Assembly: GCA_016342685.1 (NCBI GenBank)
Contig: JAEINU010000001.1
Span: forward strand, 824,169-888,168
Length of the DNA stretch: 64,000 nucleotides
Origin: Bacteroidales bacterium
GTDB taxonomy: Bacteria > Bacteroidota > Bacteroidia > Bacteroidales > UBA12077
Direction of reading: 5' to 3'
Program-made: the position numbers and the translations under genes
The notes under the pieces: generated by a model
Databases searched by the model: none
Told to the model about the DNA's origin: nothing
What the model saw: the letters and a program-made list of their open reading frames with translations, nothing else
Shown here: positions 1-64,000 of the stretch, one piece after another
Numbering within the stretch: position 1 is the first letter of the stretch
How the letters are laid out: each line of letters begins with the position of its first letter

Positions 1-2
1 TT

Positions 3-608
3 AAAATTAAAAAATCGTATGCCTCATATTTGAATGAATCCATTGAGTTGGGAAGATCATTTATTGTTAAAGATTACCAACGAAAACCGCTACCTTTATT
101 TCTTTTATGGAAAGGATTGTTATTCTTTTTACTAAAAAATAGCGATTATAGATATCTAATAGGACCTGTTAGTATTAGCAACGATTTTTCGAAATTTTCA
201 AAATCCCTAATTGTTGAATTTGTAAAACGATATCATTTTGATAATGAATTAGCAAATCATATCAAACCACGAAAAAAGTTTGTTGTTAAACCCGATAAAA
301 TAGTTGATCGTGATTTATTAACCGAATCTGAAAAGGGTGATGTTTCTAAACTTGATAAGCTTATTTATGATATTGAGTGTACGTACAAATTTCCAATTTT
401 GTTAAAAAAATATCTGCAGTTAAACGCAAAAATTATAGGATTTAATATCGACCCTAAATTTAATGATGCTCTTGATGGACTTTTAATGCTTGATATATTA
501 GATGTGCCGCAGAACTTTATAAAAGCTCTCTCAAAAGAATTAAATGATGAATCGCTGCTTGACAGATTTAATTTTTCAACAACTATTTTAGAAGAGGACA
601 AAGCATAA
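3..608 (+). CDS. C-terminal part of an acyltransferase-like protein (tentatively GNAT/hemolysin-like N-acyltransferase family); the 5' end is outside the window
   Basis: The reading frame is open back to the window edge. The listed TTG start at 30 is arbitrary. Weak resemblance only. Confidence 0.3.
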   Translation, partial: KIKKSYASYLNESIELGRSFIVKDYQRKPLPLFLLWKGLLFFLLKNSDYRYLIGPVSISNDFSKFSKSLIVEFVKRYHFDNELANHIKPRKKFVVKPDKIVDRDLLTESEKGDVSKLDKLIYDIECTYKFPILLKKYLQLNAKIIGFNIDPKFNDALDGLLMLDILDVPQNFIKALSKELNDESLLDRFNFSTTILEEDKA

Positions 609-715
609 AAAATCTATTTAGTAATTTATTCTTTTTGTTTTTTTGAACTTGTGGTACAATTGCATGTTAATCAATAGAACTAATATTTTTAATAAATTAA
701 TCTTTTTTTTATTAT

Positions 716-1849
716 ATGTCTACAAAATATGCATCTGAAGAAAGACTAGAAGAGAGCCAAATAGATAATCAATTTACAGAAATTTCTAACGTAAATTTTA
801 TTAATAGTCTTTTTGATTCTTTGCCGTACATCGCTGCAGTTTTAAACGAACAACGTCAGGTAATATTTTCCAATAAAGTTTTACTAGAACAGTTAGGTGT
901 TAATTCCATTAGCGACGTGTTGGGGTTGCGTACTGGAGAAATGCTTAATTGCATAAATTCGGCAAAAGAGGAGGGCGGGTGTGGAACTTCTGAAGATTGT
1001 AAATATTGTGGTGCAATAAATGCTATAATTAAAAGTCAAACCCAAAATGTAAAGGTTAATTCTGAGTGCACAATTCGCTCAAATAACAATGGTGAAATGT
1101 TTACTTATGAATTTGGATTGGCTGTAAATCCCTTCGATTTGCAAAATGAAAGATTTTATATTCTTACTTTATTTGATATTTCGGATTCAAAAAGACGATT
1201 GTTCTTAGAGAAAATATTTTTTCATGATATCATTAATAAAGCAGGTAGTTTAAATGGTTTTTTGCAATTAGTTAAGGCTATTAATGATCCATCAAAATTG
1301 GACGAATATATTGAAATACTTGACGATATTAGTCAGCAATTAATAAAGGAGATATTTTCGCAACAGCAATTAATGGAGGCCGAAAATGGAACCTTGGTTG
1401 TTAATAAAGAACTTATTGAGTCTAAGTCTTTTTTGCAATCATTGATTGTCCAAATTTCTGAACACAAAGTTGCAAAACAAATAAAGGTTGTTTTGTCTGA
1501 AAGTGCAGAATTGATAAGCTTTTTTTCTGATTCATCTTTGCTTGGTCGAATTGTCCTTAATATGTTAAAGAATGCGGTTGAGGCATCATCAGATGGCGAT
1601 ATTGTGACCGTTAATTGTACGAAAATAGAGAACAAAATACAAATAGCTGTTAATAATCCTGTTTTAATGTCTGAGGAGGTTAAGTCACGTATTTTTAATA
1701 GATCTTTTTCTACCAAAGGCACGGGGCGAGGATTAGGAACCTATAGCATGAAAGTACTTGCTGAGAATTATTTAAAAGGTAAGATATATTTTGAATCCAT
1801 AGAAAAAGTAGGAACAACTTTTTTTCTTGAATTAGCAATCGATCAATAA
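716..1849 (+). CDS. Cytoplasmic sensor histidine kinase with a PAS-like N-terminal domain carrying a 4-Cys insertion
   Basis: H-box FHDIINKAGSLNGFLQL; C-terminal HATPase_c G-boxes (GTGRGLGTYSMK); no TM segments; cysteine cluster CINSAKEEGGCGTSEDCKYCG. Confidence 0.8.
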   Translation: MSTKYASEERLEESQIDNQFTEISNVNFINSLFDSLPYIAAVLNEQRQVIFSNKVLLEQLGVNSISDVLGLRTGEMLNCINSAKEEGGCGTSEDCKYCGAINAIIKSQTQNVKVNSECTIRSNNNGEMFTYEFGLAVNPFDLQNERFYILTLFDISDSKRRLFLEKIFFHDIINKAGSLNGFLQLVKAINDPSKLDEYIEILDDISQQLIKEIFSQQQLMEAENGTLVVNKELIESKSFLQSLIVQISEHKVAKQIKVVLSESAELISFFSDSSLLGRIVLNMLKNAVEASSDGDIVTVNCTKIENKIQIAVNNPVLMSEEVKSRIFNRSFSTKGTGRGLGTYSMKVLAENYLKGKIYFESIEKVGTTFFLELAIDQ

Positions 1850-1867
1850 TACAGTTTTAGATCAAAC

Positions 1868-2707
1868 CTACTCTGTTCTAATAAAATTCTTTATTTCAGA
1901 TACAACAAGTTTGTTGCTTACGAAATTCTTTAAAACCATTCTGTGATCTGCTTTTTCAATAATTTTAATGTCTTTTTTTGCAGAAGGGCTTAAATTGTGA
2001 AGAGTATAACTCATCGATGGAGGAATAAAATCATCCGATTCTCCATGTATAAACAAAATTGGCTTTGTGTTATGTTTTACCAATGAATTGTTATCAAGTT
2101 TATAGATGGATTCATCTATTTCTAATTTTAAAAATGGTCTAATTATTCCAGGTAAAGCTTCTTTCAATAAATATGCTTGTAATTCTTCCAATGAACTAAA
2201 TGAAGATAGAATAACTCCCGAATTAACAATATCTTTTTTAATCATATTTAAGGCTACAAATCCCCCTAAAGAATAACCTAAAATTATGGTTGGTAAATCT
2301 TTATTTCCAATCTCATCTTTAAAAAAATCTAAAGCAATATCTCCATCTTCTATAATACCATCAATACTTGGTGTGCCATCACTTAATCCGTAGCCTCGAT
2401 AATTAAACGAGAAAATATTTAAATCTAACTGTCTGCCTAGTTCATTAAAGAAAGGTATTGCAGATCTAATATTACTGGCATTTCCCGATAAGTAAATCAA
2501 ATTTATTTGGGCATTTGTTTCAGATAAATACCATGATTCCAATCTTGAGGTATCCGAAGAAGGTATATAATATCTTTTAAATGTAAAGTTCTCTGTTAAT
2601 TCAAATTCCTTTGTGGGATTAAATACATCGCTTTGTGTAAACTTTTGATTAATGCAAGCGGTAAACGTGAATATTAAAATTGAAAGAGTTACTAATTTTC
2701 TAAACAT
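1868..2707 (-). CDS. Alpha/beta-hydrolase-fold lipoprotein (esterase/lipase-like)
   Basis: Signal peptide with lipobox (LSILIFTFTAC); nucleophile elbow GYSLGG; downstream Asp/His region (FIHGESDDF ... ADH). Confidence 0.7.
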   Translation of the reverse strand: MFRKLVTLSILIFTFTACINQKFTQSDVFNPTKEFELTENFTFKRYYIPSSDTSRLESWYLSETNAQINLIYLSGNASNIRSAIPFFNELGRQLDLNIFSFNYRGYGLSDGTPSIDGIIEDGDIALDFFKDEIGNKDLPTIILGYSLGGFVALNMIKKDIVNSGVILSSFSSLEELQAYLLKEALPGIIRPFLKLEIDESIYKLDNNSLVKHNTKPILFIHGESDDFIPPSMSYTLHNLSPSAKKDIKIIEKADHRMVLKNFVSNKLVVSEIKNFIRTE

Positions 2708-2854
2708 CGTATTGTTTTATTAATGAAGATAAAATATAAACATGAATGTTGAGAAATTGTTTATTCTCACATTCTATTTTTGATTATTCGTTTTATGTAC
2801 TAGTTTTGGAGTAGAACTTTTGAGAATTAAATAATCACAATTTGAATAGTACGT

Positions 2855-3256
2855 ATGGAGTTAATTAAATGGACAGATCAGTACTCTGTTGGAATTACAG
2901 AAATTGATAATCAACATAAAGGACTTGTTATAATTATTAATGAGTTGTTTTCGTATATGTCGAACGGAAAAGCTAAGGAACATTTAAACAATATTTTTGA
3001 TCATTTAACCGACTATACAGAGAAACATTTTTTAGTTGAAGAAACGATGCTCATAAAATATGCATATCCAGATTACGATCAACACAAATTTGAACATTCG
3101 AAATTTATTGAAAAGTTAAAAAGTTTAAAACTAGAGTTCGAATCCGGAAAAATCACAATTTCTTTAGAAATATTAAATTTCTTAAAGGATTGGTTATTAA
3201 ATCATATTTTGAATACAGATAAAAAATATAGCGCTCATATCGAGAAATATCAGTAA
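2855..3256 (+). CDS. Bacteriohemerythrin (hemerythrin-like metal-binding protein)
   Basis: Typical N-terminus (W-D-YSVGI-EID-QHK-L) and His/Glu/Asp ligand spacing of the hemerythrin HHE cation-binding fold; 133 aa. Confidence 0.8.
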   Translation: MELIKWTDQYSVGITEIDNQHKGLVIIINELFSYMSNGKAKEHLNNIFDHLTDYTEKHFLVEETMLIKYAYPDYDQHKFEHSKFIEKLKSLKLEFESGKITISLEILNFLKDWLLNHILNTDKKYSAHIEKYQ

Positions 3257-3360
3257 TAGTTTTAAGCCGTAGAGCCAAATTTGATAAAGCCTTCTGCTTT
3301 ATTCTTAGTTATTTTTTATAAGTTTGGTTTTAGATTATCACAAAACCGAATACGAAATTT

Positions 3361-4503
3361 ATGAAAGAGATTCAATCTCCGTACAATATAATGGTGACAA
3401 TGGTTGATCGATTGCAAGAACACTATCCAAATCATAACGAACGATCCGATGGTACAATCCAATTTCATTTTACACACGAAAAAACAAAGATCGATTGTTA
3501 TATTGAATCTAATAATGATCTACTTCAATTAAGAAATGGAATAGCCCCAAATCCTACTGTAACTGTAAAATCCTCATTTTATAATTGGTTAAAATTAGCA
3601 GGTGGAAAGCTAAATCCAGTTCTGGGAGTTATGCTTGGTAAATTAAAATTTAAAGGTGATTTATCCTTTTTTAAAATTCTACCGCGAAAATTTACAAATG
3701 ATGAATTAGGAATACCAAAAGATCCAATTTCAAAGTTCGAAAAAAATCCAGTAAAATTCTGGGAGAAACCCAAAAAGGTTATTGTTTTAAATGCATCGCC
3801 AAGGGGCGAAAAGGGATATACCGATTTTTATTTGAAACCTTTTATTAAAGGAATGGAGAGTAAAACGGAGGTTGAACATATCTATTTAAAAGATTTTAAA
3901 ATCAACCCATGTATTGGATGTTTTTCTTGTTGGATGGATAAGCCTGGCGTTTGTATTTATCACGATAAAGATGGCTTTCATGAATTAGCCGAAAAGATGT
4001 ACAAAGCAAATCTTATTGTTTATGCTTTTCCTATATATACAGACCATATTCCTGGTATACTGAAAAATTATTTCGACAGATCAGTCAGTAGAGCTTATCC
4101 TTACATGATCAATGGAATTAATGGGGTGCGTCATCCAAGGAAATTTATTCAGGAAAAGCAGTCGATGTTTATTTTTTCGATTTGTGGTTTTTTCGAAAAG
4201 AAAAATTTTAATTCCGTTAGAGAATACTTTAAGGCTTTAGCTCATAATAGACATTGTCCTGTTGTTGGAGAGGTGTATAGAACTACTGCAATTGGATTAT
4301 ATGGAAGTCCGTTTCATTTCCAGAAACTAAATACAATTATTAGATCTTTGGAAAAAGCTGGAGAGCAGATTATCCAAACAGGTAAGCTTAATAGAAATGT
4401 AAATAAATTAATACATCAAAAGATAAAAACTACCGAGGATGATTTGGTAAAAGTCAATCAGTGGTGGAACGATAAAAAAGGAAGTAAAGACCTTAATTAT
4501 TAG
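3361..4503 (+). CDS. Fusion protein: N-terminal SCP2 sterol-carrier-like domain plus C-terminal iron-sulfur flavoprotein (Isf / NADPH-dependent FMN reductase-like)
   Basis: SCP2-like segment LNPVLGVMLGKLKFKGDLSFF. Flavodoxin-fold start VIVLNASPRGEKGYT. Compact Cys motif CIGCFSCWMDKPGVC (C-x2-C-x2-C-x7-C) as in Isf proteins. Confidence 0.6.
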   Translation: MKEIQSPYNIMVTMVDRLQEHYPNHNERSDGTIQFHFTHEKTKIDCYIESNNDLLQLRNGIAPNPTVTVKSSFYNWLKLAGGKLNPVLGVMLGKLKFKGDLSFFKILPRKFTNDELGIPKDPISKFEKNPVKFWEKPKKVIVLNASPRGEKGYTDFYLKPFIKGMESKTEVEHIYLKDFKINPCIGCFSCWMDKPGVCIYHDKDGFHELAEKMYKANLIVYAFPIYTDHIPGILKNYFDRSVSRAYPYMINGINGVRHPRKFIQEKQSMFIFSICGFFEKKNFNSVREYFKALAHNRHCPVVGEVYRTTAIGLYGSPFHFQKLNTIIRSLEKAGEQIIQTGKLNRNVNKLIHQKIKTTEDDLVKVNQWWNDKKGSKDLNY

Positions 4504-4509
4504 TAAGTA

Positions 4510-5262
4510 TTAATCCTTCTCGTATTTTTCTTGATGATATTCTTTTAAAGGATCAATATTCAAATATTTAGAAAGCCACTTAACACCAAGATAGAAAGGA
4601 ATGGTATCTAAAAGAGCCGAAGTCATTTTAAACATGTAGTTCGAAGCAATAAGCATGATCAAAAATGAAAATACGTGAGTGTCTGGATGTAATTCAATTG
4701 CTTTTGCACCATAGTAGGTGATAAGTACAACTGCAATAGAATCAATTAACTGACTTGTTAAAGTTGATACATTATTTCGTAACCACAAATGCTTTCCTTT
4801 TGTAAGTTTTTTAAGAAAATGGAAAATATGAACATCAACAAATTGTGCAGTCAAATATGCGATCATTGAAGAAGCTGTTGCTCCAAAAGTTAATTCTCTA
4901 ATTCTAAAAAAAGCGTCGCTATTCATTTGCGGACTTTCAGGTAATTTACCTGCAAACCATAAAATAAATAAAACCCAACCATTCATTAATAAACCAACCC
5001 AAACTACCATATTTGCTCTTCTTCTACCATATAACTCACTAATGAAATCGGTACATAAAAAAGTAATTGGATAGGGTAAAACACCTACGAAAACCATAAA
5101 TGGTACTCTTGTACCATTTACATTAAAAGACAAATCAATTAGTCGTGATAAGCCTAAGATATTTAACATGGCTAATGATCCAACAAATAATCCGGCAAGC
5201 AATATAAAAACGGCTTCTCTTCGGAATGTGTATTTATCTTCAGAACTTGTATTCGAGAACAT
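4510..5262 (-). CDS. yhhQ: Queuosine precursor transporter, YhhQ/VUT (DUF165) family
   Basis: Multi-TM protein; conserved stretch PYPITFLCTDFISELYG matches the YhhQ family core. Confidence 0.7.
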   Translation of the reverse strand: MFSNTSSEDKYTFRREAVFILLAGLFVGSLAMLNILGLSRLIDLSFNVNGTRVPFMVFVGVLPYPITFLCTDFISELYGRRRANMVVWVGLLMNGWVLFILWFAGKLPESPQMNSDAFFRIRELTFGATASSMIAYLTAQFVDVHIFHFLKKLTKGKHLWLRNNVSTLTSQLIDSIAVVLITYYGAKAIELHPDTHVFSFLIMLIASNYMFKMTSALLDTIPFYLGVKWLSKYLNIDPLKEYHQEKYEKD

Positions 5263-5577
5263 ATCTTATAATTAATTAACATAAAGATATATACATTTTA
5301 ATTAATTAGCAATTAGTAATTTGTTAAATCTAATTTAATACATTGTTTAAATAATCTTTATAACTATCGAGATATTCGATGGATATGATTCTTCAAGACT
5401 TCGATAATTATTGTAATTACTTATTAACAAAGTACTTTTAATATCTTATGCCTAAAATATACTATATTGTTCTAAAGATTTTATATTTTTAAGGGTTAAT
5501 AGGCTAGGTTAATTTGCTAAAAAAAACTGAATAATAGGAATTTAGTTTTTACATTAACACATTAAAATAAGGAATCT

Positions 5578-8500
5578 ATGAGGAAATACTTTTACTCTAT
5601 TTTTAATCTTGAAGATAACGAAGGTTTAAGTGTATTTTTATTCCTCACTCAATCAATATTTCTGGGAATATTTTATGGTGCTTTTGATGTTGGAGCACAT
5701 GCTTTGTTTTTAACTGTATATCCAGCTTCAATGATTCCTAAAGCCTATATTGTTTCAGGTATTGCTGGTATCATTTTAACATCCTTGTATGCACGAATAC
5801 AGAACCGATTGCCATTTTCAAAATTGGCAATTTTAAATTTGATTTTCATTTCTATCTCAACAGCTATCCTAAGATTGTTATTTCAATTTACTGAAAGCAA
5901 TTGGCTTATTTTTCTAATTTTTATAATGATGGGGCCATTAAATATTATTGCTTTGTTAGGATTTTGGGGTGCCGTTGGTCGAATATTTTCTTTGCGTCAG
6001 GGGAAAAGATTATTTGGATTAATTGATAGCGGGCAAATTTTTGGTGCAATACTCAGTACTTTTGCTATTCCTGTATTGGTAGCAGTTGGATTTCAACAAA
6101 AAAACTTATTGTTTTTAAGTTCTGTAAGTATTGTAGGTGCTTTAATTATGCAATTAATAATATCTGTAAAATTTAACTTAAATCAGGTAATTAGTAAGGC
6201 TACAAAAAAACAAAAAAGACTACCTGTATTGTTAAAAAATAAGTACATCTTATTTATGTCTGTTTTTGTTGTGATGTCGATGTTTACAGCGTTCTTTATT
6301 CAATATTCTTTTCTTTCTGTAACAAAGGAGAATTATCCCGATCACAATGATTTAACTGAGTTCTTGGGAGCATTTACCGGAAGTCTTTTATTGTTTACTT
6401 TCTTGTTTAAAACCTTTTTGTATAGTAAGCTAATGAAAGCTTATGGACTGAAAATAAGTATGATTATATCGCCATTTTTACTTGGAATTTTTACATTATT
6501 AGCTGTTGGTATTGGTTCGCTTTGGGGGTATACCTCAGCATCAGCAAGCTTTATCTTTTTCTTTTTAATAATATCGTTAAGTCGCCTTTTCTCAAAAGCA
6601 CTAAAAGATGGAGTTGAGTATCCTTCTTTTAAAATATTGTATCAATCTTTAAAAGTAGATATAAGGCATGATGTTCAGGCTTATGTTGATGGAACTATTA
6701 ACGAAATTGCAGCATTAGCATCAGGACTCCTTTTGGCAGTTCTTGGATTGTTTGAATTTTTCACTCTTATACATTTTTCGTATGCTTTACTTATTATTTT
6801 AGTTATTTGGTTTTTTATCGCAAGAAAACTTTATTTCGAATATAAAACAACACTTCAGGAATCGCTGGCAGAATTCAAAGTTAAAGAAGAAAGTGTAAAT
6901 GATTTTTCCGAATATATAACAGATAATCTTTGTAATGATTTATCTAAAGATCCAAAATTTATAACTGGTATTGAGTTTAATTCGAAAATACATCCACTGG
7001 AATTCGAGCAAAATATTGATCAGTTAATTAGCCATTCAAATTCACAAATTGAAGAATATGCTATTAGTAAAGTTTCAGATCTTAAGTTAATTGAAAAGTA
7101 TATTAATATAAATAGCTTAAAGGAAGTTCACATTGAAAATGAAAATCTGAAAGAGGTTATTCATCGAGCTCAGAAAACTATAGAAACACCAGGTAATACA
7201 GAATTAATAAAATTATCGAAAGCACGAAGCACCGACGAAAGAGTTTTGGCAGCTTTTTTAATTGGTAAATTTTATAACAAAGAGTTATTTGTTTATTTAA
7301 AAGCTTTAATAAGAGATAATCAATCAACTGTTAAAATTGCTACAATTAGATCTGCAACCAAATTACAATTAGAAAGTCTTTGTCCATATATAATTGATTA
7401 TTTAGATTCTGAAGATATATATTCTTATGCCTATGATTCCATTCTTTTGTTCAAACAAAAGGCCTTGAGTTATTTAGATCTAGTATTTTATAAGTCTGGA
7501 ACAAATCATAGAGTGTTGCTTCGAATTGTTAAGTTAATTGCAGAGATAGGAGGAAATGAAGCAAAAGAGCTCTTAGTTAAAAAACTTGATCATCCGAATG
7601 AAGAGATTCTAAACTTTATATTACTCGGATTGCAAAAGTGTAATTTTGAGGCTGATGAAAACAATATTAATCAAGTCCATCAAATAATTGAAAAGCATAT
7701 TGGTCTTATAGGATGGAATATTGCTGCAAAACAAACTTTGTCTGAATACGATATTTTTGAGGAACTTGAGACTGCATTTAATGAGGAGATAACAGCTAAC
7801 TTTGAAATGTTGTATTTACTTCTTTCGCTTGCTTACGACGCGCAATCTGTTCTACATGTAAAAGAAAATATTGAAAGTGGAACTTCAGAAGGAGCTAGTT
7901 ATGCATTAGAACTTCTTGATTTATTTGTGTCTGAAGAGATTAAACCAAAATTATTTCCAGTTGTTGAGGATATTTCTTTATTAGAAAAAATTAGATTATT
8001 ACAAGATTTTTATCCTATAAAAAAACTGGAAATAGAAGAATTACTATTAGATACAATTAATAGAGATATAAATTTTATAAGTCTTTGGACTAAAGCATGT
8101 GCTATAAAAGCGATTAAAAACTTAAAGAATTCAAAAGTAACAGATGATTTGGTTGCGCATTTATTTAATCCAAATCAGCTATTAAGACAATCTGCTGCCG
8201 TAGTAATATACGAGTTGGATAAAGAAAATTATTATTCAATAGAAAAACGATTAAGTGATACTTATAAAGAGGAACTTGAAGATACATTAGATGAGCGCGA
8301 GGGTTCTGAGAATCATTTGTTATTTGAGAAAACACAATTTTTGAAATCCATTGAGCATTTTGAAAATGTGCCAAGTAAATATTTGTTTTTATTGGCTGAT
8401 GTAATGACAGAGTATAAAACAGAGGATGAGAATTTTTCTTTTTATAATGATTTAGAACTAAACGATAAGCTATTGTTAATAAAAGGAGATAGTGTTAGTT

Positions 8501-8721
8501 TAAAAGATGAATCGGCAAGTACATTATTGTTGCCAAATAAATTATATGTGATTGACGATTTAAAGGTAAAATCAAATCATTTTACTTTTGAAAACACCAT
8601 GAATAGCACTGTTTATTTAATTGATAAAAAAGATTTAATGTATAATGTATTTGATTATTATGAGATTGAAGTTTGTGTATTAAAGTGGTTTAGTAATGAA
8701 CTTCAGGCTGAACACATTTAG
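5578..8721 (+). CDS. Large membrane protein: N-terminal MFS/ATP:ADP-translocase-like 11-12 TM domain, central HEAT/PBS-lyase-like repeats, C-terminal degenerate cNMP-binding-like domain
   Basis: About 420 aa of hydrophobic helices at the N-terminus. Roughly 450 aa of leucine-rich alpha-helical repeats. The terminal ~120 aa is a beta-rich module resembling CAP effector domains but lacking a clear phosphate-binding cassette. First gene of a tightly packed co-directional cluster. Confidence 0.5.
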   Translation: MRKYFYSIFNLEDNEGLSVFLFLTQSIFLGIFYGAFDVGAHALFLTVYPASMIPKAYIVSGIAGIILTSLYARIQNRLPFSKLAILNLIFISISTAILRLLFQFTESNWLIFLIFIMMGPLNIIALLGFWGAVGRIFSLRQGKRLFGLIDSGQIFGAILSTFAIPVLVAVGFQQKNLLFLSSVSIVGALIMQLIISVKFNLNQVISKATKKQKRLPVLLKNKYILFMSVFVVMSMFTAFFIQYSFLSVTKENYPDHNDLTEFLGAFTGSLLLFTFLFKTFLYSKLMKAYGLKISMIISPFLLGIFTLLAVGIGSLWGYTSASASFIFFFLIISLSRLFSKALKDGVEYPSFKILYQSLKVDIRHDVQAYVDGTINEIAALASGLLLAVLGLFEFFTLIHFSYALLIILVIWFFIARKLYFEYKTTLQESLAEFKVKEESVNDFSEYITDNLCNDLSKDPKFITGIEFNSKIHPLEFEQNIDQLISHSNSQIEEYAISKVSDLKLIEKYININSLKEVHIENENLKEVIHRAQKTIETPGNTELIKLSKARSTDERVLAAFLIGKFYNKELFVYLKALIRDNQSTVKIATIRSATKLQLESLCPYIIDYLDSEDIYSYAYDSILLFKQKALSYLDLVFYKSGTNHRVLLRIVKLIAEIGGNEAKELLVKKLDHPNEEILNFILLGLQKCNFEADENNINQVHQIIEKHIGLIGWNIAAKQTLSEYDIFEELETAFNEEITANFEMLYLLLSLAYDAQSVLHVKENIESGTSEGASYALELLDLFVSEEIKPKLFPVVEDISLLEKIRLLQDFYPIKKLEIEELLLDTINRDINFISLWTKACAIKAIKNLKNSKVTDDLVAHLFNPNQLLRQSAAVVIYELDKENYYSIEKRLSDTYKEELEDTLDEREGSENHLLFEKTQFLKSIEHFENVPSKYLFLLADVMTEYKTEDENFSFYNDLELNDKLLLIKGDSVSLKDESASTLLLPNKLYVIDDLKVKSNHFTFENTMNSTVYLIDKKDLMYNVFDYYEIEVCVLKWFSNELQAEHI

Positions 8722-8758
8722 TCTTAAAAAAAGAAATATAGGCGAAAAATAAATAATT

Positions 8759-10765
8759 ATGTTAACCAAACTTGTTACAAGAATAAAAAGATATTATATG
8801 CGAAAAACAACCATTTTTAAGCAACTAATTTTAAATGTAGTAATTCCAGCAGTTTCAGCTTTGCTTATACTGGGCGTATTTAATTATAATCAAACAAAAT
8901 CGAATATTGTAAATTCTATAAATACAAAGAATAAGATAATTTCTCAGGAAATTATTCACATAATGGAATTTCAGGACGTTGCTCTTGAGGTTATTGAGCA
9001 GAGTTTAAATCCTGTAATGCAAACCTATAGTAGTCAGCTAGTAAATAATTATTTCAGAAACACAGACAATATAGATTTTGCCGATCTAAACAAGATTAGA
9101 AGAGAGTTGGGAATGGATATGGATATGGAAGATATTTATATTATCAATAAGGAAGGAATCGTTGTAAATACCACTTTTGAAAAGGATTTAGGATTGAATA
9201 TATTTTCGTTTGGAGATGATCATAAGGAATTACTTCTGGATATTTTTAAAGAAGGAAAGTTTGTAAACGAAAGATTTACAGTCGAATCAAGTACAAAGCG
9301 CCTGAAGAAGTACACCTATCAAACAACATTAGATGGCGAATATATAATTGAATTGGGAATTTATTCTAGACGTGCCGACGACATTATTAATTTTATAAAA
9401 ACAACCGTTAATAAGCTATCAAAAGATCAACCATCAATTGTAGATGTTGATTTATTTATAAGTAAAGATTACCCAATATCATTAAATAAAGATATTAACT
9501 TAAGTGATGAAGAAATTGTTTTCATGAAGGAACGATTCGAGCAACAAGATTCGACTCAGGTTTTTAAGAAAAGAAACAAACAAAAATTATATTACACATA
9601 TCTGTATATTAAAAGGTCAAATACAGATTTATATGAAGGAGCAGTAGTTCGCATAATTGCAGATCGATCTGGCGAAGACAAATTATTAAGGCGTGAAATG
9701 TTAAAGTTTTTAGCCGTTTTTGGATTAACCCTTGTAGTAGTAGTAGTTTTACTGTACCGAAAAACGAGAGTAATAACACATCCAATTAAGAAACTGGTTG
9801 ATAAAGTAAATAGAGTTACAGATGGACATTTGAATGAGCGAGCAGAAGTAATTGGTAACAATGAGATAGCAACGCTTTCGCAAAAATTCAATTCGATGAT
9901 TGAAGAGTTGGAGAGCTATTACAATGAACTGGAACAAAAAGTAAAAGATAGAACAGCTGAGGTGGTTCAACAGAAAGAATTAATAGAAATTAAGAATAAG
10001 CATATTATGGATAGTATCCATTATGCAAAACGAATTCAGAATGCGATTTTACCTCCCGATACTTATGTTAAACAATTACTTCCAAAATCATTTATTCTAT
10101 ATAAGCCGAAAGATGTTGTTAGTGGTGATTTCTACTGGATGACAAAAAAGAATAATCTGGCAATTTACGCTGCGGTTGATTGTACTGGGCATGGTGTTCC
10201 TGGAGCATTTATGTCAATTGTAGGGCATAATCAATTAAATTATGCTGTTGATGTTAAGAAAGCGCGAAGTGCAAATGTTATTCTGGACTATTTAAATGAA
10301 GGTGTTGTGGAGACATTGCGAGAAAAAGGTCAAGTTGGTAAAATAGCAGTAAAAGATGGAATGGATTTAGCTCTTTGTATAATTGATTATAAAAACATGA
10401 AGCTTCAGTTTGCAGGAGCAAACAACCCATTATGTCTGGTTCGAAATAATGAAATGATTCAGATAAAGGGAAACAAGCAGGCTATTGGGGGAGGATTCGA
10501 TGATGAGCTGCCTAAATTCACAAATCATGAAATGGATTTACAAAAAGGTGATGTGATATACACATTCTCTGATGGATATCCAGATCAGTTTGGAGGGCAC
10601 GATGGACGTAAATTTATGGTTAAAAAGTTTAGAGAATTATTGTTAAAAATTCATAGTCATCCGATTGAAGAGCAGGAAAAAATATTAGAAGATATTTTGG
10701 AAGAATGGAGAGGCAAAGAGGAACAAGTGGATGATATATTGATTATTGGAGTAAAAATTGAATAA
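8759..10765 (+). CDS. Membrane-bound PP2C-type (SpoIIE family) serine phosphatase with extracytoplasmic sensor domain and HAMP linker
   Basis: TM1 (LILNVVIPAVSALLILGVF); ~270-aa periplasmic region; TM2 (LAVFGLTLVVVVVLLY); HAMP; coiled coil; PP2C motifs (SGDFYW, DCTGHGVPGAFMS, DGYPDQFGG). Confidence 0.8.
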   Translation: MLTKLVTRIKRYYMRKTTIFKQLILNVVIPAVSALLILGVFNYNQTKSNIVNSINTKNKIISQEIIHIMEFQDVALEVIEQSLNPVMQTYSSQLVNNYFRNTDNIDFADLNKIRRELGMDMDMEDIYIINKEGIVVNTTFEKDLGLNIFSFGDDHKELLLDIFKEGKFVNERFTVESSTKRLKKYTYQTTLDGEYIIELGIYSRRADDIINFIKTTVNKLSKDQPSIVDVDLFISKDYPISLNKDINLSDEEIVFMKERFEQQDSTQVFKKRNKQKLYYTYLYIKRSNTDLYEGAVVRIIADRSGEDKLLRREMLKFLAVFGLTLVVVVVLLYRKTRVITHPIKKLVDKVNRVTDGHLNERAEVIGNNEIATLSQKFNSMIEELESYYNELEQKVKDRTAEVVQQKELIEIKNKHIMDSIHYAKRIQNAILPPDTYVKQLLPKSFILYKPKDVVSGDFYWMTKKNNLAIYAAVDCTGHGVPGAFMSIVGHNQLNYAVDVKKARSANVILDYLNEGVVETLREKGQVGKIAVKDGMDLALCIIDYKNMKLQFAGANNPLCLVRNNEMIQIKGNKQAIGGGFDDELPKFTNHEMDLQKGDVIYTFSDGYPDQFGGHDGRKFMVKKFRELLLKIHSHPIEEQEKILEDILEEWRGKEEQVDDILIIGVKIE

Positions 10766-10767
10766 TT

Positions 10768-12141
10768 ATGACGGATAAAAATCTGGATGTTTTGTTTTAT
10801 GTTCCATCTAAAAAGGAAAATGTAGATGAGCCTGAAAAACAATGGATTAATAATTTGAAATATATCCTTGAAATTAGTCTAAATCAGGTTTTAAAACGAA
10901 AAGCGAATTGTAACTTAGCATATGAAAACGATCCCATTCAAAATTCTGAAATCTATATTCAATGCTTTTTAGGAACAAATTTTTCTAAAGAAAAAACAAT
11001 TCAGAGTATATATAAAAGCGAAGATTTAAATATCTATCATGTATTAATTAACACTAATTCACTTGAGTTTTCGAATGCATTAATCAACTTAAAAACATAT
11101 CGTTTTTATAATGATCAAACCAGTAAGATTCTTGATTTAACATTGAAGTTAGAAGATATTTTAAATACTACGTGGCTTAAAATATCTGATCTTTCGTTTG
11201 AAATAGGAAAGGTTCTAAGAAAAAGGGATAAAAAGATACCTACAAACAATAAAATATTTATTGCAGAAACGAGTCCTGATCAGACATTGAATAGAAATTA
11301 TTTAGTGCGAGAGTTTAAGCATCAGGGTTACACTGTAGTTCCTGAAGATCAACTTCCTAATGATATTGTAAGTTTTAGTGATCAGGTTCAGAATCTTATG
11401 GAAGAATCGCTTATATCGATACATCTAATTGGGAATAATTATGCTCCTTTGCTTAACAATATTGAGATTTCGAAAGTAGAGTTGCAAAATGATATTTTTA
11501 ATGAAGTTATTGTAAAACCTGAATCTTTAAAACGGAATTTGCAGAGATTAGTACTTATTCCTCCTGCTTTAAAACCAAAATCTGACAAGCAAAAAAAGTA
11601 TATTGATAGTTTTAAACTAAATATTGAACTTCAAAAAAATACAGAGATAATACAATCGCCACTCGAAGATTTTAAATCTATAATTCAGAAAAAAGTAGAT
11701 GGATTTTTTAACGAGAATACTAAGCAAAAAGACGTCTCTATAAACAAATCAAAAAAAAGAACCATTTATATTATTGGCAATGGTACAAATGTAAATGCTA
11801 TAAAGGGTTTGAAAGAAGTACTTAATGAAAAAGGGTTTGATTTTGCTGAAACTATAAATTCTAAAAATAAAATTGAATTAATTAAAGATCATCAAAGAAA
11901 TTTAACTCATTGTGACGGTGTAATTGTTTATTATTCATCAAAAAATGAACAATGGTTAAATAGCAAATTGAGCGACATTGTTAAATCTCCTGGTATTGGA
12001 AGAAACATTCCATTTTTACTAAAAGCTATTTTGATAGATGGATTGCAGGAGCCAAAAATAGAAATGAATATTCGAGATTTACTGATTGTTAATACAAATA
12101 AACCCGATTATCTGAATCATTTATTGGAAAAAATAAAATAA
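10768..12141 (+). CDS. Hypothetical protein with two predicted flavodoxin-fold TIR/SLOG-like modules
   Basis: Beta-alpha-beta patterns KIFIAETSPDQ..GYTVVPEDQ..ISIHLIG and KRTIYIIGNGT..GFDF..CDGVIVYYSS. Start codon is 2 bp after the phosphatase stop, 4 bp before the STAND gene. Domain assignment is tentative. Confidence 0.35.
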   Translation: MTDKNLDVLFYVPSKKENVDEPEKQWINNLKYILEISLNQVLKRKANCNLAYENDPIQNSEIYIQCFLGTNFSKEKTIQSIYKSEDLNIYHVLINTNSLEFSNALINLKTYRFYNDQTSKILDLTLKLEDILNTTWLKISDLSFEIGKVLRKRDKKIPTNNKIFIAETSPDQTLNRNYLVREFKHQGYTVVPEDQLPNDIVSFSDQVQNLMEESLISIHLIGNNYAPLLNNIEISKVELQNDIFNEVIVKPESLKRNLQRLVLIPPALKPKSDKQKKYIDSFKLNIELQKNTEIIQSPLEDFKSIIQKKVDGFFNENTKQKDVSINKSKKRTIYIIGNGTNVNAIKGLKEVLNEKGFDFAETINSKNKIELIKDHQRNLTHCDGVIVYYSSKNEQWLNSKLSDIVKSPGIGRNIPFLLKAILIDGLQEPKIEMNIRDLLIVNTNKPDYLNHLLEKIK

Positions 12142-12145
12142 GATC

Positions 12146-15100
12146 ATGGCAGCTAGCAAAAATAAAAATATCAATGACTTAAATAACCCTTTCCCCGGTT
12201 TACGACCCTTTAAGGTCGAGGAAAGTCATTTGTTTTTTGGAAGAGAAGGTCAAAGTGAGGAAATATTAAATAAACTCTCCGACGAAAAGTTTGTTGCTGT
12301 TATCGGTGCATCTGGTAGTGGTAAATCTTCACTAATTTATTGTGGTTTGGTACCTGTATTATTTGGTGGGTTTGTTGGGGATGCAAATTCAACATGGAAA
12401 ATTATAGCTTCAAGACCTGGTAATTCTCCAATAGATAACCTTGCAAATGCAATTATTGGAAATTCAGAGAATGAAGATAACTCGGAAAACAATTTAATAA
12501 AGCAAAAGTTAAATGCTTCTATCTTACGAAGTAGTTCGAATGGTTTAGTAGAAGCTCTTGATCAAAATTACAATCTTGAAAAAGAAAATGTATTAATAAT
12601 AATTGATCAGTTTGAGGAACTGTTTAGATATAAATCGAGTAAAGGTGATCAATCAACATACAATGAATCGGAAGCTTTTGTAAAACTTTTAATCTCTGCA
12701 AATAAGGCAAAAGATGTTCCAGTTTACATTGTTTTAACGATGCGTTCTGATTTTATTGGCGAATGTTCTCAGTTTCATGAGTTAACTGAGTTAATAAATG
12801 AATCCAATTATTTAGTACCGCAAATGACGCGTGATGATTTTAAAAGCGCAATTGAAGGTCCTGTAGCAGTAGGCGGTGCAGAGATAGAAACACAATTAGT
12901 TCAGCAACTTTTAAATGAAGTAGGCGATAATCCCGATCAGCTTCCAATTTTGCAACATGCGCTAATGCGAACATGGAATTATTGGACAGAACATTCCGAC
13001 ACAGAGCAAGCAATTAGTATTTCGGATTATGCTGCAATTGGAAAAATGGAAAAAGCTTTGTCGGAACATGCGAATGAAGCATTTGATGAACTTAACGAAG
13101 ACGAAAAATTCATATGCGAAAGCATGTTTAAAACAATTACCGAAAAAGGTAATGATAATCGTGGTATTCGTCATCCTACAAGTATTAGTGATATTGCTAT
13201 AATTGCAAAAACTTCTACCGATAAGGTAAAGAAAGTTATAGATCCTTTTAGAGCAGCAGGAAGATCGTTTATTACACCATCGTTTGAAATAGAACTCGAA
13301 AATGATAGTATAATTGATTTATCGCATGAAAGTTTAATGCGTATCTGGAATAAACTACGAATTTGGGTTGAGGAGGAATGGAATGCAGTTCAAATGTATT
13401 CTCGATTATCAGAGGCATCGGAGATGTATCAACTTGGAAAAACTAGTTTATGGCGTCCGCCGGATTTACAATTAGCTTTAAATTGGAGAGATAAACAAAA
13501 GCCTACACTAGCTTGGGCTAAGAGATATAATCCTGCTTTTGAACGAGCAATGGTTTATTTAAAAACCAGCGATAAAGAGTTTAAAGCAGAAGAGGAAAAT
13601 AAGGTTAAGCTTCAGAAGAGACAACTTCGTCGTTCTAAGATATTTGCTATCGTATTGGGATCAGCTGCAATTATTGGAGTGGGTTTAACGATTTATTCAC
13701 AAATGCTTAAAGGAAGAGCCTTAAAACAAGAAAAAATAGCAACAGAGCAAAAGATAGAAGCGGATAAGCAAAAGGAAATTGCTGAAGAACAGACAATTAT
13801 CGCAAAAGAGAAGGAAAAGGAAGCCCTTGAACAGAAGGAAGAAGCGGAAAAACAAAAGTTAATTGCAGAGCAAAAGCAAAAAGAAGCAACACGGAATGCT
13901 GAGATTGCAGAAAGACAAACACAAATAGCAATACAACGGCAAGAAGAAGCAAATCAACAAAGAACTCTTGCAGAAAAGAATGCCGAAGAGGCAAGAAAAC
14001 AAACAGTGGAGGCAGAAAAGGCGCGGCAAGAAGCCTTAAGGAGAAGAATGCTGTCGATTTCGCAAAGTATGGCTGTTAAATCGCAACAAATATCCGACAA
14101 TACACAATTGAAGGCCTTGGTAGCGTATCAGTCTTATTTATTTAATAAAGATTATGATGGACCTAAGCATAACCCAGATGTGTATTTAGGTTTGTATTAT
14201 GCTTTAAAAGGATTAGAAGGTCAGTACTTTAATGCGCTCAATGGACATGAAGGATCTGTTATGGATATTGTTTTTGCACCCGAATCGAATGTCATGTATA
14301 GTACGGGTGGTGATGGAAAAATATTAAAATGGGATATTGGAAGTGATAATAAAAAGTTTGAGGTGATTGCTGAAAATCCATTCGTTCAAAGAGCGTTAGA
14401 AGTTACCAAAGATGGTAAATGGTTGATCTGTGCAACCGATCAAGCGAAGATATTATTGTTTAATCTGGAAAATAATGTTGAACAAAATCAAGAATTAATT
14501 GGGCATACTTCATTTGTAACAGGATTAGCGGTTGCTCCCGATAATTCATTCTTTATTTCATCGAGTAATGATAAGACAATTCGTAAATGGAATTTAAAAA
14601 CATTAGAAAGCGAAGTTCTTGTTACAAGCGATTCAAAAATAAATTCAATAGAAATATCTCCCGATTCAAAAAAAATTGTAGCAGGAACTCAAGATGGAAA
14701 AATTAGTATTTATGATTCTAATAACGAGAATTCTCCTATTGTTATTGAATCAAATTCAAAAAATGCAATATCATCAATATGTTATAATAAAAAAGGAGAC
14801 TGGATTGTTTCAGGTGATTCGAAAGGGAATGTTCAAGTTTGGGATGCAAATAATTATACTCAGATAAAAAATCTGCAAGGGCATAAATCAAGAATTTACG
14901 ATATTGCTTTTAACCCTAACGATTGTTTGCTTGCAACATCAAGTTTAGACGGTACCGTTCGGGTATGGGATTGTACAAATTTAAATAATCAGCCAATAGA
15001 GTTAAGAGATCATGAATCTTGGGTATTATCAATTTCTTTTACCCCAGACGGAAACAAATTAGTTACTTCTAGTAATAAAAAAGATAGAATCTTAATTTGG

Positions 15101-15238
15101 GATACTAAGCCAAATGCAATTGCAAGTAAAATCTTAAATAAATTAGAGCGTAATATGTCTGAAGATGAGTGGAATACTTATGTTGCCGAAGATATAGATT
15201 ATATCAAAACAATAGCTGAACAAATTAACACCAAATAA
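12146..15238 (+). CDS. Membrane-anchored STAND-class P-loop NTPase with coiled-coil stalk and C-terminal WD40 beta-propeller
   Basis: N-terminal PGLRPF..FFGRE motif followed by Walker A GASGSGKSS and Walker B IIIDQFEELF (AAA_16/NACHT-like, as in WD40/TPR-coupled STAND proteins). Single TM IFAIVLGSAAIIGVGLTIYS near residue 500. ~110-aa EKQK-rich coiled coil. At least 7 WD40 blades (GHEGSVMDIVF.., GHTSFVTGLAV.., GHKSRIYDIAF.. ending WD/WN). Confidence 0.75.
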   Translation: MAASKNKNINDLNNPFPGLRPFKVEESHLFFGREGQSEEILNKLSDEKFVAVIGASGSGKSSLIYCGLVPVLFGGFVGDANSTWKIIASRPGNSPIDNLANAIIGNSENEDNSENNLIKQKLNASILRSSSNGLVEALDQNYNLEKENVLIIIDQFEELFRYKSSKGDQSTYNESEAFVKLLISANKAKDVPVYIVLTMRSDFIGECSQFHELTELINESNYLVPQMTRDDFKSAIEGPVAVGGAEIETQLVQQLLNEVGDNPDQLPILQHALMRTWNYWTEHSDTEQAISISDYAAIGKMEKALSEHANEAFDELNEDEKFICESMFKTITEKGNDNRGIRHPTSISDIAIIAKTSTDKVKKVIDPFRAAGRSFITPSFEIELENDSIIDLSHESLMRIWNKLRIWVEEEWNAVQMYSRLSEASEMYQLGKTSLWRPPDLQLALNWRDKQKPTLAWAKRYNPAFERAMVYLKTSDKEFKAEEENKVKLQKRQLRRSKIFAIVLGSAAIIGVGLTIYSQMLKGRALKQEKIATEQKIEADKQKEIAEEQTIIAKEKEKEALEQKEEAEKQKLIAEQKQKEATRNAEIAERQTQIAIQRQEEANQQRTLAEKNAEEARKQTVEAEKARQEALRRRMLSISQSMAVKSQQISDNTQLKALVAYQSYLFNKDYDGPKHNPDVYLGLYYALKGLEGQYFNALNGHEGSVMDIVFAPESNVMYSTGGDGKILKWDIGSDNKKFEVIAENPFVQRALEVTKDGKWLICATDQAKILLFNLENNVEQNQELIGHTSFVTGLAVAPDNSFFISSSNDKTIRKWNLKTLESEVLVTSDSKINSIEISPDSKKIVAGTQDGKISIYDSNNENSPIVIESNSKNAISSICYNKKGDWIVSGDSKGNVQVWDANNYTQIKNLQGHKSRIYDIAFNPNDCLLATSSLDGTVRVWDCTNLNNQPIELRDHESWVLSISFTPDGNKLVTSSNKKDRILIWDTKPNAIASKILNKLERNMSEDEWNTYVAEDIDYIKTIAEQINTK

Positions 15239-15239
15239 A

Positions 15240-16274
15240 ATGAATAGATCTAAATCTTATATATTATTATGTATCCTTATTTTAGCGGGATTCATATCTA
15301 ACGCTCAGCAAACAAATTGTGCATTGAAACTCGACGAAGCTGAAAATCTATATGAAATGGGTGTTTTAGATTCGATACCCGCAATGTTAAGATCATGTAT
15401 AGATGATGGATTTGAGAATGAGGAACTTGCGCGAGCATATAAATTGCTTATTAGAACATATCTATTTGAAGATTATCAGGAAATGGCTGAATTAACAATG
15501 ATGAAATTTCTGAAAAAATTTCCTGAATACGAAATCAAAGCGAATGATCCGATTGAGTTCACATATTTATATAAATCGTATAAAACAGTTCCCTTATATT
15601 CAATAGGTATAATCGGCGGTGTTAATAATTCTTTTATAAGAATTATTGAACCTTATAGCCTAGATAATGCAGAAGATTATTCAGGAGAGTATTCTGTTTT
15701 GGGAGTTGGCTATCAGTTTGGAATCCAGATAAAAAGATATATAAATGATGAGATTGAAATAAACTTGGATGCCTTATTTGTAAATAAGAAGTTTGAGTAT
15801 AATAATGAACAATTAGATTCAAAAGTAAATTATAAAGAGAGTCAATCTCATTTATCATTCCCAATTACTGGAACATATGATTTGGAATATAAAAATGTTA
15901 GACCATTTGTTAGATTTGGTTTTAGTATCGATTATTTGTTAGCGTCGACAGCAAGTGTAGAAAGGTCTTTTACAGGACCTACCTCATTGGAAGCCTTAAC
16001 AGGTCCAGATCTAGATGTTGTTGAGGATAGAAACCCTCTGGATTTTTCTTTACTATTCGGTGTTGGATTAAAATACAATGTAAAAAAGGGATATGTCATT
16101 TTTGATGCGCGATACAATTTAGGTTTAACCAATACTGTGAATAGCGAAAATAGATATGCAAATCCTGAGAAAACATGGTATTATAATTATGTTGATGATG
16201 ATTTTGCTATTAATAATGTATATGTTTCAATTGGATATGTTTATCCATTTTATAGAACCAGAAAACAAAAATAG
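15240..16274 (+). CDS. Outer-membrane beta-barrel protein with N-terminal TPR-like helical segment
   Basis: Signal peptide (ILILAGFISNAQQ); helical hairpin; then alternating-hydrophobic beta strands typical of the Bacteroidota OMP_b-brl family. Start is 1 bp after the STAND gene stop. Confidence 0.5.
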   Translation: MNRSKSYILLCILILAGFISNAQQTNCALKLDEAENLYEMGVLDSIPAMLRSCIDDGFENEELARAYKLLIRTYLFEDYQEMAELTMMKFLKKFPEYEIKANDPIEFTYLYKSYKTVPLYSIGIIGGVNNSFIRIIEPYSLDNAEDYSGEYSVLGVGYQFGIQIKRYINDEIEINLDALFVNKKFEYNNEQLDSKVNYKESQSHLSFPITGTYDLEYKNVRPFVRFGFSIDYLLASTASVERSFTGPTSLEALTGPDLDVVEDRNPLDFSLLFGVGLKYNVKKGYVIFDARYNLGLTNTVNSENRYANPEKTWYYNYVDDDFAINNVYVSIGYVYPFYRTRKQK

Positions 16275-16279
16275 AAGCC

Positions 16280-17473
16280 ATGAATAAATCAAAATATATA
16301 ATACTTTTAATATACATTTTAACCTGCTATGCATGTGATAATTTAGACATCAAGTCAGGTCAATCAGAGTCTTTTATAAAAATATTTGGTTCGTATAGTG
16401 ATGATTATGGTGTAGATATAAAGGAATACGATAATGGTTATTTGATATTAGCAACAGTAAGTCCTAATAATGAAAATACAACAGACATTGCTATTATTAA
16501 AACTGATAAATATGGAAATCAAACAAATATTGAAACAATAGAGAAAAGTGGAAATGATCGTGCTTCAAAACTATTAATAACAAATGATGGAGGTTTTGTT
16601 ATTTTGGGAACATGTGAAGATACTGTTAACAATAACAAAGATATCTATGCTGCTAAGTACACCTCTACTTTAGAAAAAGAATGGACTAAGTCTATTGGTA
16701 AGGTCAGTGAAAATGAGGAAGGAATTTCAATTGCTAAACTATCAGATGGGTATTTAATTGCTGGTAATTCGGACGAAGCCAATGTGGCCAATGGAAATCC
16801 AAGTGGTGTGCAAGATATTGTTTTAATAAAAATAAACGAATCTGGAGATACACAATGGATAAATAGTTTTGGAGGAGTTGCCAAAGATATTGCAGTAGAT
16901 GTAATTGTTACCGATAATGGATTTGTTATAATTGGAACAACAGCAAGTTTTAGTGAACACGGACAGGACAAAGAAAACATAATTGTTATTAAAACAAATT
17001 CGGAAGGAAACGAAACGGATAAGTTAACATATGGAGGTTCATTCGACGACAAAGGTATTGCACTTATAGAATCAGATGCAGGTTATATTCTTCTTGGAAC
17101 CAAAGAGATATTATCAGGAGGAAACTCAGATATTTATTTAGTGTATTTAGGAAATGATATATATGATATTATTGATGAAAAAACATATGGCAGTTCAGGG
17201 GCAAACAATATTGGATCAGCTTTATATTATACAGGTAATAACCTTGTAGTTGCAGGAAGTAATGAAGAAGGAGGTGTAACTTCTGCCTATTTCTTAAAAC
17301 TAGATATTGAAGGAAATATTCTTATTGAAAATACTTTTGGTGGTTACGATGCACAAGTAATAAATGCTATTGAAAAGACAAGCGATGGTGGTTATATTAT
17401 GGTAGGTGTTAGTGGTTTCGGAGGAAATAATCAAATATGCTTATTAAAAGTAAGCTCTGAAGGGGAATTGTAA
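16280..17473 (+). CDS. Beta-propeller lipoprotein with ~50-aa degenerate blade repeats
   Basis: Lipoprotein signal (LTCYACDN). Repeated motifs DGGFVILGT / DGYLIAGNS / DNGFVIIGTT / DAGYILLGTK / DGGYIMVGVS. Confidence 0.5.
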   Translation: MNKSKYIILLIYILTCYACDNLDIKSGQSESFIKIFGSYSDDYGVDIKEYDNGYLILATVSPNNENTTDIAIIKTDKYGNQTNIETIEKSGNDRASKLLITNDGGFVILGTCEDTVNNNKDIYAAKYTSTLEKEWTKSIGKVSENEEGISIAKLSDGYLIAGNSDEANVANGNPSGVQDIVLIKINESGDTQWINSFGGVAKDIAVDVIVTDNGFVIIGTTASFSEHGQDKENIIVIKTNSEGNETDKLTYGGSFDDKGIALIESDAGYILLGTKEILSGGNSDIYLVYLGNDIYDIIDEKTYGSSGANNIGSALYYTGNNLVVAGSNEEGGVTSAYFLKLDIEGNILIENTFGGYDAQVINAIEKTSDGGYIMVGVSGFGGNNQICLLKVSSEGEL

Positions 17474-17516
17474 TTTCTTATATGTTGTTATTATTGGAAA
17501 TGAAAAGTAAAAAGCT

Positions 17517-20500
17517 ATGAAAAAGAGATATCAAATATTCTATATATTATTGTTTGTACTAATATCCAATCTGGGATTTGCACAATTAACTATAGTTAAT
17601 GCACTAGCTGTTGATGGCGATTCAAATGGATTTTATGGAACAGTGGAGATAGAATTTTCTACTGGAGTTAACGATGCTGAAATGCAAACAAGTGCATTGC
17701 CGCGAGACGATTGGGAGTTTTCTGAAGACCCAGAATTTACAACTTTTATTAGACCTAATAGCTTTAGTACAGAAGTTTTTGATATCGCAGTGGCAAATGT
17801 AGCAAATGATAAATATATTCGATTAACATTTCCATCTGAATTTTCTTCGAGTACTGGAACAATTTATTATAGATATATAAATGGTAATCTAGGTTCAGAT
17901 GATGTAACAGATTTTACTACAGGAACAGATGTGTTAGCTGATTTTGCAATTAAAAGTGCCACTGATGGTGCACCGCCTGTTATTTCTGGCGTTGTTTCAA
18001 ATGCAACAGATGCTGGAGTTTTAAAAGTTGGTGAATCGATTGTATTTACCGTCGATTTTGAAGATACTACTAATGATCCTAATTTAACAATACTACCTGC
18101 TCAATATAATAGTGAAGATTTAAACTGGATTACATCAAATGGTGGAGATACTTATACTGGAACGTATACTGTTACAGAAGGAAATGCAGATCAAACCACG
18201 GAATTACAATTAACAGGAGTAACAGCTACAGATGAGTATGGCAATGTGAGTGCATCTTTTAACGGAACTGATGTAGATAAAACGATTGATGCAAATACAC
18301 CTACTATTTCTTCAGTAACATCTGATGCAACTGCTGCTGACACATTAATTGTTGGAGAAACGATTACATTTACTGTTGATACAGAAACAGGACTTACAAT
18401 ATTACCCTTACAGTATAATGGACAAAACTTAAATTGGACAGCTATTAGTGGTGGAGATACCTATCAGGGTATATATACAGTAATGGAAGGTGATCAAGAT
18501 AGAATAACACCATTGCAGTTAACAGGAGTAACAGCTGAAGATGCTGCTGGGAATATTAGCAATACTGAAGATGGTAGTGATGTAGTAAAATCTATCGATG
18601 CAAATACACCATCGATAGTGACAGTTAAATCTGATGCAACAGCAGCTGGAATTTTAAAAGTTGGTGATAAAATAACTTTTACAATTGATGTTGCCACTCC
18701 AGATGGGAACTTAAGTGTAAATCCTTCCAATTATAATGGAGAAACCTTAAGTTGGTCTACGAGTGATGGAGGTGATTCATACATTGGAATATACACTGTA
18801 GTGGATAATGGTGTGGATCAGACTTCAGATTTGCAACTAACAGGAGTAACTTTAACAGATGCTGCAGGTAATGTTAGTAGTTCCGTTGATGGTGTTGATA
18901 TAGAGAAAACAATAGATTCAAATATACCTACTATTTCTTCAGTAACCTCCGATGCAACTGCTGCTGACACATTAATTGTTGGAGAAACGATTACGTTTAC
19001 CGTTGATGTTGTTGATACAGAAACAGGACTTACAATATTACCCTTACAGTATAATGGACAAAACTTAAATTGGACTGACATCAGTAGTGGTGATACTTAT
19101 CAGGGTATATATACCGTAATGGAAGGTGATCAGGATAGAATAACACCATTGCAGTTAACGGGAGTAACAGCTGAAGATGCTGCTGGGAATATTAGCAATA
19201 CTGAAGATGGTAGTGATGTAGTAAAATTAATCGATGCAAATACACCATCGATAGTGACAGTTAAATCTGATGCAACAGAAGCTGGGATTTTAAAAGTCGG
19301 TGATAAAATAACCTTTACAATTGATGTCGCTACTCCAGATGGGAACTTAAGTGTAAATCCTTCCAATTATAATGGAGAAACCTTAAGTTGGTCTACGAGT
19401 GATGGAGGTGATTCATACATTGGAATATACACTGTAGTGGATAATGGTGTGGATCAGACTTCAGATTTGCAACTAACAGGAGTAACTTTAACAGATGCTG
19501 CAGGTAATGTTAGTAGTTCCTTTGATGGTGTTGATATAGTGAAAACAATAGATTCAAATATACCTACTATTTCTTCAGTAACATCTGATGCAACTGCTGC
19601 TGATACATTAATTGTTGGAGAAACAATTACATTTACTGTTGATGTTGAAGATACAGAAACAGGACTTACAATATTACCCTTACAGTATAATGGACAAAAC
19701 TTAAATTGGACTGAGGTTAGTAGTGGTGATACCTATCGGGGTATATATACAGTAATGGAAGGTGATCAAGATAAAATAACACCATTGCAGTTAACAGGAG
19801 TAACAGCTGAAGATGCTGCTGGGAATATTAGCAACACTGAAGATGGTAGTGATGTAGTAAAATCTATCGATGCAAATACACCATCGATAGTGACAGTAAC
19901 ATCTGATGCAACCTTACTAGGAGTTCTAAAAGTTGGAGATAAAATTACATTTACTATAGATGTGGTTACTTCTGATGGAAACCTAACAGTTAATCCTACA
20001 AGCTATAATGGCAGAGCTTTAAATTGGTTTACAGATGATGGAGGCAGCACTTATACAGGAATATACAATGTTACAGAAGGAGATCCAGATCAATCTTCAG
20101 CTTTGCCTTTTACAGGAGTGACCTTAACTGATGTAGCAGGTAATGTAAGTGCAATATATAGTGCAAGTGATGTTGTAAAGACGATTGATGCGAATTCTCC
20201 ATTTATAAATAATTTTGTTGTACCTCAAATTAATATGACAATAGGAAACACTTATACAGCCACGATAAGTGTTAGTTCAGATCCTGATACTTATACTCTT
20301 ACTTCTGGTGAACTATCTGGATTTACGTTACATTCTTTAACAAAAGATGCTGATGATTCTTATTCGGTTGATTTTACTATTACCGATTTAGGATACGACA
20401 TATTAAGTGATAATTCATATTTGATTTCTAATTTGGTGATGTCAGATGCCTCTGGTAATATTTCAAATACTTATTCAAGTTCAATAAGTCAAATAAATGA

Positions 20501-23500
20501 TCCTATTTATACAATTTCTCCTTCGGCAAAAGTTTCAGGAAATTATGATATTTGTGATAAAGATTCAGCAACACTTTTATTTCAGTTAACAGGTAATTCA
20601 CCTTGGGATATTGAGCTAGATACTGGAGTAGGAATAACCACTATTTCAAGTATAAATGCCTCGCCTTATATTTATAAAGTACAAGCGAATGATTTAAATA
20701 ATTTGGTTGATCCTGATACTGCAATATATAAAATTACACAGGTTACAGATGTAAATGGGATTATTGTCAGTGTAGGTTCACCAATCGATAGTGCTACGGT
20801 ATTTGCTTATAAATTACCTGTAGTTGATATTACATATCCTGCGGGAGATCAAACATATAATATAAGTGCAAGTGAAGATACTTTAGTTGGAAATCCTCTT
20901 AATGGGATTTTTACTGGAGCAGGAATTGTATCCTCAAATAACACATTTCATCCTTCATCAGCAGGTCTTGGAGAGCATAATATAGAATATACTTATACAG
21001 ACCCAACCTCAGGATGTTCAAATTTAGACTCAGTAGAGTTAACCGTTATAGAATCAGCAGCAGAAATTGTTTTTCAAAATAACGATACATGGTGGTGTGA
21101 TTATGAAACATCGTTTACTTTAACAGGAGCTGTAGTCGGGAAACCGTCAATAGTTGGAACTTTTTCTTTAGATAAAGATGGAGGCGCAATTAGCTCGACA
21201 GCTGATAATGCTGCCATAATTGATATTAGTTTATTAGTTAGCGGGGGGTCTTACATTGTTAGTTATAGTTATTTTGATGGTGTTCCAATTACATTCATAA
21301 AAAGTTTTACTATTGAATCTGTAAATACAGATATTGGTATTCCAGTTATTAATGATATGTGTGAAGATTATGATACAGTATTTGTAAATGCTTATAATCT
21401 TGCTCCATTAGGAGGTAGTGGTACTTTTACCTTTTCAGGCAGTAGTAGTGACTATTTTATAAATGACCCTAACAATAATAAACTTTATTTTTATCCTGAT
21501 TCGATTGCTCCCGGGGATTATAATTTGAAATATTACTACACAACTCCAAATGGATGTAATAGCGTTGAAACATCACGAGATTTTAAAGTAAATGCCTTAC
21601 CAATTGTTGATATTGTAATGGATAATCTTTATAATATTGAGGGTGGAGTTGAAATTATTTCTGGAACTCCAAATACACCAGCAGGTATATTCTCACCTAG
21701 TTTCATGATTGACAATAGTAACGGAACAGCGAACTTTAACCCATCTATAGTGGGTTTAGGTATTGATACTGCATATTATACTTATACAGATGTTAATGGT
21801 TGTGTTAATCAAGATACCGCAATATTTGAAGTTGATAAAGCAAAAGGACAATTCTATGGATTAGATAAGTTTGATTCTAAAAATCAATATTGTTATTTTA
21901 ATAGTTTATCCGATACAATTAGTGTAATTCCTTTAAATGGGAGTGGTTTTCCAGGTTCATTTTATATTGATAATATATTATTTACTAATAATGTTGGTAA
22001 TGATAGTATAGCATTTTCACCTTCAGATATAATTTCAGGAAACCATGATTTGAGATTTACATATACCAGAGATGGAGTTGAATTTAATCTCGATACAGTC
22101 TTTAATATTGATTCCATTGGGAGTTTAAGTGTTGTTGGACTTGATAGTGAATATTGTCAAGATGATGATAGAAGCATTAATCTTACGGGGATTTCAGATG
22201 GCGCTGGATCAGGTTTAAGTATTTTTGGAGGGGATGGTATTACTGATGTAAATGGAATATTTAAACCAGCTGATGCTAATATAGGAACAAATACGATCTC
22301 ATACACATTTACAAGAGATGATTCTGGGTGCCAAAAGAGTGTTAGTGTAAATAGCCTAATAAATAAAGTGCCAGATATCGGATTTATTCTTGAAAAGACT
22401 TGTATTTCTAGCATTCAAGATTCTGTTTTATTTACTTCAGATACTTTATCATCTGATAATGTGATTAACTGGAATTGGTCTGTAACAGCACTTGGAAATA
22501 GCAGATTAAGTAATGAAATCAATCCTAAATTTTCGTTAACAAAGCAAGAGAAAAACTTTATTTCATTAACTGTTGAAACAGATAAAGCGTGTTCTTCTTC
22601 TCTAGATAGTAGTATTTTTATAGGTTCTGTTGTAGATATAGATTTCTCTTGGGATAAGGAATGCTTTGGCGAAACAGTTACATTCAAGGTTTTAGAAAAA
22701 ACGGATGAGCTAGGGGTCGACAGTGTTCGATGGAATTTTGGAGGAGATGGTTTTTCCGATTTAACAGATATTTATAATCCGCAATATACATATGATGTTC
22801 ATGGAGGGTATGATGTTACATACGAAGAGTTTACAAAATCTTGTGGACTTATTTCAGAAACCCTAAAGATAAATATTCGTCCTTCCATTAGTTTAAGTTC
22901 TGGGGCATATTTCGAAGATTTTGAAGAAGAATCAGATGTGACTGGATGGGCTGTTGATATTTTAGAAAGTACTTCGAACTCATCATGGGAATGGGGTGTT
23001 CCGAATGGAACGCTTATCAATACAGCAGCAGATGGAACTAGTGCGTTTGTTACAAATTTGGATGGGAATTATGCAAATGACGAGAAATCTATTATTTCAA
23101 GTCCTTGTTTTGATTTGTCGGGACTTGAACGACCAATGATATCGTTTGATTTTATTTCTGATCTTCAAGAAGATAGAGATGGAGTTGTAATTGAATATGC
23201 TGTTGATAAAGAAAACTGGAAGATATTAGGATTTGCAGATCAAGGTGTTGATTGGTTTAATACAAACACAAATTACGATGCTATTTTAGGTTCTTCTAGA
23301 GCTTGGACTGGCGATGGCGAAGGTGAATCATTTTCAAGTGAGGATGTAGAATGGAGAAAAGCGAAATATTGGCTCGAAGATGTAGTTGGAGAAGCAGGAG
23401 TAAGGTTTAGGTTTACTCTGGGAACTGATGATGCCGGAGTGAATGAAGGTTTTGGATTTGATAATTTGCGAATTGGTGATAGAAACAGAATGGTATTATT

Positions 23501-24428
23501 AGAGCATTTTGCAAATCCTTCAGAAGAAGATTTTATTAATACTCAGAATATAATCAACAATATTGTAAGTGATAACCCATTAGATGTTATATCAGTTCAG
23601 TTTTTCACAAGTTTCCCTGAAATAAATGATTTAAGTAGTTTTTATACTGCTGGACCAAGTGCAAGATCTTTATATTATGGTGTATCACAAGTTCCTTATT
23701 CTATTGTTGATGGGGGCGATAGAAAATTTAATTATTCTAGTACAAATACTTTAGGAACAGTTGATATTCAGAAAAGAATGCTTGAAGAATCTAAATTTGA
23801 AATAAATGTTAAGCAAGATAATCAAAATGATAAATTAGTTGTTTCTGGATCAATCAAAGCAAAGGAAAATATTTCAGGAATTGGAATAAGTGCAAGAATT
23901 GCAATAGTTGAAAAGACAATTCGTTATGAAGAAAATACTATTCATAATGTACTTAGAGCTATGCTGCCAGATCCGGCAGGGAAGCTAATAGAGAGAGAGT
24001 GGCTAGCTAATGATTCGGTAATGGTATATCAATCTTGGGATTTGCCAGAATTAGTAAATAAAGATAGCTTAATGGCAATCCTTTTCATTCAGGATGAATT
24101 AACAAATGAAATATATCAGGCTGGATTTACTGATAAATTTTCAATTGTTACGTCAAATGAATCAGATTTTATTCAGAATGAAAATACATATAGTATATAC
24201 CCAAATCCAATGTCAGATTATTTTACAATAGTGTTTGGGGTTGAACAAAAAGAAGATCTAGTAATAGACTTATATAATAATATTGGTGTACTTGTTAAAA
24301 CAATGAAGTTAGAGCAAGGTCTTAGTATGATTGAGGTAAATACAGATGACTTGCCTATAGGTATTTATTATGTACAGGTTAAATATCCTAATTATATAAG
24401 TTCACAAAAAATTGTAAAGAGTAATTAA
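17517..24428 (+). CDS. Giant (2303 aa) cell-surface adhesin-like protein: signal peptide, ~8 Ig-like ~105-aa modules, beta-rich region, MAM-like domain, T9SS type-A C-terminal sorting domain
   Basis: Signal peptide. Repeated module TP.I..V.SDAT.AG.LKVG..ITFT.D ... LTGVT..D.AGN.S. MAM-like block GWAVDILESTSNSSWEWGVP...SPCFDL. C-terminus YSIYPNPMSDYFTIVF...GIYYVQVKY matches the Por_Secre_tail pattern. Confidence 0.8.
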   Translation: MKKRYQIFYILLFVLISNLGFAQLTIVNALAVDGDSNGFYGTVEIEFSTGVNDAEMQTSALPRDDWEFSEDPEFTTFIRPNSFSTEVFDIAVANVANDKYIRLTFPSEFSSSTGTIYYRYINGNLGSDDVTDFTTGTDVLADFAIKSATDGAPPVISGVVSNATDAGVLKVGESIVFTVDFEDTTNDPNLTILPAQYNSEDLNWITSNGGDTYTGTYTVTEGNADQTTELQLTGVTATDEYGNVSASFNGTDVDKTIDANTPTISSVTSDATAADTLIVGETITFTVDTETGLTILPLQYNGQNLNWTAISGGDTYQGIYTVMEGDQDRITPLQLTGVTAEDAAGNISNTEDGSDVVKSIDANTPSIVTVKSDATAAGILKVGDKITFTIDVATPDGNLSVNPSNYNGETLSWSTSDGGDSYIGIYTVVDNGVDQTSDLQLTGVTLTDAAGNVSSSVDGVDIEKTIDSNIPTISSVTSDATAADTLIVGETITFTVDVVDTETGLTILPLQYNGQNLNWTDISSGDTYQGIYTVMEGDQDRITPLQLTGVTAEDAAGNISNTEDGSDVVKLIDANTPSIVTVKSDATEAGILKVGDKITFTIDVATPDGNLSVNPSNYNGETLSWSTSDGGDSYIGIYTVVDNGVDQTSDLQLTGVTLTDAAGNVSSSFDGVDIVKTIDSNIPTISSVTSDATAADTLIVGETITFTVDVEDTETGLTILPLQYNGQNLNWTEVSSGDTYRGIYTVMEGDQDKITPLQLTGVTAEDAAGNISNTEDGSDVVKSIDANTPSIVTVTSDATLLGVLKVGDKITFTIDVVTSDGNLTVNPTSYNGRALNWFTDDGGSTYTGIYNVTEGDPDQSSALPFTGVTLTDVAGNVSAIYSASDVVKTIDANSPFINNFVVPQINMTIGNTYTATISVSSDPDTYTLTSGELSGFTLHSLTKDADDSYSVDFTITDLGYDILSDNSYLISNLVMSDASGNISNTYSSSISQINDPIYTISPSAKVSGNYDICDKDSATLLFQLTGNSPWDIELDTGVGITTISSINASPYIYKVQANDLNNLVDPDTAIYKITQVTDVNGIIVSVGSPIDSATVFAYKLPVVDITYPAGDQTYNISASEDTLVGNPLNGIFTGAGIVSSNNTFHPSSAGLGEHNIEYTYTDPTSGCSNLDSVELTVIESAAEIVFQNNDTWWCDYETSFTLTGAVVGKPSIVGTFSLDKDGGAISSTADNAAIIDISLLVSGGSYIVSYSYFDGVPITFIKSFTIESVNTDIGIPVINDMCEDYDTVFVNAYNLAPLGGSGTFTFSGSSSDYFINDPNNNKLYFYPDSIAPGDYNLKYYYTTPNGCNSVETSRDFKVNALPIVDIVMDNLYNIEGGVEIISGTPNTPAGIFSPSFMIDNSNGTANFNPSIVGLGIDTAYYTYTDVNGCVNQDTAIFEVDKAKGQFYGLDKFDSKNQYCYFNSLSDTISVIPLNGSGFPGSFYIDNILFTNNVGNDSIAFSPSDIISGNHDLRFTYTRDGVEFNLDTVFNIDSIGSLSVVGLDSEYCQDDDRSINLTGISDGAGSGLSIFGGDGITDVNGIFKPADANIGTNTISYTFTRDDSGCQKSVSVNSLINKVPDIGFILEKTCISSIQDSVLFTSDTLSSDNVINWNWSVTALGNSRLSNEINPKFSLTKQEKNFISLTVETDKACSSSLDSSIFIGSVVDIDFSWDKECFGETVTFKVLEKTDELGVDSVRWNFGGDGFSDLTDIYNPQYTYDVHGGYDVTYEEFTKSCGLISETLKINIRPSISLSSGAYFEDFEEESDVTGWAVDILESTSNSSWEWGVPNGTLINTAADGTSAFVTNLDGNYANDEKSIISSPCFDLSGLERPMISFDFISDLQEDRDGVVIEYAVDKENWKILGFADQGVDWFNTNTNYDAILGSSRAWTGDGEGESFSSEDVEWRKAKYWLEDVVGEAGVRFRFTLGTDDAGVNEGFGFDNLRIGDRNRMVLLEHFANPSEEDFINTQNIINNIVSDNPLDVISVQFFTSFPEINDLSSFYTAGPSARSLYYGVSQVPYSIVDGGDRKFNYSSTNTLGTVDIQKRMLEESKFEINVKQDNQNDKLVVSGSIKAKENISGIGISARIAIVEKTIRYEENTIHNVLRAMLPDPAGKLIEREWLANDSVMVYQSWDLPELVNKDSLMAILFIQDELTNEIYQAGFTDKFSIVTSNESDFIQNENTYSIYPNPMSDYFTIVFGVEQKEDLVIDLYNNIGVLVKTMKLEQGLSMIEVNTDDLPIGIYYVQVKYPNYISSQKIVKSN
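18300..20198 (+). repeat. Three tandem near-identical coding repeats (627, 636, 636 bp; each encodes two Ig-like modules) inside the adhesin gene
   Basis: Identical antisense ORFs at 18494-18730 and 19130-19366 (offset 636). Direct reading shows >90% nucleotide identity between units starting at 18300, 18927 and 19563. Unit 3 diverges after ~19900. Confidence 0.85.
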
Positions 24429-24431
24429 TAA

Positions 24432-24463
24432 AACAAGGGCATCTAAGTGGATGCCCTTGTTTT
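24432..24463. terminator. Bidirectional rho-independent terminator between convergent genes
   Basis: Perfect 12-bp stem AACAAGGGCATC / GATGCCCTTGTT with 6-nt loop, flanked by A-run upstream and T-run downstream. Confidence 0.7.
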
Positions 24464-24464
24464 A

Positions 24465-25019
24465 TTATCTGTTATCTCTTCTTCGATAATGCTTTTCTTG
24501 GTTTTCCCTTCGATGAGAATTTCGTCTAGGCTCTTTATCTTGAACAGAAATCATTCGAATAAATAATTTCTTTAAGACTTCTTGTTGTTCTTCATTGCAA
24601 ATTTCTTTTAGTCCAAGAAAATGATCCGAAGTAAGTAATTTTAGTTCATAATGCAAATTGCCAATTTGTCTTGAAATTGAATCTATATTTTTCAGATTCG
24701 GATCTTTATTAGCAATTTCATCTATTAATAAATGCCTGTATTTATTGAGTGCATCACTTTTATTTCGTGTTTTCACTGCATACTCTCTATTGATATTTTT
24801 AAACGCATTAAATTGCTCATCTGATAATTTTAATTCATTTCTAAAATAATCATACATTCCTGATCTTCTAATTTCTTCTTTCTGAATATTTATCTTATCT
24901 ATCTTTTTAGCTTTAATTTTACTATTGTAATAAATAGTACCTAATGCCGATACATTTATTATTACAAGTAAAGTAATTAGAATAATTAGAAGTCTTTTTT
25001 TATTAATACTATTCATCAT
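24465..25019 (-). CDS. Periplasmic Spy/CpxP-family (LTxxQ-like) protein, likely envelope-stress chaperone
   Basis: Signal/anchor helix; helical repeats with LSDEQFNAFK and LTSDHFLGLKEI motifs; last gene of the ECF sigma operon. Confidence 0.5.
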   Translation of the reverse strand: MMNSINKKRLLIILITLLVIINVSALGTIYYNSKIKAKKIDKINIQKEEIRRSGMYDYFRNELKLSDEQFNAFKNINREYAVKTRNKSDALNKYRHLLIDEIANKDPNLKNIDSISRQIGNLHYELKLLTSDHFLGLKEICNEEQQEVLKKLFIRMISVQDKEPRRNSHRRENQEKHYRRRDNR

Positions 25020-25030
25020 TAATAAGTTTA

Positions 25031-25513
25031 TTATTTTTGAATTAAACTGTCATTATTTATTAGAGTATTTTCTATACTTTCAATTTCAAAATCATTTAAG
25101 TATTTATTTTCAGAAAAGACTTTAATATAATCTTGCTCTTCAATATTTAATTCAGAGTATTGTTCTGAATTTCCGGAATATGAACCAATTTGTATTCCAA
25201 TAAATACTGCTATTATAACAGAAGAGAGATACAGGGCTGGTTGCATTATTTTATTATTATATAATCTTGTTAAAACAGAAGTTTTTTGAATAAGATTGCT
25301 TTCTATTTTCTGTTTTAATCTTGTATAATAAAATGCGTGTTCTTCAATATTTTTTGTTGGCTTTAACAAATTAAGCGTATTAATAACGCTGGTATATTTA
25401 CTGTAACATAACGTACAATTATCAAGATGTAATTCAATTGCCTTTCTGTTCTCATCTGATAATGATCCATCAATGTACTTGGATAATATTTTATTTACAT
25501 CTTTACATCTCAT
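25031..25513 (-). CDS. Anti-sigma factor (zf-HC2 type) with single TM
   Basis: N-terminal H-x3-C-x2-C motif (LHLDNCTLC); central TM (LYLSSVIIAVFIGIQIG); located immediately downstream of the ECF sigma gene. Confidence 0.7.
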   Translation of the reverse strand: MRCKDVNKILSKYIDGSLSDENRKAIELHLDNCTLCYSKYTSVINTLNLLKPTKNIEEHAFYYTRLKQKIESNLIQKTSVLTRLYNNKIMQPALYLSSVIIAVFIGIQIGSYSGNSEQYSELNIEEQDYIKVFSENKYLNDFEIESIENTLINNDSLIQK

Positions 25514-25566
25514 TGGTCTATTTTTTGTTATATGACACTTATAATGTGCTTATTATTACAAATTGT

Positions 25567-26136
25567 TTAGTTTTTTTTGTAATAATCAAGTATTAATTTT
25601 TGTAATTTCTTTTTACCTCTATTAATTAAAACTCCAACTTCTGATACAGAAATTTCCATTACTTCTGATATTTCTTTGTACGATAAATCTTCAAAATTAT
25701 TCAGAGTTATAGCTATTCTTTGTTTTTCAGGGAGCTTATTAAGTGCAAAATACAATGCTTTTTTATTTTCGTTACGCTCAAGATCTTCACCAGGCTTTAG
25801 CGCTGTATCTTCAGGATCATTTTTTTTTGAGTCATCATTAAAAAGAACATCTAAACTCGAAAATAATCTATTTTTTTTCTTTGATCTTAAGTAGTTTAAA
25901 GATTTATTAACTGATATTCTGTACAACCAAGTTGTTATTTTAGAATCGCCTCTAAACGATTCGATTGATTCGTAGAACTGAATAAAAACCTCCTGTGAAA
26001 CATCCATAGAATCATCATAGTTGTTTAAAATGTTGTTGCAAATATTTAGTACAAGATGATGATGCATTTCAACAAAGGTTTGAAACGCTTTTTCATCTTT
26101 ATTTGCAATTTTATCTATTAGGATTCTTTCGTCCAT
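25567..26136 (-). CDS. RNA polymerase ECF-type sigma-70 factor
   Basis: Region 2 (FQTFVEMHHHLVLNICNNIL ... WLYRISVNKSLNYLR) and region 4 HTH (LSYKEISEVMEISVSEVGVLINRGKKKL). Confidence 0.85.
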   Translation of the reverse strand: MDERILIDKIANKDEKAFQTFVEMHHHLVLNICNNILNNYDDSMDVSQEVFIQFYESIESFRGDSKITTWLYRISVNKSLNYLRSKKKNRLFSSLDVLFNDDSKKNDPEDTALKPGEDLERNENKKALYFALNKLPEKQRIAITLNNFEDLSYKEISEVMEISVSEVGVLINRGKKKLQKLILDYYKKN

Positions 26137-26288
26137 TCAGGAATTTCGTAATCGTTTTTATTATGACACAAAAAAAGAAATTTTATTACACTTTGCGACT
26201 TTTATGTATAAGAATTTTCAAAATATAAATAATAAGTCTATTTAAGTTTAATCGTATTTCTTTCAGTTATATGATCGCTATATATAGT

Positions 26289-28373
26289 TTATTCTTTATT
26301 TGTTAAATATTCATAAATGTAACCATAAAATTGAGCTGTTTCTCTTACATTATTGAATAAACCAACAGATCCATTATGACCTGCTCTTTTAATTGTTTTT
26401 AGTAAAATTGGATTTTTTTGAGCAGCTCTATTCTGTAATTTTGCTGCGAATTTGTATGAATGAAAAGGAGGCACCCTTTCGTCATTTTCTGATGTAATAA
26501 TAAGCATCCCAGGATAATTAATATTCTCTTTGACATTGTGAAGAGGTGAATAACTTAACAGATTAACAAAATCAGTAGAATCAGAAACAGTACCAAATTC
26601 ATCAATGTGGAAGTTTCCTACGGTAAATTTTTCAAAACGAAGCATATCAAATACTCCAACAACAGGAACGGCAAGTTTAAATAAATCAGGACGCTGAATA
26701 GCTGAGGCGCCAACGACTAAACCACCATTAGATCCTCCGGTTATAGCTAATTTATTTGGATTGGTATATTTATTTTGGATTAGATATTCGGCTGCAGAAA
26801 TAAAATCATCAAAGGAATTCTGTTTGTTTTCGCCACGTCCATCTTGATGCCATGAATAACCATTATCGCCACCTCCTCTAACATTTGCATATGCTATTAC
26901 TCCACCTTTATTTAAAAAATAAACTATGCCAGGATCAAAATGGGGTTGTACAATAGAACCAAATCCTCCATACGCTTTTAATATAGTTGGATTATTTCCA
27001 TCAAGTTTAATATCATTATTGTGAATCAAAAACATTGGTACTTTAGTACTGTCTTTAGAATAATATTCAATTTCGGTATATTCAATATTGTCAGAATCGA
27101 AAGTCGCATAAGGGTTCTGTATTAGAGTTCTTTCATAGTCATTTATATCTAGTTTGTAAACTATAGGTGGAATCGTATAGGATGTAAAATAAAAGATTAA
27201 CTCATTATCATTAAAATTGCCATAAAATCCACTTACGGAGGTTGCAATTGGCAATTCCAAAGTGTAAAGTGGATTTCTATTGTAATCATAAACAATAATT
27301 ATTGGACGTTGATTATACTGATATATTGCAATTATTTTTTCTTTTAAAGGTTTTATATCTAATAGAATTGCTTTTTCATATTCGGGAATAAGAACCTTTA
27401 AATTATAGGGCTCCATTGGATTCAGTTCAATTACATAATTGTTGTTGGAATTTAAATTCGTAGTTGCAATTAGTTTTCCATTTCTGCTTTCAACTATATT
27501 TAAATTATCTGATAGGTTCATTAATAACGGTTTTAAATCCGCATTTGGAGATGCATAGTCGATATAGAAAATATTTATTTTACCTGATTTTTCATTAATC
27601 TCTTTTAAGATAAAGAACCTTTCATCGGAAGTAACAGTATATTTAAACTGAGTTTGATGATTTTTTCTTTCAAAGATCAATTTATCTTCACTTTGATTAG
27701 TTCCAATTTTATGATAAAAAATTTTCTCTCCGAATGTTGGAGAAAATTTATCTAATTTTGGGTATTTAGAATAAAAAAAACCATTTTCTTTCCATACTAT
27801 ATTTGAAAATTTTATGTTTATTAGATGATCTTTTAATTCTTTTTTAGTATCTAGATTTACAATTTTAATTTCGGTCCAGTCACTTCCGTTTCGGTTAAAT
27901 TGATACGATAAATATTCTGAATTTTTAGATACCCAATATCCTTTGATTCTTATTTTATCTTTACTCGATATGAAGTTAGGGTCAATTAGAAGTTTTAACC
28001 GTTGATTTATTTTGGCCTTGTAAAATAATGCTGGCACACCTAAATTATCATAATACGCATATGTAAAGTAATATTTTCCCTTTTTTATTGGTGTTGTGTA
28101 TTTAGTATCAAAATATTTATCTATTGTATTAAATGCCTTATTTTTTGTACTACCTTTTTTTAATTCCTTTTTTGATAGTTTGTTTTGGGAATTAATCCAA
28201 TTTCTTACTTCTATATTATCAATATCTTCAAGCCAACGGTACTCATCTTTAATAATAAAATCCTTATAAAAAGTATCTATTACTGAAACTTTTTTTGTTG
28301 TTGGATATTGGTTTTCTTGACAATTAGAATTGAGGAATGTAAATAGAAGGGCTAATAAAAATAGGTTTCTCAT
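26289..28373 (-). CDS. S9A prolyl oligopeptidase family serine peptidase (secreted), paralogue 1
   Basis: Signal peptide; beta-propeller N-domain; catalytic GGSNGGL nucleophile motif; Asp and His (AGHNG) in the C-terminal alpha/beta-hydrolase domain. Confidence 0.85.
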   Translation of the reverse strand: MRNLFLLALLFTFLNSNCQENQYPTTKKVSVIDTFYKDFIIKDEYRWLEDIDNIEVRNWINSQNKLSKKELKKGSTKNKAFNTIDKYFDTKYTTPIKKGKYYFTYAYYDNLGVPALFYKAKINQRLKLLIDPNFISSKDKIRIKGYWVSKNSEYLSYQFNRNGSDWTEIKIVNLDTKKELKDHLINIKFSNIVWKENGFFYSKYPKLDKFSPTFGEKIFYHKIGTNQSEDKLIFERKNHQTQFKYTVTSDERFFILKEINEKSGKINIFYIDYASPNADLKPLLMNLSDNLNIVESRNGKLIATTNLNSNNNYVIELNPMEPYNLKVLIPEYEKAILLDIKPLKEKIIAIYQYNQRPIIIVYDYNRNPLYTLELPIATSVSGFYGNFNDNELIFYFTSYTIPPIVYKLDINDYERTLIQNPYATFDSDNIEYTEIEYYSKDSTKVPMFLIHNNDIKLDGNNPTILKAYGGFGSIVQPHFDPGIVYFLNKGGVIAYANVRGGGDNGYSWHQDGRGENKQNSFDDFISAAEYLIQNKYTNPNKLAITGGSNGGLVVGASAIQRPDLFKLAVPVVGVFDMLRFEKFTVGNFHIDEFGTVSDSTDFVNLLSYSPLHNVKENINYPGMLIITSENDERVPPFHSYKFAAKLQNRAAQKNPILLKTIKRAGHNGSVGLFNNVRETAQFYGYIYEYLTNKE

Positions 28374-28405
28374 TTTCTCATTTTTTATACTAAAATAACT
28401 AAAAA

Positions 28406-28972
28406 TTACATCATTTCAGATTTTTTATTTTGAGAACATCTATCAATAACAATAGCAATCCTTTTTTCTCTAGTTTCTATTCGTTTAGCATTTGTTACCC
28501 AGTTTATGTATTGGTTCTGATATGATTTAGCGAAATTCGAAAAGTTCATCCATGCTTTTTCATCTGCTTTTAATGCTTTTTCCAAATAACTTGGTAATTC
28601 AACATCTTTTTGAGTTGTATATGCTTTTTCCCACTGACCATTCTTTTTGGCAATATCAACTTGTTCCATTCCAGCCTTTGTCATTTTATTTTCACTTATC
28701 AGTTTTTTAACCCGATTCTTATTTATAAGTGACCACATGCTTTTAGCTTTTCTTGGAGTGTATTTTTGCATATATGTTTCCTTATCAATACTTTTTACGG
28801 TACTATCAATCCATCCATAACATAAAGCTTCTTCAACGGCATCGTTGTAAGAGACAGTTTCCTTTTTCGTGTGTTTTTTGAAATAGATGAGCCAAATAAT
28901 ATTGGTTGATTTATAATTTTGTTCTAACCAAGCCCTCCACTCATCTCTATTTTTACAGTATATTGTTTCCAC
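28406..28972 (-). CDS. YdeI/OmpD-associated (bacteriocin-protection) family protein
   Basis: Conserved N-terminus W..WL..N......IWL.YFKK and EEALCYGWIDS motif; 188 aa. Confidence 0.65.
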   Translation of the reverse strand: METIYCKNRDEWRAWLEQNYKSTNIIWLIYFKKHTKKETVSYNDAVEEALCYGWIDSTVKSIDKETYMQKYTPRKAKSMWSLINKNRVKKLISENKMTKAGMEQVDIAKKNGQWEKAYTTQKDVELPSYLEKALKADEKAWMNFSNFAKSYQNQYINWVTNAKRIETREKRIAIVIDRCSQNKKSEMM

Positions 28973-29068
28973 AATTTAAATGATTATTAGTGATCCAAAT
29001 TATGAAATTTGAATCACTAAAAAAAGCGCAACCAGTAATTGTTGCGCTTAGATTTAATTTGAAATTAA

Positions 29069-31153
29069 TTAGTTATGTTCAGTCAGATATTTATAAATAT
29101 ATCCATAAAACTCCGAAGTCTCCTTAACATCTTTAAATATTCCTATTGAACCAGAATGCCCGGCATTTTTTATTACTTTCAATAATATTGGATTTTTTTG
29201 GGCATCTCGATTCTGAAGTTTTGCAACAAATTTGTACGAATGAAAAGGAGGCACCCTTTCGTCATTTTCTGAAGTAATAATAAGCATCCCAGGATAATTA
29301 ATATTCTCTTTGATATTATGAAGAGGTGAATAACTTAACAGATTAACAAAATCAGTAGAATCAGAAACAGTACCAAATTCATCAACATGTAAATTACCTA
29401 CGGTGAATTTTTCAAATCTTAACATATCGAATACACCTACAACTGGCACTACCAGCTTGTACAGCTCAGGTCTTTGAATTGCTGATGCAGCAACAATTAA
29501 ACCACCATTTGATCCTCCAGTTATAGCTAATTTATTTGAATTTGTATAATTATTTTTTATTAAGTATTCAGCCGCAGAGTTAAAATCATTAAAAGAATTT
29601 TGTTTATTTTCTCTTCTTCCCTTATTATGCCATTCATGTCCAAAAACACCACTACCTCTTATTTTGGTATACGCCAAAACACCACCATTCTTAATAAAAT
29701 AAATAATACCTGGCTCATAATGTGGCTGAACAATTGATCCAAAACCTCCATATGTTTTAAGTAAAGTTGGATTATCACCATTCAATTCTAAATCTTTATG
29801 ATAGATTAGAAACATGGGAATAACTGTACTATCAGAAGAAAGGTATTCAACTTCTTTGTAAACGATATCTTCGAAATCAAATGTTACCGAGGTATGTTGA
29901 AGCAATTTCCTTTCGAACGTTTGTATGTTAAATTTATAAACTACTGGGGGAAGAGTGTAAGAAGTAAAATAAAACAAAAGTTCAGTATCATCTATATTTC
30001 CATTGAAACCACCTATGGAAGTTGCAATGGGCATTTCAAGAGAGTATAATAAATTTCCATCAAAATCATACACGGTAATAATTGGTCTTTGATTTTTTTG
30101 ATAAATGGCTATAATCTTTTCCTGTAGAATTTTAGTTTCTATTAATACGGATTTCTCGTAAGGTGGTATTATCTCTTTTATATTAAAAGGATTTAATGGA
30201 TCAATTTCGACAATAAAACCTGTATTTGAATTTAAATTTGTACTTGCAATTAGCTTCCCATTTCTACTTTCAAGAATATTAAAATCATCCTTTAAATTCA
30301 TTAAAAGTGGTTTTAATGTAGGATTATCTGATTTATAATCAATGTAAAATATATTTCTTTTTCCTAGGTCTTCATAATCTTCTTTAAGAATAAAGAATCT
30401 TTCATTCGAACTTACGGTAAATTGAAAATCAATTTTAGGATTATTTCTTTTGAAAATTAATTTATCTTCATCTTGATGTTTACCTATTTCATGATAGTAT
30501 ATTTTTTCTCCCAGTGTTGGAGAAAATTTATCTGCTTTGGGATATTTTGAATAGAAAAATCCATTTCCTAACCATTCAATATTTGAGAATTTTATATCTG
30601 TTAAATGATCTTTTAAGTGTATTCCTGTTTTTAGGTTTATAACTTTAACTTCAGCCCAATCACTGCCATTTCTGTCAAATTGATAAGCTAAATATTTTGA
30701 ATCTTTAGACACCGAATAAGCCTTTAATGTAATTTGGTCTTGTTTTGAGATAAAATTTGGATCAACTAAAATTTCTCCAGGTTGATTTAAGTTTGTTTTG
30801 TAAAATAAAGCAGGTAACCCGACCACATTATAATATGCATAGGAGAAATAATACTTACCTTTTTTAACTGGTCTTGAATATTTTGTGTATGAATATTTAT
30901 CGATATTTTTAAAAGCTTGATTTTTATTTATAGCCTTTTGTAACTGTTTTTTAGATATTTTATTTTGCTCATTTATCCAAATTTTAACTTCTTCATTATT
31001 TATATCTTCCATCCATCTGAATCCATCTTCTACAATATAAGCATTAAAAAATGTATCAATAACAGGAATTTCTCTAGCAAAAGGAAATTCAATTTCTTGG
31101 CTAAATATATTATTTGCAATTAATAATAAGGTAAACAAAAATATTTTTCTCAT
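29069..31153 (-). CDS. S9A prolyl oligopeptidase family serine peptidase (secreted), paralogue 2
   Basis: About 65% identical to 26289-28373 over the full length; GGSNGGL motif; signal peptide. Confidence 0.85.
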   Translation of the reverse strand: MRKIFLFTLLLIANNIFSQEIEFPFAREIPVIDTFFNAYIVEDGFRWMEDINNEEVKIWINEQNKISKKQLQKAINKNQAFKNIDKYSYTKYSRPVKKGKYYFSYAYYNVVGLPALFYKTNLNQPGEILVDPNFISKQDQITLKAYSVSKDSKYLAYQFDRNGSDWAEVKVINLKTGIHLKDHLTDIKFSNIEWLGNGFFYSKYPKADKFSPTLGEKIYYHEIGKHQDEDKLIFKRNNPKIDFQFTVSSNERFFILKEDYEDLGKRNIFYIDYKSDNPTLKPLLMNLKDDFNILESRNGKLIASTNLNSNTGFIVEIDPLNPFNIKEIIPPYEKSVLIETKILQEKIIAIYQKNQRPIITVYDFDGNLLYSLEMPIATSIGGFNGNIDDTELLFYFTSYTLPPVVYKFNIQTFERKLLQHTSVTFDFEDIVYKEVEYLSSDSTVIPMFLIYHKDLELNGDNPTLLKTYGGFGSIVQPHYEPGIIYFIKNGGVLAYTKIRGSGVFGHEWHNKGRRENKQNSFNDFNSAAEYLIKNNYTNSNKLAITGGSNGGLIVAASAIQRPELYKLVVPVVGVFDMLRFEKFTVGNLHVDEFGTVSDSTDFVNLLSYSPLHNIKENINYPGMLIITSENDERVPPFHSYKFVAKLQNRDAQKNPILLKVIKNAGHSGSIGIFKDVKETSEFYGYIYKYLTEHN

Positions 31154-31274
31154 TTTATTTAGTTTTTTAAATTAACGTGAATTTAAAAAAAGATAGACAG
31201 TTTACAAGGACAAAAAACAATAAAAAAAAGTGCAACTGTTTAGTTGCACTTTTTTTATCAATGACGATTATTAA

Positions 31275-32726
31275 TTAGTCTTTTTTATCATTCTTCTTTT
31301 TCGGAATCTCTTTTATTTCTTCTTGCTTTATTTCCTGAACATCAGAAATTGTTTCATCCTTCTTTTTTGTTCCTTTTAAATAATCAGGTAATTCCATACC
31401 AGCCATTTTAAATAGTTCTTCGAAAGGAGGAATTGATCCAAGCATTCCAGATAGGAAGTTAGCCGAAGTAGGAGAGTTTCCATCTTTTCCACCACTCATG
31501 TTATCCCAAACAGTAATCTTATCAATTTTAAGATTCTTAATAGCTTCGACTTGAGTTTTAACTAATTCAGGTAATTTGTCAGCAATCATCATCATTACTG
31601 CACTTTGAGCATCGTCACCAGTAGCATTTACAAGTTTCTGGAAACCTTCTGCTTGTTTACTAAGAATCTCATACATACCTTTACCTTCAGCTGCCATTTT
31701 CATAAATATTGCATCTGCATCACCTTTAGCATGACGACGGGTTTGTTCAGCTATTGCTTCAGCCGCAATCTCAATCTTTTCTTTATCGATTTGAGCTGGT
31801 ACAACAATGTTTGCTGTTTGTGTTGCTTTATCCCTTTGTGCTCTTACTTCTTCGGCTTTTCTTTCCGCAGAATAAGCTTCTTCTAATGCTTTCGCCTGAG
31901 TTACTTTTTCAGCGGCTACAGCTTTACGTTCTGCTTCAGCTTCCATCTCACGACGCGTAGCGTCTGAGTTGGCGATTGTAATTTTCGCATTATTTTCACC
32001 TTCAACAGCAGTAGCATCTGCAGCAGCAACGTTTACACGTTGATCCTGATGAGCATTTGCTTCACCAATTGCTCCATCACGATTCTTCTCAGATACACTT
32101 TTCTTTGCATCATTTATCGCTTTTGCGGCAGCCTCTTTACCTAAAGCTTCAATATAACCCGATTCATCGTTAATGTCGGTTACGTTTACGTTAATAAGCT
32201 TTAAACCAATTTTCTTAAGTTCAGCTTCAACGTTCGAAGAAACGGCAGCTAAGAATTTATCTCTATTACTGTTAATTTCTTCAATATCCATTGTTGCAAC
32301 TACTAAACGCAACTGACCAAAGATGATATCTTTTGCTAAATTGTTAACATCATCTTGTGAGAGTCCTAATAAACGTTCAGCAGCATTGGTCATTACTCCG
32401 GGTTCTGTTGAAATACCAACAGTAAATCTCGAAGGAACATCAACACGAATATTTTGCTTACTTAAAGCGCTTGTTAAGTTAATTTCAATAGAAATAGGAG
32501 TAAGGTCAAGATATGAATAATCTTGAATTATTGGCCATATAAATGCCGCTCCACCATGAATACATTTTGCTGAACGAGATTCGGCATCAATACCTTTACC
32601 GACTTTACCATAAATAACTAAAATCCTGTCCGAAGGGCAACGTCTATATCTCCTAAAAAAGGAAACGATTAGTACGAAAACGAAAATGACTGCCGCAACG
32701 ACAAGTAAAACAATGTATTGTCCCAT
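31275..32726 (-). CDS. Flotillin-like SPFH/band-7 domain membrane protein
   Basis: N-terminal TM (YIVLLVVAAVIFVFVLIVSFF); SPFH domain; long Ala/Glu-rich coiled-coil flotillin region; partnered with the NfeD-like gene. Confidence 0.8.
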   Translation of the reverse strand: MGQYIVLLVVAAVIFVFVLIVSFFRRYRRCPSDRILVIYGKVGKGIDAESRSAKCIHGGAAFIWPIIQDYSYLDLTPISIEINLTSALSKQNIRVDVPSRFTVGISTEPGVMTNAAERLLGLSQDDVNNLAKDIIFGQLRLVVATMDIEEINSNRDKFLAAVSSNVEAELKKIGLKLINVNVTDINDESGYIEALGKEAAAKAINDAKKSVSEKNRDGAIGEANAHQDQRVNVAAADATAVEGENNAKITIANSDATRREMEAEAERKAVAAEKVTQAKALEEAYSAERKAEEVRAQRDKATQTANIVVPAQIDKEKIEIAAEAIAEQTRRHAKGDADAIFMKMAAEGKGMYEILSKQAEGFQKLVNATGDDAQSAVMMMIADKLPELVKTQVEAIKNLKIDKITVWDNMSGGKDGNSPTSANFLSGMLGSIPPFEELFKMAGMELPDYLKGTKKKDETISDVQEIKQEEIKEIPKKKNDKKD

Positions 32727-32878
32727 AATTTTTTTATTTGATTAAATGATTAATTTATACTTAATAAGTACTTAGTTTAAAGTTTCCGAAGTGCCTAAAT
32801 ATTATGAAATTGGTTTTGTTCATTATTTCTTAAACTCTAGGTATTCTAAACTTTGATTCACTCTAAGTATTCTTATCT

Positions 32879-33472
32879 CTATTTACTACTAGGTTTAACA
32901 ACTAGTATTTCATTATTTAAGATTTCTATTACTTCAACAACAGCTCCTGTTTTAATTTCTTCATCATAGTCAGTCATTGCATCTAAGGTTTGTAAGCCTT
33001 GAACTTTAATTTGCACTTTCCCAAAACCATCTCTTTTTGCAGGTATTGGTAGATAAACACTGCCAACTTTTCCAATTGCATTATTCATATTTAAGGTTCC
33101 ATTATCAGTTAATTTACCCATGAAGTAAACTATAGATGCCATAATCGACATCATTACTAAACCAGAAATTGAAGAGATAAGAACTGATTTACCAACACTT
33201 AATCCTCCATCTAAACAAGCAACTCCTGCCCAACCAAAGATTGTGAAAAAAGCAACCAGATTTTTTAAGGTGATAAACTGAAAATCAATTCCGTGATCAC
33301 TGTCAACGGAAACGTCTGAATCTCCATCAGCTTCAATATCATCAATATCTCCCCCAAAAAAGGTTAGAATGATTTGAAGAACAAATAATACCGAAAAGGG
33401 CACTGCAATACACCAATATATCTTTTCAATAAGCTCTAGTGATTGCCATGATTCTGTAATAGTTAATAACAT
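32879..33472 (-). CDS. NfeD/YqiJ-like membrane protein with C-terminal OB-fold (flotillin partner)
   Basis: Two N-terminal TMs, acidic linker, C-terminal beta-rich domain; conserved synteny with the flotillin gene. Confidence 0.6.
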   Translation of the reverse strand: MLLTITESWQSLELIEKIYWCIAVPFSVLFVLQIILTFFGGDIDDIEADGDSDVSVDSDHGIDFQFITLKNLVAFFTIFGWAGVACLDGGLSVGKSVLISSISGLVMMSIMASIVYFMGKLTDNGTLNMNNAIGKVGSVYLPIPAKRDGFGKVQIKVQGLQTLDAMTDYDEEIKTGAVVEVIEILNNEILVVKPSSK

Positions 33473-33574
33473 AGTATATAAGTTAGATTTTGAAGAAGCA
33501 AATTACTATAAATTGCTGAGAATTCAAGGCGTAGTGGAGTTAATAATTGTTAAAATCAGATTAATGTTTTTATT

Positions 33575-33967
33575 TTAGATTTTCTTCGAATCATTCATTG
33601 TTGTTTTTAGCCAATTTAACGCATTGTTTTTTGAGTAAAAGATCTCAATGTGGTAATTAGGCGCTTTAACTAATTCTTTAAAAATCATACTGTAAGCAGT
33701 TTCAATTGGAGCGGTCTGAATAATTGCTACATGAATGAAAGTATACTGTTTAACTATTCTATTTATTAATTCAATTGCCTTAGAAATATTAACATTTGAG
33801 TCTTCAAATTGAGCTTCAATTTCATCTTGAATAATGTATAAAACCTTTGGTAGATTTTTGTTTGAGTAAAGTTTTTCGAAAAAATCAATAATGTCAGAAG
33901 GTCCTATTGTACCTGTATATTTGACATGCAAGATGTTGTCGGACTTATGGAAATGAAAACTTATCAT
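33575..33967 (-). CDS. Hypothetical small protein (possibly STAS/SpoIIAA-like fold)
   Basis: 130-aa ORF with good coding periodicity; no strong motif. Confidence 0.25.
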   Translation of the reverse strand: MISFHFHKSDNILHVKYTGTIGPSDIIDFFEKLYSNKNLPKVLYIIQDEIEAQFEDSNVNISKAIELINRIVKQYTFIHVAIIQTAPIETAYSMIFKELVKAPNYHIEIFYSKNNALNWLKTTMNDSKKI

Positions 33968-33978
33968 TTATTTGGTGT

Positions 33979-34770
33979 TTAATTATTTTTCTTATCAATA
34001 GAAAGTTGCTTGTTCATTATATTTTTAAATCGAGTATTACTTATTGGATTTTCAGCAACCAACAAACCGTTATATAAAATACAGAATGTTCCGAATGCAC
34101 TTGGACTATTTTGGGCATCTGTATAATTTTTCAATTCAATAATTGTTGGTTTGATCTTATATTCTTTTACGGCAGTTTCCGAAATTTCGCTAATCGCTTT
34201 CGTGGTATATGGACACTGATCTGAAGTGATTAGAAATAAGCCCTTTGCATATTTCGAAGCTCTTTTTTTGCAATTGTCATTAAAAGTGGGGGGCTCAGCA
34301 TTATTATTAAATGATTTGAACAATAATTCAAAGTCAGGTTTGGCTGAATCCGCAATCACAAATCCATTCTTAATAAACAAATCTCTGCTTGCCATCCAAG
34401 TTCCTTTTCTTGTAACAACGGCAACTCCAAGCATATTTTGATTTTTAGTATCCTCAATACACGAATCAAGAAGCATTTGTCCAAATCCTTTTCCTTTCAG
34501 ATTCTTAGGTAGAATAAATAAACAGTGAATAAACATATATTTCTTTGCATTTACAGGTCTCCATGCGTAATCACCAGGAATGTATTCAATAGCTCCAACA
34601 GCACCTTTCTCTTCGGAATAAAGAACATTGTATCTCATTCCTTCCTTCATTCTTTCTTGGGTCCATTTAATCTTACGTTGGAAACCTTCAATTTTCGGAT
34701 TTTTGTAACCACACATTCCAAATTCTTTGAGATTTTCAGGATTTGCTTCTATAATTTTTAGCTTTGACAT
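33979..34770 (-). CDS. GNAT family N-acetyltransferase with C-terminal YoaP-like domain
   Basis: GNAT acetyl-CoA motif (LPKNLKGKGFGQMLL). C-terminal Cys-containing module (SDQCPYTT...FGTFCILYNG) resembling the B. subtilis YoaP C-domain. Confidence 0.6.
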   Translation of the reverse strand: MSKLKIIEANPENLKEFGMCGYKNPKIEGFQRKIKWTQERMKEGMRYNVLYSEEKGAVGAIEYIPGDYAWRPVNAKKYMFIHCLFILPKNLKGKGFGQMLLDSCIEDTKNQNMLGVAVVTRKGTWMASRDLFIKNGFVIADSAKPDFELLFKSFNNNAEPPTFNDNCKKRASKYAKGLFLITSDQCPYTTKAISEISETAVKEYKIKPTIIELKNYTDAQNSPSAFGTFCILYNGLLVAENPISNTRFKNIMNKQLSIDKKNN

Positions 34771-34889
34771 TTTATTTAAAGATATTTTTGTATTTTTTTC
34801 TTGAAGCTAGAAGCTAATTGCAAGTAGCTTCTGGCAAGTTCTTCAATAGTTTAAATTATTGGTCAATATTTCACAGATAATTACAAAGC

Positions 34890-35780
34890 TTATTTAACTA
34901 TTTTTCCGCAACATTTTTTATATTTTTTCCCGCTTCCGCAAGGGCAAGGATCATTTCTGTTTATTTCTCCTTTTGATGATTTCTTTAACTTATTTGCCAT
35001 GTTTTGATTAAAGATTTCTTCGAGGAGCAAATATAATTTGGGATGTTTTTGCTTTAATAATTTCGGACGTTCAAAAAAATACTCGCTTATTACTGCAAAG
35101 AATTCTGTTTTATTTGTTGCACCATATGGGTTTATATCGGATTCTCCTTCGTAAATATCTTCAATTTTTTTCTGGATTAAATCAATCCAAGGTAAGGTGT
35201 ATTGTTTGTCGAGCAATAATTCAGGAATACCATCGGTATTCCCATCTGCTTTATCTATTAAATGCACAAACTCATGAATAGCAGTGTTTTTCTTATCTGA
35301 CTCATTCCTAAAACCTAAATGCAGTGCTTGTTTAGAAAGAATCATTTTTCCTTCCATGTAACCAGTTCCTACCATTCCAGCAATTGAACGATTTTCGCCA
35401 TCTGTATCAAAGTTCTCGTTAAATAAACTAGGGTAGAGTAATACTTCTTTTAAATTAAAATATTTCCATTCAGGAAAGGCAAAAATTGGAATAATGGCAC
35501 TAGCTGCAACCAAAATCTTATCAGATTCAACAACAGAAGTATTTACTCCTGTTATTCTAATATTTAATATAAACTCTTGAACTTTAAATTCAAAAAGTAG
35601 CTTTTCTTCAGGAGCCAAACTTTTATAAAAACTAACGTTTTCTAATAAGGTTTTTTTCCAATTTTCCGGAATTTTTTTTGAAGGTTTTCTCCATGTGGTT
35701 CTTTTTTTTAATTTTTTACCTAAAAATATTAAAAATAGTATAATACAGAGTATTATCAGTATAGCAAATAGCTTATTCAT
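34890..35780 (-). CDS. M90 (MtfA-like) zinc metallopeptidase with N-terminal TM and C-terminal SEC-C metal-binding motif
   Basis: TM anchor; HEFVHLID HExxH motif; C-terminal NDPCPCGSGKKYKKCCG identical in pattern to the SecA C-terminal zinc motif. Confidence 0.6.
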   Translation of the reverse strand: MNKLFAILIILCIILFLIFLGKKLKKRTTWRKPSKKIPENWKKTLLENVSFYKSLAPEEKLLFEFKVQEFILNIRITGVNTSVVESDKILVAASAIIPIFAFPEWKYFNLKEVLLYPSLFNENFDTDGENRSIAGMVGTGYMEGKMILSKQALHLGFRNESDKKNTAIHEFVHLIDKADGNTDGIPELLLDKQYTLPWIDLIQKKIEDIYEGESDINPYGATNKTEFFAVISEYFFERPKLLKQKHPKLYLLLEEIFNQNMANKLKKSSKGEINRNDPCPCGSGKKYKKCCGKIVK

Positions 35781-35884
35781 ATTGTGAAATTAAATAATTT
35801 TTTATAATAGATAACTTTTTTGTCTTTTAATAAATAAAAAAATCGGAATTTTGGATTCTGTTTGAATCGCGTAATAATTATTTT

Positions 35885-37888
35885 ATGAGAATTTTTGATG
35901 GATTATTCAAGAGGATTGTTATAATTTTTTTGATTATTATTTTGCTGTGGTTTTTGTTTTCTAATGTTATAATATTCTCATTATTTACAGAAGTAGAAAA
36001 TTATAATCTTATTAAAGAGCATGTTGATTGGGCTTTTGTAATTTTTTCATTTATTCTAATCTATTTTTTAATAAATAGAGAATTTATTAAAAGGAATTAT
36101 AGAAAAGCAGTCATAGCAGCAGAGCAAAATCTGTACAAAACAATATTCGAAACTGCTCATGATGCAATTTATCTATTAAATGATCAATATGAATTTGTTG
36201 ACTGTAATAAGGAAACACTTGACATGTTTCAATGTACAAAAGAGCAAATTATAGGTAAAAAACCTTTTGATGTTTCTCCTTATTTTCAGTTTGGTGAGGT
36301 GAAATCAGAAATGCTATCAACTGAAAAAATGAGTCAAGCAAAAAATGGAAAACCTCAATTTTTTGAATGGTTACATACTAATTTAAAAAAGGATAAATTA
36401 TTTTTTACAGAGGTTTCACTTAATAGATTGGTAATTTCAGGTGAAATTTTTTTATTAGCAGTTATCAGAGATATTTCTAAAAGAAAAAAGGCTGAAAGTA
36501 CATTAACAGAAAGCGAAAAAAAATATCGTCGATTAACTGAAAATTCTCCCAATATAACTTACATTTTTTCAGTAAAAAGAGGTGCTTTATATTGGTCTTC
36601 TAAAGTAAAGGATATTCTTGGTTTTGATTCTGAGAATTTATTAAACAATACACTAAAATGGGGGAATTCAATACATCTAGAAGATAGACCTAAAATAAAA
36701 CTTTTTTTTACAAATATTCAAGTTGGAAAAACATACGAAATAGAATATAGAATATATGATATTCATAAAAAGATACATTGGTTTTATGACAGGATATTTA
36801 ATGTGAGGGAAGAAGATGGAGATATTATTTTAGAAGGTATAATATCAGATATTACGAAACAAAAGGAAACAGAACATATTCTAAAAATAAGTGAAGAAAA
36901 ATATAAGGCACAATATGATTATTTCCCTATACCAATATATACTTTTAAAAAGCAAGGCAAAGACTTATATATCACAGATGTAAATAACGCAGCAAAAAAT
37001 TATCCTTTTGTTAAAGCCGAAGAAATAATAGGAAGGAATGTGACTGACTTTGTTGAAAATAAAGAAGAAATGGTGCTTCTTGATGTTTTAAATGAAACGT
37101 TCAAAATAAAACAAGACCAGAAATTAGAAATGGCCTATAGGTTTAAAACAACAGGTGTAAAAAGAAATATAACTGCCGTTATTGGATTTGTTCCACCCGA
37201 TTCTGTGTTGTTATCTACAATTGATGTAACAGATAAAAGAAATGCACAGCAAAAGGTTTATCATGCAATGATTAATGCGGAGGAACGAGAAAGAAGTCGA
37301 ATTGCTAAAGAATTACATGATGGTGTTTCTCCAATATTGTCGGCTACTAAGCTTTATATACAAACCTTATTGAATTTGAAAGATGAAAAAACAAGGGGTG
37401 AAATATCTAATAAGATTAATAATACAATAAATGAGGCGATTCAAAGTGTATCCGATATCTCAAATAAGCTGAGTCCTCACATTCTTCAAAATTTTGGTTT
37501 ATCTACGGCAATACAATCTTTTTTTGATAAGATAACTGAGATTGCAAATATTCATCATAGTTTTTTTTATAATATTAATAGTAAGCTTGATGAAGATATT
37601 GAAGTTAATATTTATCGAATATTAGTTGAACTTATTAATAATACTGTAAAGTATGCCAATGCAAAAAACATTATCATTAATATTCAAGAAAAGGGAGATG
37701 TAATTAAGATATTTTTTGAACATAACGGTAAGGGTTTTAATATTGAAGAAGTTAGAAGTAAATCTAGGGGCATGGGCTTATATAATTTAGATAATAGAAT
37801 AAATTTATTAAATGGTGATTTCGATATTGAATCTGATATTAAAACTGGACTGAAAGTAAAAATTACTTTTCCTTTAAATATAGAATAA
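35885..37888 (+). CDS. Membrane sensor histidine kinase with three PAS domains and HisKA_3/HATPase_c core (NarL-partner type)
   Basis: Two N-terminal TMs; PAS repeats; H-box ERERSRIAKELHDGVSPIL (HisKA_3); C-terminal ATPase G-boxes. Confidence 0.8.
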   Translation: MRIFDGLFKRIVIIFLIIILLWFLFSNVIIFSLFTEVENYNLIKEHVDWAFVIFSFILIYFLINREFIKRNYRKAVIAAEQNLYKTIFETAHDAIYLLNDQYEFVDCNKETLDMFQCTKEQIIGKKPFDVSPYFQFGEVKSEMLSTEKMSQAKNGKPQFFEWLHTNLKKDKLFFTEVSLNRLVISGEIFLLAVIRDISKRKKAESTLTESEKKYRRLTENSPNITYIFSVKRGALYWSSKVKDILGFDSENLLNNTLKWGNSIHLEDRPKIKLFFTNIQVGKTYEIEYRIYDIHKKIHWFYDRIFNVREEDGDIILEGIISDITKQKETEHILKISEEKYKAQYDYFPIPIYTFKKQGKDLYITDVNNAAKNYPFVKAEEIIGRNVTDFVENKEEMVLLDVLNETFKIKQDQKLEMAYRFKTTGVKRNITAVIGFVPPDSVLLSTIDVTDKRNAQQKVYHAMINAEERERSRIAKELHDGVSPILSATKLYIQTLLNLKDEKTRGEISNKINNTINEAIQSVSDISNKLSPHILQNFGLSTAIQSFFDKITEIANIHHSFFYNINSKLDEDIEVNIYRILVELINNTVKYANAKNIIINIQEKGDVIKIFFEHNGKGFNIEEVRSKSRGMGLYNLDNRINLLNGDFDIESDIKTGLKVKITFPLNIE

Positions 37889-37889
37889 A

Positions 37890-38543
37890 ATGAGCAAAAT
37901 AATTAATATAATTATTGTTGATGACCATGCAATTTTTAGAGATGGTTTGAAATCATTATTATCACAGATCCCAAATTTTTATGTTTTGGATGAAGCAAAA
38001 ACGGGATTGGATTTTTTGAATATTTTACAAAATAGAAAGCCAGATATTGTATTGATGGATATCTCGATGCCCGAGTTAGATGGGGATGAAGCCACAGAAA
38101 AGGCTTTACTACAATATCCAGATCTTAAAATAATAGCACTTTCCAGTTATAGTGATCATATTTATTACTACAAAATGATTAGAGCTGGAGTACAGGGGTT
38201 TGTATTAAAGAAATCGGGTAGAGAAGAACTTGAAGAAGCAATAAATACCGTTTTTAAGGGTGAAAACTATTTTCCTCAGGATATCTTAAGAAATTTAATA
38301 TTTAAATTAGGAAATACAGGAATTGAATCCGTTTTAGATGATCATGTTTCTCTTTCAAAAAGAGAAAAAGAAGTGTTACAATTAATTTGTCAGGGATTTA
38401 CAAATATTGAGATTGCTGAAAAACTTCACATTAGTCCTAAAACCGTAGATAATCACAGAACCAAATTGTTGTCAAAAACCAATACTAAGAATTCAGCTCA
38501 TCTTGTTATGTTTGCTATCAAGAATCACTTAATAGAAGTCTAG
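37890..38543 (+). CDS. NarL/FixJ-family response regulator (REC + LuxR-type HTH)
   Basis: REC domain (IIVDDH ... VLMDISMP ... ALSSY); LuxR HTH (REKEVLQLICQGFTNIEIAEKLHISPKTVDNHRTKL). Start is 2 bp after the kinase stop. Confidence 0.85.
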   Translation: MSKIINIIIVDDHAIFRDGLKSLLSQIPNFYVLDEAKTGLDFLNILQNRKPDIVLMDISMPELDGDEATEKALLQYPDLKIIALSSYSDHIYYYKMIRAGVQGFVLKKSGREELEEAINTVFKGENYFPQDILRNLIFKLGNTGIESVLDDHVSLSKREKEVLQLICQGFTNIEIAEKLHISPKTVDNHRTKLLSKTNTKNSAHLVMFAIKNHLIEV

Positions 38544-38585
38544 AAATTAAGTGATTTATAGTTATATCTCTAGTTTTTTAAAGTA

Positions 38586-38630
38586 AAATTAGGGGATTTA
38601 CCCTATCGATTTAGTGTTTTCCCCTCTTAT
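38586..38630 (+). promoter_or_regulatory. Conserved 45-bp element with inverted repeat (AGGGGA..24 bp..TCCCCT, inner GGGGAtttACCC), 46 bp upstream of the cheY-like gene; copy 1
   Basis: 42/45 identical to the copy at 42770-42814. Same spacing to the start codon in both copies. Lies just downstream of the NarL-type regulator gene. Confidence 0.55.
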
Positions 38631-38676
38631 TACTTATTGAATAGTAAATTATTTTTGGCATTAAAATATTAGTGCC

Positions 38677-39090
38677 GTGAAAATAATAATTGTTGATGAC
38701 AATAAAACTTTTAGAGAAAGCCTGAAATATTATGTGGAAGACGAACTTTTGCATGAAGTTATCGCTATGGCGGTAGATGGACTGGAGTTTCTAAAAATTG
38801 AAAATATTCATAAAGCCGACATCGTTTTAATGGATATAGAAATGCCTAATTTAAATGGCATTGAAACTACAAAAAGAGCTTTGAATGATTACCCTGCTTT
38901 AAAAATTGTGGCAATTACAAATTATACCGATAGAGCTTATCTTATTGACTTGTTAAGTGCTGGATTTAAGGGCTGTGTTTTTAAGAATAGTGTTTACGAT
39001 GATCTTAAGAATGCTCTTTCTAATTTGTTTTCTAACAAGTTATATTTTCCAAATAACATATTAACAATAAGGAATATAGTAAACAAATAA
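38677..39090 (+). CDS. cheY: CheY-like single-domain response regulator (GTG start), module A
   Basis: Receiver residues present: DD (7-8), D in LMDIEMP, T in AITNY, K in FKGCVFK; no output domain. Confidence 0.7.
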   Translation: MKIIIVDDNKTFRESLKYYVEDELLHEVIAMAVDGLEFLKIENIHKADIVLMDIEMPNLNGIETTKRALNDYPALKIVAITNYTDRAYLIDLLSAGFKGCVFKNSVYDDLKNALSNLFSNKLYFPNNILTIRNIVNK

Positions 39091-39100
39091 TATATTATAT

Positions 39101-39574
39101 ATGGAGATAGACAGCAAAACACAAATTAACTCCTATTTAACGTTTAAAATTGGAGTTGAAGAGTTCGGAATTCAAGTAAATAAAGTACTAAATATTCTTG
39201 AATTGCAAGAAATTACAAATGTTCCAAAATCTCCTGAGTATATGAAAGGAGTTATTAATTTAAGAGGAACAATTCTTCCAATAATTGATACTCGGATTAA
39301 ATTTGAAATGACTCCAACTGAGTTTACAGATGATACATGTATTGTGGTGATGGATTTAGTAGTAGAAGATGAGATAATGCATGTTGGAGCCTTGGTCGAT
39401 TCTGTTGTTGCAGTTCGTGAAATTGATGAAAGTCAAATTAATCCATCTCCGAATATTGGTAAAAGTTATAAATCAGAATTTATTTCTGGACTCGTTAAAA
39501 TTAATGAAAGCTTTGTCATGATTTTGGATGTAATTAAGCTTTTTACAGGTGAAGATTTAAAGGATTTAAATTAA
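39101..39574 (+). CDS. cheW: Chemotaxis coupling protein CheW, module A
   Basis: Classic CheW core LTFKIGVEEFGIQVNKVLNILE...PKSPEYMKGVINLRGTILPIIDTR. Confidence 0.85.
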   Translation: MEIDSKTQINSYLTFKIGVEEFGIQVNKVLNILELQEITNVPKSPEYMKGVINLRGTILPIIDTRIKFEMTPTEFTDDTCIVVMDLVVEDEIMHVGALVDSVVAVREIDESQINPSPNIGKSYKSEFISGLVKINESFVMILDVIKLFTGEDLKDLN

Positions 39575-39631
39575 AAAAGGAATTATAAAATGACGTTTAA
39601 TAATTAAAAATTAGTAATAACACAATTAATT

Positions 39632-40378
39632 ATGAAAAGAAGAATAGTTTTAATAATTGTATTAATACTAATAAGCTTTAGCGGTTTTTCACAGGATATA
39701 ACATTAGTCAATAAGGATTCTAAATCTTATACCGATATAGGAGCCGATATTGTAAGTAGTTATGTTTGGAGAGGTTTGCAAGTTGATGCATCTCCTAATA
39801 TTCAAGGATGGGGAGAGTTTGGTAATAATTTTTTTAATTTTGGTGTTTGGGCTTCTAGTAATTTTAATGGAAGTTATGTAGAAGCAGATGTTTATGCAGG
39901 ATTCACAATCGGAGGATTTAACGCTTTACTAACGGATTATTTTGTGGGATCGGATGATTTTTTCAACTTTGATAAAAATACAACTACTCATGTAGCAGAA
40001 TTAGCTCTACAATACACAATAAGTGATAATTTCCCTTTGCAATTTACATTTGGAACATTAATTTTTGGAGACGATAAACAAATTGCTTCAGTTGATTTAA
40101 ATGATGATCCTGTTTTTAATAATAAGAATAATTTTTCTTCTTACATCGAACTTATGTACACAATTACACATCGAAATACTGAAATTTCATTTGTTGCTGG
40201 CGGAGTAACTCATGAAAGTTATTATTATTCCAGCGAAAGAGCTTCCATTATAAATTTGGGAGTTGTAGCTTCTAAAGAAATAAAAATTACAGATAATTTT
40301 AGTTTACCTATATCTTTTGGATTGACAGTAAATCCAGAGCTTGAGAGTATATATACTGTTGTAGGTATCACATTATAA
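39632..40378 (+). CDS. Outer-membrane beta-barrel protein, possibly TorF-like putative porin, module A
   Basis: Signal peptide; YVWRGLQVD motif resembling the TorF/Gcw_chp family; alternating beta-strand pattern; C-terminal aromatic-rich strand. Confidence 0.45.
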   Translation: MKRRIVLIIVLILISFSGFSQDITLVNKDSKSYTDIGADIVSSYVWRGLQVDASPNIQGWGEFGNNFFNFGVWASSNFNGSYVEADVYAGFTIGGFNALLTDYFVGSDDFFNFDKNTTTHVAELALQYTISDNFPLQFTFGTLIFGDDKQIASVDLNDDPVFNNKNNFSSYIELMYTITHRNTEISFVAGGVTHESYYYSSERASIINLGVVASKEIKITDNFSLPISFGLTVNPELESIYTVVGITL

Positions 40379-40401
40379 ATCATTAGATTAATTAATAAGT
40401 T

Positions 40402-42474
40402 ATGAGAACAAATTCAATAAAAACAAAACTTTCTCTTGTTTTAGGAGTGATAATATTAATTGCAATAGCAATAATAATTACGGTGTCAAGCATTAATGGA
40501 AACAAAGTTGCCATTGAGAATGCAGAAAACAAGATGGTATCTACTTTAGAGAATTCCACACAAAAACTCGAAAATATTATTAATAAAAATATTTTGGAAA
40601 TGGAAGCTCATTGGAATGATTTAAAAGTTTTGATTCAATATGAAAATTTTGATAGAACACAAGTTCAGGATATTTATAAAAATATGCTGAAAAAAGATGC
40701 TTCTGCCATTGGATATACAATATGTCTTAAGCCTGGTTGTTTTGATGGCAAATCTGATGATTATAAAGGATATCCAGGTTATTATTCTGATGGACGTTTT
40801 AGTGAGTATTTATATAAGGAAGGTAATCAAATCTTAAGAGATGAATTGACCATTTCTTTTGAACAGGATCTTCAAGAGGCAGGTTCTGATTGGTGGAGAA
40901 TACCGGAAAAGACAAAAGAAAACTTTATCTATATGGATATATACAATGTTGGTGGGAAAGACGTATTAATGGTTTCTGTTACATATACAATACTTCGTAA
41001 CAACGAATTTATTGGAGTAATATGTAAAGATTTTATTAGTGAATTTATACAGCAAGAAGCTATAGAAGCAAATAGTAAACTTTTTAAAGGTCAAGGTAAT
41101 ATAGAAATATACGATCAGGATGGAAATATAGCTGCAGATACTAAAAATGCAGAAAATGTAGGGAAGGATCTCAAAACTATATCAAATGAAAATTACTCAG
41201 AAATTATAAGTTCAATAAAACAGGGAGAAGAAAGAACTTATAAAGAAAATGGTAATTACTACTGTGTAGTTCCTATTAAATTTAATGGAAGTACATCGAA
41301 TTGGCAAATGAGAGTAGAGATTCCTGAAAATGTAATAAAAGAAAAAGCAATGTTGCTAATGAGAAATCAGCTTATAATTGGATTATTTTCAATTTGTATA
41401 AGTATTCTTATTATATTTTTAATTGTAAAAAGAATGCTTAATCCATTAAACAGTTTAACCGCCTTTTCTGAAAAAGTAGCACAAGGTATTCTTTATGAAA
41501 ATATTAATATTGACAGGGATGACGAAATAGGTCAGTTAGCTAAAGCATTTTCTATAATGATGAGTAGAATTAGAGAAGTAGTTAATGGAGTAAAAGATAA
41601 TGCCGATAATCTTGTTAGTGCTAGTCAACAATTGAGTTCAAGTTCAGAAGAAATGTCCCAAGGTGCATCCGAACAAGCATCGTCAACAGAAGAAGTTTCT
41701 TCATCAATGGAAGAGATGTCGTCTAATATTCAACAAAATACAGATAATGCACAGGAAACAGAAAAAATATCTGTTGTGGCTGCAAAAGGAATATCGGAGG
41801 TTGAAAAGGCTGCTAAAGAAAGTTTAACATCAATTAAGCAAATTGCAGATAAAATAACCATTGTTAACGACATTGCATTTCAAACGAATATTTTAGCATT
41901 AAATGCTGCTGTCGAAGCTGCTAGGGCAGGAGAGCACGGTAGAGGTTTTGCTGTTGTTGCTGCCGAAGTAAGAAAATTAGCAGAGCGTAGTAAAATTGCT
42001 GCCGACGAAATAGTTTCCTTATCTACTTATAGTGTTAAAGCAACTGCAGACGCAGGAGAACTAATGTCAAAAATAATTCCGGAGGTTGAAAAAACTGCAA
42101 GATTAGTGCAGGAGATTACTGCTGCTAGCTTAGAGCAAAATTCAGGTGCCGATCAAATAAATAGTGCGATACAGCAATTAAATCAGGTAACTCAGCAAAA
42201 TGCTGCGGCAAGCGAAGAAATGTCTACAAGTTCAGAAGAGCTTTCTAGTCAAGCTGAACAACTTAAGGATATGGTGAGTTTCTTCAAGGTAGATAATTCT
42301 GAAAATTATATGGGCGTTAGGTCTAATACTTTACAACAGTTTAATCAAGATTCAAAATTTGTAAAAACTGCAGGATCAAACGGTAGTAAGAACAAAAAGG
42401 TTCTTGATGAAAAAGGGTTTGATCTTAATTTAAATGAATCTAATAAAATAGATAATGAATTTGAATCATTTTAG
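40402..42474 (+). CDS. Methyl-accepting chemotaxis protein with periplasmic double-Cache-like sensor, HAMP and MCP signalling domain (MCP1)
   Basis: TM1/TM2 flank a ~285-aa extracytoplasmic domain; HAMP; highly conserved MCP signalling core ([40 protein letters not shown]); C-terminal NEFESF. Confidence 0.9.
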
Positions 42475-42502
42475 ATAAGGGTAGGTTTTTTTAGTTTGTA
42501 GA

Positions 42503-42534
42503 AAAGGAGGACATTATATTGTTCTCCTTTTTTA
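42503..42534 (+). terminator. Rho-independent terminator after MCP1
   Basis: AGGAGGACA / TGTTCTCCT stem followed by a T6 run. Confidence 0.55.
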
Positions 42535-42769
42535 ATTTCTAAATAATTCTGTCTGAACTTATAACTCTAAAGGTGATTTATGGTATTATCAATATGTCAA
42601 TCAATTCTATTTAAAAAGAGCAGGCTGGTATCGAATAGCAGAACCAATTTATTGTAAAAAACAATTCAAAGAATGAAGCTTATCCGATTATGTTTATTAT
42701 CTAACATTATTTACTACAGACGCATAAATTAGAAAATATTTAATTAGATCTCTCCTCGTTTTTAAAATG

Positions 42770-42814
42770 AAATTAGGGTATTTACCCTATCAATTTAGTG
42801 TTTTCCCCTCTTAT
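42770..42814 (+). promoter_or_regulatory. Conserved 45-bp inverted-repeat element, copy 2, 46 bp upstream of the cheY-like gene of module B
   Basis: Near-identical to 38586-38630; contains perfect GGGTA-TT-TACCC palindrome. Confidence 0.55.
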
Positions 42815-42860
42815 ATTTTTTCGACCATTAAGTTATTTTTGATATTTAAATAAGAAAGCT

Positions 42861-43265
42861 TTGAAAATAATAATTGTTGATGATAGTAATGTTTTTAAGG
42901 AAAGTATAAAATATTATTTGGAAAAAATGCTTTCGCATGAAGTTATTAATATGGCAGGAAATGGAGTTGAGTTTCTAAAAATAGAAGATTCATATGAGGC
43001 AGATGTTATTTTAATGGATATAGAGATGCCCCTTTTAAATGGTTTTGAAACTGCGAAAAGAGCATTGTATGAAAATCCCGCCTTGAAACTAATAGCCATA
43101 ACAAATTATTCAGATAGAGTTTATCTTGTAGATCTAATTAGTGCCGGTTTTAAGGCTTGTGTTTTTAAAAGCAATATTTACCAAGAGCTTGAAAAAGTTT
43201 TTTCCAAATTGCATTCAAAAAAGTTGTGCTTCCCCAAAAACATAATGTTAATGAATAATCAATAA
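42861..43265 (+). CDS. cheY: CheY-like single-domain response regulator (TTG start), module B
   Basis: About 60% identical to module A CheY; conserved receiver residues. Confidence 0.7.
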   Translation: MKIIIVDDSNVFKESIKYYLEKMLSHEVINMAGNGVEFLKIEDSYEADVILMDIEMPLLNGFETAKRALYENPALKLIAITNYSDRVYLVDLISAGFKACVFKSNIYQELEKVFSKLHSKKLCFPKNIMLMNNQ

Positions 43266-43283
43266 CCAAATAATATTCGAATT

Positions 43284-43787
43284 ATGGAAATAGAAACTAA
43301 AATAAAAATTGATTCTTATTTAACTTTTAAGATCGGTGATGAAGAATTTGGAGCACATGTAAATAAAGTGCTTAATATTCTTGAGTTACAAAATATTACG
43401 AAAGTTCCTAAATCTCCGGAGTATATGAAAGGAATTATTAACTTGAGAGGAAAAGTGCTTCCAGTTATTGATACTCGGATCAAATTTAATATGAATCCAA
43501 CTGAGTTTACCGATGATACCTGCATTGTAGTTATGGATCTAGAAATTGAAGATGATGTTATACATATAGGGGCTCTAGTCGATTCTGTTGTTGCTGTTCG
43601 AGAAATTGATGAAAATCAAATTAATCCTCCACCAAGTATTGGGAAAAGTTATAAGTCCGAATTTATTACAGGAATAGTTAAAGTTAATGAAAGGTTTGTG
43701 CAGATTTTGGATTTAGTAAAGCTTTTTACTGGTACAGAATTGAGTGAATTAAAGAAATCACAAAACAAGGTAAATGAAGAAGATTAA
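43284..43787 (+). CDS. cheW: Chemotaxis coupling protein CheW, module B
   Basis: About 75% identical to module A CheW. Confidence 0.85.
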   Translation: MEIETKIKIDSYLTFKIGDEEFGAHVNKVLNILELQNITKVPKSPEYMKGIINLRGKVLPVIDTRIKFNMNPTEFTDDTCIVVMDLEIEDDVIHIGALVDSVVAVREIDENQINPPPSIGKSYKSEFITGIVKVNERFVQILDLVKLFTGTELSELKKSQNKVNEED

Positions 43788-44772
43788 AATTCTATTTACG
43801 GTTTATTTACTGATTTTAACTGCAACTATGTTTGCTAATGATTCAGATTCTGTTGATATCTATCCTAAAACAAAACCAATTATTAAGGTTTTTGGGAATT
43901 ATCATTTTGGATTAAACGATTATTCAACCGTGAATGCTTTTGAACTAACAAGGGCATATTTGGGTTATGATGTAAAAGTATCCGAAAATATTAGTTTTAA
44001 AACCAATATAGACATGGGTCGACCAACATCCGATAGCAAATATGATTATGTTGCATACTTAAAAACTGCTGCTTTAAAATATCATAAAGGCAAAATACAG
44101 ATTAACGCTGGATTGATTGGTTTAAAGCAATTTAAATTGCAAGAAAAAATATGGGGACACAGATATGTTTATAAATCTCTTCAAGATGAGCATAAGTTTG
44201 GACATAGTGCAGATTTAGGTGTTATGCTAGAGTATAAACTAATTGATGGTTTATTTATAGATGCAACGATAAGGAACGGAGAAGGATATAAAAAATTACA
44301 ATCAGACGAAACCTTTAATGGAGCGCTGGGAATTACGTATCACGTTTGGAAAAATATTGTTGTAAGAGGTTCATATGAACATTCAGAGAAATCTATAAAT
44401 CAATCTGTTTATTCTGGGTTAATAGGATTTCAAATGAAAGATGTAATACTTATGGGAGTTGAATATAATTATATGCAAAACTCTTCATATATCAAAAATC
44501 ATAATTTAACTGGTTATTCTGCTTACCTAACATTTATTATGAATGATAAGTTTCAGTTATTTGGGCGATACGATAATTTGAAATCAAACAAAATAAATGA
44601 TGAAATTATTTCATGGAACGAATCAAATGATGGAGAAGCAATAATCGCAGGTGTACAATATAAATTAGAGAAGAATTTAAAGGTATCTACTAATTTACAA
44701 TATTGGGCGCCCGATAAAAATAGTTTAAATAAAGAAGTTTACGCTTTTATAAGTTTAGAGTATAAATTATAA
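43774..44772 (+). CDS. Outer-membrane beta-barrel porin-like protein, module B (family differs from the module A barrel)
   Basis: Signal peptide; ~16 amphipathic beta strands; C-terminal strand ISLEYKL; overlaps CheW-B stop by 14 bp (translational coupling). Confidence 0.45.
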   Translation: MKKIKILFTVYLLILTATMFANDSDSVDIYPKTKPIIKVFGNYHFGLNDYSTVNAFELTRAYLGYDVKVSENISFKTNIDMGRPTSDSKYDYVAYLKTAALKYHKGKIQINAGLIGLKQFKLQEKIWGHRYVYKSLQDEHKFGHSADLGVMLEYKLIDGLFIDATIRNGEGYKKLQSDETFNGALGITYHVWKNIVVRGSYEHSEKSINQSVYSGLIGFQMKDVILMGVEYNYMQNSSYIKNHNLTGYSAYLTFIMNDKFQLFGRYDNLKSNKINDEIISWNESNDGEAIIAGVQYKLEKNLKVSTNLQYWAPDKNSLNKEVYAFISLEYKL

Positions 44773-44784
44773 AAATTATAAAAA

Positions 44785-46782
44785 ATGAAAAATTTAAGAA
44801 TAGGTACAAAACTAGCTATTGGATTTATTATTGTAATTGGTATTAGTGTAGTTATTGGTCTTGTCGGTTATACAGGCATGCATTCTTTAAACGACAGAAT
44901 TGATAAAACAGAAGATGCGCACTCTGTTAGTAAAATGGCTTTAGATTTAAGAAGATATGAAAAGGACTTTATGCTTCGTCATGATGAAAAATCGATACAA
45001 GGCGGAACTAAAACCCTAGAGTCTATTTATGGTCAAATAGAAGAGTCTAAGTTGAAGTTTAAAGATCAAAAGGATTTAGATGATCTTGATGTATTAAAAC
45101 AAAAAGGAGATAATTATAAAGATGCTCTAACTGAGTATGTTAGAATTTACCAAGAAGACTATACTTTTAATATAGAGAAAACCATAAAAGAAGGAGAAAA
45201 AGCCATTGAGTTAGCTAAGGCGCTTCAATTATCTCAAAAACAACAAATGATCGATGAATTAGCAAAAGAAGTAAATAAGAATTTCTTGCTTAAACGTTTT
45301 GAAAAAAATGAACTGTCAAATGATATTCTAGAATCTTTTGCTGTAATACGTATAGATGCTAAAGGTTTTGTAATTAGTCGTGATCAAAAAGACGGCGCAA
45401 AAGTTATTGAGCAATTGGATCTTTTACTTGATAAAATTGACTATACAAAGAAGTTGATGAAAAAGAAAGTTGATATTCAGCAGCTTGAAGAGATGTATAA
45501 TGCGGTTGATGTTTATAAAAACGCTTTTGAAAAATCAGTTGAAGTTGTTGCTTTACAGGAAGATGAAGCCGATGTGATGGTAAGTTCAGCTCATGAATTT
45601 ATTGCTGTTGCTGATAAGTTAAAAGATGGTCAGTCTTTAAAAATGGTAAAAGAAGAACAGCGAGCTAGTTCTATGATTATAAGTTTTATGATTCTTGGAA
45701 TTATTTTAGGTGTTGTTATGGCATATATAATTACTCGAGGGATTATAACCGGACTTAGAAAAGGAGTCGATTTTGCAACTGCTATTGCAAAGGGAGATTT
45801 AACAGCAGAAATTGATATTGATCAGAAAGATGAAATAGGTTTATTAGCAAGATCATTAAAGATCATGGTTTTAAAACTTAAAGAGATTGTTTCTGATATA
45901 ACATCTGGAGCTGAAAATATTGCATCTGCAAGTCAGCAATTAAGTTCTGGATCAGAGGAAATGTCGCAAGGTGCATCAGAACAAGCATCATCTACAGAAG
46001 AAGTTTCATCATCAATGGAAGAAATGACTTCAAATATTCAACAAAATACTGATAATGCACAAGAAACGGAAAAGATATCAGTTATGGCAGCCAAAGGAAT
46101 CTCAGATGTTGAAAAGGCAGCTAAAGAAAGTTTAACATCGATTAAACAAATTGCAGAAAAAATTACAATTGTTAATGATATTGCATTTCAAACAAATATT
46201 TTAGCTTTAAATGCTGCTGTCGAAGCTGCTAGAGCAGGAGAGCATGGTAGAGGTTTTGCAGTTGTTGCAGCTGAGGTTCGCAAATTAGCCGAACGAAGTA
46301 AAGTGGCAGCTGATGAAATAATTTCATTATCGACATATAGTGTTAAGGCAACCGAAGAATCTGGTGAATTAATGTCTAAAATAATACCTGAAATTGATAA
46401 AACAGCAAGATTGGTGCAAGAGATTACGGCTTCTAGTTTAGAACAAAATTCAGGTGCCGATCAAATAAATGGTGCGATACAGCAATTAAATCAGGTAACT
46501 CAACAAAATGCAGCTGCCAGCGAAGAAATGTCTACAAGTTCAGAAGAACTATCTAGTCAAGCAGAACAACTTAAAGATGTTGTAAGTTTTTTCACCTTGA
46601 ATGATAAAACAAGAAATTTTAAGGGTAGTAAAAACACTTTAAAAGAATTTAAATTTGAAAAGCAAGACACACGCACAGATCGTATTAAAAAAGAATCTGC
46701 TGGTCATAGTGAAAATGCTAAAGGCTTTGATTTAAAATTGAATACAAACGACAATATGGATAAAGATTTTGAATCGTTTTAG
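44785..46782 (+). CDS. Methyl-accepting chemotaxis protein with all-helical periplasmic sensor (4HB/HBM-like), HAMP and MCP signalling domain (MCP2)
   Basis: Two TMs flank a ~265-aa helical domain; signalling domain ~90% identical to MCP1; C-terminal KDFESF. Confidence 0.9.
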
Positions 46783-46811
46783 GTAAGTAAAAATATTTTT
46801 TTAGTTTGAGT

Positions 46812-46842
46812 AAAAAGGGGCTGTTTAAAAAGCCCCTTTTTT
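46812..46842 (+). terminator. Rho-independent terminator after MCP2
   Basis: AAAAAGGGGCT / AGCCCCTTTTTT hairpin. Confidence 0.65.
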
Positions 46843-47000
46843 AATGTGTACACTCGACATGTTTAGTGTAGGGTGTTGGTAATTAGCTGTTTGTAATATT
46901 GATTTTATCAAAATATGAATAGCTTTTTTACTTTTTGGACAGTTCCTTCCTTATTTAAATAATAAAATAAAAATTAACATTTATTACATTATAAATGAAG

Positions 47001-47065
47001 AAAGGGCGTTTTACTTTTTCAATTACTTATTGTTCGAAACTTTAATATTGTCGTTAGACGATAGT
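47001..47065 (+). promoter_or_regulatory. Conserved ~65-bp non-coding element (copy 1) upstream of MCP3
   Basis: About 80% identical to 49786-49857. Contains TTTACTTTTTCAA, TATTGTTCGAAAC and a TCGTTAGACGA near-palindrome. Confidence 0.45.
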
Positions 47066-47356
47066 TACAACAATATGCTTTCTTCTGCTGATGAATTAAC
47101 TTCAAAAACCGCATTAATAAGATGAAGTTACTAACAGGTTCATATACAGAATCCTGTCTTTTTTTGTTTAAAAAAAGTATGTAAAACCCGAACTTTATCG
47201 AAAAAATGCAGTAAGAATAAACATTAATTCAATATTACAAATACAATATACATATTATACTTAATCGATAATTTGGAATTAATTAAAATATTATTGCAAA
47301 TAACTATCCTTCAAATGGGTAGTGCATAAGTTTATGAAAATTAAGTCGCTATTTCT

Positions 47357-49420
47357 ATGAAAAGAACACTTTCTATTCGGTCCAAACTAATTTATTTGGT
47401 TTTGATTACATGCATGCTTATATACTCTATAACAATTGCATACTTAATAATTAATTTAAAGTCATCATCACTAGAAGATGCTAAAAGACTGGTAGAAGAA
47501 TCAATTAAAACAGGAGCAAAAGAAATTGAAGCTGAATTGAACTTGCATATGGGGGTTGCTCGCAGTTTGGCTTATACCATGTCCGATTTCGAAAATATAT
47601 CTATTGAGAATAGAAGCCAATTTTACAATCCTATTTTAAGTAAAACATTAGATGCTAATCCGAATTACATTGGTACATATTTCACAATGGAATTAAGTGC
47701 ATACGATCCAGAATGGGGAAATGCTCCTGGCAGGGAATCAAAAATATTTTACAAAGATAAAGGAACAATTCATTACAATGAAGTTATACATGATGTTGGA
47801 GGAGTTAAGAAAAGAACAGGATATCATAAGGTAAAAGATACCATGAAGGAAGCAATATGGGAGCCATACTGGTGTGATACATATTCAACCGAAGCAGGAA
47901 GAGTACTCGAAACAACACTTGGTGTACCAATTATTATAGAAGGTCAATTCATGGGACTAGCAGGAATTGATATTGAGCTTAGTGTTTTTAAAGAATTAAT
48001 TGCTAAGATACAGCCTTTTAAGGATGGTTATGCCTTTCTACTATCGAATGAATCAACCTATGTTGCTCACCCTGATCCTGCTTGCATAGCAAAAAAATTC
48101 GATGAAGAAAATCCGGATGAAGAGCAATTGTACCATATAAGTGAAAAAATTAAAAATGGCGAAAGTTTTTCTTTTGAGGCAATACATACAGATTCAAACA
48201 ATGATTTATATGTAAAATTTGTGCCAGTGCATATCGCAAGTACTACAACACCTTGGTCACTTGGAATATTAGTTCCTATTAATTCAATTATGGTGAATTC
48301 GAACCGAATTATAAAAATCACGCTCATTGCAGGTTTTATTGGATTACTCATTCTGTTTTTAGTTATCTCAAATGTTAGCCGTAGCATTATTAAACCCATT
48401 AAGGATAGTGTTGATTTTGCTGAAAAAATTAGCCAAGGTGATTTGAATGCTAAATTAGATTTCGATTCAAATGACGAAATTGGCATTTTGGCTAAACATT
48501 TAATGAGTATGACCGAAAAGTTTAAAGAAGTTGTTGAGCAAATAAAGCAAAGCGGTGATGAAATAAATCAGGCCAGTATAAGGATTTATAAAAACTCAGA
48601 TCAACTTGCTTCAGGAGCCAATAGTCAGGTGGCAGCAACCGAGGAAGTTTCTTCTTCAATGGAAGAAATGATTGCTAATATTCAACAGAATACAGATAAT
48701 GCTCAGTTAACTGAGAAAATTACTTTGGTTGCAGCAGACGGTATAAATAAGGGAAATGCATCAACTGAAATTTCTGTAAAGTCGATGAGAAAGATTGCAG
48801 AAAAAATAACAATTATAAATGATATTGCATTCCAAACTAATATTTTAGCGCTAAATGCGGCTGTTGAAGCAGCAAGAGCAGGAGAACATGGTAAAGGATT
48901 TGCAGTTGTGGCTGCCGAAGTAAGAAAATTAGCTGAAAGAAGTAAAATTGCTTCGGATGAAATAAATCAACTTTCGCGTGAAGGAGTTCTAATTTCTGAA
49001 GAAGCTGGAGAACAATTGGCAGAAATTGTTCCAGAAATCGAGAAAACGTCAAAATTAGTTCAAGAAATTGCTGCAGCTAGTATGGAGCAAAATAGTGGTG
49101 CTGATCAAATTAATAGTGCAATACAACAATTAAATAAAATAACTCAACAAAACGCCGCTGCTAGTGAAGAAATGGCAACTAGCTCGGAAGAGCTTACTCA
49201 TCAGGCAGATCAATTAAATCATGTTGTAAGTTTCTTTAAAATTAGTGATGATTCAAAAATATACAATAGGAAAAAGTCTTTAAAACAACCTAAAGCTGAA
49301 AATTATTACAAAAACACAAATATTAAAAATGAAGATTCTATTCAAAGTAAAAATGTTAAAGGTTTTGATTTAAAGCTAAATACAACTGATAATATGGATA
49401 AGGATTTTGAATCGTTTTAG
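47357..49420 (+). CDS. Methyl-accepting chemotaxis protein with periplasmic double-Cache-like sensor (MCP3)
   Basis: Two TMs; Cache-like ~285-aa sensor; HAMP; MCP core; C-terminal KDFESF. Confidence 0.9.
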
Positions 49421-49445
49421 CAACAAAAAATAATTTTCAATTTTG

Positions 49446-49484
49446 GAAAAAAGGAGAACATATATAACATGCTCTCCTTTTTTT
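49446..49484 (+). terminator. Rho-independent terminator after MCP3
   Basis: AGGAGAACAT / ATGCTCTCCT stem plus T8. Confidence 0.55.
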
Positions 49485-49785
49485 ATTTTCTAGTTAATGG
49501 TTAAAACCCTGCAATTTCAATGTAGCTACTCTAGTTTCTATAAATTTCAATTAAAATTAAATCTACAATGTTCAAGTTTAAAGTAAATCACAAAACGTAA
49601 TATTCAAAGTCCAATATTTAGGTTTGGGTCATTAATGTGTAATGTTTTTATATTTTGAATATTGGATATTATTTGATATTTGTTAATTGTTATCTGGTGC
49701 TTGCTAAAGGAATTTTATTTGTAATCTATAGTGGTTAAGTTAAATGATGAAATAAGAATGAACAATTATTAAATTATAACTGATT

Positions 49786-49857
49786 AAAGGAAACTTTACT
49801 TTTTCAAATGCGTATTGTTCGATACTTTAATTTTATCGTTAAACGATAAATGTAATT
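49786..49857 (+). promoter_or_regulatory. Conserved ~65-bp non-coding element (copy 2) ending 19 bp upstream of MCP4; contains perfect palindrome ATCGTTaAACGAT
   Basis: Alignment with 47001-47065; palindrome read directly. Confidence 0.45.
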
Positions 49858-49875
49858 TGTAAAATATGTATATAT

Positions 49876-51900
49876 ATGAAATGGAAAAATTTAAAATTAG
49901 GAAGAAAGTTTCTTATCTCTTTTGGTTTAATCATAATGCTTCTGGTTGTTGTTGCTTTTTGGTCAATTAATGGTATAGGAGGAATTGTAAATGATGCCGA
50001 AGAAGTAATCGAAGGAAATAAACTTAGAGCGGATTTGGAAAATAAATATGTTCAACATCTTCAGTGGGCATCTAAAGTAAATAAATTATTAACTGATGAG
50101 AATGAAACGGTGCTCAATGTTCAAACCGATCCACATAAATGTGATTTTGGTAAGTGGTATTATAGTGAAGGGAGAAAACATGCAGAATCGCTAGCTCCTG
50201 AATTAAAATCTCTATTCGATGAGATTGAAGAACCTCACTTACATTTGCATGAATCAGCAACAAAGATAAATAATGTTTTTCATCAGGCCGACGTAACATT
50301 TGGAGACAAGCTTAGGGATGTAAAGAGTGCTCATTTGTTATGGGCACATTCAATTAAAGATGCTTTATTGCAACAAAAAAAGACCCTTGCTGTACAAACT
50401 GATCATCATAAATGTGAATTTGGGATATGGTTGGATTCGGATGAAATTATTCAAATGAGAAAAGAAGATCCAGAGTTAGACAGGTTATTAGTTAAGATCA
50501 TAGAACCTCATGAAAAACTTCACACAAGTGCTGTTCAGATACAAAATTATCTTTCACAAAGAAACTTTAATGCAGCTTATAATTATTATAATAACAATAC
50601 AAATAATTATGCGATAGCAACTTTAGATTTAATAGATGATGTCATTGCTTGGAATGATAAACATGTCCAAGGTATGAAGGAAGCCAATGCAATTTATAAT
50701 AATGAAACATTAGTTAACCTAGAACAAGTTGGAGATTTATTTTCTAAGATAGTTGAAAAATCAAAGGAGTATATTCTTACTGAAGATGTAATGCTTCAAC
50801 AAGCGGGAATTACAAGGGTAGGAGTAATTATTTTTAGTGTAATTGCCTCATGTATAGCAATTGTAGTGGCATTTTTTATTACACGTGGAATTGTAAATCC
50901 TGTAAAAAAATCAGTTGAATTTGCAAAAAAAGTAGCAAATGGTGATTTAACTGCTACTGTTGAAATTGATCAAAAAGACGAAATAGGAGTTCTAGCAAGT
51001 TCATTGAAAGATATGGTAGGTGAGTTGCGCAAAATTGTTGTAAATATTCAGGATGGTGCAGCCAATATCACTAGTGCAAGTTTAGAGATGAGTTCAACTT
51101 CTCAACAGATGTCACAAGGTGCTTCGGAGCAGTCTACTTCAACCGAGGAAGTTTCTTCATCAATGGAAGAAATGACATCTAATATTCAACAGAATACTGA
51201 TAATTCAAAGCAAACTGAAAAAATATCATTAGCTGCTGCAGAAGGAATTACGAATGTTGCAAATGCTGCGGATGAGAGTTTAATATCTATTAAACAAATT
51301 GCAGAAAAAATTACAATAGTCAATGATATTGCATTTCAAACAAATATTTTAGCATTAAATGCTGCAGTAGAAGCTGCTCGTGCAGGAGAACATGGAAAAG
51401 GTTTTGCAGTTGTTGCTGCTGAGGTTAGAAAGCTTGCAGAGCGAAGTAAAATTGCTGCCGATGAAATTAACGATCTTTCAAGAAGTAGTTTAGACGTTAC
51501 TAATGAAACAAGTGCATTAATGAAGAATATTATTCCTGAAATTGAAAAAACAGCTAGTTTGGTGCAGGAAATTACAGCATCTAGCTTGGAACAAAATTCA
51601 GGAGCGGATCAAATTAATAGTGCTATTCAACAATTAAACCTAGTAACGCAGCAAAATGCCGCAGCAAGCGAAGAAATGGCTACAAGTTCAGAAGAGTTAT
51701 CAAGCCAAGCTGAACAGTTAAAAGATATCTTAGGTTTCTTTAAGGTTGATAGAAAAAATATAAATAAATTGGAAAGATCTTATTCTTTAAAGCCAAGCTT
51801 GTCAAAAAGTGCTTTAGGGAAAAAATCAAAGATTGATATAGTTAAGAATCAAGGCCTTGATTTAAAAGATAATCTCGATAGTGAATTTGAATCGTTTTAG
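49876..51900 (+). CDS. Methyl-accepting chemotaxis protein with two tandem periplasmic CZB (chemoreceptor zinc-binding)-like domains (MCP4)
   Basis: Between TM1 (res 12-31) and TM2 (res 313-333): HLQW...[12 protein letters not shown]...EEPHLHLH and HLLW...[12 protein letters not shown]...EPHEKLH. This matches the CZB H-x3-C ... H ... H zinc site twice. HAMP; MCP core; C-terminal SEFESF. Confidence 0.85.
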
Positions 51901-51932
51901 ATAAAAATTAGTTTGTTTAAAATTTGTGTTTT

Positions 51933-51965
51933 AAAAAAGGAGAATGGTTCTATTCTCCTTTTTTA
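51933..51965. terminator. Bidirectional terminator between MCP4 and the convergent VOC gene
   Basis: GGAGAAT / ATTCTCC stem with flanking A and T runs; overlaps the last codons of the minus-strand gene. Confidence 0.5.
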
Positions 51966-52324
51966 AATTCCATAAGTTCAATAGGCGTTCCATTATGTTT
52001 TATCATAGCCACTCTTAGGCCTTCCATAGGCGAGTTGGGTGCATTTAAAATTTCGAAATTCTTAGCAGCCTTGTCAATATCTGGAACAACAAATGCAAGG
52101 TGTGGAACCGTTTTTATAAGTTCATCAAAAGGAGAATCTTTATCAAAGCGCATATATTCAATACCAAATGGGCTTATGTCAAAGCCTTTTACATAAAATT
52201 CTAAATGGGGAATATAGTGTTCTCCCGGGATTGGTTCTTTAATTGGGATGCCAATATGATGATATTTCCATCCCCATTTTTCCGTGGCTAATGGTAATTC
52301 GTGTTCTTTTCTTTTGTACTCCAT
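51950..52324 (-). CDS. VOC (glyoxalase/bleomycin-resistance/dioxygenase) family protein
   Basis: 124 aa; beta-alpha-beta-beta-beta module pattern with conserved His/Glu positions (HHIGIP.., HLAFVV). Confidence 0.55.
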   Translation of the reverse strand: MEYKRKEHELPLATEKWGWKYHHIGIPIKEPIPGEHYIPHLEFYVKGFDISPFGIEYMRFDKDSPFDELIKTVPHLAFVVPDIDKAAKNFEILNAPNSPMEGLRVAMIKHNGTPIELMEFKKGE

Positions 52325-52543
52325 AAAAATGTTTAAATATTTTTGGTGCTAACAAGATTAACAAATTTAATAATTTATTAAAAACAATGATAACTACTTA
52401 GATTAGTTGTACTATTCAATAATGATGATCTCATATAATAAAAATATTGAAGCTTGTAATTTATTGACATTGAGTTGATTTTGTAATAACTTTGTATGTT
52501 CACATCTTGATTTTAGGGTTTAATTTAAAAATAGGAGGAGAAA

Positions 52544-52759
52544 ATGCCAAACACTGTTTACAAAATTATTGAACTTGTTGGAACAAGTCCAGAATCATGG
52601 GAAAAAGCAGCATCAAATGCTGTGGCTAAAGCAGCTGAAAGTCTACGTGATCTTCGAATTGCAGAAGTTTCGCAGTTGGACATGCAACTTAATGATGGGA
52701 AAATTGAAGCTTATCGTGCAAAAGTAAAAGTATCATTTAAATTTGAAGGACATCAGTAA
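52544..52759 (+). CDS. Dodecin family flavin-binding protein
   Basis: 71 aa; YKIIELVGTSPESWEKAASNAV.KA closely matches the dodecin signature; good RBS GGAGGAG 6 bp upstream. Confidence 0.8.
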   Translation: MPNTVYKIIELVGTSPESWEKAASNAVAKAAESLRDLRIAEVSQLDMQLNDGKIEAYRAKVKVSFKFEGHQ

Positions 52760-52763
52760 TATA

Positions 52764-52794
52764 GATCAGGCATTTTATTGCCTGATTTTTTTTA
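52764..52794. terminator. Bidirectional terminator between dodecin and the convergent LtaS-family gene
   Basis: ATCAGGCA / TGCCTGAT stem followed by T8. Confidence 0.65.
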
Positions 52795-52800
52795 ATGCAG

Positions 52801-54699
52801 TTATTCTAGTGTCAATTTATTATGAATCATTCTTTCTTGGTAGGATTGAATTATTGCCTTTATTTTATTTTCAATAGATGTATAATCTAAACCACTATTT
52901 ATAAGGTTGTTTTTTAATTGTTTATCTTCCTTTGTATAGTATACTCCAATTGTATTATTTCCATCAAATTGAATCGTGTAATCTCCTTCTATAAGCTGAT
53001 AAATTCCATTTATATAGTTTATCGAAAAGTGCGAAGTAGAATCATTTAAAAGACTATTACCAAAACAAATAAAAGGTTCCTTGTAAGAGATATAATCTAA
53101 AATCGTTGGAAATATATCTGTTTGTTGTGCTACATATTCACTGTTTCCCAGAAATATAGTATCCGTTGGATGATAAAAGAAAATTGGAATAGAATACATC
53201 CCCAATTTATTTTTATATTCAGCTTTTTCAACCTGAGCAGTATGGTCAGCAACAAATATAAATAGCGTATTTTTAAACCATTCTGTTTTTTTTGCAGATT
53301 TAAAAAATTGCTTTAATGCAAAATCTGTATAACCAATAGTTTCATGGATTTTCAGATTTCCTTTAGGAAATCGATCTTTGTATTTTTCAGGAATAGGATA
53401 AGGGTGGTGCGATGTTAAAGTGAATATTGTACTAAAAAAAGGTTTTTTAAATTCAGTTAATTTATCTTCCCAAAATGATAAAAACTCTTCATCAAAAATT
53501 CCCCATTGACCATCAAAATAGGCAGGATTATCAAACTCCGACATACCATAATATTCTTTGTATCCAGAAAGTCGAGCAAATTGATCAAACCCCATGGTGC
53601 CATTTTTTCCTCCATGAAAAAAACTGGTATGATAACCCAAATTATTTAAAATTTCGGGTAATCCTTTAATTGTATTCGACGAATATTTTGATGTAATATA
53701 AGGATTGTTTTGTAAAGATGGAATTCCTGCAGCAATCGATGTAATTGCCTCAATCGATTTCTTCCCATTAGCATATGCATTCGGAAAAACTAGGCTTTTA
53801 TTCATTAAAGAGTCTAAAAAAGGCGTATACCCAAATCCGTTATTTAAATAACCTATATATTCTTTAGAAAAACTTTCAAGTATAACAACTACAATATTGG
53901 TATTATGATTATTCTTAGGGCTATTAAGTACATGAATAGGATTGTAAATTGAATCTAGGGCATCTTTTTTTAAGTAATTTTTAGAAATCAAGGATTGTGA
54001 ACCAAACGATTTCATAATTGTAAATGGAGAATTCAAAACTAAGGGTATGTTTCGAGCCGAAGCGTGATCAGTTGCATGAATTGTTCGTAAAGGTTTTAAT
54101 TGAAATCCACCTCGCCCCCCTAATAAACCAAAACCGAGAATTAAGATAAAAATACCTATTTGAATTGTCAGTTGCTTAAAACCTTTTGATTTTTTTGATA
54201 AACTCTTCTCTTTTAATTTAGGATAGACCTTTACAATAAGGTAAGTTGAAAGTATCCATAATATAATTAAGTACCAGTAATCTTTTATAAATTGAGGAAG
54301 AAGTGTTTTGAAATCTTCTCCAAGCCAAACACCTGAAAAAATATCACTCGTAAGTCGTTTATTTTCGAAATCGAAAAATTTAGTATCTATAAAGTTTGTT
54401 GCTAATAAAAGAATATTGATAATCAAAAAGAAAGAAAATAGGATTTTTTGGTAAATCTTGTTGTTTTTAAAATCTCCAGGAATCAAACTTAGGAGTATAA
54501 AAATAATGTTAAAATAAAATAGAGCAGAAATATCAAATCTTATCCCTCCAAGAAGAATTCTTATAAATTCAAAAAAACCAATGCTATTGAAATAATTGAT
54601 GTTAAAACAATAAAATAGAATACGTGAAATGCTGAAAATTGCAATTAAAATTAGAAAACGTTGAAAAAATAATTTTATATGATAAAGGTAATTTTTCAT
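52801..54699 (-). CDS. LTA synthase / phosphoglycerol-transferase family protein (sulfatase-fold, MdoB/LtaS-like)
   Basis: Five N-terminal TMs; C-terminal alkaline-phosphatase/sulfatase superfamily domain (VVILESFS..., HGG..GT). Confidence 0.75.
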   Translation of the reverse strand: MKNYLYHIKLFFQRFLILIAIFSISRILFYCFNINYFNSIGFFEFIRILLGGIRFDISALFYFNIIFILLSLIPGDFKNNKIYQKILFSFFLIINILLLATNFIDTKFFDFENKRLTSDIFSGVWLGEDFKTLLPQFIKDYWYLIILWILSTYLIVKVYPKLKEKSLSKKSKGFKQLTIQIGIFILILGFGLLGGRGGFQLKPLRTIHATDHASARNIPLVLNSPFTIMKSFGSQSLISKNYLKKDALDSIYNPIHVLNSPKNNHNTNIVVVILESFSKEYIGYLNNGFGYTPFLDSLMNKSLVFPNAYANGKKSIEAITSIAAGIPSLQNNPYITSKYSSNTIKGLPEILNNLGYHTSFFHGGKNGTMGFDQFARLSGYKEYYGMSEFDNPAYFDGQWGIFDEEFLSFWEDKLTEFKKPFFSTIFTLTSHHPYPIPEKYKDRFPKGNLKIHETIGYTDFALKQFFKSAKKTEWFKNTLFIFVADHTAQVEKAEYKNKLGMYSIPIFFYHPTDTIFLGNSEYVAQQTDIFPTILDYISYKEPFICFGNSLLNDSTSHFSINYINGIYQLIEGDYTIQFDGNNTIGVYYTKEDKQLKNNLINSGLDYTSIENKIKAIIQSYQERMIHNKLTLE

Positions 54700-54987
54700 G
54701 AACTTTAAAATAAATGGAAGCCATTTTTATTCCAATTTGCTAAAATATAACCAAGTTCTTTAAACACCAAATAACTGACAAAAGTCATGTCGATGCTGAT
54801 TCGAACAAAAAACGTTTTTATGCTGTTGATATGCAGTACATTGTTTTATAACTTGTGTCATTATTCGATAAAAGTGTGAAAAAAAAAGTTTTATGTTAAA
54901 GAACAATATTTTATAGCATAAAATAATACCATAAATAATTAGTCTGTTATATTGATTATAAATACTTTTGCAAGAAATCTTTATATT

Positions 54988-55398
54988 ATGAAACCTTCAC
55001 ATATAGAACATATTGGAATAGCCGTAAAAAATCTTGAAGAATCGATCAAGTATTACGAAGAAGTATTAGGTCTTGAATGTTATAACATTGAAGAAGTTAA
55101 AGATCAGAAAGTTAAAACTGCTTTTTTTAAAGTGGGCGATACAAAGATCGAATTGTTAGAGTCAACTGATCCAGAAGGACCAATTGGTAAATATGTTGAG
55201 AAAAAAGGTGAAGGTATACATCACATCGCTTTTGCTGTTAAAGATATCGACAATCAACTTAAGAAAGCAGAAGAAAAAGGGATTCGGGTTATCGATAAAA
55301 CTTCACGAAGTGGGGCAGAAGGATTAAGTATTGGATTTTTACACCCAAAATCAACTTTTGGTGTTTTAACAGAATTATGCGAAGACAAAAATAAATAA
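54988..55398 (+). CDS. mce: Methylmalonyl-CoA epimerase (VOC fold)
   Basis: HIEHIGIAV and [10 protein letters not shown] metal-ligand motifs. Upstream of the mmd operon. Start moved to the internal Met, because the first 12 codons of the listed ORF lack conservation. Confidence 0.75.
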
Positions 55399-55433
55399 TA
55401 ATCTACTTCAAATATAATTTTCATTCATACCAA

Positions 55434-56993
55434 ATGAGTAAACAAGACAAAATTAAGCAACTTATTGACTTAAGAGCCGAAGCCAAATTAGGCGGTGGCG
55501 AAAAAAGAATTGAATCGCAGCATGCAAAAGGGAAAATGACTGCTCGTGAGCGTATCGAAATTTTACTAGACGAAGGTAGTTTCGAAGAATACGATATGTT
55601 TGTAACACATCGTTGTACAAATTTTGGTTTAGAAAAAACTAAAGTTTTAGGTGATGGAGTTGTTACAGGTTCTGGTACTATTGATGGCCGTGTAGTATAT
55701 GTATACGCACAAGATTTCACTGTTTTCGGTGGATCTTTATCTGAAACTTTTGCAAAAAAGATTTGCAAGGTAATGGATATGGCAATGAAAGTTGGAGCTC
55801 CAATTATCGGAATTAACGATAGTGGTGGTGCTCGTATTCAAGAAGGTGTTACCAGTTTAGCTGGTTATGCTGATATTTTCCAAAGAAACATTATGGCCTC
55901 GGGTGTTATTCCCCAAATATCCGCAATTTTTGGACCATGCGCTGGTGGTGCAGTTTATTCTCCTGCATTAACAGATTTTATTATGATGACAGAGAATTCC
56001 AGTTATATGTTTGTTACAGGTCCAAAAGTTGTTAAAACAGTAACTGGTGAAGAAATTACAACCGAAGATCTTGGTGGAGCAAATATTCACTCTTCAAAAT
56101 CTGGTGTTTCGCATTTCTTATTAGAAGACGAAGAAGAAGGTTTATTATTAATAAGAAAATTACTTAGCTATTTACCTCAAAATAACTTGGAAGAAGCTCC
56201 GGTTGTTGAATGTAATGATCCAATTGATCGTTTAGACGATGCTTTGAACGAGATTATTCCTGAAAATGCAAATCAGCCTTATGATGTAAAGGATGTAATT
56301 TACTCAATGGTTGACAATAGTGAATTTTTAGAAATTCATCGTCATTATGCTAAAAATATAGTTTGTGGTTTTGCTAATTTCGACGGAATGTCTGTTGGTA
56401 TTGTTGCAAATCAGCCTAATTTCTTAGCAGGTGTTTTAGATATTGATGCATCAAGAAAAGCAGCTCGCTTTGTTCGATTCTGTGATGCATTTAATGTGCC
56501 TATTCTTACTTTGGTTGATGTTCCTGGATTTTTACCTGGAAGTAATCAAGAATATGGTGGAATTATTACTCATGGTGCGAAATTAATGTTTGCTTATGGC
56601 GAGGCTACAGTTCCTAAAGTAACAATTACTCTTCGTAAATCATATGGTGGTGCACATGATGTAATGAGTTCAAAACAATTACGTGGTGATATTAATTATG
56701 CTTGGCCATCAGCTGAAATAGCTGTTATGGGTGCATCTGGAGCTGTTGAGGTTCTTTATGGACGCGAATTATCGAAAATAGAAGATGCCGACGAAAGAGC
56801 TAAATTTGTAGCTGAAAAAGAAGCAGAATATAAAGAGAAATTTGCAAATCCTTATCAAGCAGCTAGCTTGGGATATATTGATGATGTAATTGAACCACGA
56901 AACTCAAGATTTAGAATAATTCGTGCGTTTGAAATGCTTCAGACAAAAAAGGATACAAATCCACCAAAGAAACATTCAAATATTCCATTGTAA
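55434..56993 (+). CDS. mmdA: Methylmalonyl-CoA decarboxylase alpha subunit (carboxyltransferase)
   Basis: Strong propionyl-CoA carboxylase beta / MmdA family similarity over 519 aa; followed by delta, gamma (biotin) and beta (Na+ pump) subunit genes. Confidence 0.85.
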
Positions 56994-57003
56994 ATATTTA
57001 ATT

Positions 57004-57378
57004 ATGATTTCAGTTATAGCTAAAACAGGAACAGATTTCTCGATGGTTGCGGGATTTGGAGTTACTACCGCTATTGTTGGTTGGCTGATAGTTTTTGCGG
57101 CTTTAGTATTATTGGTTATTGTTTTTACACAAATACCAAAATTGATATACTATAATACTCGCAAAAAGCTAAAAGTTAAAAACAAAAGCGCAGTTGTTAC
57201 AGACGATGAATTGCATATTACAGGAGATGTTAATGCTGCCATTGCAATGGCATTATACATGTTTTTCGATGAAATGCACGACGAAGAAAGTAATGTAATA
57301 ACTATTAAACGTGTGAGAAAAACATATTCTCCATGGAGTTCAAAAATTTATGGATTAAGAGTTTGGCCAAGAAAATAA
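57004..57378 (+). CDS. mmdD: Methylmalonyl-CoA decarboxylase delta subunit (OadG-like small membrane protein)
   Basis: Single TM (VGWLIVFAALVLLVIVF) right after mmdA. Start set at the internal ATG, because the listed ORF overlaps mmdA by 70 bp in another frame. Confidence 0.55.
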   Translation: MISVIAKTGTDFSMVAGFGVTTAIVGWLIVFAALVLLVIVFTQIPKLIYYNTRKKLKVKNKSAVVTDDELHITGDVNAAIAMALYMFFDEMHDEESNVITIKRVRKTYSPWSSKIYGLRVWPRK

Positions 57379-57387
57379 TAAGCAAAA

Positions 57388-57813
57388 ATGAAAAAATTCA
57401 AATTTACAATAAGAGGTAACGAATACGATGTCGATATAAAAGACTTCGATGGAGATCTCGCTAAGATAGAAGTTAATGGCACTGATTATGATGTTGAAGT
57501 ACATCAAGAAGTTAAAGCTACTAAAACTCCTACATTAGTTCGCCCAAGAGTTTCTATTGACAGAAAGGATAGTAAAATTAAAAAATCTGTTAGTAACCGC
57601 TCATATGAACTTAAAGCTCCACTTCCAGGAAGTATTTTCAAAATACTTATGAACGAAGGTGATGAAGTTAAAAAAGGTGATACCATTATGATTATGGAAG
57701 CTATGAAAATGGAGAACAATATTCAATCTGAAAAAGATGGTAAAATTGTTACCATGAAAGTAAAAGAAGGTGATTCTGTTCTTCAGAATGATGTATTAGT
57801 TGAAATCGAATAG
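57388..57813 (+). CDS. mmdC: Biotin carboxyl carrier protein (decarboxylase gamma subunit)
   Basis: C-terminal biotinyl-lysine motif IMEAMKMEN. Confidence 0.8.
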   Translation: MKKFKFTIRGNEYDVDIKDFDGDLAKIEVNGTDYDVEVHQEVKATKTPTLVRPRVSIDRKDSKIKKSVSNRSYELKAPLPGSIFKILMNEGDEVKKGDTIMIMEAMKMENNIQSEKDGKIVTMKVKEGDSVLQNDVLVEIE

Positions 57814-57819
57814 TTTCTA

Positions 57820-59346
57820 ATGAAGACAATACTTAAAAATAATATGAAAAAACTTTGCTTAGTCATAGTAGCTTTTGTTTTTCTTCTTGGAAATTACTCT
57901 TTTGCCAATACTTCAGAAACCACAGATGCTCTGGTTACGGGCAAATGGGTTAATAAATCTGATGGATACAAAGTTAGAGCAGGCAGTGATGAAACAGTTG
58001 AAAGATATAAAGGAATAAAATTTGAAAAAAATCAGACATTCGTTTTAGATTCAGTTAAAATGAAATTTTCTGGTGAATGGAAAGTAATTGATAATATATT
58101 ATATCTTGAATTTAATGATCACAATATTGATCCAAAGATTGCAAGTTTCAGCGATGAAGGACTTATAATTGGAAACGATTTATATAAAAGTTATTCAGGC
58201 GCAGTTGCGGGCTTATTAAATTTTTATGAGTTTACAGGAGTGCCTAATGCTACTCCAGGCCATTTGCTTATGGTTCTGGTTGGAGTGTTCTTTATATTCT
58301 TGGCAATAAGATATAATTACGAACCTTTATTATTAATTCCGATTGGATTTGGTATCATCATTGGAAATATTCCATTTTATCAAGCCGAAGGATTTAATTT
58401 AAAATTAGGAATTTACGAAGAAGGAAGTGTAATGAGTTATTTATACTTTGGAGTTCGCCAAGGTATTTATCCTCCACTTATTTTCTTGGGAATTGGGGCA
58501 ATGACAGATTTTTCTTCATTAATTTCAAATCCAAAATTGATGATTTTAGGTGCAGCGGCTCAAATAGGTATCTTCTTAACGTTCCTTGGAGCTCTATATC
58601 TTGGATTTTCTCCAGCAGAAGCAGGAGCAATTGGAATTATTGGTGGAGCAGATGGTCCAACAGCTATTTTCTTATCGTCTAAATTGGCTCCGCATTTGAT
58701 CGGACCTATTGCGATTGCAGCATATTCATATATGGCATTGGTTCCAATTATTCAACCACCATTCATGAAATTGATTGTAACTAAAAAGGAACGATTAATT
58801 CGAATGAAACCACCACGTGCAGTTTCTAAATTGGAGAAAATTATGTTCCCGGTAGTTGGCTTGTTATTGACAGCGTATATTTCACCAAGTGCATTGCCAC
58901 TTTTAGGAATGTTGTTCTTTGGTAATTTATTAAAAGAATCAACTGTAACAAAGCGTTTAGCCGATACTGCAAGTAATGCATTAATCGATATTGTAACTAT
59001 ATTATTAGGAATAACTGTTGGAGCATCAACTCAGGCAGATATCTTTTTAACTCCACAATCTTTAAAGATTTTTGGATTAGGTGCTTTATCATTTATTATA
59101 GCTACTTGTGGTGGATTATTTTTCGCTAAACTAATGAATGTATTCTTGAAAGGCGATAATAAAATTAATCCATTAATTGGTGCAGCGGGTGTTTCTGCTG
59201 TTCCCGATAGTGCGCGTGTTGTTCAGCACGAAGGATTAAAAGCCGATCCTACAAATCACTTATTAATGCATGCAATGGCACCAAATGTTTCTGGTGTAAT
59301 TGGATCTGCAGTAGGAGCAGGTATTTTATTAAGTTTCTTAATGTAA
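57820..59346 (+). CDS. mmdB: Na+-translocating decarboxylase beta subunit (OadB/MmdB) with a ~140-aa N-terminal secreted extension
   Basis: Residues ~145-508 align with OadB (EPLLLIPIGFGIIIGNIP...). The N-terminal 140 aa have a signal peptide and a soluble beta-rich domain not typical for OadB. Confidence 0.75.
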   Translation: MKTILKNNMKKLCLVIVAFVFLLGNYSFANTSETTDALVTGKWVNKSDGYKVRAGSDETVERYKGIKFEKNQTFVLDSVKMKFSGEWKVIDNILYLEFNDHNIDPKIASFSDEGLIIGNDLYKSYSGAVAGLLNFYEFTGVPNATPGHLLMVLVGVFFIFLAIRYNYEPLLLIPIGFGIIIGNIPFYQAEGFNLKLGIYEEGSVMSYLYFGVRQGIYPPLIFLGIGAMTDFSSLISNPKLMILGAAAQIGIFLTFLGALYLGFSPAEAGAIGIIGGADGPTAIFLSSKLAPHLIGPIAIAAYSYMALVPIIQPPFMKLIVTKKERLIRMKPPRAVSKLEKIMFPVVGLLLTAYISPSALPLLGMLFFGNLLKESTVTKRLADTASNALIDIVTILLGITVGASTQADIFLTPQSLKIFGLGALSFIIATCGGLFFAKLMNVFLKGDNKINPLIGAAGVSAVPDSARVVQHEGLKADPTNHLLMHAMAPNVSGVIGSAVGAGILLSFLM

Positions 59347-59368
59347 TTTAATAACACAATTATAGATT

Positions 59369-59400
59369 CAAGGGCTGACTTTTTTAGTCGGCCCTTTTTA
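59369..59400 (+). terminator. Rho-independent terminator after the mmd operon
   Basis: AGGGCTGAC / GTCGGCCCT stem plus T run. Confidence 0.6.
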
Positions 59401-59499
59401 TTAAAATAATGTTGTTGAAAATAGCATTCAAAGCATAAAAACAAGAAACGATTATTATATTTGTATTGTAATGAATAGACATCCTAAAAATTATTAAAT

Positions 59500-60732
59500 A
59501 TGAGTAATAAAATTGCTAACGCCGGAAACATTGGCAAAAAAGTTAGATCAGATTGCTATGTTACTCTTGAATTAAAAGATTCGGGAGGAATAGTAATCAA
59601 TCAAAAGAGCAAGGTGCAGGTTCTTTATGGCGATTCTAATAATGAATTATGTAAAGATGTATTAAGCTTTTTCGGAATTGAAAATGCAATTCTAACACTT
59701 GAAGATCGCGGAGCTCTTCCTTTGGTAATTGCTGCAAGAATTGAAGCTGCAATTAAAACTCTAATTGATACGGATAAAGAATATCTTCTTGATTTTATCG
59801 ATGAAAATAATTACACATCAGAAAAAGAACAATTTCGTTTTTCAAGATTATACTTGCCAGGTAATAGTCCTAGCATGATGTTAAATGCAGGTATTCACGA
59901 GCCAAATGGTATTATTTTGGATTTAGAAGATTCTGTAGCATACAACAAAAAAACAGAAGCGCAGCATTTAGTGCGTAATGCGCTTCGTGGAATTAATTTT
60001 TATGGTGCTGAACGTATGGTGCGTATTAATCAGTTTCCTAAAGGGTTAGAAGATTTAAAATACCTTATTCCACATAATGTTCATATGTTGTTGGTTCCAA
60101 AATGTGAAGGTGCCGATCAAATTAAACAACTCGAAAAAAAGATAGTAGAATTAAAATCACAACATAAAGTTACTCATTCAATTTTCTTAATGCCAATTAT
60201 TGAAAGTGCATTAGGTGTTGAGAAAGCATTTGAAATTGCTACAGCATCAGAAAATGTTGTTGCTTTGGCAATTGGTCTTGAAGATTATACTGCTGACCTA
60301 GGTACTCGTCGTACAAATGAGGCAACGGAATCTTTCTATGCAAGAAGCAGAATGGTTAATGCATGTAAGGCAGCAGGTATTCAGGCAATTGATTCTGTTT
60401 TTTCTGATGTTGGAGATATGGAAGCATTAAAAGCAAATGTAAAGGTTTCTAAAGGATTAGGATTTGAAGGAATGGGATGTATTCATCCTCGCCAGATAAA
60501 AGTTATTCATGAGAGTTTTGCTCCTGAAGCGGCAGCGATTGATAAAGCAATGAAAATTGTTAATGCATTTATCATTGCAACAGAAAAAGGTTTGGGAGTT
60601 GTTTCATTAGGAACAAAAATGATTGATCCACCTGTAGTAAAAAGAGCAGAAAAGACAATCAATTTAGCAATTAGTTTAGGTTTAATATCTGAAAATTGGA
60701 GAGAGGATTTTTTAAATGAGCAAGCAGGTTAA
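59500..60732 (+). CDS. citDE: Fused citrate lyase acyl-carrier (gamma, CitD) and citryl-CoA lyase (beta, CitE) subunits
   Basis: N-terminal ~95 aa resemble CitD (CYVTLELKDSGGIVIN...ALPLVIAARIEAAI). Remainder is HpcH/CitE family (RLYLPGNSP...EDSV). 3' end overlaps citF by 17 bp. Confidence 0.7.
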   Translation: MSNKIANAGNIGKKVRSDCYVTLELKDSGGIVINQKSKVQVLYGDSNNELCKDVLSFFGIENAILTLEDRGALPLVIAARIEAAIKTLIDTDKEYLLDFIDENNYTSEKEQFRFSRLYLPGNSPSMMLNAGIHEPNGIILDLEDSVAYNKKTEAQHLVRNALRGINFYGAERMVRINQFPKGLEDLKYLIPHNVHMLLVPKCEGADQIKQLEKKIVELKSQHKVTHSIFLMPIIESALGVEKAFEIATASENVVALAIGLEDYTADLGTRRTNEATESFYARSRMVNACKAAGIQAIDSVFSDVGDMEALKANVKVSKGLGFEGMGCIHPRQIKVIHESFAPEAAAIDKAMKIVNAFIIATEKGLGVVSLGTKMIDPPVVKRAEKTINLAISLGLISENWREDFLNEQAG

Positions 60733-62269
60733 AAATGCTGTGGGACGTATGGTTCCTACAGAGATAAACGGAGAAGAAGTAATTCCTTTTAAGGGAATAG
60801 GAAAACATAAACCAACAGGACGTAAATATGCGCCGCCAATTCCAACGGTACTTGATTATCCCGAAGATGGAAATAAGGTTGTTGGATCATTAAAAGAAGC
60901 ATTAAAAAAGTGCGGTTTGTCTGATGGAATGACAATTTCTACGCATCACCATTTACGGAATGGTGATTTGGTTAGTAATACCATTTTTGATGCTGCAAAA
61001 GAAATGGGAGTCAAGGATTTAGTTTGGTTTCCATCAGCATCATTTCCATGTAACGAACCAATTATGGTGTACTTGGAAGATGGTACAGTAAATCGTATCG
61101 AAGGAAGTATGAACGGACCTTTAGGAAGGTTTGTATCACAAGGAAAGATGAAAGGAACTGCAGTTTTGCGTTCTCACGGTGGTCGTGCACAAGCAATTCA
61201 GGATGGTGAAGTGAAAATCGACATTGCTGTTTTAGCGGCTCCATCGTCTGATTTATTTGGTAATGCGAATGCTTTAAGCGGTCCTTCTGCATGTGGTGTA
61301 CTAGGTTATGCAACTACAGATTTTTTATATGCCGATAGAGTAATCGTAATAACAGATAATTTGGTTGATTTCCCAAATATGCCAATGGAAATCCAAGGTA
61401 ATTATGTTGATTTTGTTGTTGTTGTAGATAAAATTGGAATTCCTGAAAGAATTGTTTCTGGAACAACACAAATTACAAAAAGCCCTGATAGATTATTAAT
61501 TGCTGAGCTTACTGCTGACTTTTTACAAGAAAGTGAAATCTTGAAAGATGGTTGCTATATGCAAGCAGGAGCGGGTGGAACTTCATTGGCAATTGGTCAT
61601 TATCTTCATCAGATATTAAAGGAAAAAGGATGGAAATCGAAATTAGGTTTTGGCGGTAGTACAAAATATATGGTTCAAATGCTTGAAGAAGGCACTATGG
61701 AACATATCATGGATGCTCAGGCTTTTGATTTAGATGCTGTTGCTAGTATTGCAAATAATAAAAATCATCATCAATATCCCGTGTTCAATGCCTACAATTT
61801 TCATTCAAAAGGAAATTTAACATCTATGATGGATATTATGATTTTGGGTGCTACTGAAGTTGATGTAAATTTTAATGGAAATGTTGCCACACATTCCGAT
61901 GGTTACTTATTACATGGTATTGGTGGATGGCAAAATTGCTTGCATGCAAAGAATGTGATTTTACCAATTCCTTTATTTAGAGATCGTATTTCTGTTATTA
62001 AAGATGAAGTTACTACGATTTGCGGACCAGGTGAAATGATTGATATTATTGTTACTGAACGTGGTATTGCAATTAATCCACGACGTAAAGATTTAATTGA
62101 GAAGATGAAAAATAGTTCATTGCCAATTAAAACAATCGAAGAATTAAAAGCAGAAGCAGAAGCTATTTGCGGACCTGCTCAGAAACCAAATATTTCTGAT
62201 GAAGTGGTTGCTGCAATTAAATGGGTTGATGGAACTGTAATTGATGTAGTTCGAAAAGTGATTGATTAG
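60716..62269 (+). CDS. citF: Citrate lyase alpha subunit (citrate CoA-transferase), paralogue 1
   Basis: Full-length CitF similarity (GRMVPTEINGEE...ISTHHHLRNGD...). Confidence 0.85.
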   Translation: MSKQVKNAVGRMVPTEINGEEVIPFKGIGKHKPTGRKYAPPIPTVLDYPEDGNKVVGSLKEALKKCGLSDGMTISTHHHLRNGDLVSNTIFDAAKEMGVKDLVWFPSASFPCNEPIMVYLEDGTVNRIEGSMNGPLGRFVSQGKMKGTAVLRSHGGRAQAIQDGEVKIDIAVLAAPSSDLFGNANALSGPSACGVLGYATTDFLYADRVIVITDNLVDFPNMPMEIQGNYVDFVVVVDKIGIPERIVSGTTQITKSPDRLLIAELTADFLQESEILKDGCYMQAGAGGTSLAIGHYLHQILKEKGWKSKLGFGGSTKYMVQMLEEGTMEHIMDAQAFDLDAVASIANNKNHHQYPVFNAYNFHSKGNLTSMMDIMILGATEVDVNFNGNVATHSDGYLLHGIGGWQNCLHAKNVILPIPLFRDRISVIKDEVTTICGPGEMIDIIVTERGIAINPRRKDLIEKMKNSSLPIKTIEELKAEAEAICGPAQKPNISDEVVAAIKWVDGTVIDVVRKVID

Positions 62270-62294
62270 ACAGTAATTAATTAGATAGATTATT

Positions 62295-62326
62295 AAGCTC
62301 CGAAGAACTTCTTCGGAGCTTTTTAT
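62295..62326 (+). terminator. Rho-independent terminator between the two citF paralogues
   Basis: Perfect palindrome AGCTCCGAAGAA-c-TTCTTCGGAGCT followed by TTTTTATTT. Confidence 0.7.
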
Positions 62327-62439
62327 TTGATCGTTTTTAAAGGATGAATTAGGATACTACTTTTTAGGTATTTTCTATAAATCTAAATAATTGTATATTT
62401 ACCTTTATCATAAACGAACAAACAAAAGAACTAAATTAC

Positions 62440-64000
62440 ATGGGAAACAAATATTCTGGTCTTGTTACTAATGCTGTTGGTCGACTTGTCCCGACAGAAG
62501 TTAACGGCGAAAAGCAAGTTCCTTTTCAAGGGGTAGGGAAATTTAAACCCAATGCTTCAAAACACGGACCTAAAATTAATTCTTGTGCCGATTTTCCAGA
62601 AGATGGGAATAAACAAGTAAAATCTTTAAAAGAGGCTTTAGTAAAAGCTGGCTTGAAAGATGGAATGACTATCTCCACTCATCATCATTTTCGTAATGGA
62701 GATTTGGTGGCAAATCAGATTTTTGATGTTGCAAAAGAACTAGGTGTAAAAAATTTACGGTGGGTTCCATCGGCATCGTTTCCATGCCACGAGCATTTAA
62801 TTCAATATCTTGAAGATGGAACAATTCATCATATAGAAGGAAGTATGAATGGACCATTAGGACGTTTTGCATCTCATGGAAATATGAAAGGAATGGGAGT
62901 TTTGCGATCACATGGAGGGCGTTATCAAGCAATTCAAGATGGTGAAGTTAAGATTGACATAACAGTAATTGGAGCCGCATGTGCCGATGAATTTGGTAAT
63001 GCAAATGGTTTACATGGCCCATCGGCGAGTGGATTATTGGGTTTTGCATTAGCTGATTCTCAATATGCCGATAAAGTTATTGTTGTTACCGATAATATGA
63101 TACCATTTCCATGCGTTCCTTGGCAAATTCAAGGAAATTATGTTGATTATACTGTTCAAATTGAGCAGGTTGGTGTTCCTGAGAAAATTGTTTCTGGAAC
63201 AACACAAATAACAAAAAGCCCAGATCGTTTATTATTAGCAGAAATGACAGCCCAATTTTGTTTGGAAGCTGGTATTATTCGCGATGGATTTTCTTTTCAA
63301 TCAGGGGCTGGGGGAACATCATTAGCAGTAGGCGATTATTTTGCTAAAATAATGCGCGAGAAAAATATAAAAGCTCGTTTTGCACGTGGTGGAAGTAATA
63401 AGTACTTGGTTAGTATGCTCGAAGAAGGTTTGGTCGATTATATTTTAGACGGACAAACATTCGACCTCGATGGAGTAAAATCAATGGCTGAAAATCCAAA
63501 TCATACATGGACAAGTCCGTTTACAAGTTATAATTATCATGGGAAAGGGAATTTTGCAGGATTGGTTGATGTTGTTATTCTTGGAGCAACCGAAGTAGAT
63601 GTTAATTTTAATGCAAATGTTGTAACGCATTCCGATGGATTATTATTACATGGAATTGGGGGTTGGCAAAATTGCTTATTCTCAAAAACTGTAATATTAC
63701 CAGTTCCACTATTTAGAGATCGTTTCCCTGTAATTCTTGATGAAGTTACTACCATTTGTGGTCCGGGAGAATTAATTGATGTTATTGTTACTGAGCGAGG
63801 TATTGCAATAAATCCTAAACGAAAAGATTTAATTGAGAAATTAAAAGATACGAATTTACCTATAAAATCAATTCAAGAATTAAAGGATGAAGCAGAGAAA
63901 ATTTGTGGTAAGCCAGCAAAGCCTGAGTTTGATGATGAATTAATTGCAGTAATTAAATGGGTTGATGGTACAATTATAGACGCTGTAAAAAAAGTAAAAT
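62440..64000 (+). CDS. citF: Citrate lyase alpha subunit paralogue 2 (3' end runs off the window)
   Basis: ATG at 62440. Frame is open to the window end. About 60% identical to paralogue 1 (GRLVPTEVNGEK...ISTHHHFRNGD...). Not in the ORF track because no stop is reached. Confidence 0.8.
   Translation, partial: MGNKYSGLVTNAVGRLVPTEVNGEKQVPFQGVGKFKPNASKHGPKINSCADFPEDGNKQVKSLKEALVKAGLKDGMTISTHHHFRNGDLVANQIFDVAKELGVKNLRWVPSASFPCHEHLIQYLEDGTIHHIEGSMNGPLGRFASHGNMKGMGVLRSHGGRYQAIQDGEVKIDITVIGAACADEFGNANGLHGPSASGLLGFALADSQYADKVIVVTDNMIPFPCVPWQIQGNYVDYTVQIEQVGVPEKIVSGTTQITKSPDRLLLAEMTAQFCLEAGIIRDGFSFQSGAGGTSLAVGDYFAKIMREKNIKARFARGGSNKYLVSMLEEGLVDYILDGQTFDLDGVKSMAENPNHTWTSPFTSYNYHGKGNFAGLVDVVILGATEVDVNFNANVVTHSDGLLLHGIGGWQNCLFSKTVILPVPLFRDRFPVILDEVTTICGPGELIDVIVTERGIAINPKRKDLIEKLKDTNLPIKSIQELKDEAEKICGKPAKPEFDDELIAVIKWVDGTIIDAVKKVK

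Follow-up and report, generated by a model that had tools for sequence, protein, structure and literature searches.

A conserved seven-gene cluster of Bacteroidota combining a membrane STAND ATPase, a TIR-like protein and a giant T9SS surface protein: a candidate envelope-spanning signalling module

STAND/NLR-type switches and TIR-like domains are usually taken as cytoplasmic immune devices. Among the closest described arrangements to the one reported here are the TEP1/NWD-type proteins, in which a TeTIR(DUF4062) module precedes a NACHT NTPase with C-terminal WD40 repeats, and Avs2-NIR, which has the order DUF4062-STAND-TPR; both place a DUF4062/TIR-like module directly upstream of a STAND NTPase. 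The nSTAND1 family of NTPases (PF20703) is known from conflict systems (Kaur et al. 2020/2021, eLife). Phosphatases comparable to the transmembrane (TM) HAMP-PP2C protein described below include SiaA (HAMP-PP2C) of the SiaABCD partner-switch system and the RsbU/SpoIIE enzymes. Proteins consisting of an NTT-type transporter, a HEAT region and a cNMP-binding domain constitute the NTT-HEAT-cNBD family (Major, Embley & Williams 2017, PMC5381601), the function of which is not known and for which the only genomic partner reported is a separate cNBD gene.

In this article, we describe a cluster that has parts in common with all of these systems. It consists of seven ORFs, g1 to g7, all on the forward strand, and occupies approximately 19 kb (positions 5578-24428) of the window, i.e., of the whole 64,000-nucleotide stretch of Bacteroidales DNA that was analysed. 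An earlier note on this DNA had described seven co-directional, closely spaced genes, and the recomputed ORFs match its coordinates exactly. We propose that the cluster encodes a vertically inherited, envelope-spanning signalling module of Bacteroidota, with a membrane STAND ATPase at its centre, and that this module is devoted to a giant T9SS surface protein, which evolves fast; we assign this reading a probability of about 0.5. Its basis consists of the gene order and its conservation, the domain identities, the predicted topology, and the loss of a catalytic glutamate from g3. The features are as follows.

g1, 5578-8721, forward strand: inner-membrane NTT part (aa 16-432), HEAT solenoid (aa ~443-941), and cNMP-binding-like beta-barrel (aa ~943-1047)
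g2, 8759-10765, forward strand: two TM helices enclosing a periplasmic domain of ~270 aa, then HAMP and PP2C (SpoIIE-type); accessory member
g3, 10768-12141, forward strand: cytoplasmic protein of three alpha/beta domains, probably of the TIR_2/DUF4062(NIR) family
g4, 12146-15238, forward strand: nSTAND1 ATPase (aa 15-429), TM helix (aa 499-517), stalk (~aa 518-635), and WD40 (aa ~750-997)
g5, 15240-16274, forward strand: signal peptide, ~100-aa N-terminal domain, and outer-membrane beta-barrel
g6, 16280-17473, forward strand: lipoprotein (Cys19) with SBBP-type beta-propeller
g7, 17517-24428, forward strand: secreted protein of 2303 aa with Ig-like repeats and, at its C-terminus, a T9SS sorting domain of type A (aa 2227-2300, nt 24195-24416)
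Hairpin, 24426-24467, bidirectional, assigned to neither strand: terminator-like, 19-pair stem with 6 G-C pairs
Vut_1 gene, 4510-5262, reverse strand: queuosine-precursor transporter of the Vut_1/YhhQ family (Vut_1 157.8 bits; TIGR00697 121.1 bits, cut-off 50.95)

The intergenic gaps from g1 to g7 are 37, 2, 4, 1, 5 and 43 nt, in this order. No convincing terminator was found within g1-g7, and the terminator-like hairpin overlaps the stop codon of g7 and marks the end of the cluster. A scan for sigma-70 promoters yielded no more matches than expected from shuffled sequence, and the Bacteroidota -7 motif TAnnTTTG has no conserved site upstream of g1 among 11 loci. The search of the whole window against Rfam gave zero matches, and no paralogues of g1-g6 were detected elsewhere in the window. 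The products are predicted to be distributed over both membranes, the periplasm and the cell surface, in line with the earlier note, by which they cover every layer of the envelope.

The order g1-(g2)-g3-g4-g5-g6 is kept, with one exception, in every sufficiently long related locus in Bacteroidales and Cytophagales, and relatives of g3 are present in 532 GTDB species. The gaps or overlaps of a few nucleotides among g3, g4, g5 and g6 are preserved across orders; both order and spacing persist in the two orders at g3 identities down to 27-30%. In all 17 of the sampled loci, g6 is followed by a giant ORF with a signal peptide, which has Por_Secre_tail wherever Pfam data exist. The flanking genes are housekeeping genes that differ between clades (queA, aroA, aroC, aroK, parC). 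The housekeeping flanks and conserved position do not resemble the context of a defence island, and the cluster is apparently inherited vertically. Carriers are several hundred environmental Bacteroidota species, with cultured representatives in Chryseosolibacter, Dawidia, Parachryseolinea, Fulvivirga and Mangrovivirga. Relative to the closest relative, the identity drops from the cell interior outward: it amounts to 94% for the ATPase, 93% for the TM domain of g1, 87% for the WD40 part of g4, and in the outer parts to 63% for g5, 43% for g6 and ~52% for g7. The cytoplasmic g3 has 65% identity to its counterpart in the closest relative.

Two loci depart from this layout, one (L082) in that g1 is not adjacent to the cluster and the other (L093) in that a second PP2C gene follows g6; both are exceptions that speak against a signalling module.

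The central protein, g4, was described in the earlier note as a TM-anchored STAND NTPase-WD40 protein, and all three elements are found: nSTAND1 at 323.6 bits (cut-off 27.1), WD40 repeats at 156.8 bits, and a single TM helix. The Walker A (GASGSGKS) and Walker B (LIIIDQFEE) motifs are intact in g4 and, in a set of 71 distinct orthologues, at least 70 retain them. All 71 have the TM helix at approximately aa 500, one of them with an additional hydrophobic segment. The TM helix is followed by a charged, E/A/K/Q-rich stalk of ~118 aa, which is also the median among the 71 orthologues (~114-129 aa within Bacteroidales). Lysine and arginine average 6.1 on the N-terminal side of the TM helix and 2.8 on the C-terminal side, a bias indicative of an N-in orientation. 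From hydropathy and this charge bias alone, the WD40 propeller is predicted to reside in the periplasm. The predicted topology is comparable to that of PknD of M. tuberculosis, which combines a cytoplasmic enzyme with one TM helix and an extracytoplasmic beta-propeller, and the predicted long charged helix to the stalk formed by domain II of TolA. A periplasmic WD40 domain occurs in the T9SS protein PorE (PMC5053529, PMC12773672), which provides a precedent for the predicted placement. None of PknD, PorE and TolA uses a STAND NTPase, and we claim no sequence homology of g4 with them.

The likeness of g4 to TEP1 extends to the C-terminal WD40 repeats (the TEP1 beta-propeller model of Pfam also matches this region, as one among many beta-propeller models). 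In contrast to TEP1 and Avs2-NIR, a protein of its own, with three domains and with glutamine in place of the catalytic glutamate, provides the TIR-like part; the NTPase is nSTAND1 rather than NACHT; the TM helix and long stalk would place the WD40 part outside the cytoplasm; and the g3-g4 pair belongs to a conserved cluster that also encodes a transporter, outer-membrane proteins and a T9SS cargo. With the nSTAND1 conflict systems, g4 has in common the NTPase family and the intact Walker motifs. It differs from them in lacking any effector or effector-associated domain fused to the NTPase (which begins at aa 15, with no effector N-terminal to it) and in that the cluster is strongly conserved in sequence, apparently vertical, and flanked by housekeeping genes.

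Directly upstream of g4, g3 appears to have the TIR/NDT fold. Residues 1-155 form a TIR-like domain that is degenerate and residues 160-316 one that resembles DUF4062/NIR; in the third domain (aa 329-457), W396 and K406 are invariant. The g3 protein of the window has no TIR_2 match, while its relatives reach 30.9-37.9 bits (cut-off 28). The catalytic glutamate of the DUF4062/NIR/TeTIR NADases (E97 in KpSwz, E108 in PsAvs2, E1008 in TEP1) is lacking: HMM alignment places Gln240 (nt 11485-11487) at model position 78, which is the glutamate position. Because a comparison of the g3 profile with PDB sequences returned designed proteins only, with no solved DUF4062 chain for residue-level alignment, this mapping was made by HMM probing with point mutants and by reference to natural relatives that carry the glutamate; it is based on low-scoring HMM alignments together with agreement of the motif in those relatives. 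Across the g3 family the position is occupied by Q in 250 of 261 members and by E in 10. In the N-terminal TIR-like domain, the glutamate is lost or deleted in most clades; the region of the "C..EL" motif is deleted in the clade of the window and glutamate is found in some distant clades only. In three DUF4062 systems, the E-to-Q exchange yields inactive mutants (bioRxiv 10.64898/2026.09.04.749371). Since glutamine replaces the catalytic glutamate in nearly the whole family, we read g3 as a pseudo-enzyme, probably a non-catalytic adaptor or ligand sensor rather than an NAD-depleting effector. An active NAD-depleting role of g3 was rejected on this evidence from the catalytic residue.

The first gene of the cluster had been described as MFS-like/HEAT/cNMP-like, which the family profile and fold refine to NTT-HEAT-cNBD, with a 12-TM NTT fold, a HEAT region and a cNMP-binding domain in succession. 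The NTT part corresponds to an ATP/ADP-translocase-like MFS protein; 12 TM helices are predicted and the AF2 topology agrees. The best five Foldseek matches are AtNTT1 and the NTT1 of C. pneumoniae (TM-score at most 0.73, target-normalised). HEAT_2 is detected by Pfam at 37.3 bits, PF03219, PF00027 and PF13646 are present in homologues, and the family profile matches PDB entries of alphaRep/HEAT (E 3e-21), cGMP-kinase cNBD (E 2e-14) and NTT1 (E 1.6e-8). The three-part architecture is thus identical to that of the NTT-HEAT-cNBD fusions described in 2017. What sets the g1 genes apart from the reports on that family is their regular association with genes for a STAND ATPase and a TIR-like protein.

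For g2, Pfam bears out the HAMP-PP2C phosphatase (SpoIIE 62.9 bits and HAMP 45.4 bits, both with cut-off 25), and TM helices are predicted at aa 23-41 and 314-332. Pfam finds no named sensor fold in the periplasmic domain, even at E<=5. Only the C-terminal half (aa 307-667) aligns with the SiaA model NF038263, at 257.3 bits, under the equivalog cut-off of 700. Unlike SiaABCD, the cluster has no SiaB-like kinase, SiaC/STAS-like substrate or cyclase, and g2 is dispensable in most lineages: among loci with a visible g2 slot, it is present in 24 and absent from 58, including most Cytophagales loci and one Bacteroidales clade. We therefore consider g2 an accessory rather than a core member, which does not agree with the suggestion of the earlier note that the phosphatase is a controller of the system; likewise, the STAND-WD40 gene recurs in one cluster with the TIR-like gene and a T9SS cargo, a point that the note had raised, but not consistently with a PP2C gene. 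We also looked for Ser/Thr residues whose occurrence varies with that of g2 and that could be its substrates, among them S283 of g1 (Asp in 42 of 47 g2-less clusters); these candidates were rejected and the screen was not relied upon because it is confounded by phylogeny.

The outer part of the cluster comprises g5, g6 and g7. The barrel of g5 is of the OMP_b-brl_2 type (64 bits), whereas the TPR proposed alongside it has no Pfam match, the search reaching E<=5. Its conserved N-terminal ~100 aa, with C27 and C53 invariant in the alignment, are read from sequence as a helical domain and probably form a disulfide-bonded periplasmic domain; the g5 profile has nothing significant in the PDB. The lipoprotein cysteine of g6 (C19) is invariant and the g6 profile matches the CylK beta-propeller at E 5e-27, in agreement with the proposed beta-propeller lipoprotein; NCBIfam Lepto_SBBP_lipo scores 34.9 bits, under its cut-off. 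The type-A T9SS cargo assignment of g7 is borne out by a hydrophobic N-terminus and the sorting domain (Por_Secre_tail 38.4 bits, cut-off 27; TIGR04183 32.9 bits, cut-off 23), while its supposed MAM domain has no Pfam match at E<=5; MAM and TPR are the exceptions among domain calls that HMM searches mostly confirmed and sharpened. Pfam matches to Filamin and Big_12 are marginal, and no tandem repeats were found in g7. Of the seven proteins, g7 is the hypervariable one: its counterparts have lengths between 1621 and 6122 aa and domains that differ between genomes, and even the closest relative lacks a collinear counterpart of an ~800-aa block, while g2 and g4 reach 92-93% identity in the same comparison.

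How these components might work together can be outlined as follows. The surface protein g7, the barrel g5 and the propeller lipoprotein g6 would form an outer part, the state of which would be sensed by the periplasmic WD40 domain of g4, carried on a charged helical stalk of ~18 nm. The signal would pass the inner membrane via the single TM helix and cause the nSTAND1 ATPase to switch or oligomerise. The translationally coupled g3 may act as a non-catalytic adaptor or as a sensor of a nucleotide (NAD/ADPR-like), and g1 could provide the output by controlling the exchange of nucleotides through the inner membrane. Where g2 is present, as in the lineage of the window, this HAMP-PP2C protein would add a second periplasmic input. 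All protein contacts are inferred, as is what g3 binds and what g1 transports, and that signals run from outside to inside is a guess.

The same components could instead belong to an NLR-like anti-phage or conflict system, in which the periplasmic WD40 domain or the surface protein serves as the sensor of phage attachment or of an invader, the STAND protein oligomerises, and the TIR/DUF4062 protein or the transporter depletes or leaks NAD/ATP, leading to abortive infection. Conflict systems are where the nSTAND1 family was defined, Avs2, Swarozyc, Vulcan and Vesta have DUF4062/NIR domains as NADase effectors, the exposed g6 and g7 as well as g3 evolve fast, the domain content of g7 varies by genome, and ten of the 261 g3 relatives retain glutamate at the catalytic position. 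However, the prevailing glutamine is the substitution that abolishes activity in the three systems tested, and the catalytic glutamate is absent from both TIR-like domains of g3, which weakens the conflict reading of the earlier note as far as NAD depletion is concerned. Between orders, the ATPase keeps 57-62% identity, which sets it apart from the diversifying STANDs of immunity, no two of the 80 best loci are in one assembly, and the flanks and chromosomal position are as described above. The scan of all seven proteins with PADLOC-DB 2.0, a 2023 library older than the DUF4062 systems, gave nothing meaningful (three marginal matches to unrelated models, E > 5e-4). We consider a conflict system distinctly unlikely. 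The occurrence of nSTAND1 and DUF4062 elsewhere in conflict systems, and the fast evolution of g3, which could reflect an arms race, nevertheless count against a signalling module.

An apparatus for assembly, anchoring or mechanical coupling of the giant T9SS cargo, with no signalling role, would have g5 and g6 hold g7, the g4 stalk tether the complex to the inner membrane, and the ATPase and NTT-like protein supply or gate energy to deploy or move the adhesin. Such an arrangement would account for the giant cargo gene always following g5 and g6, the OMP_b-brl_2 type of the g5 barrel, a stalk length kept to ~114-129 aa within Bacteroidales, as for a periplasm-width spacer, and the similarity of g1 to an ATP/ADP exchanger. 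On the other hand, g3 and the cNBD-like domain of g1 look regulatory rather than structural, STAND NTPases are known to be switches and not motors, and to our knowledge a type-A T9SS cargo does not normally need a private outer-membrane partner, so we regard this alternative as unlikely. That unrelated genes, or two unrelated operons (g1-g4 and g5-g7), came to lie side by side by chance would fit the slightly larger gaps before g2 and g7. This explanation is almost certainly wrong because the gene order recurs in two orders with different flanking genes and, with the spacing, persists at the low g3 identities given above; this synteny decisively contradicts the idea that these genes are never syntenic elsewhere and indicates that g1-g7 form one tightly packed unit.

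The earlier note did not recognise the combination as a described system, and we likewise found no paper describing the cluster in the literature on nSTAND1, NTT-HEAT, DUF4062 with STAND, and T9SS with STAND, WD40 and TIR; the nSTAND1 papers of Kaur et al. mention no such cluster. In the signalling module that we favour, a STAND switch and a TIR-like protein are conserved like a housekeeping system, and the predicted extracytoplasmic sensor and naturally inactivated "NADase" suggest that the same protein logic has been reused at the envelope, probably in a non-immune role. The cluster provides a concrete set of partners for the NTT-HEAT-cNBD family, and it would represent a private apparatus, from inner to outer membrane, to which a single giant T9SS surface protein of rapid diversification is attached. 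A bolder version, which we find doubtful, is that this would be the first outside-in bacterial NLR-like receptor: the periplasmic WD40 domain would monitor a polymorphic surface protein (for contact, kin or damage) and, via a TIR/NIR pseudo-enzyme that binds but does not cleave a nucleotide, the STAND ATPase would gate an NTT-type ATP/NAD exchanger. If so, the NTT-HEAT-cNBD family, which also occurs in Cyanobacteria, Chlamydiae and oomycetes, would gain its first functional context, and it might connect to traffic of queuosine precursors.

The Vut_1 gene is possibly associated with the cluster as a recurrent neighbour, its membership not being proven. In the window it is transcribed divergently from g1. 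Related loci of three deep clades, 18 in all, have it at a distance of 230-330 nt upstream of g1, and in 36 Cytophagales loci its place is occupied by QueA.

The best-supported reading of the cluster is that it constitutes a conserved trans-envelope module in which a membrane-anchored STAND switch is dedicated to one hypervariable T9SS surface protein. The interpretation in an earlier note, which was made by a model from the sequence alone and proposed an operon and an adhesin-control module, is partly supported. Only the anatomy of the cluster and its conservation are established; we infer which proteins touch, which way the signal runs, and what ligand and substrate are involved. The seven co-directional genes claimed in the note were recovered with identical coordinates, all on the forward strand:

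5578-8721, + strand, ORF g1 (NTT-HEAT-cNBD)
8759-10765, + strand, ORF g2 (HAMP-PP2C)
10768-12141, + strand, ORF g3 (TIR/DUF4062-like)
12146-15238, + strand, ORF g4 (nSTAND1-TM-stalk-WD40)
15240-16274, + strand, ORF g5 (outer-membrane barrel)
16280-17473, + strand, ORF g6 (propeller lipoprotein)
17517-24428, + strand, ORF g7 (T9SS cargo)
24426-24467, terminator-like hairpin of 19 pairs overlapping the g7 stop codon

The intergenic gaps from g1 to g7 are 37, 2, 4, 1, 5 and 43 nt, and the hairpin is the sole convincing terminator-like structure found for the cluster. The base composition resembles that of the flanks, and g1 is identical to JEY96_03360 of a Bacteroidales MAG.

Neighbourhoods of g3 homologues contain all seven genes at 65%, 40% and 34% g3 identity, and at 28–31% identity six are kept and the PP2C is absent. 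In a survey of one genome per GTDB species, a g3 relative was found in 532 species; the 80 best loci belong to Bacteroidales MAGs and Cytophagales, among them the cultured Chryseosolibacter histidini, Dawidia cretensis and Parachryseolinea silvisoli. The order g1-(g2)-g3-g4-g5-g6 is found in every locus of sufficient length except one (L082, where g1 is non-adjacent), protein sizes are very constant, and gaps or overlaps of a few nucleotides among g3, g4, g5 and g6 are maintained across orders. After g6, all 17 sampled loci have a giant ORF (>1300 aa) with a signal peptide, which carries Por_Secre_tail wherever Pfam data exist, ranges from 1621 to 6122 aa, and varies in its adhesin-type repeats (PKD, cadherin, Big_5, Big_12). 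Among loci with a visible g2 slot, g2 is present in 24, spanning more than one clade, and absent in 58. In L093, from a MAG that NCBI lists under Chlorobi, g6 is followed by a second HAMP-PP2C gene (19104-20115) at the usual start of the giant cargo, and the contig stops shortly past it.

The g4 protein matches nSTAND1 at 323.6 bits, followed by a single TM helix (aa 499-517), a helix rich in E/A/K/Q, and WD40 repeats, which bears out the TM-anchored STAND NTPase-WD40 protein of the note. Among 71 distinct full-length orthologues, the TM helix sits around aa 500 (with an additional hydrophobic segment in one of them), Walker A and B are present in at least 70, and the 15 residues flanking the helix contain on average 6.1 Lys+Arg before it versus 2.8 after it. 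The WD40 propeller is predicted to lie in the periplasm, since the ATPase needs access to ATP. The charged stalk spans 71-149 aa (median 118) and would extend ~18 nm if it formed one unbroken helix (118 x 1.5 Å). Two genomes, complete or nearly so, have a g4 that is broken exactly at the TM helix: Mangrovivirga cuniculi CP028923.1 (L091; 5269-8456, 10001-13125) has a frameshift just before the helix and a split g1, and L092 (10001-13288) has an in-frame stop just past it. Misassembly of the low-complexity stalk region could explain these breaks, as could pseudogene formation or a protein that is truly made in two pieces.

The g3 protein of the window has no Pfam match over the cut-off (DUF4062 at E 0.07). 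Its family comprises 57 clusters at 90% identity in a word-indexed search and 921 clusters at 50% identity in an exhaustive profile search (E<=1e-30). The AF2 model (pLDDT 82) has three alpha/beta domains, with Foldseek matches to plant TIRs, SPARTA TIR-APAZ and TIR-STING. Three 2026 preprints identify DUF4062, for which they use the names NIR or TeTIR, as a TIR-like NADase that depends on a catalytic Glu; 2026 preprints also describe it as the effector of Avs2, Swarozyc, Vulcan, Vesta and human TEP1, and replacement of the catalytic Glu by Gln abolishes activity (bioRxiv 10.64898/2026.09.04.749371).

The catalytic position was mapped in g3 by two routes, namely HMM probing and natural Glu variants. 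The probe, a consensus-like DUF4062 sequence, scored 113 bits over the whole model, which was taken as validation. Its 'S.TE.E' motif loses more bits when the second Glu, which corresponds to DUF4062 model position 78, is mutated than when the first is, and mutation of the second also shortens the TIR_2 alignment; in g3, Q240E alone lengthens the HMM alignment, which now ends with residue 240 at model position 78. Ten family members naturally have Glu at position 240 inside 'S..E.E[NYSH]', often followed by 'xIA', a context in keeping with the motif of DUF4062. Of seven Glu-bearing members that were scanned, six (five being full three-domain matches) exceed the Pfam DUF4062 cut-off, with alignments reaching model positions 78-82, and three also exceed the TIR_2 cut-off in the N-terminal domain. 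Of 261 members, 250 have Gln at position 240, 10 have Glu and 1 has Leu. In the N-terminal TIR-like domain the canonical Glu survives in some clades only; the Cyclobacteriaceae-type clade has another residue in its place, and in the clade of the window a deletion has removed the motif. The best-conserved residues are R181, E182, G222, Q240, R260, E300 and K303 in the DUF4062-like domain and W396 and K406, invariant in 261/261, in the third domain. We conclude that g3 appears to belong to the TIR/DUF4062 lineage and that it most probably lacks NADase activity; the strict conservation around the former active site suggests that it may still bind a ligand or partner.

The g1 protein has 12 TM helices and a HEAT_2 match. 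A profile built from 31 homologues picks up HEAT-like alphaRep proteins (E 3e-21), cNMP-binding domains of cGMP-dependent kinases (E 2e-14) and the ATP/ADP translocators NTT1, whose structures are solved (E 1.6e-8), and the five top Foldseek matches of its AF2 model (pLDDT 80, pTM 0.69) are AtNTT1 and Chlamydia pneumoniae NTT1. By these profile and predicted-structure matches, the MFS-like/HEAT/cNMP-like protein of the note is sharpened to a member of the NTT-HEAT-cNBD fusion family, whose function was stated to be unknown by Major et al. 2017 (PMC5381601). Residue 283 of g1 (window 6424-6426) is Ser/Thr in 92% of PP2C-carrying clusters and Asp in 42 of 47 PP2C-less clusters, a pattern that is confounded by phylogeny and would be as expected for a phospho-site swapped for a phosphomimetic.

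The remaining domain calls of the note stood in large part. HAMP-PP2C matches confirm g2, in which two TM helices enclose a predicted periplasmic domain of ~270 aa and are followed by HAMP and a SpoIIE-type PP2C; its likeness to SiaA is confined to the HAMP-PP2C half and scores far under the equivalog cut-off. The beta-propeller lipoprotein g6 has an invariant lipoprotein Cys and a profile match to the CylK propeller (E 5e-27). For g5 the beta-barrel was found (OMP_b-brl_2, after a signal peptide) and the TPR had no Pfam match; its N-terminal ~100 aa, with two invariant Cys in the alignment, is read as helical. The g7 protein has a signal peptide and the type-A T9SS sorting domain of a cargo, and no Pfam match to the claimed MAM domain.

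Compared with the closest relative (L001), identity is 94% for the g4 ATPase, 93% for the g1 TM domain, 91-94% for g2, 87% for the g4 WD40, 65% for g3, 63% for g5, 43% for g6 and ~52% for g7, the last in two blocks around a non-collinear segment of ~800 aa. Across orders the g4 ATPase retains 57-62% identity and g3 falls to 27-30%. Flanking genes are housekeeping genes that vary by clade, and a PADLOC search of the cluster proteins gave no meaningful match. A typical mobile defence system is disfavoured by the strong conservation of the NTPase, by a chromosomal position that is conserved, and by the absence of both PADLOC matches and neighbouring defence genes. An NLR-like anti-phage system is unlikely; what speaks against it most is that g3 has Gln where the catalytic residue would be and that the cluster is inherited in a housekeeping-like manner. 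An apparatus with a structural, deployment or tethering role for the g7 cargo is doubtful, if conceivable, and a chance juxtaposition of the genes is very improbable.

If the cluster is a trans-envelope signalling module, signals would travel from the outside in, starting at the cell surface and outer membrane with g7, g5 and g6. They would next reach the WD40 domain that g4 is predicted to expose in the periplasm and pass to the cytoplasmic ATPase of g4, which could act on g3 as an adaptor or nucleotide sensor, with the NTT-like exchanger g1 as the output and g2 as an optional second sensory input.

The nearest known counterpart of the g3-g4 pair is the DUF4062/TeTIR-STAND-WD40 architecture found in TEP1, NWD proteins and Avs2-NIR. 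It differs from these in that a gene of its own encodes the TIR-like part, the NTPase falls in the nSTAND1 clade, the catalytic residue is gone, and the TM helix and stalk put the predicted sensor outside the cytoplasm. The cluster is unmentioned in the defining papers on nSTAND1, NTT-HEAT fusions and DUF4062 NADases, and no description was found in the wider open-access literature and preprints, a scope that falls short of proof. We regard it as a STAND/TIR-like signalling module whose topology and partner set were not found described, with a real chance of being something categorically new.

Of 66 related loci, 54 have a queuosine-related gene directly upstream of g1 (for example L035:5390-6577 and L051:5318-6523). 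In 18 loci, drawn from three deep clades, this gene is a divergent queuosine-precursor transporter (TIGR00697, 121 bits); in 36 loci of Cytophagales it is QueA, co-directional with g1 (equivalog, 344-348 bits). That two different queuosine-pathway genes adjoin the nucleotide-transporter-like g1 may be coincidence or a hint at its substrate. Other neighbours in the window include a three-gene set convergent with g7 (24465-26136, - strand), two paralogous 694-aa S9 genes with a YdeI/OmdA-family gene between them, and a stretch (40402-51900, + strand) of four chemoreceptor genes with PDC, HBM, dCache and CZB sensor domains:

4510-5262, - strand, queuosine-precursor transporter (TIGR00697)
24465-25019, - strand, weak Metal_resist/Spy-like protein
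25031-25513, - strand, zf-HC2 anti-sigma factor
25567-26136, - strand, ECF sigma factor
26289-28373 and 29069-31153, - strand, S9 prolyl-oligopeptidase paralogues
35885-37888, PAS histidine kinase
40402-42474, 44785-46782, 47357-49420 and 49876-51900, + strand, methyl-accepting chemotaxis proteins

A chemoreceptor-rich stretch of this kind is unusual in Bacteroidota.

Follow-up and report, generated by a model that had tools for sequence, protein, structure and literature searches.

A predicted NTT-type carrier fused to HEAT repeats and a CNB-like domain without a cyclic-nucleotide cassette heads a conserved operon of signalling genes in Bacteroidales

The NTT-HEAT-CNB-like gene and its surroundings

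We analysed a window of 64,000 nucleotides from a Bacteroidales bacterium (GenBank assembly GCA_016342685.1, contig JAEINU010000001.1, positions 824,169 to 888,168). An intact ORF of 1047 aa with an ATG start lies where an earlier note, made from the same DNA, had placed it (Table 1). We take the start codon to be right because the N-terminus is conserved (M1, N10, E12 and E15). The encoded protein is identical to P0001, 'hypothetical protein JEY96_03360' of a Bacteroidales MAG, and has more than 550 homologues, many of them full length with 37-84% identity. A profile search at E <=1e-30 showed that NTT-HEAT(-cNBD) proteins are widespread, with 2789 representatives of 50%-identity clusters. 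When the window protein was scanned alone, NCBIfam gave no match and Pfam gave HEAT_2 as the sole significant one. The NTT and CNB assignments presented below are therefore made from the family profile and the structure model, not from the single sequence.

In agreement with the earlier note, the gene is the first of its cluster. The cluster is co-directional, with intergenic gaps of 1-43 nt, and the gene upstream is divergent. A terminator scan found none between operon genes 1 and 2. The sigma-70 promoter scan returned fewer sites than were found in shuffles, Bacteroidetes promoters being outside its models. An Rfam scan of the 315 nt that separate the gene from the divergent Vut_1 gene, for which a preQ1 riboswitch had been a candidate, gave nothing at E up to 1. 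Paralogues of ~670-690 aa encoded elsewhere in the window were considered as further PP2C copies and rejected, because they are MCPs and peptidases that have nothing to do with the operon.

Table 1. Features of the NTT-HEAT-CNB-like gene and of the neighbouring genes, in window coordinates.
Feature	Position	Strand	Evidence
Vut_1/YhhQ-family transporter, divergent upstream neighbour	4510..5262	(-)	Domain scan
Whole gene, NTT-HEAT-CNB-like fusion, 1047 aa + stop	5578..8721	(+)	ORF, homologues, AlphaFold model (pLDDT 77.9, pTM 0.64)
12-TM NTT/TLC-type MFS domain, aa 1-432	5578..6873	(+)	Profile, model, Foldseek, column identity
Helical linker, little conserved, with the first turns of the solenoid, aa 433-540, 34% mean column identity	6874..7197	(+)	Model, column identity
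HEAT-type alpha-solenoid, aa 443-907, about a dozen hairpins	6904..8298	(+)	Pfam, profile, model, column identity
CNB (CAP-effector) fold domain, aa 908-1047, least conserved part, 37% mean column identity	8299..8718	(+)	Pfam of homologues, profile, model, alignment
Position of the phosphate-binding cassette, aa 989-1003, reads LYVIDDLKVKSNHFT where PKG has FGEAAL....RSAT	8542..8586	(+)	Alignment, pattern scan
Membrane HAMP-PP2C (SpoIIE) phosphatase with periplasmic domain; C-terminal half SiaA-like, below the SiaA family cut-off	8759..10765	(+)	Domain scans
457-aa protein, three tandem TIR/DUF4062-like domains, the middle one keeping S235-x-x-[E/D]238	10768..12141	(+)	Sequence
nSTAND1 NTPase with WD40 propeller	12146..15238	(+)	Domain scan, locus comparison
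OMP_b-brl_2 outer-membrane barrel	15240-16274	(+)	Domain scan, locus comparison
397-aa protein, lipoprotein-like signal sequence, weak SBBP beta-propeller match	16280-17473	(+)	Domain scan, locus comparison

The N-terminal domain resembles NTT carriers

The first 432 residues are the best-conserved part of the protein, with a mean column identity of 70% compared to 37% for the CNB domain. They contain the NTT signature FWG...GKRLFGL (aa 129-148). The AlphaFold model of the window protein has 12 TM helices, in line with the ~12-TM transporter-like N-terminus described earlier. Basic residues are concentrated in the even-numbered loops, a topology read from sequence that would place both the N- and the C-terminus in the cytoplasm.

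To which MFS branch the domain belongs was evident at the family level only. For the single window sequence, Pfam gave no match to TLC (PF03219) and a sub-threshold one to MFS_1 (E 0.3). PF03219 was matched by seven of 30 homologues (best E 2.3e-9), and when a profile of the N-terminal domain was searched against the whole PDB, the solved NTT ATP/ADP translocators 9j3n and 9j3j were the only matches (E 2e-12). In addition, the best five Foldseek matches were AtNTT1/CpNTT1 (E 9.5e-9, TM-score 0.72), with generic MFS proteins, NorA among them, behind at 1.6e-5. By profile and model the domain is thus assigned to the NTT-type MFS carriers and not to generic MFS proteins.

The residues that serve adenine-nucleotide exchange in canonical NTTs were examined in the window protein. 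Mutagenesis by Trentmann et al. in 2000 reportedly defined K155, E245, E385 and K527 of AtNTT1 as charged TM positions needed for ATP/ADP exchange. The last of these, K446 in PamNTT1, is conserved throughout ATP/ADP NTTs and binds the gamma-phosphate (PMC2606016). Three of the four are missing from the window protein and K155 falls outside the aligned region, as judged by HMMER sequence-profile alignment (~17% identity) or by counting from flanking motifs, which is a mapping by sequence and not by structural superposition. E245 corresponds to the invariant G119-P120 of the window family, E385 to Q242/Y243 of the window protein, and K527, which belongs to a GKSGG motif, lies inside a 4-residue deletion. 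TM11 of the window family (DGTINEIAALASGLLLAVLG) has no basic residue at all. Because these charged residues are gone, the substrate of the carrier is probably not ATP/ADP, and we caution for the same reason against the annotation 'ATP:ADP antiporter' that JGI gives to several homologues.

The loss of the canonical substrate residues, together with the fact that HEAT repeats are typical scaffolds, could also mean that the TM domain has no ligand function whatsoever and only tethers the HEAT part to the inner membrane. We hold such a passive anchor to be very unlikely indeed. About 80 positions in aa 1-432 are invariant, including Q25, S26, N87, N122, Q192, D371, N375 and E376, among sequences whose overall identity is just 37%. 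This is not expected of an anchor, and the MFS/NTT loop motifs on which rocker-switch movement depends are among the invariant positions. The conserved polar residues within the membrane tend to be acidic (D37, D371 and E376).

A HEAT solenoid leads to a CNB-like domain that lacks the cassette

The HEAT_2 match (PF13646) covers aa 543-613 (nt 7204-7416) with an E of 3.4e-9 and a score of 37.3 bits (cut-off 27.7), and HEAT_2 was matched by all 30 homologues. The family profile matched alphaRep/HEAT structures (E 1e-21), and the AlphaFold model shows an alpha-solenoid across aa 443-907 with a pLDDT around 90. The long cytoplasmic solenoid with HEAT repeats that the earlier note had proposed is therefore confirmed. 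Its conserved core comprises aa 741-800. As a candidate docking patch specific to the operon this core was rejected, since 14 of its 18 conserved columns are kept in two relatives, P0312 and P0266, that lie outside the operon. Conservation with or without the operon suggests an intramolecular role of the core.

For the C-terminal domain, Pfam found no cNMP_binding (PF00027) match in the window protein alone; ten of the 30 homologues did match. The family profile recovered PKG CNB domains (E 1.7e-13; single-domain chains 4e-7), and PycTIR 8jsk was present among its matches. DSSP on the AlphaFold model gave a CNB topology, with N-terminal helices, beta-barrel strands, a short helix (992-995) at the cassette position and C-terminal aB/aC helices. 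The canonical cassette motif (G-E-x-A-L...R-[ST]-A) is absent from the window protein, which has neither Gly-Glu nor Arg-Ser/Thr-Ala at aa 989-1002 (LYVIDDLKVKSNHF), and from all 30 aligned homologues. No other part of the protein is conserved as little as the ligand pocket of the CNB-like domain. Among 247 full-length relatives scanned with a loose pattern, only two had a clearly canonical cassette, P0312 (GEMAVLNAEPRNA) and P0266 (GEMAVLSSEPRTA), both located outside the operon. A strict pairing of cassette decay with the operon holds in part only, since the protein of locus L034 (P0058) has a decayed cassette yet no operon around it.

All these data agree with the degenerate cNMP-binding-like domain that had been suggested before. 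The opposite outcome, a generic MFS transporter with an unrelated C-terminal extension and nothing else, did not occur, as both the TLC/NTT and the CNB parts were recovered by profile and fit the structure model. On sequence and model, the protein is predicted to be an inner-membrane, 12-TM NTT-type carrier, followed by a HEAT solenoid of ~465 aa and a CNB fold without a cyclic-nucleotide cassette.

The gene belongs to an operon whose genes are inherited together

Of 62 related Bacteroidota loci, 61 have the HAMP-PP2C gene directly downstream of the NTT-like gene. The PP2C, nSTAND1-WD40 and OMP genes are all present in 44 of the 46 loci with enough downstream DNA. The triple TIR/DUF4062-like protein and the lipoprotein are usual companions, and a giant T9SS surface protein usually comes next after the lipoprotein. 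Across loci, the percentage identity of the NTT gene product to that of the window was compared with the same value for PP2C and for STAND, and the two correlate with r = 0.96. Synteny with the housekeeping genes around the locus is conserved, and its divergence follows a vertical pattern. The operon is inherited as a unit across Bacteroidota, and the transporter homologue is genetically coupled to signal-transduction proteins, which supports the functional link to the downstream phosphatase and STAND genes that the earlier note had drawn.

In one respect its proposal of a transceptor that starts the cascade is weakened. Reading the sequence by eye, we found that HAMP-PP2C appears to have a periplasmic sensor domain of its own, of ~270 aa between two TM helices, which means that the input of the cascade does not have to be the NTT-like protein. 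Neither a kinase nor another recognisable phospho-substrate was found in the operon. The eLife papers that define nSTAND1 make no mention of the operon, MFS proteins, HAMP or translocases.

The gene content also raises the question of an immune or abortive-infection arm resembling NLR systems, in which nSTAND1-WD40 would sense an invader, the TIR/DUF4062-like protein would degrade NAD+ or make a nucleotide signal, and the NTT-HEAT-CNB-like protein would be effector or signal receiver. In Avs/STAND defence proteins DUF4062/NIR acts as an NADase effector, and the middle domain of the 457-aa protein has an acidic residue at the catalytic position in all 29 sequences (E in 20, D in 9). CNB domains are the signal receivers in Pycsar effectors, to which the PycTIR match mentioned above can be added. 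However, PADLOC-DB 2.0 gave only spurious short-stretch matches for the six operon proteins (E 5e-4 or worse), and the conserved synteny and vertical divergence are unlike those of mobile defence islands. Outer-membrane and surface proteins are encoded in the operon as well, and two loci (L046 and L049) keep the other operon genes without the TIR-like one. We regard this explanation as unlikely.

A proposed carrier or co-sensor coupled to its operon partners

The reading that we favour, at a probability of roughly 40%, is that the NTT-like protein binds a ligand as a carrier or co-sensor and is coupled to its operon partners, with ATP/ADP probably not the substrate and a tail that does not read cAMP/cGMP. 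The carrier domain would still be a working ligand-binding MFS module, because it is the best-conserved part, keeps the NTT loop motifs and has many invariant polar residues in the membrane. The HEAT/CNB-like tail, presumably no longer a reader of cAMP/cGMP, would most likely relay whether the carrier is occupied, or which conformation it is in, to the cytoplasmic signalling proteins encoded with it. Such a 'trigger transporter' or co-sensor would follow a logic like that of UhpC acting on UhpB, with PP2C resetting a phosphorylation state and the STAND/TIR-like pair acting downstream.

Several points count against a co-sensor. The strong conservation of the TM domain suits a plain transporter equally well, and our literature search found no experimental work on any NTT-HEAT protein. 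PP2C has its apparent own sensor, and the operon lacks a kinase or phospho-substrate. Moreover, the cassette has decayed at L034 without the operon, and the HEAT core is not specific to the operon.

Some of these observations would also fit a transporter that is regulated autonomously. In this case the NTT-like domain would move a nucleotide-related metabolite, such as NAD+ or one of its derivatives, a nucleoside, a base or a precursor of queuosine. The HEAT/CNB-like tail would be an intramolecular gate comparable to the CNB domains of SLC9C1 or cyclic-nucleotide-gated channels. The link to the operon would be metabolic instead of a matter of signalling, with a compound being supplied or removed. 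The TM domain is the best-conserved part and the HEAT core is conserved regardless of the operon, as such a transporter would predict. Since relatives with an intact cassette exist, the ancestral state was likely ligand-gated transport. NAD+ is a substrate of some NTTs (PamNTT4 and Npt1, cited in PMC5381601), the operon encodes a TIR/DUF4062-like protein from a family shown to be NADases, and the Vut_1/YhhQ transporter gene adjoins the NTT-like gene in 48 of 65 related loci. On the other hand, the residues with which NTTs bind polyanionic nucleotides are missing, and the conserved polar residues in the membrane lean acidic. If the gating ligand were conserved, it would be odd for the CNB-like pocket to be the least conserved part, and the operon has no other metabolic enzymes. 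Taken together, we consider autonomous regulation possible but somewhat doubtful.

Elements of these explanations can be joined. The NTT-HEAT-CNB-like protein might be the membrane part of a chromosomally fixed, NLR-like signalling system in environmental Bacteroidales, where nSTAND1-WD40 would activate the TIR/DUF4062-like NADase, and an NAD+-derived nucleotide would be read by a re-tuned CNB-like pocket without the cassette. The carrier would then be gated or reversed, and HAMP-PP2C would reset the system. We think this combination quite unlikely. If it is true, the orphan NTT-HEAT-cNBD family would have a function for the first time, and a new kind of nucleotide-gated MFS effector would join envelope or surface sensing to NAD+ signalling.

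The operon of PP2C, TIR/DUF4062-like and nSTAND1-WD40 genes in Bacteroidales is a testable lead to the role of the NTT-HEAT-cNBD family. This tight and conserved genetic context allows concrete experiments on interaction, substrate and ligand.

Comparison with known systems

Canonical NTT/TLC ATP:ADP antiporters, which we take to be TCDB family 2.A.12, include AtNTT1 and the NTT1 of Chlamydia/Protochlamydia (PDB 9j3j-9j3o; PF03219). They share with the window protein the 12-TM MFS-type fold and the loop motifs FWG...(A/G)KR(F/L)(Y/F).L(F/I) and PLD/SLK...D, and they are both its best structural match and its sole sequence-profile match in the PDB. In contrast to them, the window protein, at ~17% identity, does not conserve the equivalents of AtNTT1 E245, E385 and K527, adds a cytoplasmic tail of 600 aa and belongs to a free-living host, not to an energy parasite or a plastid.

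In UhpC/UhpB and other 'trigger transporters', an MFS homologue is encoded beside a membrane signalling enzyme and acts with it. An MFS homologue next to a membrane signalling enzyme is also what we find here, but the two are alike in logic only: UhpC lacks a HEAT/CNB tail, and its partner is a histidine kinase, not a PP2C or a STAND NTPase. SLC9C1, which was among the Foldseek matches of the model, HCN/CNG channels and MloK1 likewise have a cytoplasmic C-terminal CNB fold on a membrane transport domain. Their cassette is functional and binds cAMP/cGMP, whereas the window protein has none and, unlike them, has its membrane domain separated from the CNB fold by a long HEAT solenoid.

Among the closest known proteins are the monophyletic NTT-HEAT and NTT-HEAT-cNBD fusions described by Major et al. 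2017 (Genome Biol Evol 9:480, PMC5381601), so the architecture itself is already published and not new here. That study covers cyanobacteria, chlamydiae, deltaproteobacteria and oomycetes, places NTT-HEAT(-cNBD) proteins in cyanobacteria, Chlamydia trachomatis and oomycetes, lists 43 Bacteroidetes NTT sequences in its table 1, and proposes control of ATP uptake by cAMP. Judged by domain order, the window protein is a member, as NTT, HEAT and cNBD follow each other in one polypeptide of ~1000 aa in both, and both occur in free-living bacteria. The Bacteroidota clade of the window differs in having a cNBD without the phosphate-binding cassette and in being locked into the PP2C / TIR-like / nSTAND1 operon, which PMC5381601 does not mention. 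New here are the absence of three of the four residues for ATP/ADP exchange, the canonical cassette in rare relatives outside the operon, and the conserved operon itself.

Domain architecture of the NTT-like protein

The first gene of the operon is a single ORF of 1047 codons starting with ATG. Since stop codons are frequent at the low G+C content of the window (~30%), an ORF of this length is no chance event, and the N-terminus conserved among homologues fixes its start codon. An identical protein, labelled 'hypothetical protein', is present in a Bacteroidales MAG, and searches turned up more than 550 homologues, among them many full-length ones (~1040-1065 aa; 37-84% identity). The family is large: among 1.84 billion cluster representatives searched, 23,376 matched at E ≤1e-3 and 2,789 at E ≤1e-30, and nearly all of the best 150 are about 1050 aa long, some shorter fragments excepted. 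When one genome per GTDB species was scanned, 232 species had relatives, and all of the 80 best loci belong to Bacteroidota MAGs. One of them, on a contig named 'Thiohalospira sp.' (Gammaproteobacteria; L010), shares the hemerythrin/FMN-reductase/Vut_1/NTT/PP2C synteny of the window with 59-82% identity; this synteny is that of Bacteroidales, and the contig is probably mis-binned.

With the protein alone as query, HEAT_2 (aa 543-613) was the sole significant Pfam match, reaching E 3.4e-9 and passing the curated cut-off; MFS_1 stayed sub-threshold (E 0.3), neither TLC nor cNMP_binding was detected and NCBIfam gave no match. The nucleotide-transporter (NTT)-type and cyclic-nucleotide-binding (CNB) assignments appear at the family level, in homologues and profiles. 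In 30 aligned homologues, Pfam found HEAT_2 (30), MFS_1 (15), cNMP_binding (10) and TLC (7). Compared with all PDB sequences, the profile of this alignment matched alphaRep/HEAT proteins (positions 545-695, E 1e-21), the CNB domains of PKG (positions 910-1052, E 1.7e-13) and the plastid and chlamydial ATP/ADP translocators (E 1.5e-9). A profile restricted to the first 445 aa matched only these two NTT sequences in the whole PDB (E 2e-12).

The AlphaFold2 model (mean pLDDT 77.9, pTM 0.64) comprises the three parts listed in the table, and a short helix (992-995) lies exactly where the CNB fold has the helix of its phosphate-binding cassette. In Foldseek searches against the PDB, the top five hits were AtNTT1/CpNTT1 entries (E 9.5e-9 to 4e-6, target TM-score up to 0.72), with generic MFS transporters ranking below them (E 1.6e-5 or worse). 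Family profiles, model and Foldseek thus agree on fold and domain order: the tripartite description in the earlier note is correct, and its choice between NTT and generic MFS falls to NTT. Read directly from the sequence, basic residues are concentrated at the N-terminus and in loops of even number, e.g. aa 198-222 (KFNLNQVISKATKKQKRLPVLLKNK), which places both termini, and with them the HEAT/CNB tail, in the cytoplasm.

Features of the NTT-like protein, its operon and other genes of the window
Feature	Position	Strand	Remarks
Vut_1/YhhQ-family gene	4510-5262	-	directly upstream of the NTT-like gene
NTT-like gene	5578-8721	+	1047 aa
12 TM helices	aa 16-432		AlphaFold2 model
Alpha-solenoid	aa 443-907		AlphaFold2 model, pLDDT around 90
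C-terminal domain, CNB topology			AlphaFold2 model; 2 N-terminal helices, beta-barrel strands, 2 long C-terminal helices
Membrane HAMP-PP2C (SpoIIE) phosphatase	8759-10765	+	gene 1 downstream
457-aa protein	10768-12141	+	gene 2 downstream; without Pfam match
nSTAND1-WD40 NTPase	12146-15238	+	gene 3 downstream
Operon end (genes 4 to 6)	15240-24428	+
OMP_b-brl_2 outer-membrane barrel		+	gene 4 downstream
397-aa protein, likely beta-propeller lipoprotein		+	gene 5 downstream; lipoprotein-like signal sequence, weak SBBP beta-propeller match
2303-aa protein	 	+	gene 6 downstream; T9SS sorting domain
Two adjoining prolyl-oligopeptidase (S9) paralogues	26289-31153	-	694 aa each, 67% identical
Four paralogous methyl-accepting chemotaxis proteins	40402-51900	+	665-690 aa, close together

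Such a set of chemotaxis proteins is unusual in a Bacteroidales genome; the four are conserved in their C-terminal HAMP and signalling halves (54-69% identity) and differ in their sensor halves (PDC and HBM in the two scanned).

Decay of the cassette in the CNB-like domain

The PKG cassette (FGEAAL....RSAT) aligns to variable columns of the family, where the window protein reads LYVIDDLKVKSNHF (aa 989-1002), and the G-E...R-[ST]-A motif is absent from all 30 aligned homologues. A loose pattern scan of 247 full-length sequences returned 12 matches, of which two are clearly canonical: P0312 (GEMAVLNAEPRNA; Pfam cNMP_binding 52.8 bits) and P0266 (GEMAVLSSEPRTA). The domain was therefore rightly called degenerate, and its decay is derived, arising within the clade that holds the window protein. 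Both genes sit in unrelated neighbourhoods (loci L084 and L085/L086, respectively); that of P0266 lies directly 3′ of a 2545-aa NRPS gene and is followed by a saccharopine-dehydrogenase-like gene and a pilMNO-secretin cluster.

Loss of ATP/ADP-exchange residues in the carrier domain

Two loop motifs of canonical NTTs can be aligned with the family: FWGFANEIT..EAKRFYALFG with FWGAVGRIFSLRQGKRLFGLID and MAYIPLD...K.KGKAAID with ILYQSLK..IRHDVQAYVDG. Mutagenesis of AtNTT1 by Trentmann et al. in 2000 reportedly identified the charged intramembrane residues K155, E245, E385 and K527 as needed for ATP/ADP exchange. Chain and precursor numbering differ by an offset of 84, a register that was verified on E245 and the lysine of GKSGG. 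At the E245 position the family has an invariant G119-P120 and at the E385 position Q242/Y243, with no acidic residue in either helix; K155 falls beyond the aligned region. K527 of AtNTT1 (K446 of PamNTT1), which contacts the gamma-phosphate, is conserved in all ATP/ADP NTTs (PMC2606016). A four-residue deletion is found at the place of its GKSGG motif, and TM11 (DGTINEIAALASGLLLAVLG) contains no Lys or Arg, the invariant pair N375-E376 being there instead. P0312 and P0266 retain an Asp where AtNTT1 has E385, and P0312 also a Lys where the window protein has N375. By alignment, E245, E385 and K527 are not kept in the window-protein family.

Mean column identity is 70% in the TM domain, 53-60% in the HEAT part, 37% in the CNB part and 34% in the linker. 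That the TM domain is the best-conserved part speaks for a functional module that binds a ligand and whose substrate is not ATP/ADP; that the protein is a passive anchor is highly improbable. The name that JGI gives to several homologues, 'AAA family ATP:ADP antiporter', is therefore probably over-specific.

Of 65 related loci, 48 have a gene of the Vut_1/YhhQ family, a queuosine-precursor transporter family, directly upstream; it is divergent (60-89% identity) in some and shares the strand of the NTT-like gene in others (e.g. L003, L034, L036, L069, L071). This adjacency may hint at the substrate class of the NTT-like protein. No riboswitch was found in the intergenic region common to both genes.

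A conserved operon

Six genes follow the NTT-like gene, with gaps of 37, 2, 4, 1, 5 and 43 nt, and their order is the same at three homologues of 61, 55 and 40% identity. When related loci were searched with the window neighbours by tblastn, PP2C was directly downstream in 61 of the 62 loci whose downstream DNA extends for 1.5 kb or more, and PP2C, STAND and OMP were all present in 44 of the 46 where it extends for 8.5 kb or more. The divergence of PP2C and that of STAND each correlate with the divergence of the NTT gene (r = 0.96 each, 45 loci). Co-occurrence and correlated divergence show that the genes are inherited as a unit. Two loci (L046 and L049) keep PP2C, STAND, OMP and lipoprotein and have no room for the 457-aa TIR-like gene. 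With its barrel, likely lipoprotein and giant T9SS protein the gene set spans inner membrane, cytoplasm, outer membrane and cell surface; the T9SS-sorted protein has 2094 aa in L001 and 3638 aa in L003.

The exception for PP2C, a Bacteroidia groundwater MAG (L034), has an NTT-like gene without any of the operon and retains the Vut_1-NTT pair. The HEAT core is conserved with or without the operon, which, like the Vut_1 and NADase-like neighbour genes, speaks for an autonomously gated transporter with a metabolic operon link, a rival reading that we consider somewhat less likely than the co-sensor described below.

Operon partners and a possible signalling role

Homologues of the 457-aa protein match DUF4062 (17/29) and TIR_2 (7/29). 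Its model (pLDDT 82) has three flavodoxin/TIR-like domains in tandem, which Foldseek matched weakly but consistently to TIR domains of plant NLRs. The middle domain retains G222...Y225...S235-x-x-[E/D]238, presumably the DUF4062 consensus, in which position 238 would be the conserved catalytic Glu. This Glu of DUF4062/NIR NADases has been reported in two 2026 preprints. PADLOC found no defence model matching the operon proteins, and it seems improbable that the NTT-HEAT-CNB-like protein serves an NLR-like defence system as its membrane arm.

The C-terminal 360 aa of the HAMP-PP2C phosphatase match the SiaA model NF038263 (E 3e-76; 257 bits, far short of the 700 bits set as cut-off). The operon encodes nothing like SiaB, SiaC or SiaD, and neither a kinase nor a STAS protein. 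By eye, PP2C appears to have a periplasmic sensor domain of its own between two TM helices. The earlier note had proposed a transceptor that starts a phosphatase/STAND cascade; its observation is confirmed and its interpretation partly supported, the starting role being unsupported as such. We infer, with a probability of about 0.4, a trigger-transporter or co-sensor: the carrier domain would bind, and perhaps move, a non-ATP ligand, and the HEAT/CNB-like tail would pass the state of this domain on to the PP2C, TIR-like and STAND proteins of the operon.

Comparison with known systems

NTT-HEAT and NTT-HEAT-cNBD fusions form one monophyletic, widely distributed bacterial clade, also transferred to oomycetes; no member had been characterised by then, and cAMP binding was speculated to tune ATP uptake (Major et al. 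2017, PMC5381601). The architecture is therefore already known, and the window protein joins a functionally orphan family. We found no report on function in later literature using the term NTT-HEAT, and no mention of this operon in the papers defining nSTAND1. As far as the literature searched shows, three observations are new: the link to the operon, the decay of the cassette and the loss of ATP-site residues. The protein itself will not surprise a specialist; the conserved operon makes the function of NTT-HEAT-cNBD proteins directly testable. The 457-aa protein and the nSTAND1-WD40 NTPase of the operon, the latter also matched in its WD40 part by Pfam Beta-prop_TEP1_2nd, together resemble a split form of the DUF4062-STAND-repeat architecture seen in Avs proteins and in human TEP1.

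Follow-up and report, generated by a model that had tools for sequence, protein, structure and literature searches.

DUF4062, which three preprints of 2026 have renamed NIR, is a TIR-like NADase domain in which a conserved glutamate is essential, namely E97 in KpSwz, E108 in PsAvs2, E98 in Vulcan, E103 in Vesta, E1008 in TEP1 and E87 in Eva01. Inactive mutants comprise Eva01 E87A and the glutamate to glutamine exchanges of PsAvs2, Vulcan and TEP1. The human proteins NWD1, NWD2 and NPHP3 (DUF4062-NACHT-WD40/TPR) display no NADase activity in vitro, and among NWD1, NWD2 and TEP1 it is TEP1 alone that is an active NADase. In bacterial conflict systems of the type effector-nSTAND1/NACHT-(TM)-FGS/repeat, TIR is among the options for the N-terminal effector and the sensor is located at the C-terminus (Kaur, Burroughs, Iyer and Aravind, 2021, eLife 10:e70394). 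Bacterial TIR and NIR/DUF4062 domains are currently seen as horizontally spread immune effectors that destroy NAD+, a picture with which the protein family described here contrasts.

The founding member of this analysis is encoded in a 64,000 nucleotide stretch of a Bacteroidales bacterium genome (GCA_016342685.1, contig JAEINU010000001.1), hereafter the window, to the + strand of which all coordinates below refer. Its open reading frame (10768..12141, with ATG start and including the stop codon) translates into 457 amino acids with three domains of the TIR superfamily, best explained as a cytoplasmic protein composed of a degenerate TIR domain, a DUF4062/NIR domain and a TIR-like C-terminal domain. 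The sequence bears out the tight junctions to both neighbours: the TAA of the upstream phosphatase gene (10763-10765) is separated by 'tt' from the ATG, a gap of 2 bp, and the TAA of the gene itself (12139-12141) is followed by 'gatc' and the ATG of the STAND gene at 12146, a gap of 4 bp. In related loci, the two genes at the latter junction lie 1-4 bp apart or overlap by 4-14 bp, a spacing that suggests translational coupling of the gene with its neighbours. No terminator-like site was found from 5700 to 17600 of the window, and a scan for sigma-70 promoters, with 80 sites versus 68 expected, is uninformative in AT-rich Bacteroidota DNA.

In an AlphaFold2 model with a mean pLDDT of 82.9, built from 38 homologues, the chain folds into three distinct alpha/beta domains, N (amino acids 1-152), M (160-322) and C (330-457), joined by linkers of low confidence. 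The original prediction had recognized two flavodoxin-fold modules with a beta-alpha-beta pattern and had likened them to TIR, SLOG and nucleoside deoxyribosyltransferase folds. Both segments are present as betaA to betaC of two of the modelled domains, KIFIAETSPDQ...ISIHLIG as strands 162-165 and 214-220 of the M domain and KRTIYIIGNGT...CDGVIVYYSS as strands 332-336 and 384-389 of the C domain, and both modules are real, the first a DUF4062/NIR domain and the second a flavodoxin-fold domain probably of the TIR/N-ribosyltransferase superfamily; their number has to be corrected to three, as the N domain had been missed, and a specific similarity to SLOG was not found. The combination of AlphaFold and Foldseek yields flavodoxin-like alpha/beta domains, with the M domain matching TIR structures at a probability of 1.0, in particular the RPS4 TIR domain and SPARTA TIR-APAZ. 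In direct sequence searches, phmmer of the full protein against PDB sequences returned only a chance match to macro-H2A (E 1), NCBIfam nothing meaningful, and the M-domain profile against PDB sequences SPARTA TIR-APAZ at just E 0.2.

The identity of the M domain (11245..11733), assigned with Pfam, hhalign and Foldseek as DUF4062/NIR-type and TIR-like, emerges from the family. The window protein itself matches Pfam DUF4062 (PF13271) over amino acids 162-225 with 13.7 bits (E 0.073), below the cut-off of 24.7, which distant full-length relatives pass (P0098, 32.3; P0206, 31.0; P0113, 29.1; P0216, 28.7 bits); among the 38 homologues, the M domain matches DUF4062 in 27 and TIR_2 in 12. As a reference, DUF4062 proteins from three plasmid genes were used (S. 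aureus Eva01-type, Vibrio and Rhizobium), of which the S. aureus pSaa6159 protein matches the published Eva01 numbering at F11, W51, E52, E87, Y88, W162 and F212. By hhalign, a profile of 50 M-domain sequences can be aligned with these three proteins without gaps for 84 columns (probability 95.1%, E 3.4e-8). On the strength of such profile comparisons, the M domain can be regarded as homologous to bona fide DUF4062/NIR domains.

This alignment equates F164 with Eva01 F11, S235 with S82, E238 with E85, Q240 with E87 and N241 with Y88, and it places Gln240 (codon 11485-11487) at the position of the catalytic glutamate, preceded by the conserved acid Glu238 (codon 11479-11481). Across 307 full-length family members, the catalytic column holds glutamine in 286 and glutamate in 20, column 238 is acidic (D or E) in 298, and in 208 neither the N nor the M domain possesses a glutamate at its catalytic column. 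Glu238 had first been read as the equivalent of the catalytic residue, from its spacing when compared with SPARTA E77 and from an insignificant hhalign register between the N and M domains, a reading that was dropped as the ungapped alignment sets E87 on Gln240 and E85 on Glu238. Gln240 therefore represents the very glutamate to glutamine substitution used experimentally to inactivate NIR enzymes.

With Swarozyc, Eva01, Vulcan, Vesta, PsAvs2-NIR and TEP1, the protein shares, besides the homologous M domain, the betaA aromatic residue (F164; Y/F in 50/50 sequences), the G-x-x-Y-G motif (G222, Y225) and the serine of the 'SYT' region (S235; 45/50), and the NIR domain of PsAvs2-NIR is likewise associated with a STAND NTPase. 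It differs from these proteins not only by the glutamine, found in 93% of the family, but also by loss of the DUF4062 Q/W/E motif (Eva01 Q50-W51-E52), the columns of which are occupied by F203-S204-D205 in the ungapped alignment. Furthermore, its M domain is flanked by two TIR-type domains rather than by an AUX/sensor region, and it is encoded apart from the STAND protein by a chromosomal, vertically conserved gene without defence-island or plasmid context.

The N domain (10768..11223) has been classified as a degenerate TIR domain with deleted alphaB/BB-loop from the Pfam scores of relatives, the family alignment and the model. Neither TIR_2 nor TIR of Pfam matches the N domain of the window protein at gathering score; those of relatives reach 37.9, 37.2 and 35.6 bits with TIR_2 (PF13676; cut-off 28) and 23.7 and 23.0 bits with TIR (PF01582; cut-off 21.3). 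In the wider family, the N domain is a canonical TIR domain with the consensus DIFISY...ILSp-Y--S--C--EL, the glutamate of the S..C..EL motif being present in 28/50 and 95/307 sequences. Its column is occupied in the window protein by Ser80 (codon 11005-11007), although column assignments in the N domain are less certain than those in the M domain. A gap of 12 columns between betaB and betaC removes the BB loop and alphaB segment from the window protein, in agreement with the model, where just 7 residues and no helix lie between strands 48-52 and 60-67. The Bacteroidales clade of the window has lost both the N-domain glutamate and alphaB. By hhalign, the comparisons of N with M, of N with C and of N or C with DUF4062 were not significant.

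The C domain (11755..12138), delimited by model and family alignment, harbours the most conserved motif of the family, W396-x-x-S-K400-x-x-D403-x-x-K406-x-P-G-x-G-R, with W396 in 50/50, K400 in 49/50 and K406 in 50/50 sequences, alongside conserved D403 and P408-G409-x-G411; Lys400 (codon 11965-11967) occurs in 302 of 307 family members. Modelled alone, the domain folds with a pLDDT of 87.1 and a pTM of 0.82. Its hhalign similarity to the M domain is weak (E 4e-4, probability 35%), and the only PDB sequences retrieved by its profile are those of Rossmann 2x2 proteins designed de novo, which have an idealised beta-alpha-beta composition. The C domain, as modelled, can be assigned to a flavodoxin-like fold, possibly of the TIR/NDT-like class. 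Lys400 falls on the position of the TIR glutamate in the hhalign register of N versus C, which is itself non-significant. A reading as receiver domain was rejected, as beta3 does not end in a phospho-acceptor aspartate and the conserved positions map to alphaC and the subsequent loop. Compared with the canonical TIR domains of SPARTA TIR-APAZ, SARM1, plant TNL proteins and animal TIR adaptors, the window protein lacks alphaB/BB-loop and glutamate in its N domain and has a lysine at the glutamate position of its C domain; nor do its partner proteins carry a TIR domain for homotypic TIR-TIR recruitment.

Its partner is the product of the downstream gene (12146..15238), which by Pfam is an nSTAND1 NTPase (E 3.3e-96; amino acids 15-429) followed by a transmembrane helix (~497-520), an E/K/Q-rich coiled coil and WD40 repeats (~750-1000). 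The nSTAND1 profile begins at residue 15, leaving no N-terminal effector domain, and the gene for the three-domain protein is located directly upstream of the STAND gene in 68/68 related loci examined in Bacteroidales and Cytophagales. As the STAND protein is devoid of an effector and the genes are adjacent in every locus examined, a TIR-type module supplied in trans, as had been proposed, is a fair description. The three-domain protein is probably the N-terminal module of this STAND protein, encoded by a gene of its own, and would physically interact with it. A single transmembrane helix is found in 54/54 STAND orthologues, at position 493-537, with a flank charge of +6.5 on the N-terminal (NTPase) side versus +0.7 on the C-terminal side. 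Since these charges obey the positive-inside rule, the NTPase is predicted to be cytoplasmic, and the coiled coil and WD40 propeller to be periplasmic.

The pair resembles NWD1, NWD2 and TEP1, in which a NIR/DUF4062 module is combined with a STAND NTPase and a WD40 propeller. In contrast to those proteins, the modules are distributed over two polypeptides, the NTPase is of the nSTAND1 and not of the NACHT clade, an extra TIR and a TIR-like domain are present, and the transmembrane helix is predicted to put the WD40 propeller outside the cytoplasm. The nSTAND1 clade is shared with the conflict systems of Kaur et al. (2021), from which the locus differs by an effector that is in trans instead of fused or EAD-linked, by WD40 instead of FGS as sensor, by the lack of a DGR and of multiple effector paralogues, and by an envelope/T9SS operon conserved across orders.

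This operon, of which no description was found in the literature searched, begins with a gene for a polytopic membrane protein of 1047 amino acids (5578..8721), which is MFS-like and contains HEAT repeats (HEAT_2, 3e-9; weak MFS_1) and the orthologues of which in two Cytophagales-type loci carry a C-terminal cNMP_binding domain. Of the 60 loci with sequence upstream of the gene for the three-domain protein, 56 carry this MFS/HEAT gene there, and 2 others break off within the phosphatase gene, where their contig ends. Downstream of the STAND gene, an OMP beta-barrel (15240-16274; OMP_b-brl_2, 2e-17) and a lipoprotein-like repeat protein of ~397 amino acids (16280-17473; identified by position and translation), with signal and lipobox-like N-termini visible in the translations, are kept across loci. 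They are followed by a giant repeat-rich surface protein of 2303 amino acids (17517..24428; identified by translation and phmmer synteny), the orthologues of which are annotated with Por_Secre_tail, a T9SS sorting domain. Mapping of the window proteins with phmmer uncovered one gene order in 64 related loci, as far as contigs reach: MFS/HEAT, an optional SpoIIE phosphatase, the three-domain protein, STAND, OMP barrel, lipoprotein-like protein and often the giant T9SS cargo; the same block without phosphatase occurs in 1 further Bacteroidales-type and 3 Cytophagales-type loci. From this synteny, the three-domain protein may be functionally tied to the MFS/HEAT protein, the OMP and the T9SS cargo.

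A word-index search retrieved 57 homologues, to which a renewed search with a profile added almost nothing new, and an exhaustive profile search returned 2878 clusters (50% identity) at E<=1e-3 and 905 at E<=1e-30, nearly all of 450-500 amino acids and full length, with family statistics that reflect a biased sample. Members are labelled 'hypothetical' or 'DUF4062 domain-containing' and are carried by Bacteroidales MAGs and by Cytophagales (Imperialibacter roseus, Chryseolinea lacunae, Cyclobacteriaceae and Reichenbachiella). In Bacteroidales, the block is flanked by the housekeeping genes Vut_1, aroA/aroC/aroK and parC, the GC content is uniform (29-33%), and integrases or mobile-element genes were not found at the loci. 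Vertical inheritance of the operon in Bacteroidota is the best explanation.

How might such a protein work? As the canonical glutamate is replaced in all three domains, by Ser80, Gln240 and Lys400, an NAD+ hydrolase is not favoured, and the suggestion of the original prediction that NAD+-derived or nucleotide signalling is coupled to the STAND switch is not supported for this protein by its catalytic positions. Of the two findings that together would have refuted the idea, lack of a conserved glutamate and lack of a STAND association, only the first was made. We lean, with some reserve, towards a role without catalysis, in which the protein would serve a trans-envelope STAND switch as an adaptor or as a partner that binds a ligand. 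An envelope or periplasmic cue would reach the WD40 propeller, its sensing would lead to nucleotide-dependent oligomerisation of the STAND protein, and the three-domain protein would as a consequence be clustered or released to act as a scaffold or as a binding module for a small, NAD- or nucleotide-like ligand instead of as an NAD+ hydrolase.

The most serious competitor, which we nevertheless consider unlikely, is an active NAD+- or nucleotide-processing effector switched on by STAND oligomerisation, which would use the acid at column 238 or, in other clades, the N-domain glutamate. Like Avs2-NIR, Swarozyc, Vulcan or the TIR-NLR defence systems, it would deplete NAD+ or synthesize a signal, as part of a conserved operon for immunity that senses the envelope. 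The homology of the M domain to true DUF4062/NIR domains and the near invariance of the acid at column 238 speak in its favour, as do the recurrence of NIR and TIR as N-terminal STAND effectors, nSTAND1 proteins often carrying TIR, and the cNMP-binding domain of the first operon protein, which could receive a nucleotide signal. Against it, the essential glutamate is a glutamine in the window protein as in most of the family, an exchange that kills PsAvs2, Vulcan and TEP1, residue 238 is located two positions earlier on the helix, and the Q/W/E motif has been replaced. The genomic setting equally argues against immunity, as the block is vertically conserved and neither a match to a defence model nor a variable, mobile or defence-rich neighbourhood was found, the three hits of PADLOC being weak (E 6e-4 to 7e-3), short, partial and to unrelated models. 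A PADLOC match of the three-domain protein to MTase_II (amino acids 16-121, E 5.8e-4) was judged spurious. If the protein turned out to be an enzyme after all, its D/E-x-Q-N motif would mark a variant form of the NIR active site.

The other neighbour raises a different scenario, as the gene 2 bp upstream (8759..10765) encodes a membrane-bound HAMP and SpoIIE/PP2C phosphatase (SpoIIE, 5e-17; HAMP, 1e-11) related to SiaA, with E 3e-76 to the NCBIfam SiaA model, although below the cut-off of that model. Such a SiaA-like PP2C phosphatase might dephosphorylate the three-domain protein in a partner-switching-like manner and thereby gate the STAND protein, for which the family offers the invariant Ser/Thr positions S235, T292 and S399. 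The phosphatase gene is, however, present in only 35 of the 60 loci extending upstream and missing from 25, including all Cytophagales examples, with the remaining block unchanged; moreover, the operon contains no cognate kinase, and a STAS or SiaC-like fold is not seen. Such phospho-regulation is improbable. Very little speaks for generic flavodoxin- or receiver-like modules with a coincidental resemblance to TIR, a view that, as regards the N and M domains, is largely refuted by the hhalign match to real DUF4062 proteins and by full-length homologues above threshold for TIR_2, TIR and DUF4062, and at odds in the C domain with the missing phospho-acceptor aspartate.

Cumulatively, the locus is a variant of the NIR/TIR-STAND-WD40 theme, with as new elements the split genes, the three TIR-type domains, the glutamate to glutamine replacement, the membrane-spanning arrangement and the vertically conserved envelope/T9SS operon. 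More tentatively, and with more doubt than confidence, we propose a phylum-wide, vertically inherited trans-envelope machine of NLR-like type. In this machine, a periplasmic WD40 sensor on a membrane-anchored nSTAND1 NTPase, a cytoplasmic three-TIR/NIR pseudo-enzyme as its adaptor or ligand sensor and an MFS/HEAT/cNMP-binding protein would be connected to an output of OMP, lipoprotein and T9SS adhesin. It would serve housekeeping envelope and surface signalling rather than abortive-infection immunity, as the bacterial counterpart, and possibly a relative, of NWD1/TEP1-type proteins.

With respect to significance, a three-domain protein acting as non-catalytic adaptor or ligand sensor would provide a clear case of a scaffolding TIR/NIR protein in bacteria, a use so far mostly seen in animals. 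An NLR-like receptor topology with the sensor in the periplasm would be new. The family would equally offer a prokaryotic model for the question why NWD1, NWD2 and NPHP3 combine STAND and WD40 modules with NIR domains that are inactive, a model that may be tractable as the block is present in the named species Imperialibacter roseus and Chryseolinea lacunae.

The nSTAND1-WD40 protein encoded directly downstream of the TIR/NIR gene (window 12146-15238, +) retains a single transmembrane helix, as do 54 orthologues among the related loci L001-L064, and C-terminal to this helix lies a coiled coil of approximately 120 residues that is extremely rich in E, K and Q. Because of the positive-inside rule applied at the transmembrane helix, the WD40 propeller is predicted to be periplasmic, a topology that would be unusual among NLR-like proteins. 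In the MAG contig of the related loci L007/L053 (region 9712-11887), the annotated STAND gene comprises no more than a 213-aa WD40 fragment, while an ORF with homology to the entire STAND protein spans 9676-12525, a discrepancy that points to a problem with the gene call or the sequence in the public record.

Between the MFS/HEAT and the TIR/NIR gene, a HAMP-SpoIIE (SiaA-like) phosphatase is encoded (window 8759-10765). This gene is an optional insert: among the 60 loci whose sequence reaches upstream of the TIR/NIR gene, 35 have it. It is missing from the Cytophagales examples, and no kinase gene accompanies it in the operon. A Bacteroidales-type block with FMN reductase, Vut_1, MFS/HEAT, SpoIIE, TIR/NIR and STAND genes is also found on L031 (JBKHIH010000070.1), a contig labelled as Thiohalospira sp. 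MAG, where the TIR/NIR gene is broken into two ORFs that overlap. The probable explanation is mis-binning of a Bacteroidales contig that contains a frameshift or an assembly error, rather than a gammaproteobacterial occurrence of the block.

The gene for the 2303-aa surface protein (window 17517-24428) is always located after the block's OMP and lipoprotein genes. Its product contains many near-identical Ig-like repeats of approximately 95 aa each (for example ...SSVTSDATAADTLIVGETITFTVD...), and its orthologues carry the Por_Secre_tail (T9SS) signal. Directly downstream, on the opposite strand, lies a three-gene module (24465-26136, -) that on the basis of its translations resembles an envelope-stress system. 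It would encode an ECF-type sigma factor (25567-26136, -), an anti-sigma factor of zf-HC2-like type (25031-25513, -) and, at 24465-25019 (-), a charged protein anchored in the membrane at its N terminus. Two paralogous proteins of 694 aa each, which visual inspection of their translations suggests to be prolyl-oligopeptidase/S9-like lipoproteins, are encoded in tandem at 26289-31153 (-), separated by a small ORF of 188 aa (28406-28972), and look like a recent duplication. Chemotaxis receptors are uncommon in Bacteroidales-type genomes, which makes the row of four methyl-accepting chemotaxis protein genes at 40402-51900, with differing sensor domains (PDC/dCache, HBM, CZB), noteworthy.

The operon starts with a gene for an MFS-like polytopic membrane protein of approximately 1050 aa fused to HEAT repeats (window 5578-8721). 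A cNMP-binding domain is also present on its orthologues in two further loci with the same block (L066, 6694-9945; L068, 6590-9844). The MFS/HEAT protein could be a transporter that responds to a nucleotide or second messenger and is coupled to the TIR/NIR-STAND pair.

Follow-up and report, generated by a model that had tools for sequence, protein, structure and literature searches.

Textbooks treat STAND/NLR-type switches as receptors of the cytosol, in animals and plants as well as in fungi and bacteria, and the sensors of STAND proteins are classically cytosolic WD40 and TPR arrays. The nSTAND1 NTPases (PF20703) were described by Kaur, Iyer, Burroughs and Aravind (eLife 2021, PMC8195603); in the accessible text of that paper they are defined within predicted counter-invader systems, which are cytoplasmic and carry fused effector or adaptor domains, and a transmembrane (TM) helix after the NTPase is not mentioned there. 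In Planctomycetota, Ser/Thr kinases with a cytoplasmic ATP-using domain, a single TM helix and predicted periplasmic WD40 or TPR repeats are described in the available part of PMC11032199. DUF4062 domains are known from the literature as NADases in the Swarozyc, Evangelion, Vulcan, Vesta and Avs2 defence systems, mutants with glutamine in place of their catalytic glutamate are inactive, and the combination of TIR with SLATT constitutes Thoeris type VII.

The window analyzed here is a 64,000-nucleotide stretch of a Bacteroidales bacterium (GCA_016342685.1, JAEINU010000001.1:824169-888168). It possesses a tightly packed operon, genes A to G, whose order is conserved across Bacteroidota orders. 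The genes and the end of the unit are as follows.

5578..8721, + strand: gene A, membrane protein of 1047 aa with MFS/TLC-like multiple TM segments, HEAT repeats (HEAT_2) and a weak cNMP-binding-like C-terminus
8759..10765, + strand: gene B, membrane HAMP-PP2C phosphatase, SpoIIE/SiaA-like (HAMP and SpoIIE)
10768..12141, + strand: gene C, 457 aa, three flavodoxin/TIR-like domains at residues 1-152, 160-315 and 330-457 (AlphaFold2 pLDDT 83)
12146..15238, + strand: gene D, nSTAND1 NTPase, TM helix, heptad stalk and WD40 propeller, 1030 aa from an ATG start (ORF and Pfam)
15240..16274, + strand: gene E, beta-barrel protein of the outer membrane, bearing a signal peptide and, N-terminally, a helical domain of about 90 aa (OMP_b-brl_2, E=2.4e-17)
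16280..17473, + strand: gene F, probable lipoprotein with SBBP/beta-propeller-like repeats (weak match to an NCBIfam SBBP lipoprotein model)
17517..24428, + strand: gene G, repetitive surface protein of 2303 aa with a T9SS type A C-terminal sorting domain (Por_Secre_tail, TIGR04183)
24426..24467, no strand assigned: bidirectional intrinsic-terminator-like hairpin with a 19 bp stem, ending the A-G unit (terminator search)

The intergenic gaps from A to G measure 37, 2, 4, 1, 5 and 43 nt, with the stop of C 4 nt ahead of the start of D and the start of E 1 nt past the stop of D. The terminator search found no other terminator-like site between genes A and G, and one weak hairpin at 5678-5698 inside A; G is the final gene ahead of the sole strong terminator. 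On one strand, the order A-(B)-C-D-E-(F) was recovered from Bacteroidales, Cytophagales and one Vicingaceae genome, about 80 species-level genomes in all, with D identity of 42-76% over full-length alignments. Gene A is the most constant partner of D and lies upstream of it in nearly all loci extending far enough; its domain assignment is supported by orthologues (TLC/MFS_1 in L003 and weak cNMP_binding in L087). Gene B, with a SiaA-like match (E=3e-76) that falls below cutoff, was found in Bacteroidales-type clusters only. Gene E (N-terminus MNRSKSYILLCILILAGFISNAQQ) is downstream of D in nearly every locus, and F (N-terminus MNKSKYIILLIYILTCYACDN) was found after E in many loci. Giant genes equivalent to G are present in L001 and L003.

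Gene D is best read from its sequence features as coding for a STAND-class (nSTAND1) receptor that crosses the inner membrane once. Its parts are arranged as follows.

12188..13432, + strand: nSTAND1 NTPase module, predicted cytoplasmic, residues 15-429 (PF20703)
12188-12247, + strand: PFPGLRPF..FFGRE motif, PFPGLRPFKVEESHLFFGRE, residues 15-34
12305-12328, + strand: Walker A, GASGSGKS, residues 54-61
12590-12619, + strand: Walker B, VLIIIDQFEE, residues 149-158
13538..13639, + strand: juxtamembrane helix, predicted cytoplasmic, residues 465-498, with the basic end KLQKRQLRRSK (AlphaFold2 helix 465-532)
13640..13708, + strand: single TM helix, residues 499-521, IFAIVLGSAAIIGVGLTIYSQML (hydropathy, conservation and positive-inside bias)
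13709..14089, + strand: predicted periplasmic alpha-helical stalk, residues 522-648 (heptads, length classes, AlphaFold2)
14090..14242, + strand: two-helix linker from stalk to propeller, residues 649-699 (model helices 653-669 and 677-691)
14243..15115, + strand: seven-bladed WD40 propeller, residues about 700-990, predicted periplasmic sensor or docking domain (Pfam, AlphaFold2, Foldseek)

The first-pass annotation had assigned D to the STAND NTPases from the PGLRPF..FFGRE and Walker A/B arrangement and had proposed a homology check of the N-terminus against nSTAND-type profiles. The assignment was borne out, as PF20703 matched residues 15-429 over profile positions 1-372 of 379 at E=3.3e-96 and 323.6 bits, far above the cutoff of 27.1. 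The P-loop NTPase motifs are intact, including Walker A, the Walker B acidic residues and the sensor arginine R200. Among 32 homologues, residues G54, S56, G57, G59, K60, S61, S62, Q155, F156, E157, E158 and R200 were invariant. The statement that no effector domain is fused to D also stands, since the Pfam search found no domain other than nSTAND1 and WD40, and profile search gave no match to EAD or bDLD models.

D possesses one strong hydrophobic segment. Residues 499-517 have a Kyte-Doolittle mean of 2.25 and a summed Hessa-scale value of -0.45, and the uncharged core extends over 23 residues, 499-521, so the original estimate of a single helix at about 495-515 was essentially right. G505 is invariant, and A501, L504, A507, A508 and I509 are at least 90% conserved. 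Rather than being a buried helix of the NTPase, the segment begins 70 residues past the end of the nSTAND1 match, directly after the basic KLQKRQLRRSK, and lies within a single unbroken straight helix of 184 residues (465-648) in the AlphaFold2 model. A signal peptide in place of an internal TM helix was not detected on D, whose N-terminus is MAASKNKNINDLNNPFPG. At least 120 full-length homologues of 1019-1065 aa were present among the matches listed, three being shorter, partial sequences. The hydrophobic segment occupies the same place in all 120 of the full-length homologues listed, at 51-99% identity, and is far beyond chance. A search with residues 1-480 as query returned 10,154 cluster representatives at E<=1e-30. 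Among the 150 closest of these, clustered at 50% identity, 147 have the TM helix, which is therefore no peculiarity of the D gene. The trans-membrane architecture, earlier called unusual, is indeed so for the STAND class as a whole, but within this nSTAND1 subclade it is standard. In the literature searched, so far as its accessible text extends, no description of a TM helix after the NTPase in this subclade was found.

The orientation of the helix is suggested by several features. D has seven K/R on the N side of the helix and four on the C side; over 148 diverse representatives the averages are 6.4 and 3.2, with N exceeding C in 135, and the median uncharged core is 23 residues long. The NTPase side would be cytoplasmic because the NTPase requires cytoplasmic ATP. 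In relatives, the equivalent TM helix is followed by dCache_1 (P0290, bracketed by two TM helices), CHASE2 (P0273) or Trypsin_2, a trypsin-like domain (P0319), which as diagnostic extracytoplasmic modules support the same topology for D. By the positive-inside rule, ATP logic and these modules, an N-in/C-out membrane anchor at 499-521 is supported, and the conditional proposal that stalk and WD40 domain are extracytoplasmic if the ATPase is cytoplasmic gains from the same three lines. It is very improbable that the segment is instead a buried, peripheral or latent pore-forming helix of a wholly cytoplasmic protein. The normally cytoplasmic location of WD40/TPR sensors in STAND proteins and the low AlphaFold2 confidence around residues 520-570 would suit such a protein, but the hydropathy and negative Hessa sum are typical for TM helices, the uncharged core with its strong basic N flank recurs in the 148 relatives, the segment is outside the NTPase fold in the straight helix, and the Cache domain of the relative is closed off by a second TM helix.

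The predicted stalk is composed of 127 residues rich in E, A, Q and K (28 K/R and 26 D/E) and would measure about 19 nm if helical throughout. Its heptads number about 16, with position 1 an invariant Ala (A539, A546, A553, A567 ... A630) and position 4 Gln/Asn (+3 from Ala), and its core is weakly hydrophobic, with Ala, Gln and Ile alternating with Glu. An EKQK-rich coiled coil of about 110 residues had been described here; the charged helical stretch is present in the model at low confidence (pLDDT 43-73, below 50 at residues 549-570), but it is longer than was stated. Stalk length varies mostly by whole heptads. From anchor to anchor, 138 proteins measure 132 residues, 20 measure 139, eight 146, three 125, two 153 and one 160; lengths are congruent modulo 7 in 173 of 191 proteins, and 35 of the 53 proteins with a distance other than 132 differ by a multiple of seven.

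The stalk is followed by a conserved linker (60% mean identity) and the propeller. Pfam reported six WD40 stretches in D along with matches to beta-propeller models, while the AlphaFold2 model has 27 strands between residues 705 and 986 at pLDDT of about 90, which fits seven blades. The top Foldseek match was the seven-bladed WD40 domain of PkwA (5yzv, TM-score 0.93), in agreement with the at least seven blades first counted. Relatives of D carry either WD40 or TPR as C-terminal repeats. Regional identity is highest in the juxtamembrane helix and NTPase (0.71-0.79), the juxtamembrane helix being the most conserved segment of the protein at 79% mean identity, and lowest in the WD40 region (0.46). 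A conserved NTPase and juxtamembrane part with a divergent WD40 part is the pattern expected for a signalling core and a sensor.

A fixed-length stalk would also be suited to an inside-out structural or mechanical device, in which the assembly state of the NTPase holds or remodels an outer-membrane complex of E, F and G. The layout is analogous to TolA/TonB or the periplasm-spanning GldM/PorM, and TolA domain II is a charged Ala/Lys/Glu-rich helix similar in composition to the E/A/K/Q-rich stalk of D. A single stalk length in 115 of the 120 homologues listed, changed otherwise by whole heptads, is ruler-like. The barrel, lipoprotein and T9SS cargo genes follow directly in the same transcription unit, and in Persicobacter a related A-D pair stands alone, embedded in a contractile injection system cluster. 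We nevertheless regard this device as distinctly improbable, since STAND NTPases are slow switches rather than motors, the operon has no TolQR/ExbBD-type stator, adjacency of G is inconsistent in Cytophagales, and the Cache or CHASE2 domains of relatives suggest ligand sensing. A periplasmic WD40-type propeller, a further point on its side, is known in PorE of the T9SS from the available parts of PMC12773672 and PMC12204202.

The individual domains of the gene C product matched TIR structures (4c6t_B, 8i87_C and 8k34_A). Among 37 members of the C family, 20 show a DUF4062 match and nine a TIR_2 match; the former (PF13271) maps to domain 2 over profile positions 1-73 of 82. The C protein of the window itself gave no Pfam match, PF13271 included, at E<=0.01. 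Motif alignment placed Q240-N241 at the catalytic E-Y position of DUF4062, invariant in 37 sequences, and relatives from outside Bacteroidota likewise have Q at the position of the catalytic glutamate. Domain 1 has SKEKTIQSI where the relatives L084 and L086 show SEWCLREL and SEWCIREL (SxWCxxEL, alpha-C helix), and in the family this TIR glutamate is kept only in some Bacteroidales lineages. C is probably an adaptor or nucleotide binder because it is catalytically degenerate in this genome, and these motifs suit an adaptor better than a lethal effector. The candidate effector-like TIR/SLOG protein which the first-pass annotation placed upstream of D is thus TIR-like at the family level, but by motif comparison the expected catalytic glutamate is absent from both candidate domains, 1 and 2.

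The C-D pair also recurs outside Bacteroidota. There its relatives adjoin LSDAT-SLATT or DUF4231 pore-type effectors and CHAT-TPR genes, and one is on a mobilisable Caballeronia plasmid beside an IS3 transposase; among more distant relatives, some are on plasmids and some beside conflict genes. These neighbours, the definition of nSTAND1 within predicted counter-invader systems in the available text of PMC8195603, the defence NADases with DUF4062, the TIR and SLATT make-up of Thoeris type VII and the WD40 region as the fastest-evolving part of D would all suit a usual nSTAND1 anti-phage or conflict system. In such a system the propeller would sense an invader component in the envelope, the NTPase would oligomerise, and C would deplete NAD+ or make a signal leading to abortive infection. 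We consider this unlikely for the present operon. PADLOC gave no meaningful match for D, C, E or F, and gene order and orthology are kept across Bacteroidota orders, which is atypical of defence islands; a sporadic, mobile distribution was not observed, the cluster being syntenic in the approximately 80 genomes. C has lost both glutamates, its Q240 corresponding to the inactive mutants. Profile searches found no SLATT or other killing module within the A-G operon, where the partners are an outer-membrane protein, a lipoprotein, a transporter-like protein and a PP2C phosphatase, and a fused or adjacent effector, or an effector-associated or Death-like adaptor, of the kind in conflict systems sensu Kaur et al. 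was not found at the D locus, where the adjacent TIR-like C lacks the catalytic glutamate. From this comparison, the pair would by origin be one common to the TIR-STAND(-SLATT) conflict modules of other phyla, and in Bacteroidota it is best read as now being part of a mostly chromosomal, syntenic envelope-signalling operon.

The whole is best, and rather probably, explained by D acting as a STAND receptor that spans the envelope and is akin to TIR-STAND conflict modules. The NTPase switch and juxtamembrane helix would lie in the cytoplasm, the 23-residue helix would span the membrane N-in/C-out, and the stalk would hold the propeller across the periplasm towards the outer membrane, where it may meet the barrel E or the lipoprotein F, or else some ligand that these bind. 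Binding or a mechanical change at the propeller could be passed through the register-sensitive predicted coiled coil to the TM helix, and so control how the NTPase exchanges nucleotide and oligomerises. In turn, the NTPase might organise the translationally coupled triple TIR-like protein C and also engage protein A, the MFS/TLC-HEAT protein of the membrane, while the HAMP-PP2C phosphatase B would add another arm of regulation. As a TM helix between NTPase and sensor bars the usual autoinhibitory contact, the proposed route of transmission is without characterised precedent.

More tentatively, C-D may be an immune module of the TIR-STAND(-SLATT) kind that was fixed long ago in Bacteroidota as a housekeeping trans-envelope receptor. 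An NLR-like switch in the cytoplasm would then monitor the outer membrane or periplasm by way of a coiled coil, locked in register and of ruler length, and a periplasmic WD40 propeller docked to a dedicated outer-membrane protein and lipoprotein, and TIR-like scaffolds without catalytic activity and a membrane partner resembling a transporter would carry the output. If all of this were true, transmembrane NLR-like receptors would for the first time form a defined class, and C-D would exemplify the domestication of an immune module for envelope signalling. If the topology holds across the subclade (147 of the 150 closest), ligand sensing and NTPase switching would be coupled through a TM helix and a coiled coil, a mechanism which to our knowledge nobody has studied. 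The operon is a compact, culturable entry to a predicted trans-envelope system conserved in several Bacteroidota orders, with Fulvivirga kasyanovii, Chryseosolibacter histidini and Perlabentimonas gracilis among its carriers, and it offers a route to asking how conflict modules such as TIR-STAND become domesticated.

Compared with known systems, D is predicted to share with TolA/TonB and GldM/PorM an inner-membrane anchor and an elongated segment, about as long as the periplasm is wide, reaching outer-membrane partners, but it has no proton-motive stator partner and its anchor is internal, after a 498-residue NTPase. The likeness is in layout alone, with no sequence kinship claimed, and profile searches found neither TolQR/ExbBD stator genes nor a C-terminal TolA/TonB domain in D or its neighbours. 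Thoeris type VII and the DUF4062-NIR NADase systems resemble the locus in the DUF4062 and TIR_2 signatures of the C family and in the SLATT or DUF4231 genes beside C-D relatives outside Bacteroidota, whereas, unlike these systems (Avs2-NIR included), the C protein of the window lacks both catalytic glutamates and has no SLATT gene with it. The Planctomycetota membrane kinases have the layout predicted for D, with a signalling domain that uses ATP in the cytoplasm, one TM helix and predicted periplasmic WD40 or TPR repeats, and the kinase-WD40 protein PkwA provides the closest solved structure to its propeller; they differ in having a kinase rather than a STAND switch, an unrelated gene context and, in the accessible text of PMC11032199, no long heptad stalk reported. 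To the nSTAND1 family D is linked by the full-length profile match, the PGLRPF..FFGRE and Walker A/B motifs, the C-terminal WD40 superstructure repeats and the TIR-type partner. Against the systems in the available text of PMC8195603, D has no fused effector or Death-like adaptor, a TM helix and heptad stalk separate its NTPase from the repeats, and its gene sits in a conserved, mostly chromosomal operon. Apaf-1 and other NB-ARC-WD40 proteins and the Avs-type receptors have, like D, a P-loop switch, helical domains and a seven-bladed WD40 sensor, and Foldseek aligned the D model with full-length Apaf-1 over about 1057 columns. Activation driven by oligomerisation is presumed for both, but those receptors are soluble and their sensor touches the NTPase directly, whereas the sensor of D is predicted to lie across the membrane from its switch.

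The window has a G+C content of ~30%, and its ORF 12146..15238 on the forward strand encodes protein D of 1030 aa, to which residue numbers refer unless protein C is named. Pfam placed an nSTAND1 domain (PF20703) on residues 15-429 with an E-value of 3.3e-96 and WD40/beta-propeller models on residues ~750-993. The STAND-type N-terminus with Walker A and B motifs, described in the first-pass annotation, was recovered along with the hydrophobic helix at the following positions:

Residues 15-34, N-terminal motif PFPGLRPFKVEESHLFFGRE
Residues 54-61, Walker A, GASGSGKS
Residues 149-158, Walker B, VLIIIDQFEE
Residues 499-521 (window 13640-13708, +), uncharged core of the hydrophobic helix, with KLQKRQLRRSK before and KGRALKQEK after it

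A 19-residue Kyte-Doolittle scan gave only one outstanding hydrophobic segment, 499-517, with a mean of 2.25 and a summed Hessa scale of -0.45; the runner-up adjoins the P-loop and reached 1.56. The proposed single helix is real, with its boundaries slightly shifted (499-521 against ~495-515). A charged stalk follows it as proposed, on residues 522-648 with 28 K/R and 26 D/E, and measures 127 residues in place of ~110; fully helical, it would be ~19 nm long by calculation. The N-terminus is without a hydrophobic segment, so no signal peptide was found there and the alternative of a signal peptide in place of an internal helix was rejected. No second copy (paralogue) of D occurs within the window.

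The AlphaFold2 model of D was built from a 32-sequence alignment and had a mean pLDDT of 74. It contains an alpha/beta NTPase modelled with moderate confidence, one essentially continuous helix at 465-648 with the hydrophobic segment inside, two short helices at 653-691 and a propeller of 27 strands at 705-986 (pLDDT ~90). As modelled, the hydrophobic helix sits outside the NTPase fold; on this and the hydropathy scan, its reading as a buried helix of the NTPase, the other alternative raised at first pass, was rejected. The nearest solved structure in Foldseek was 5yzv (TM-score 0.93), a 7-bladed WD40 domain from PkwA, which is a bacterial kinase. WD40 matches dominated the list, with little on the NTPase besides full-length Apaf-1, alignable across ~1057 columns. 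The propeller of at least 7 blades expected from the sequence thus agrees with the Pfam models, the strands and the 7-bladed best match.

The hydrophobic segment is a family trait. Among the full-length D homologues listed (51-99% identity, mostly Bacteroidales MAGs), it was present at the equivalent position in 120 of 120, between residues 487 and 536 (119 full-length ones), and 117 of the 120 measure 1019-1065 aa. Searched with the NTPase part alone (residues 1-480), a set of 1.84 billion cluster representatives yielded 43,627 matches with E ≤ 1e-3. With E ≤ 1e-30 there were 10,154, and the best 150 (36-61% identity, 592-1805 aa) were surveyed for the helix. It stands directly behind the NTPase in 147 of them. 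The median uncharged core is 23 residues (148 of the best 150), and the same 148 show a positive-inside bias, with a mean of 6.4 K/R in the N flank versus 3.2 in the C flank. The N flank has more K/R in 135/148 and is more positive by net charge in 138/148. WD40 comes after the TM helix in 104 and TPR in most others examined. Some relatives carry other modules:

P0290, dCache_1 at 622-755, between two TM helices (483 and 820)
P0273, TIR_2, TM helix and CHASE2, in this order
P0319, trypsin-like domain behind the TM and an AxxQ-type helix

The modules behind the TM in these three are diagnostic of the extracytoplasmic side; this, added to the NTPase's dependence on ATP, supports an N-in/C-out topology. 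Comparison of sequences argues strongly for this topology in D and, equally strongly, for a periplasmic propeller. A fully cytoplasmic D, with the propeller on the side of the NTPase, is unlikely.

In the 32-sequence alignment, position G505 of the TM helix never varies and conservation reaches at least 90% at A501, L504, A507, A508 and I509, which exceeds the needs of a passive anchor. The conserved small residues (G505, A501, A507, A508) hint at specific helix-helix packing, with the helix itself or the multi-TM protein A as candidate partners. Literature searches gave no description of the TM-STAND-WD40 architecture. A TM helix after the NTPase is mentioned neither in PMC8195603, which defines nSTAND1, as far as searched, nor in a survey of prokaryotic WD40 proteins. 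The layout had been called unusual at first pass; it is undescribed and unstudied in the literature searched, yet widespread, as its frequency among the best 150 relatives shows.

Along the stalk, (nearly) invariant alanines recur with a period of 7 at 525, 532, 539 and onwards to 630 in the same alignment. The residue three positions past each alanine is mostly Gln or Asn, and the preceding position is Ile/Leu alternating with Glu. Stalk length was taken as the distance from a pre-TM anchor to a post-stalk anchor in 191 proteins and fell into several distinct classes: 132 (n=138), 139 (n=20), 146 (n=8), 125 (n=3), 153 (n=2) and 160 (n=1). The distance is congruent modulo 7 in 173/191 proteins. 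An artefact of same-length homologues was rejected as the cause, since 35/53 proteins outside the modal 132 class still differ by a multiple of 7, though not as phylogenetically independent events. Such a heptad-quantised stalk is a new observation. Whole-heptad changes imply that both length and angular register between TM/NTPase and propeller are constrained, in keeping with a helix that transmits a signal or serves as a ruler. An inside-out structural role of D is a less likely reading. Mean identity to the query D in the 32-sequence alignment is 0.71-0.75 for the NTPase and helical domains, 0.79 for the juxtamembrane helix, 0.63 for the TM helix, 0.53 for the stalk and 0.46 for WD40.

The gene of D lies in a packed unit of seven genes on one strand:

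5578..8721 (+), A, MFS/TLC-like membrane domain, HEAT repeats and a weak cNMP-binding-like end
8759..10765 (+), B, HAMP-PP2C phosphatase, SiaA-like
10768..12141 (+), C, protein with TIR-like domain matches
12146..15238 (+), D, predicted STAND receptor
15240..16274 (+), E, signal peptide, helical domain and OMP beta-barrel
16280..17473 (+), F, probable lipoprotein with SBBP-like repeats
17517..24428 (+), G, T9SS cargo of 2303 aa

The gaps are 37, 2, 4, 1, 5 and 43 nt, and the sole strong terminator of the unit is at 24426-24467. A sigma-70 promoter scan, whose model does not cover Bacteroidota promoters, did not outperform shuffled sequence, with 120 sites versus 111 expected, and its sites were disregarded. 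The translation of G (17517-24428, +) contains several near-identical ~190-aa repeats, e.g. '...TIDANTPTISSVTSDATAADTLIVGETITFTVD...'; no DNA repeat of G was reported by Tandem Repeats Finder, whose 500-nt limit the period exceeds. The same gene order was seen on contigs whose D homologues have 72% and 53% identity. Scanning one genome per species revealed 80 loci with full-length D matches (42-76% identity) in Bacteroidales, Cytophagales (Fulvivirga, Ekhidna, Reichenbachiella, Marinoscillum, Chryseosolibacter, Sporocytophaga and Ohtaekwangia), one Vicingaceae genome and others. Fulvivirga kasyanovii JCM 16186, Chryseosolibacter histidini PWU4 and Perlabentimonas gracilis are carriers available in culture. 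In tblastn with the window proteins, A, C, D and E keep a constant order on all contigs of sufficient length; B is restricted to a Bacteroidales subset and F is often present. This conserved Bacteroidota operon is a new observation, and literature searches found no phenotype of the cluster in Cytophaga or Flavobacterium. Bacteroidota-type clusters also occur under the labels 'Thiohalospira sp.' (L007, JBKHIH010000039.1, D at 71% identity) and 'uncultured Roseobacteraceae' (L028, CAZFQW010000086.1, D at 46%), which probably stem from misbinning of the source MAGs.

Adjoining the operon downstream on the opposite strand, 24465-26136 (-) encodes an ECF sigma factor, a zf-HC2 anti-sigma factor and a Metal_resist (Spy/CpxP-like) protein. 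The trio, which locus L003 has in the equivalent position, may be an envelope-stress regulator linked to the operon. Two paralogous 694-aa prolyl oligopeptidases (S9), each with an N-terminal beta-propeller, are encoded at 26289-28373 (-) and 29069-31153 (-) with a 188-aa ORF between them. Further on, four genes for methyl-accepting chemotaxis proteins stand in a row at 40402-51900 (+):

40402-42474 (+), methyl-accepting chemotaxis gene
44785-46782 (+), methyl-accepting chemotaxis gene
47357-49420 (+), methyl-accepting chemotaxis gene
49876-51900 (+), methyl-accepting chemotaxis gene

Their sensor domains vary (PDC/dCache, HBM, CZB), and the cluster deserves attention because Bacteroidales-like genomes are usually regarded as non-flagellated.

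Protein C was modelled as three alpha/beta domains (pLDDT 83), of which single ones match the TIR domains of RPS4/RRS1 and SPARTA TIR-APAZ in Foldseek. Because of the three domains, the whole chain gave poor global matches, so that use is made of the TIR matches of single domains only. A DUF4062 match was present in 20/37 members of the C family and TIR_2 in 9/37, both on domain 2, and a profile search of PDB sequences with the family had a designed protein as its sole match. According to three 2026 preprints, DUF4062 is a TIR-like NADase with its catalytic Glu in an acidic-SYT / E-Y motif, and E-to-Q mutants are dead. At the E-Y place C has an invariant Q240-N241, as placed by motif alignment and not against a solved DUF4062 structure; Q is also found there in non-Bacteroidota relatives. 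As domain 1 those relatives have a canonical TIR with SEWCLREL, where the C of the window has SKEKTIQSI, and the Glu is kept in some Bacteroidales lineages only. C evolves faster than D, with ~40% identity where D has ~72%. The effector-like TIR/SLOG protein postulated upstream of D at first pass is TIR-like by its domain matches, with degenerate catalytic motifs in the alignment. Because of these motifs, C in this genome is read as a putative scaffold or ligand-binding partner.

On several metagenomic contigs a TIR/DUF4062 protein of ~520 aa is again paired with an nSTAND1-TM-WD40/TPR protein, their coding regions abutting or overlapping. The loci with this pair or with related arrangements were:

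L084/L085, pair beside LSDAT-SLATT and CHAT-TPR genes
L086, pair present
Mobilisable Caballeronia plasmid, DUF4231(SLATT), TIR and WD40 in this order, adjoining an IS3 element
L087, Persicobacter psychrovividus pPP2, 5795-11994, A-like (1048 aa) and D-like (1013 aa, TM at 491)
L089, Runella rosea plasmid, 2522-11794, STAS, anti-sigma-factor antagonist, RsbW-like ATP-binding, then D-like, then TonB-dependent receptor

The pPP2 pair is without C, E or F and lies inside an extracellular contractile injection system, with sheath, tube, baseplate, DUF4255 and tape-measure genes around it. The STAS/RsbW-like neighbours on the Runella plasmid echo the PP2C gene B of the window and suggest that some D-like members feed partner-switching modules. 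Weak relatives of the D NTPase appeared in three phage records only. TIR plus SLATT constitutes Thoeris type VII, and through the SLATT-linked pairs the C-D-type module has conflict-system relatives. That the D operon is itself a defence system is nevertheless less likely, since its gene order is syntenic across Bacteroidota and defence islands usually do not show such conserved synteny; when D, C, E and F were scanned with PADLOC and NCBIfam, no meaningful match and no PADLOC system came up. We favour D as an inner-membrane STAND receptor with its propeller in the periplasm. It is plausible that the propeller would contact E or F and that the coiled coil would transmit to the NTPase; that C and A serve as outputs of D in the cytoplasm or membrane is speculative.

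D belongs to nSTAND1 by every feature testable in this analysis. Typical nSTAND1 conflict systems carry an effector or adaptor; D has neither, in line with the absence of a fused effector stated in the first-pass annotation, and it also differs from them by its syntenic distribution. D is thus not a typical nSTAND1 conflict system. Its layout is paralleled by Planctomycetota kinases, for which PMC11032199 predicts an internal kinase and periplasmic WD40/TPR.
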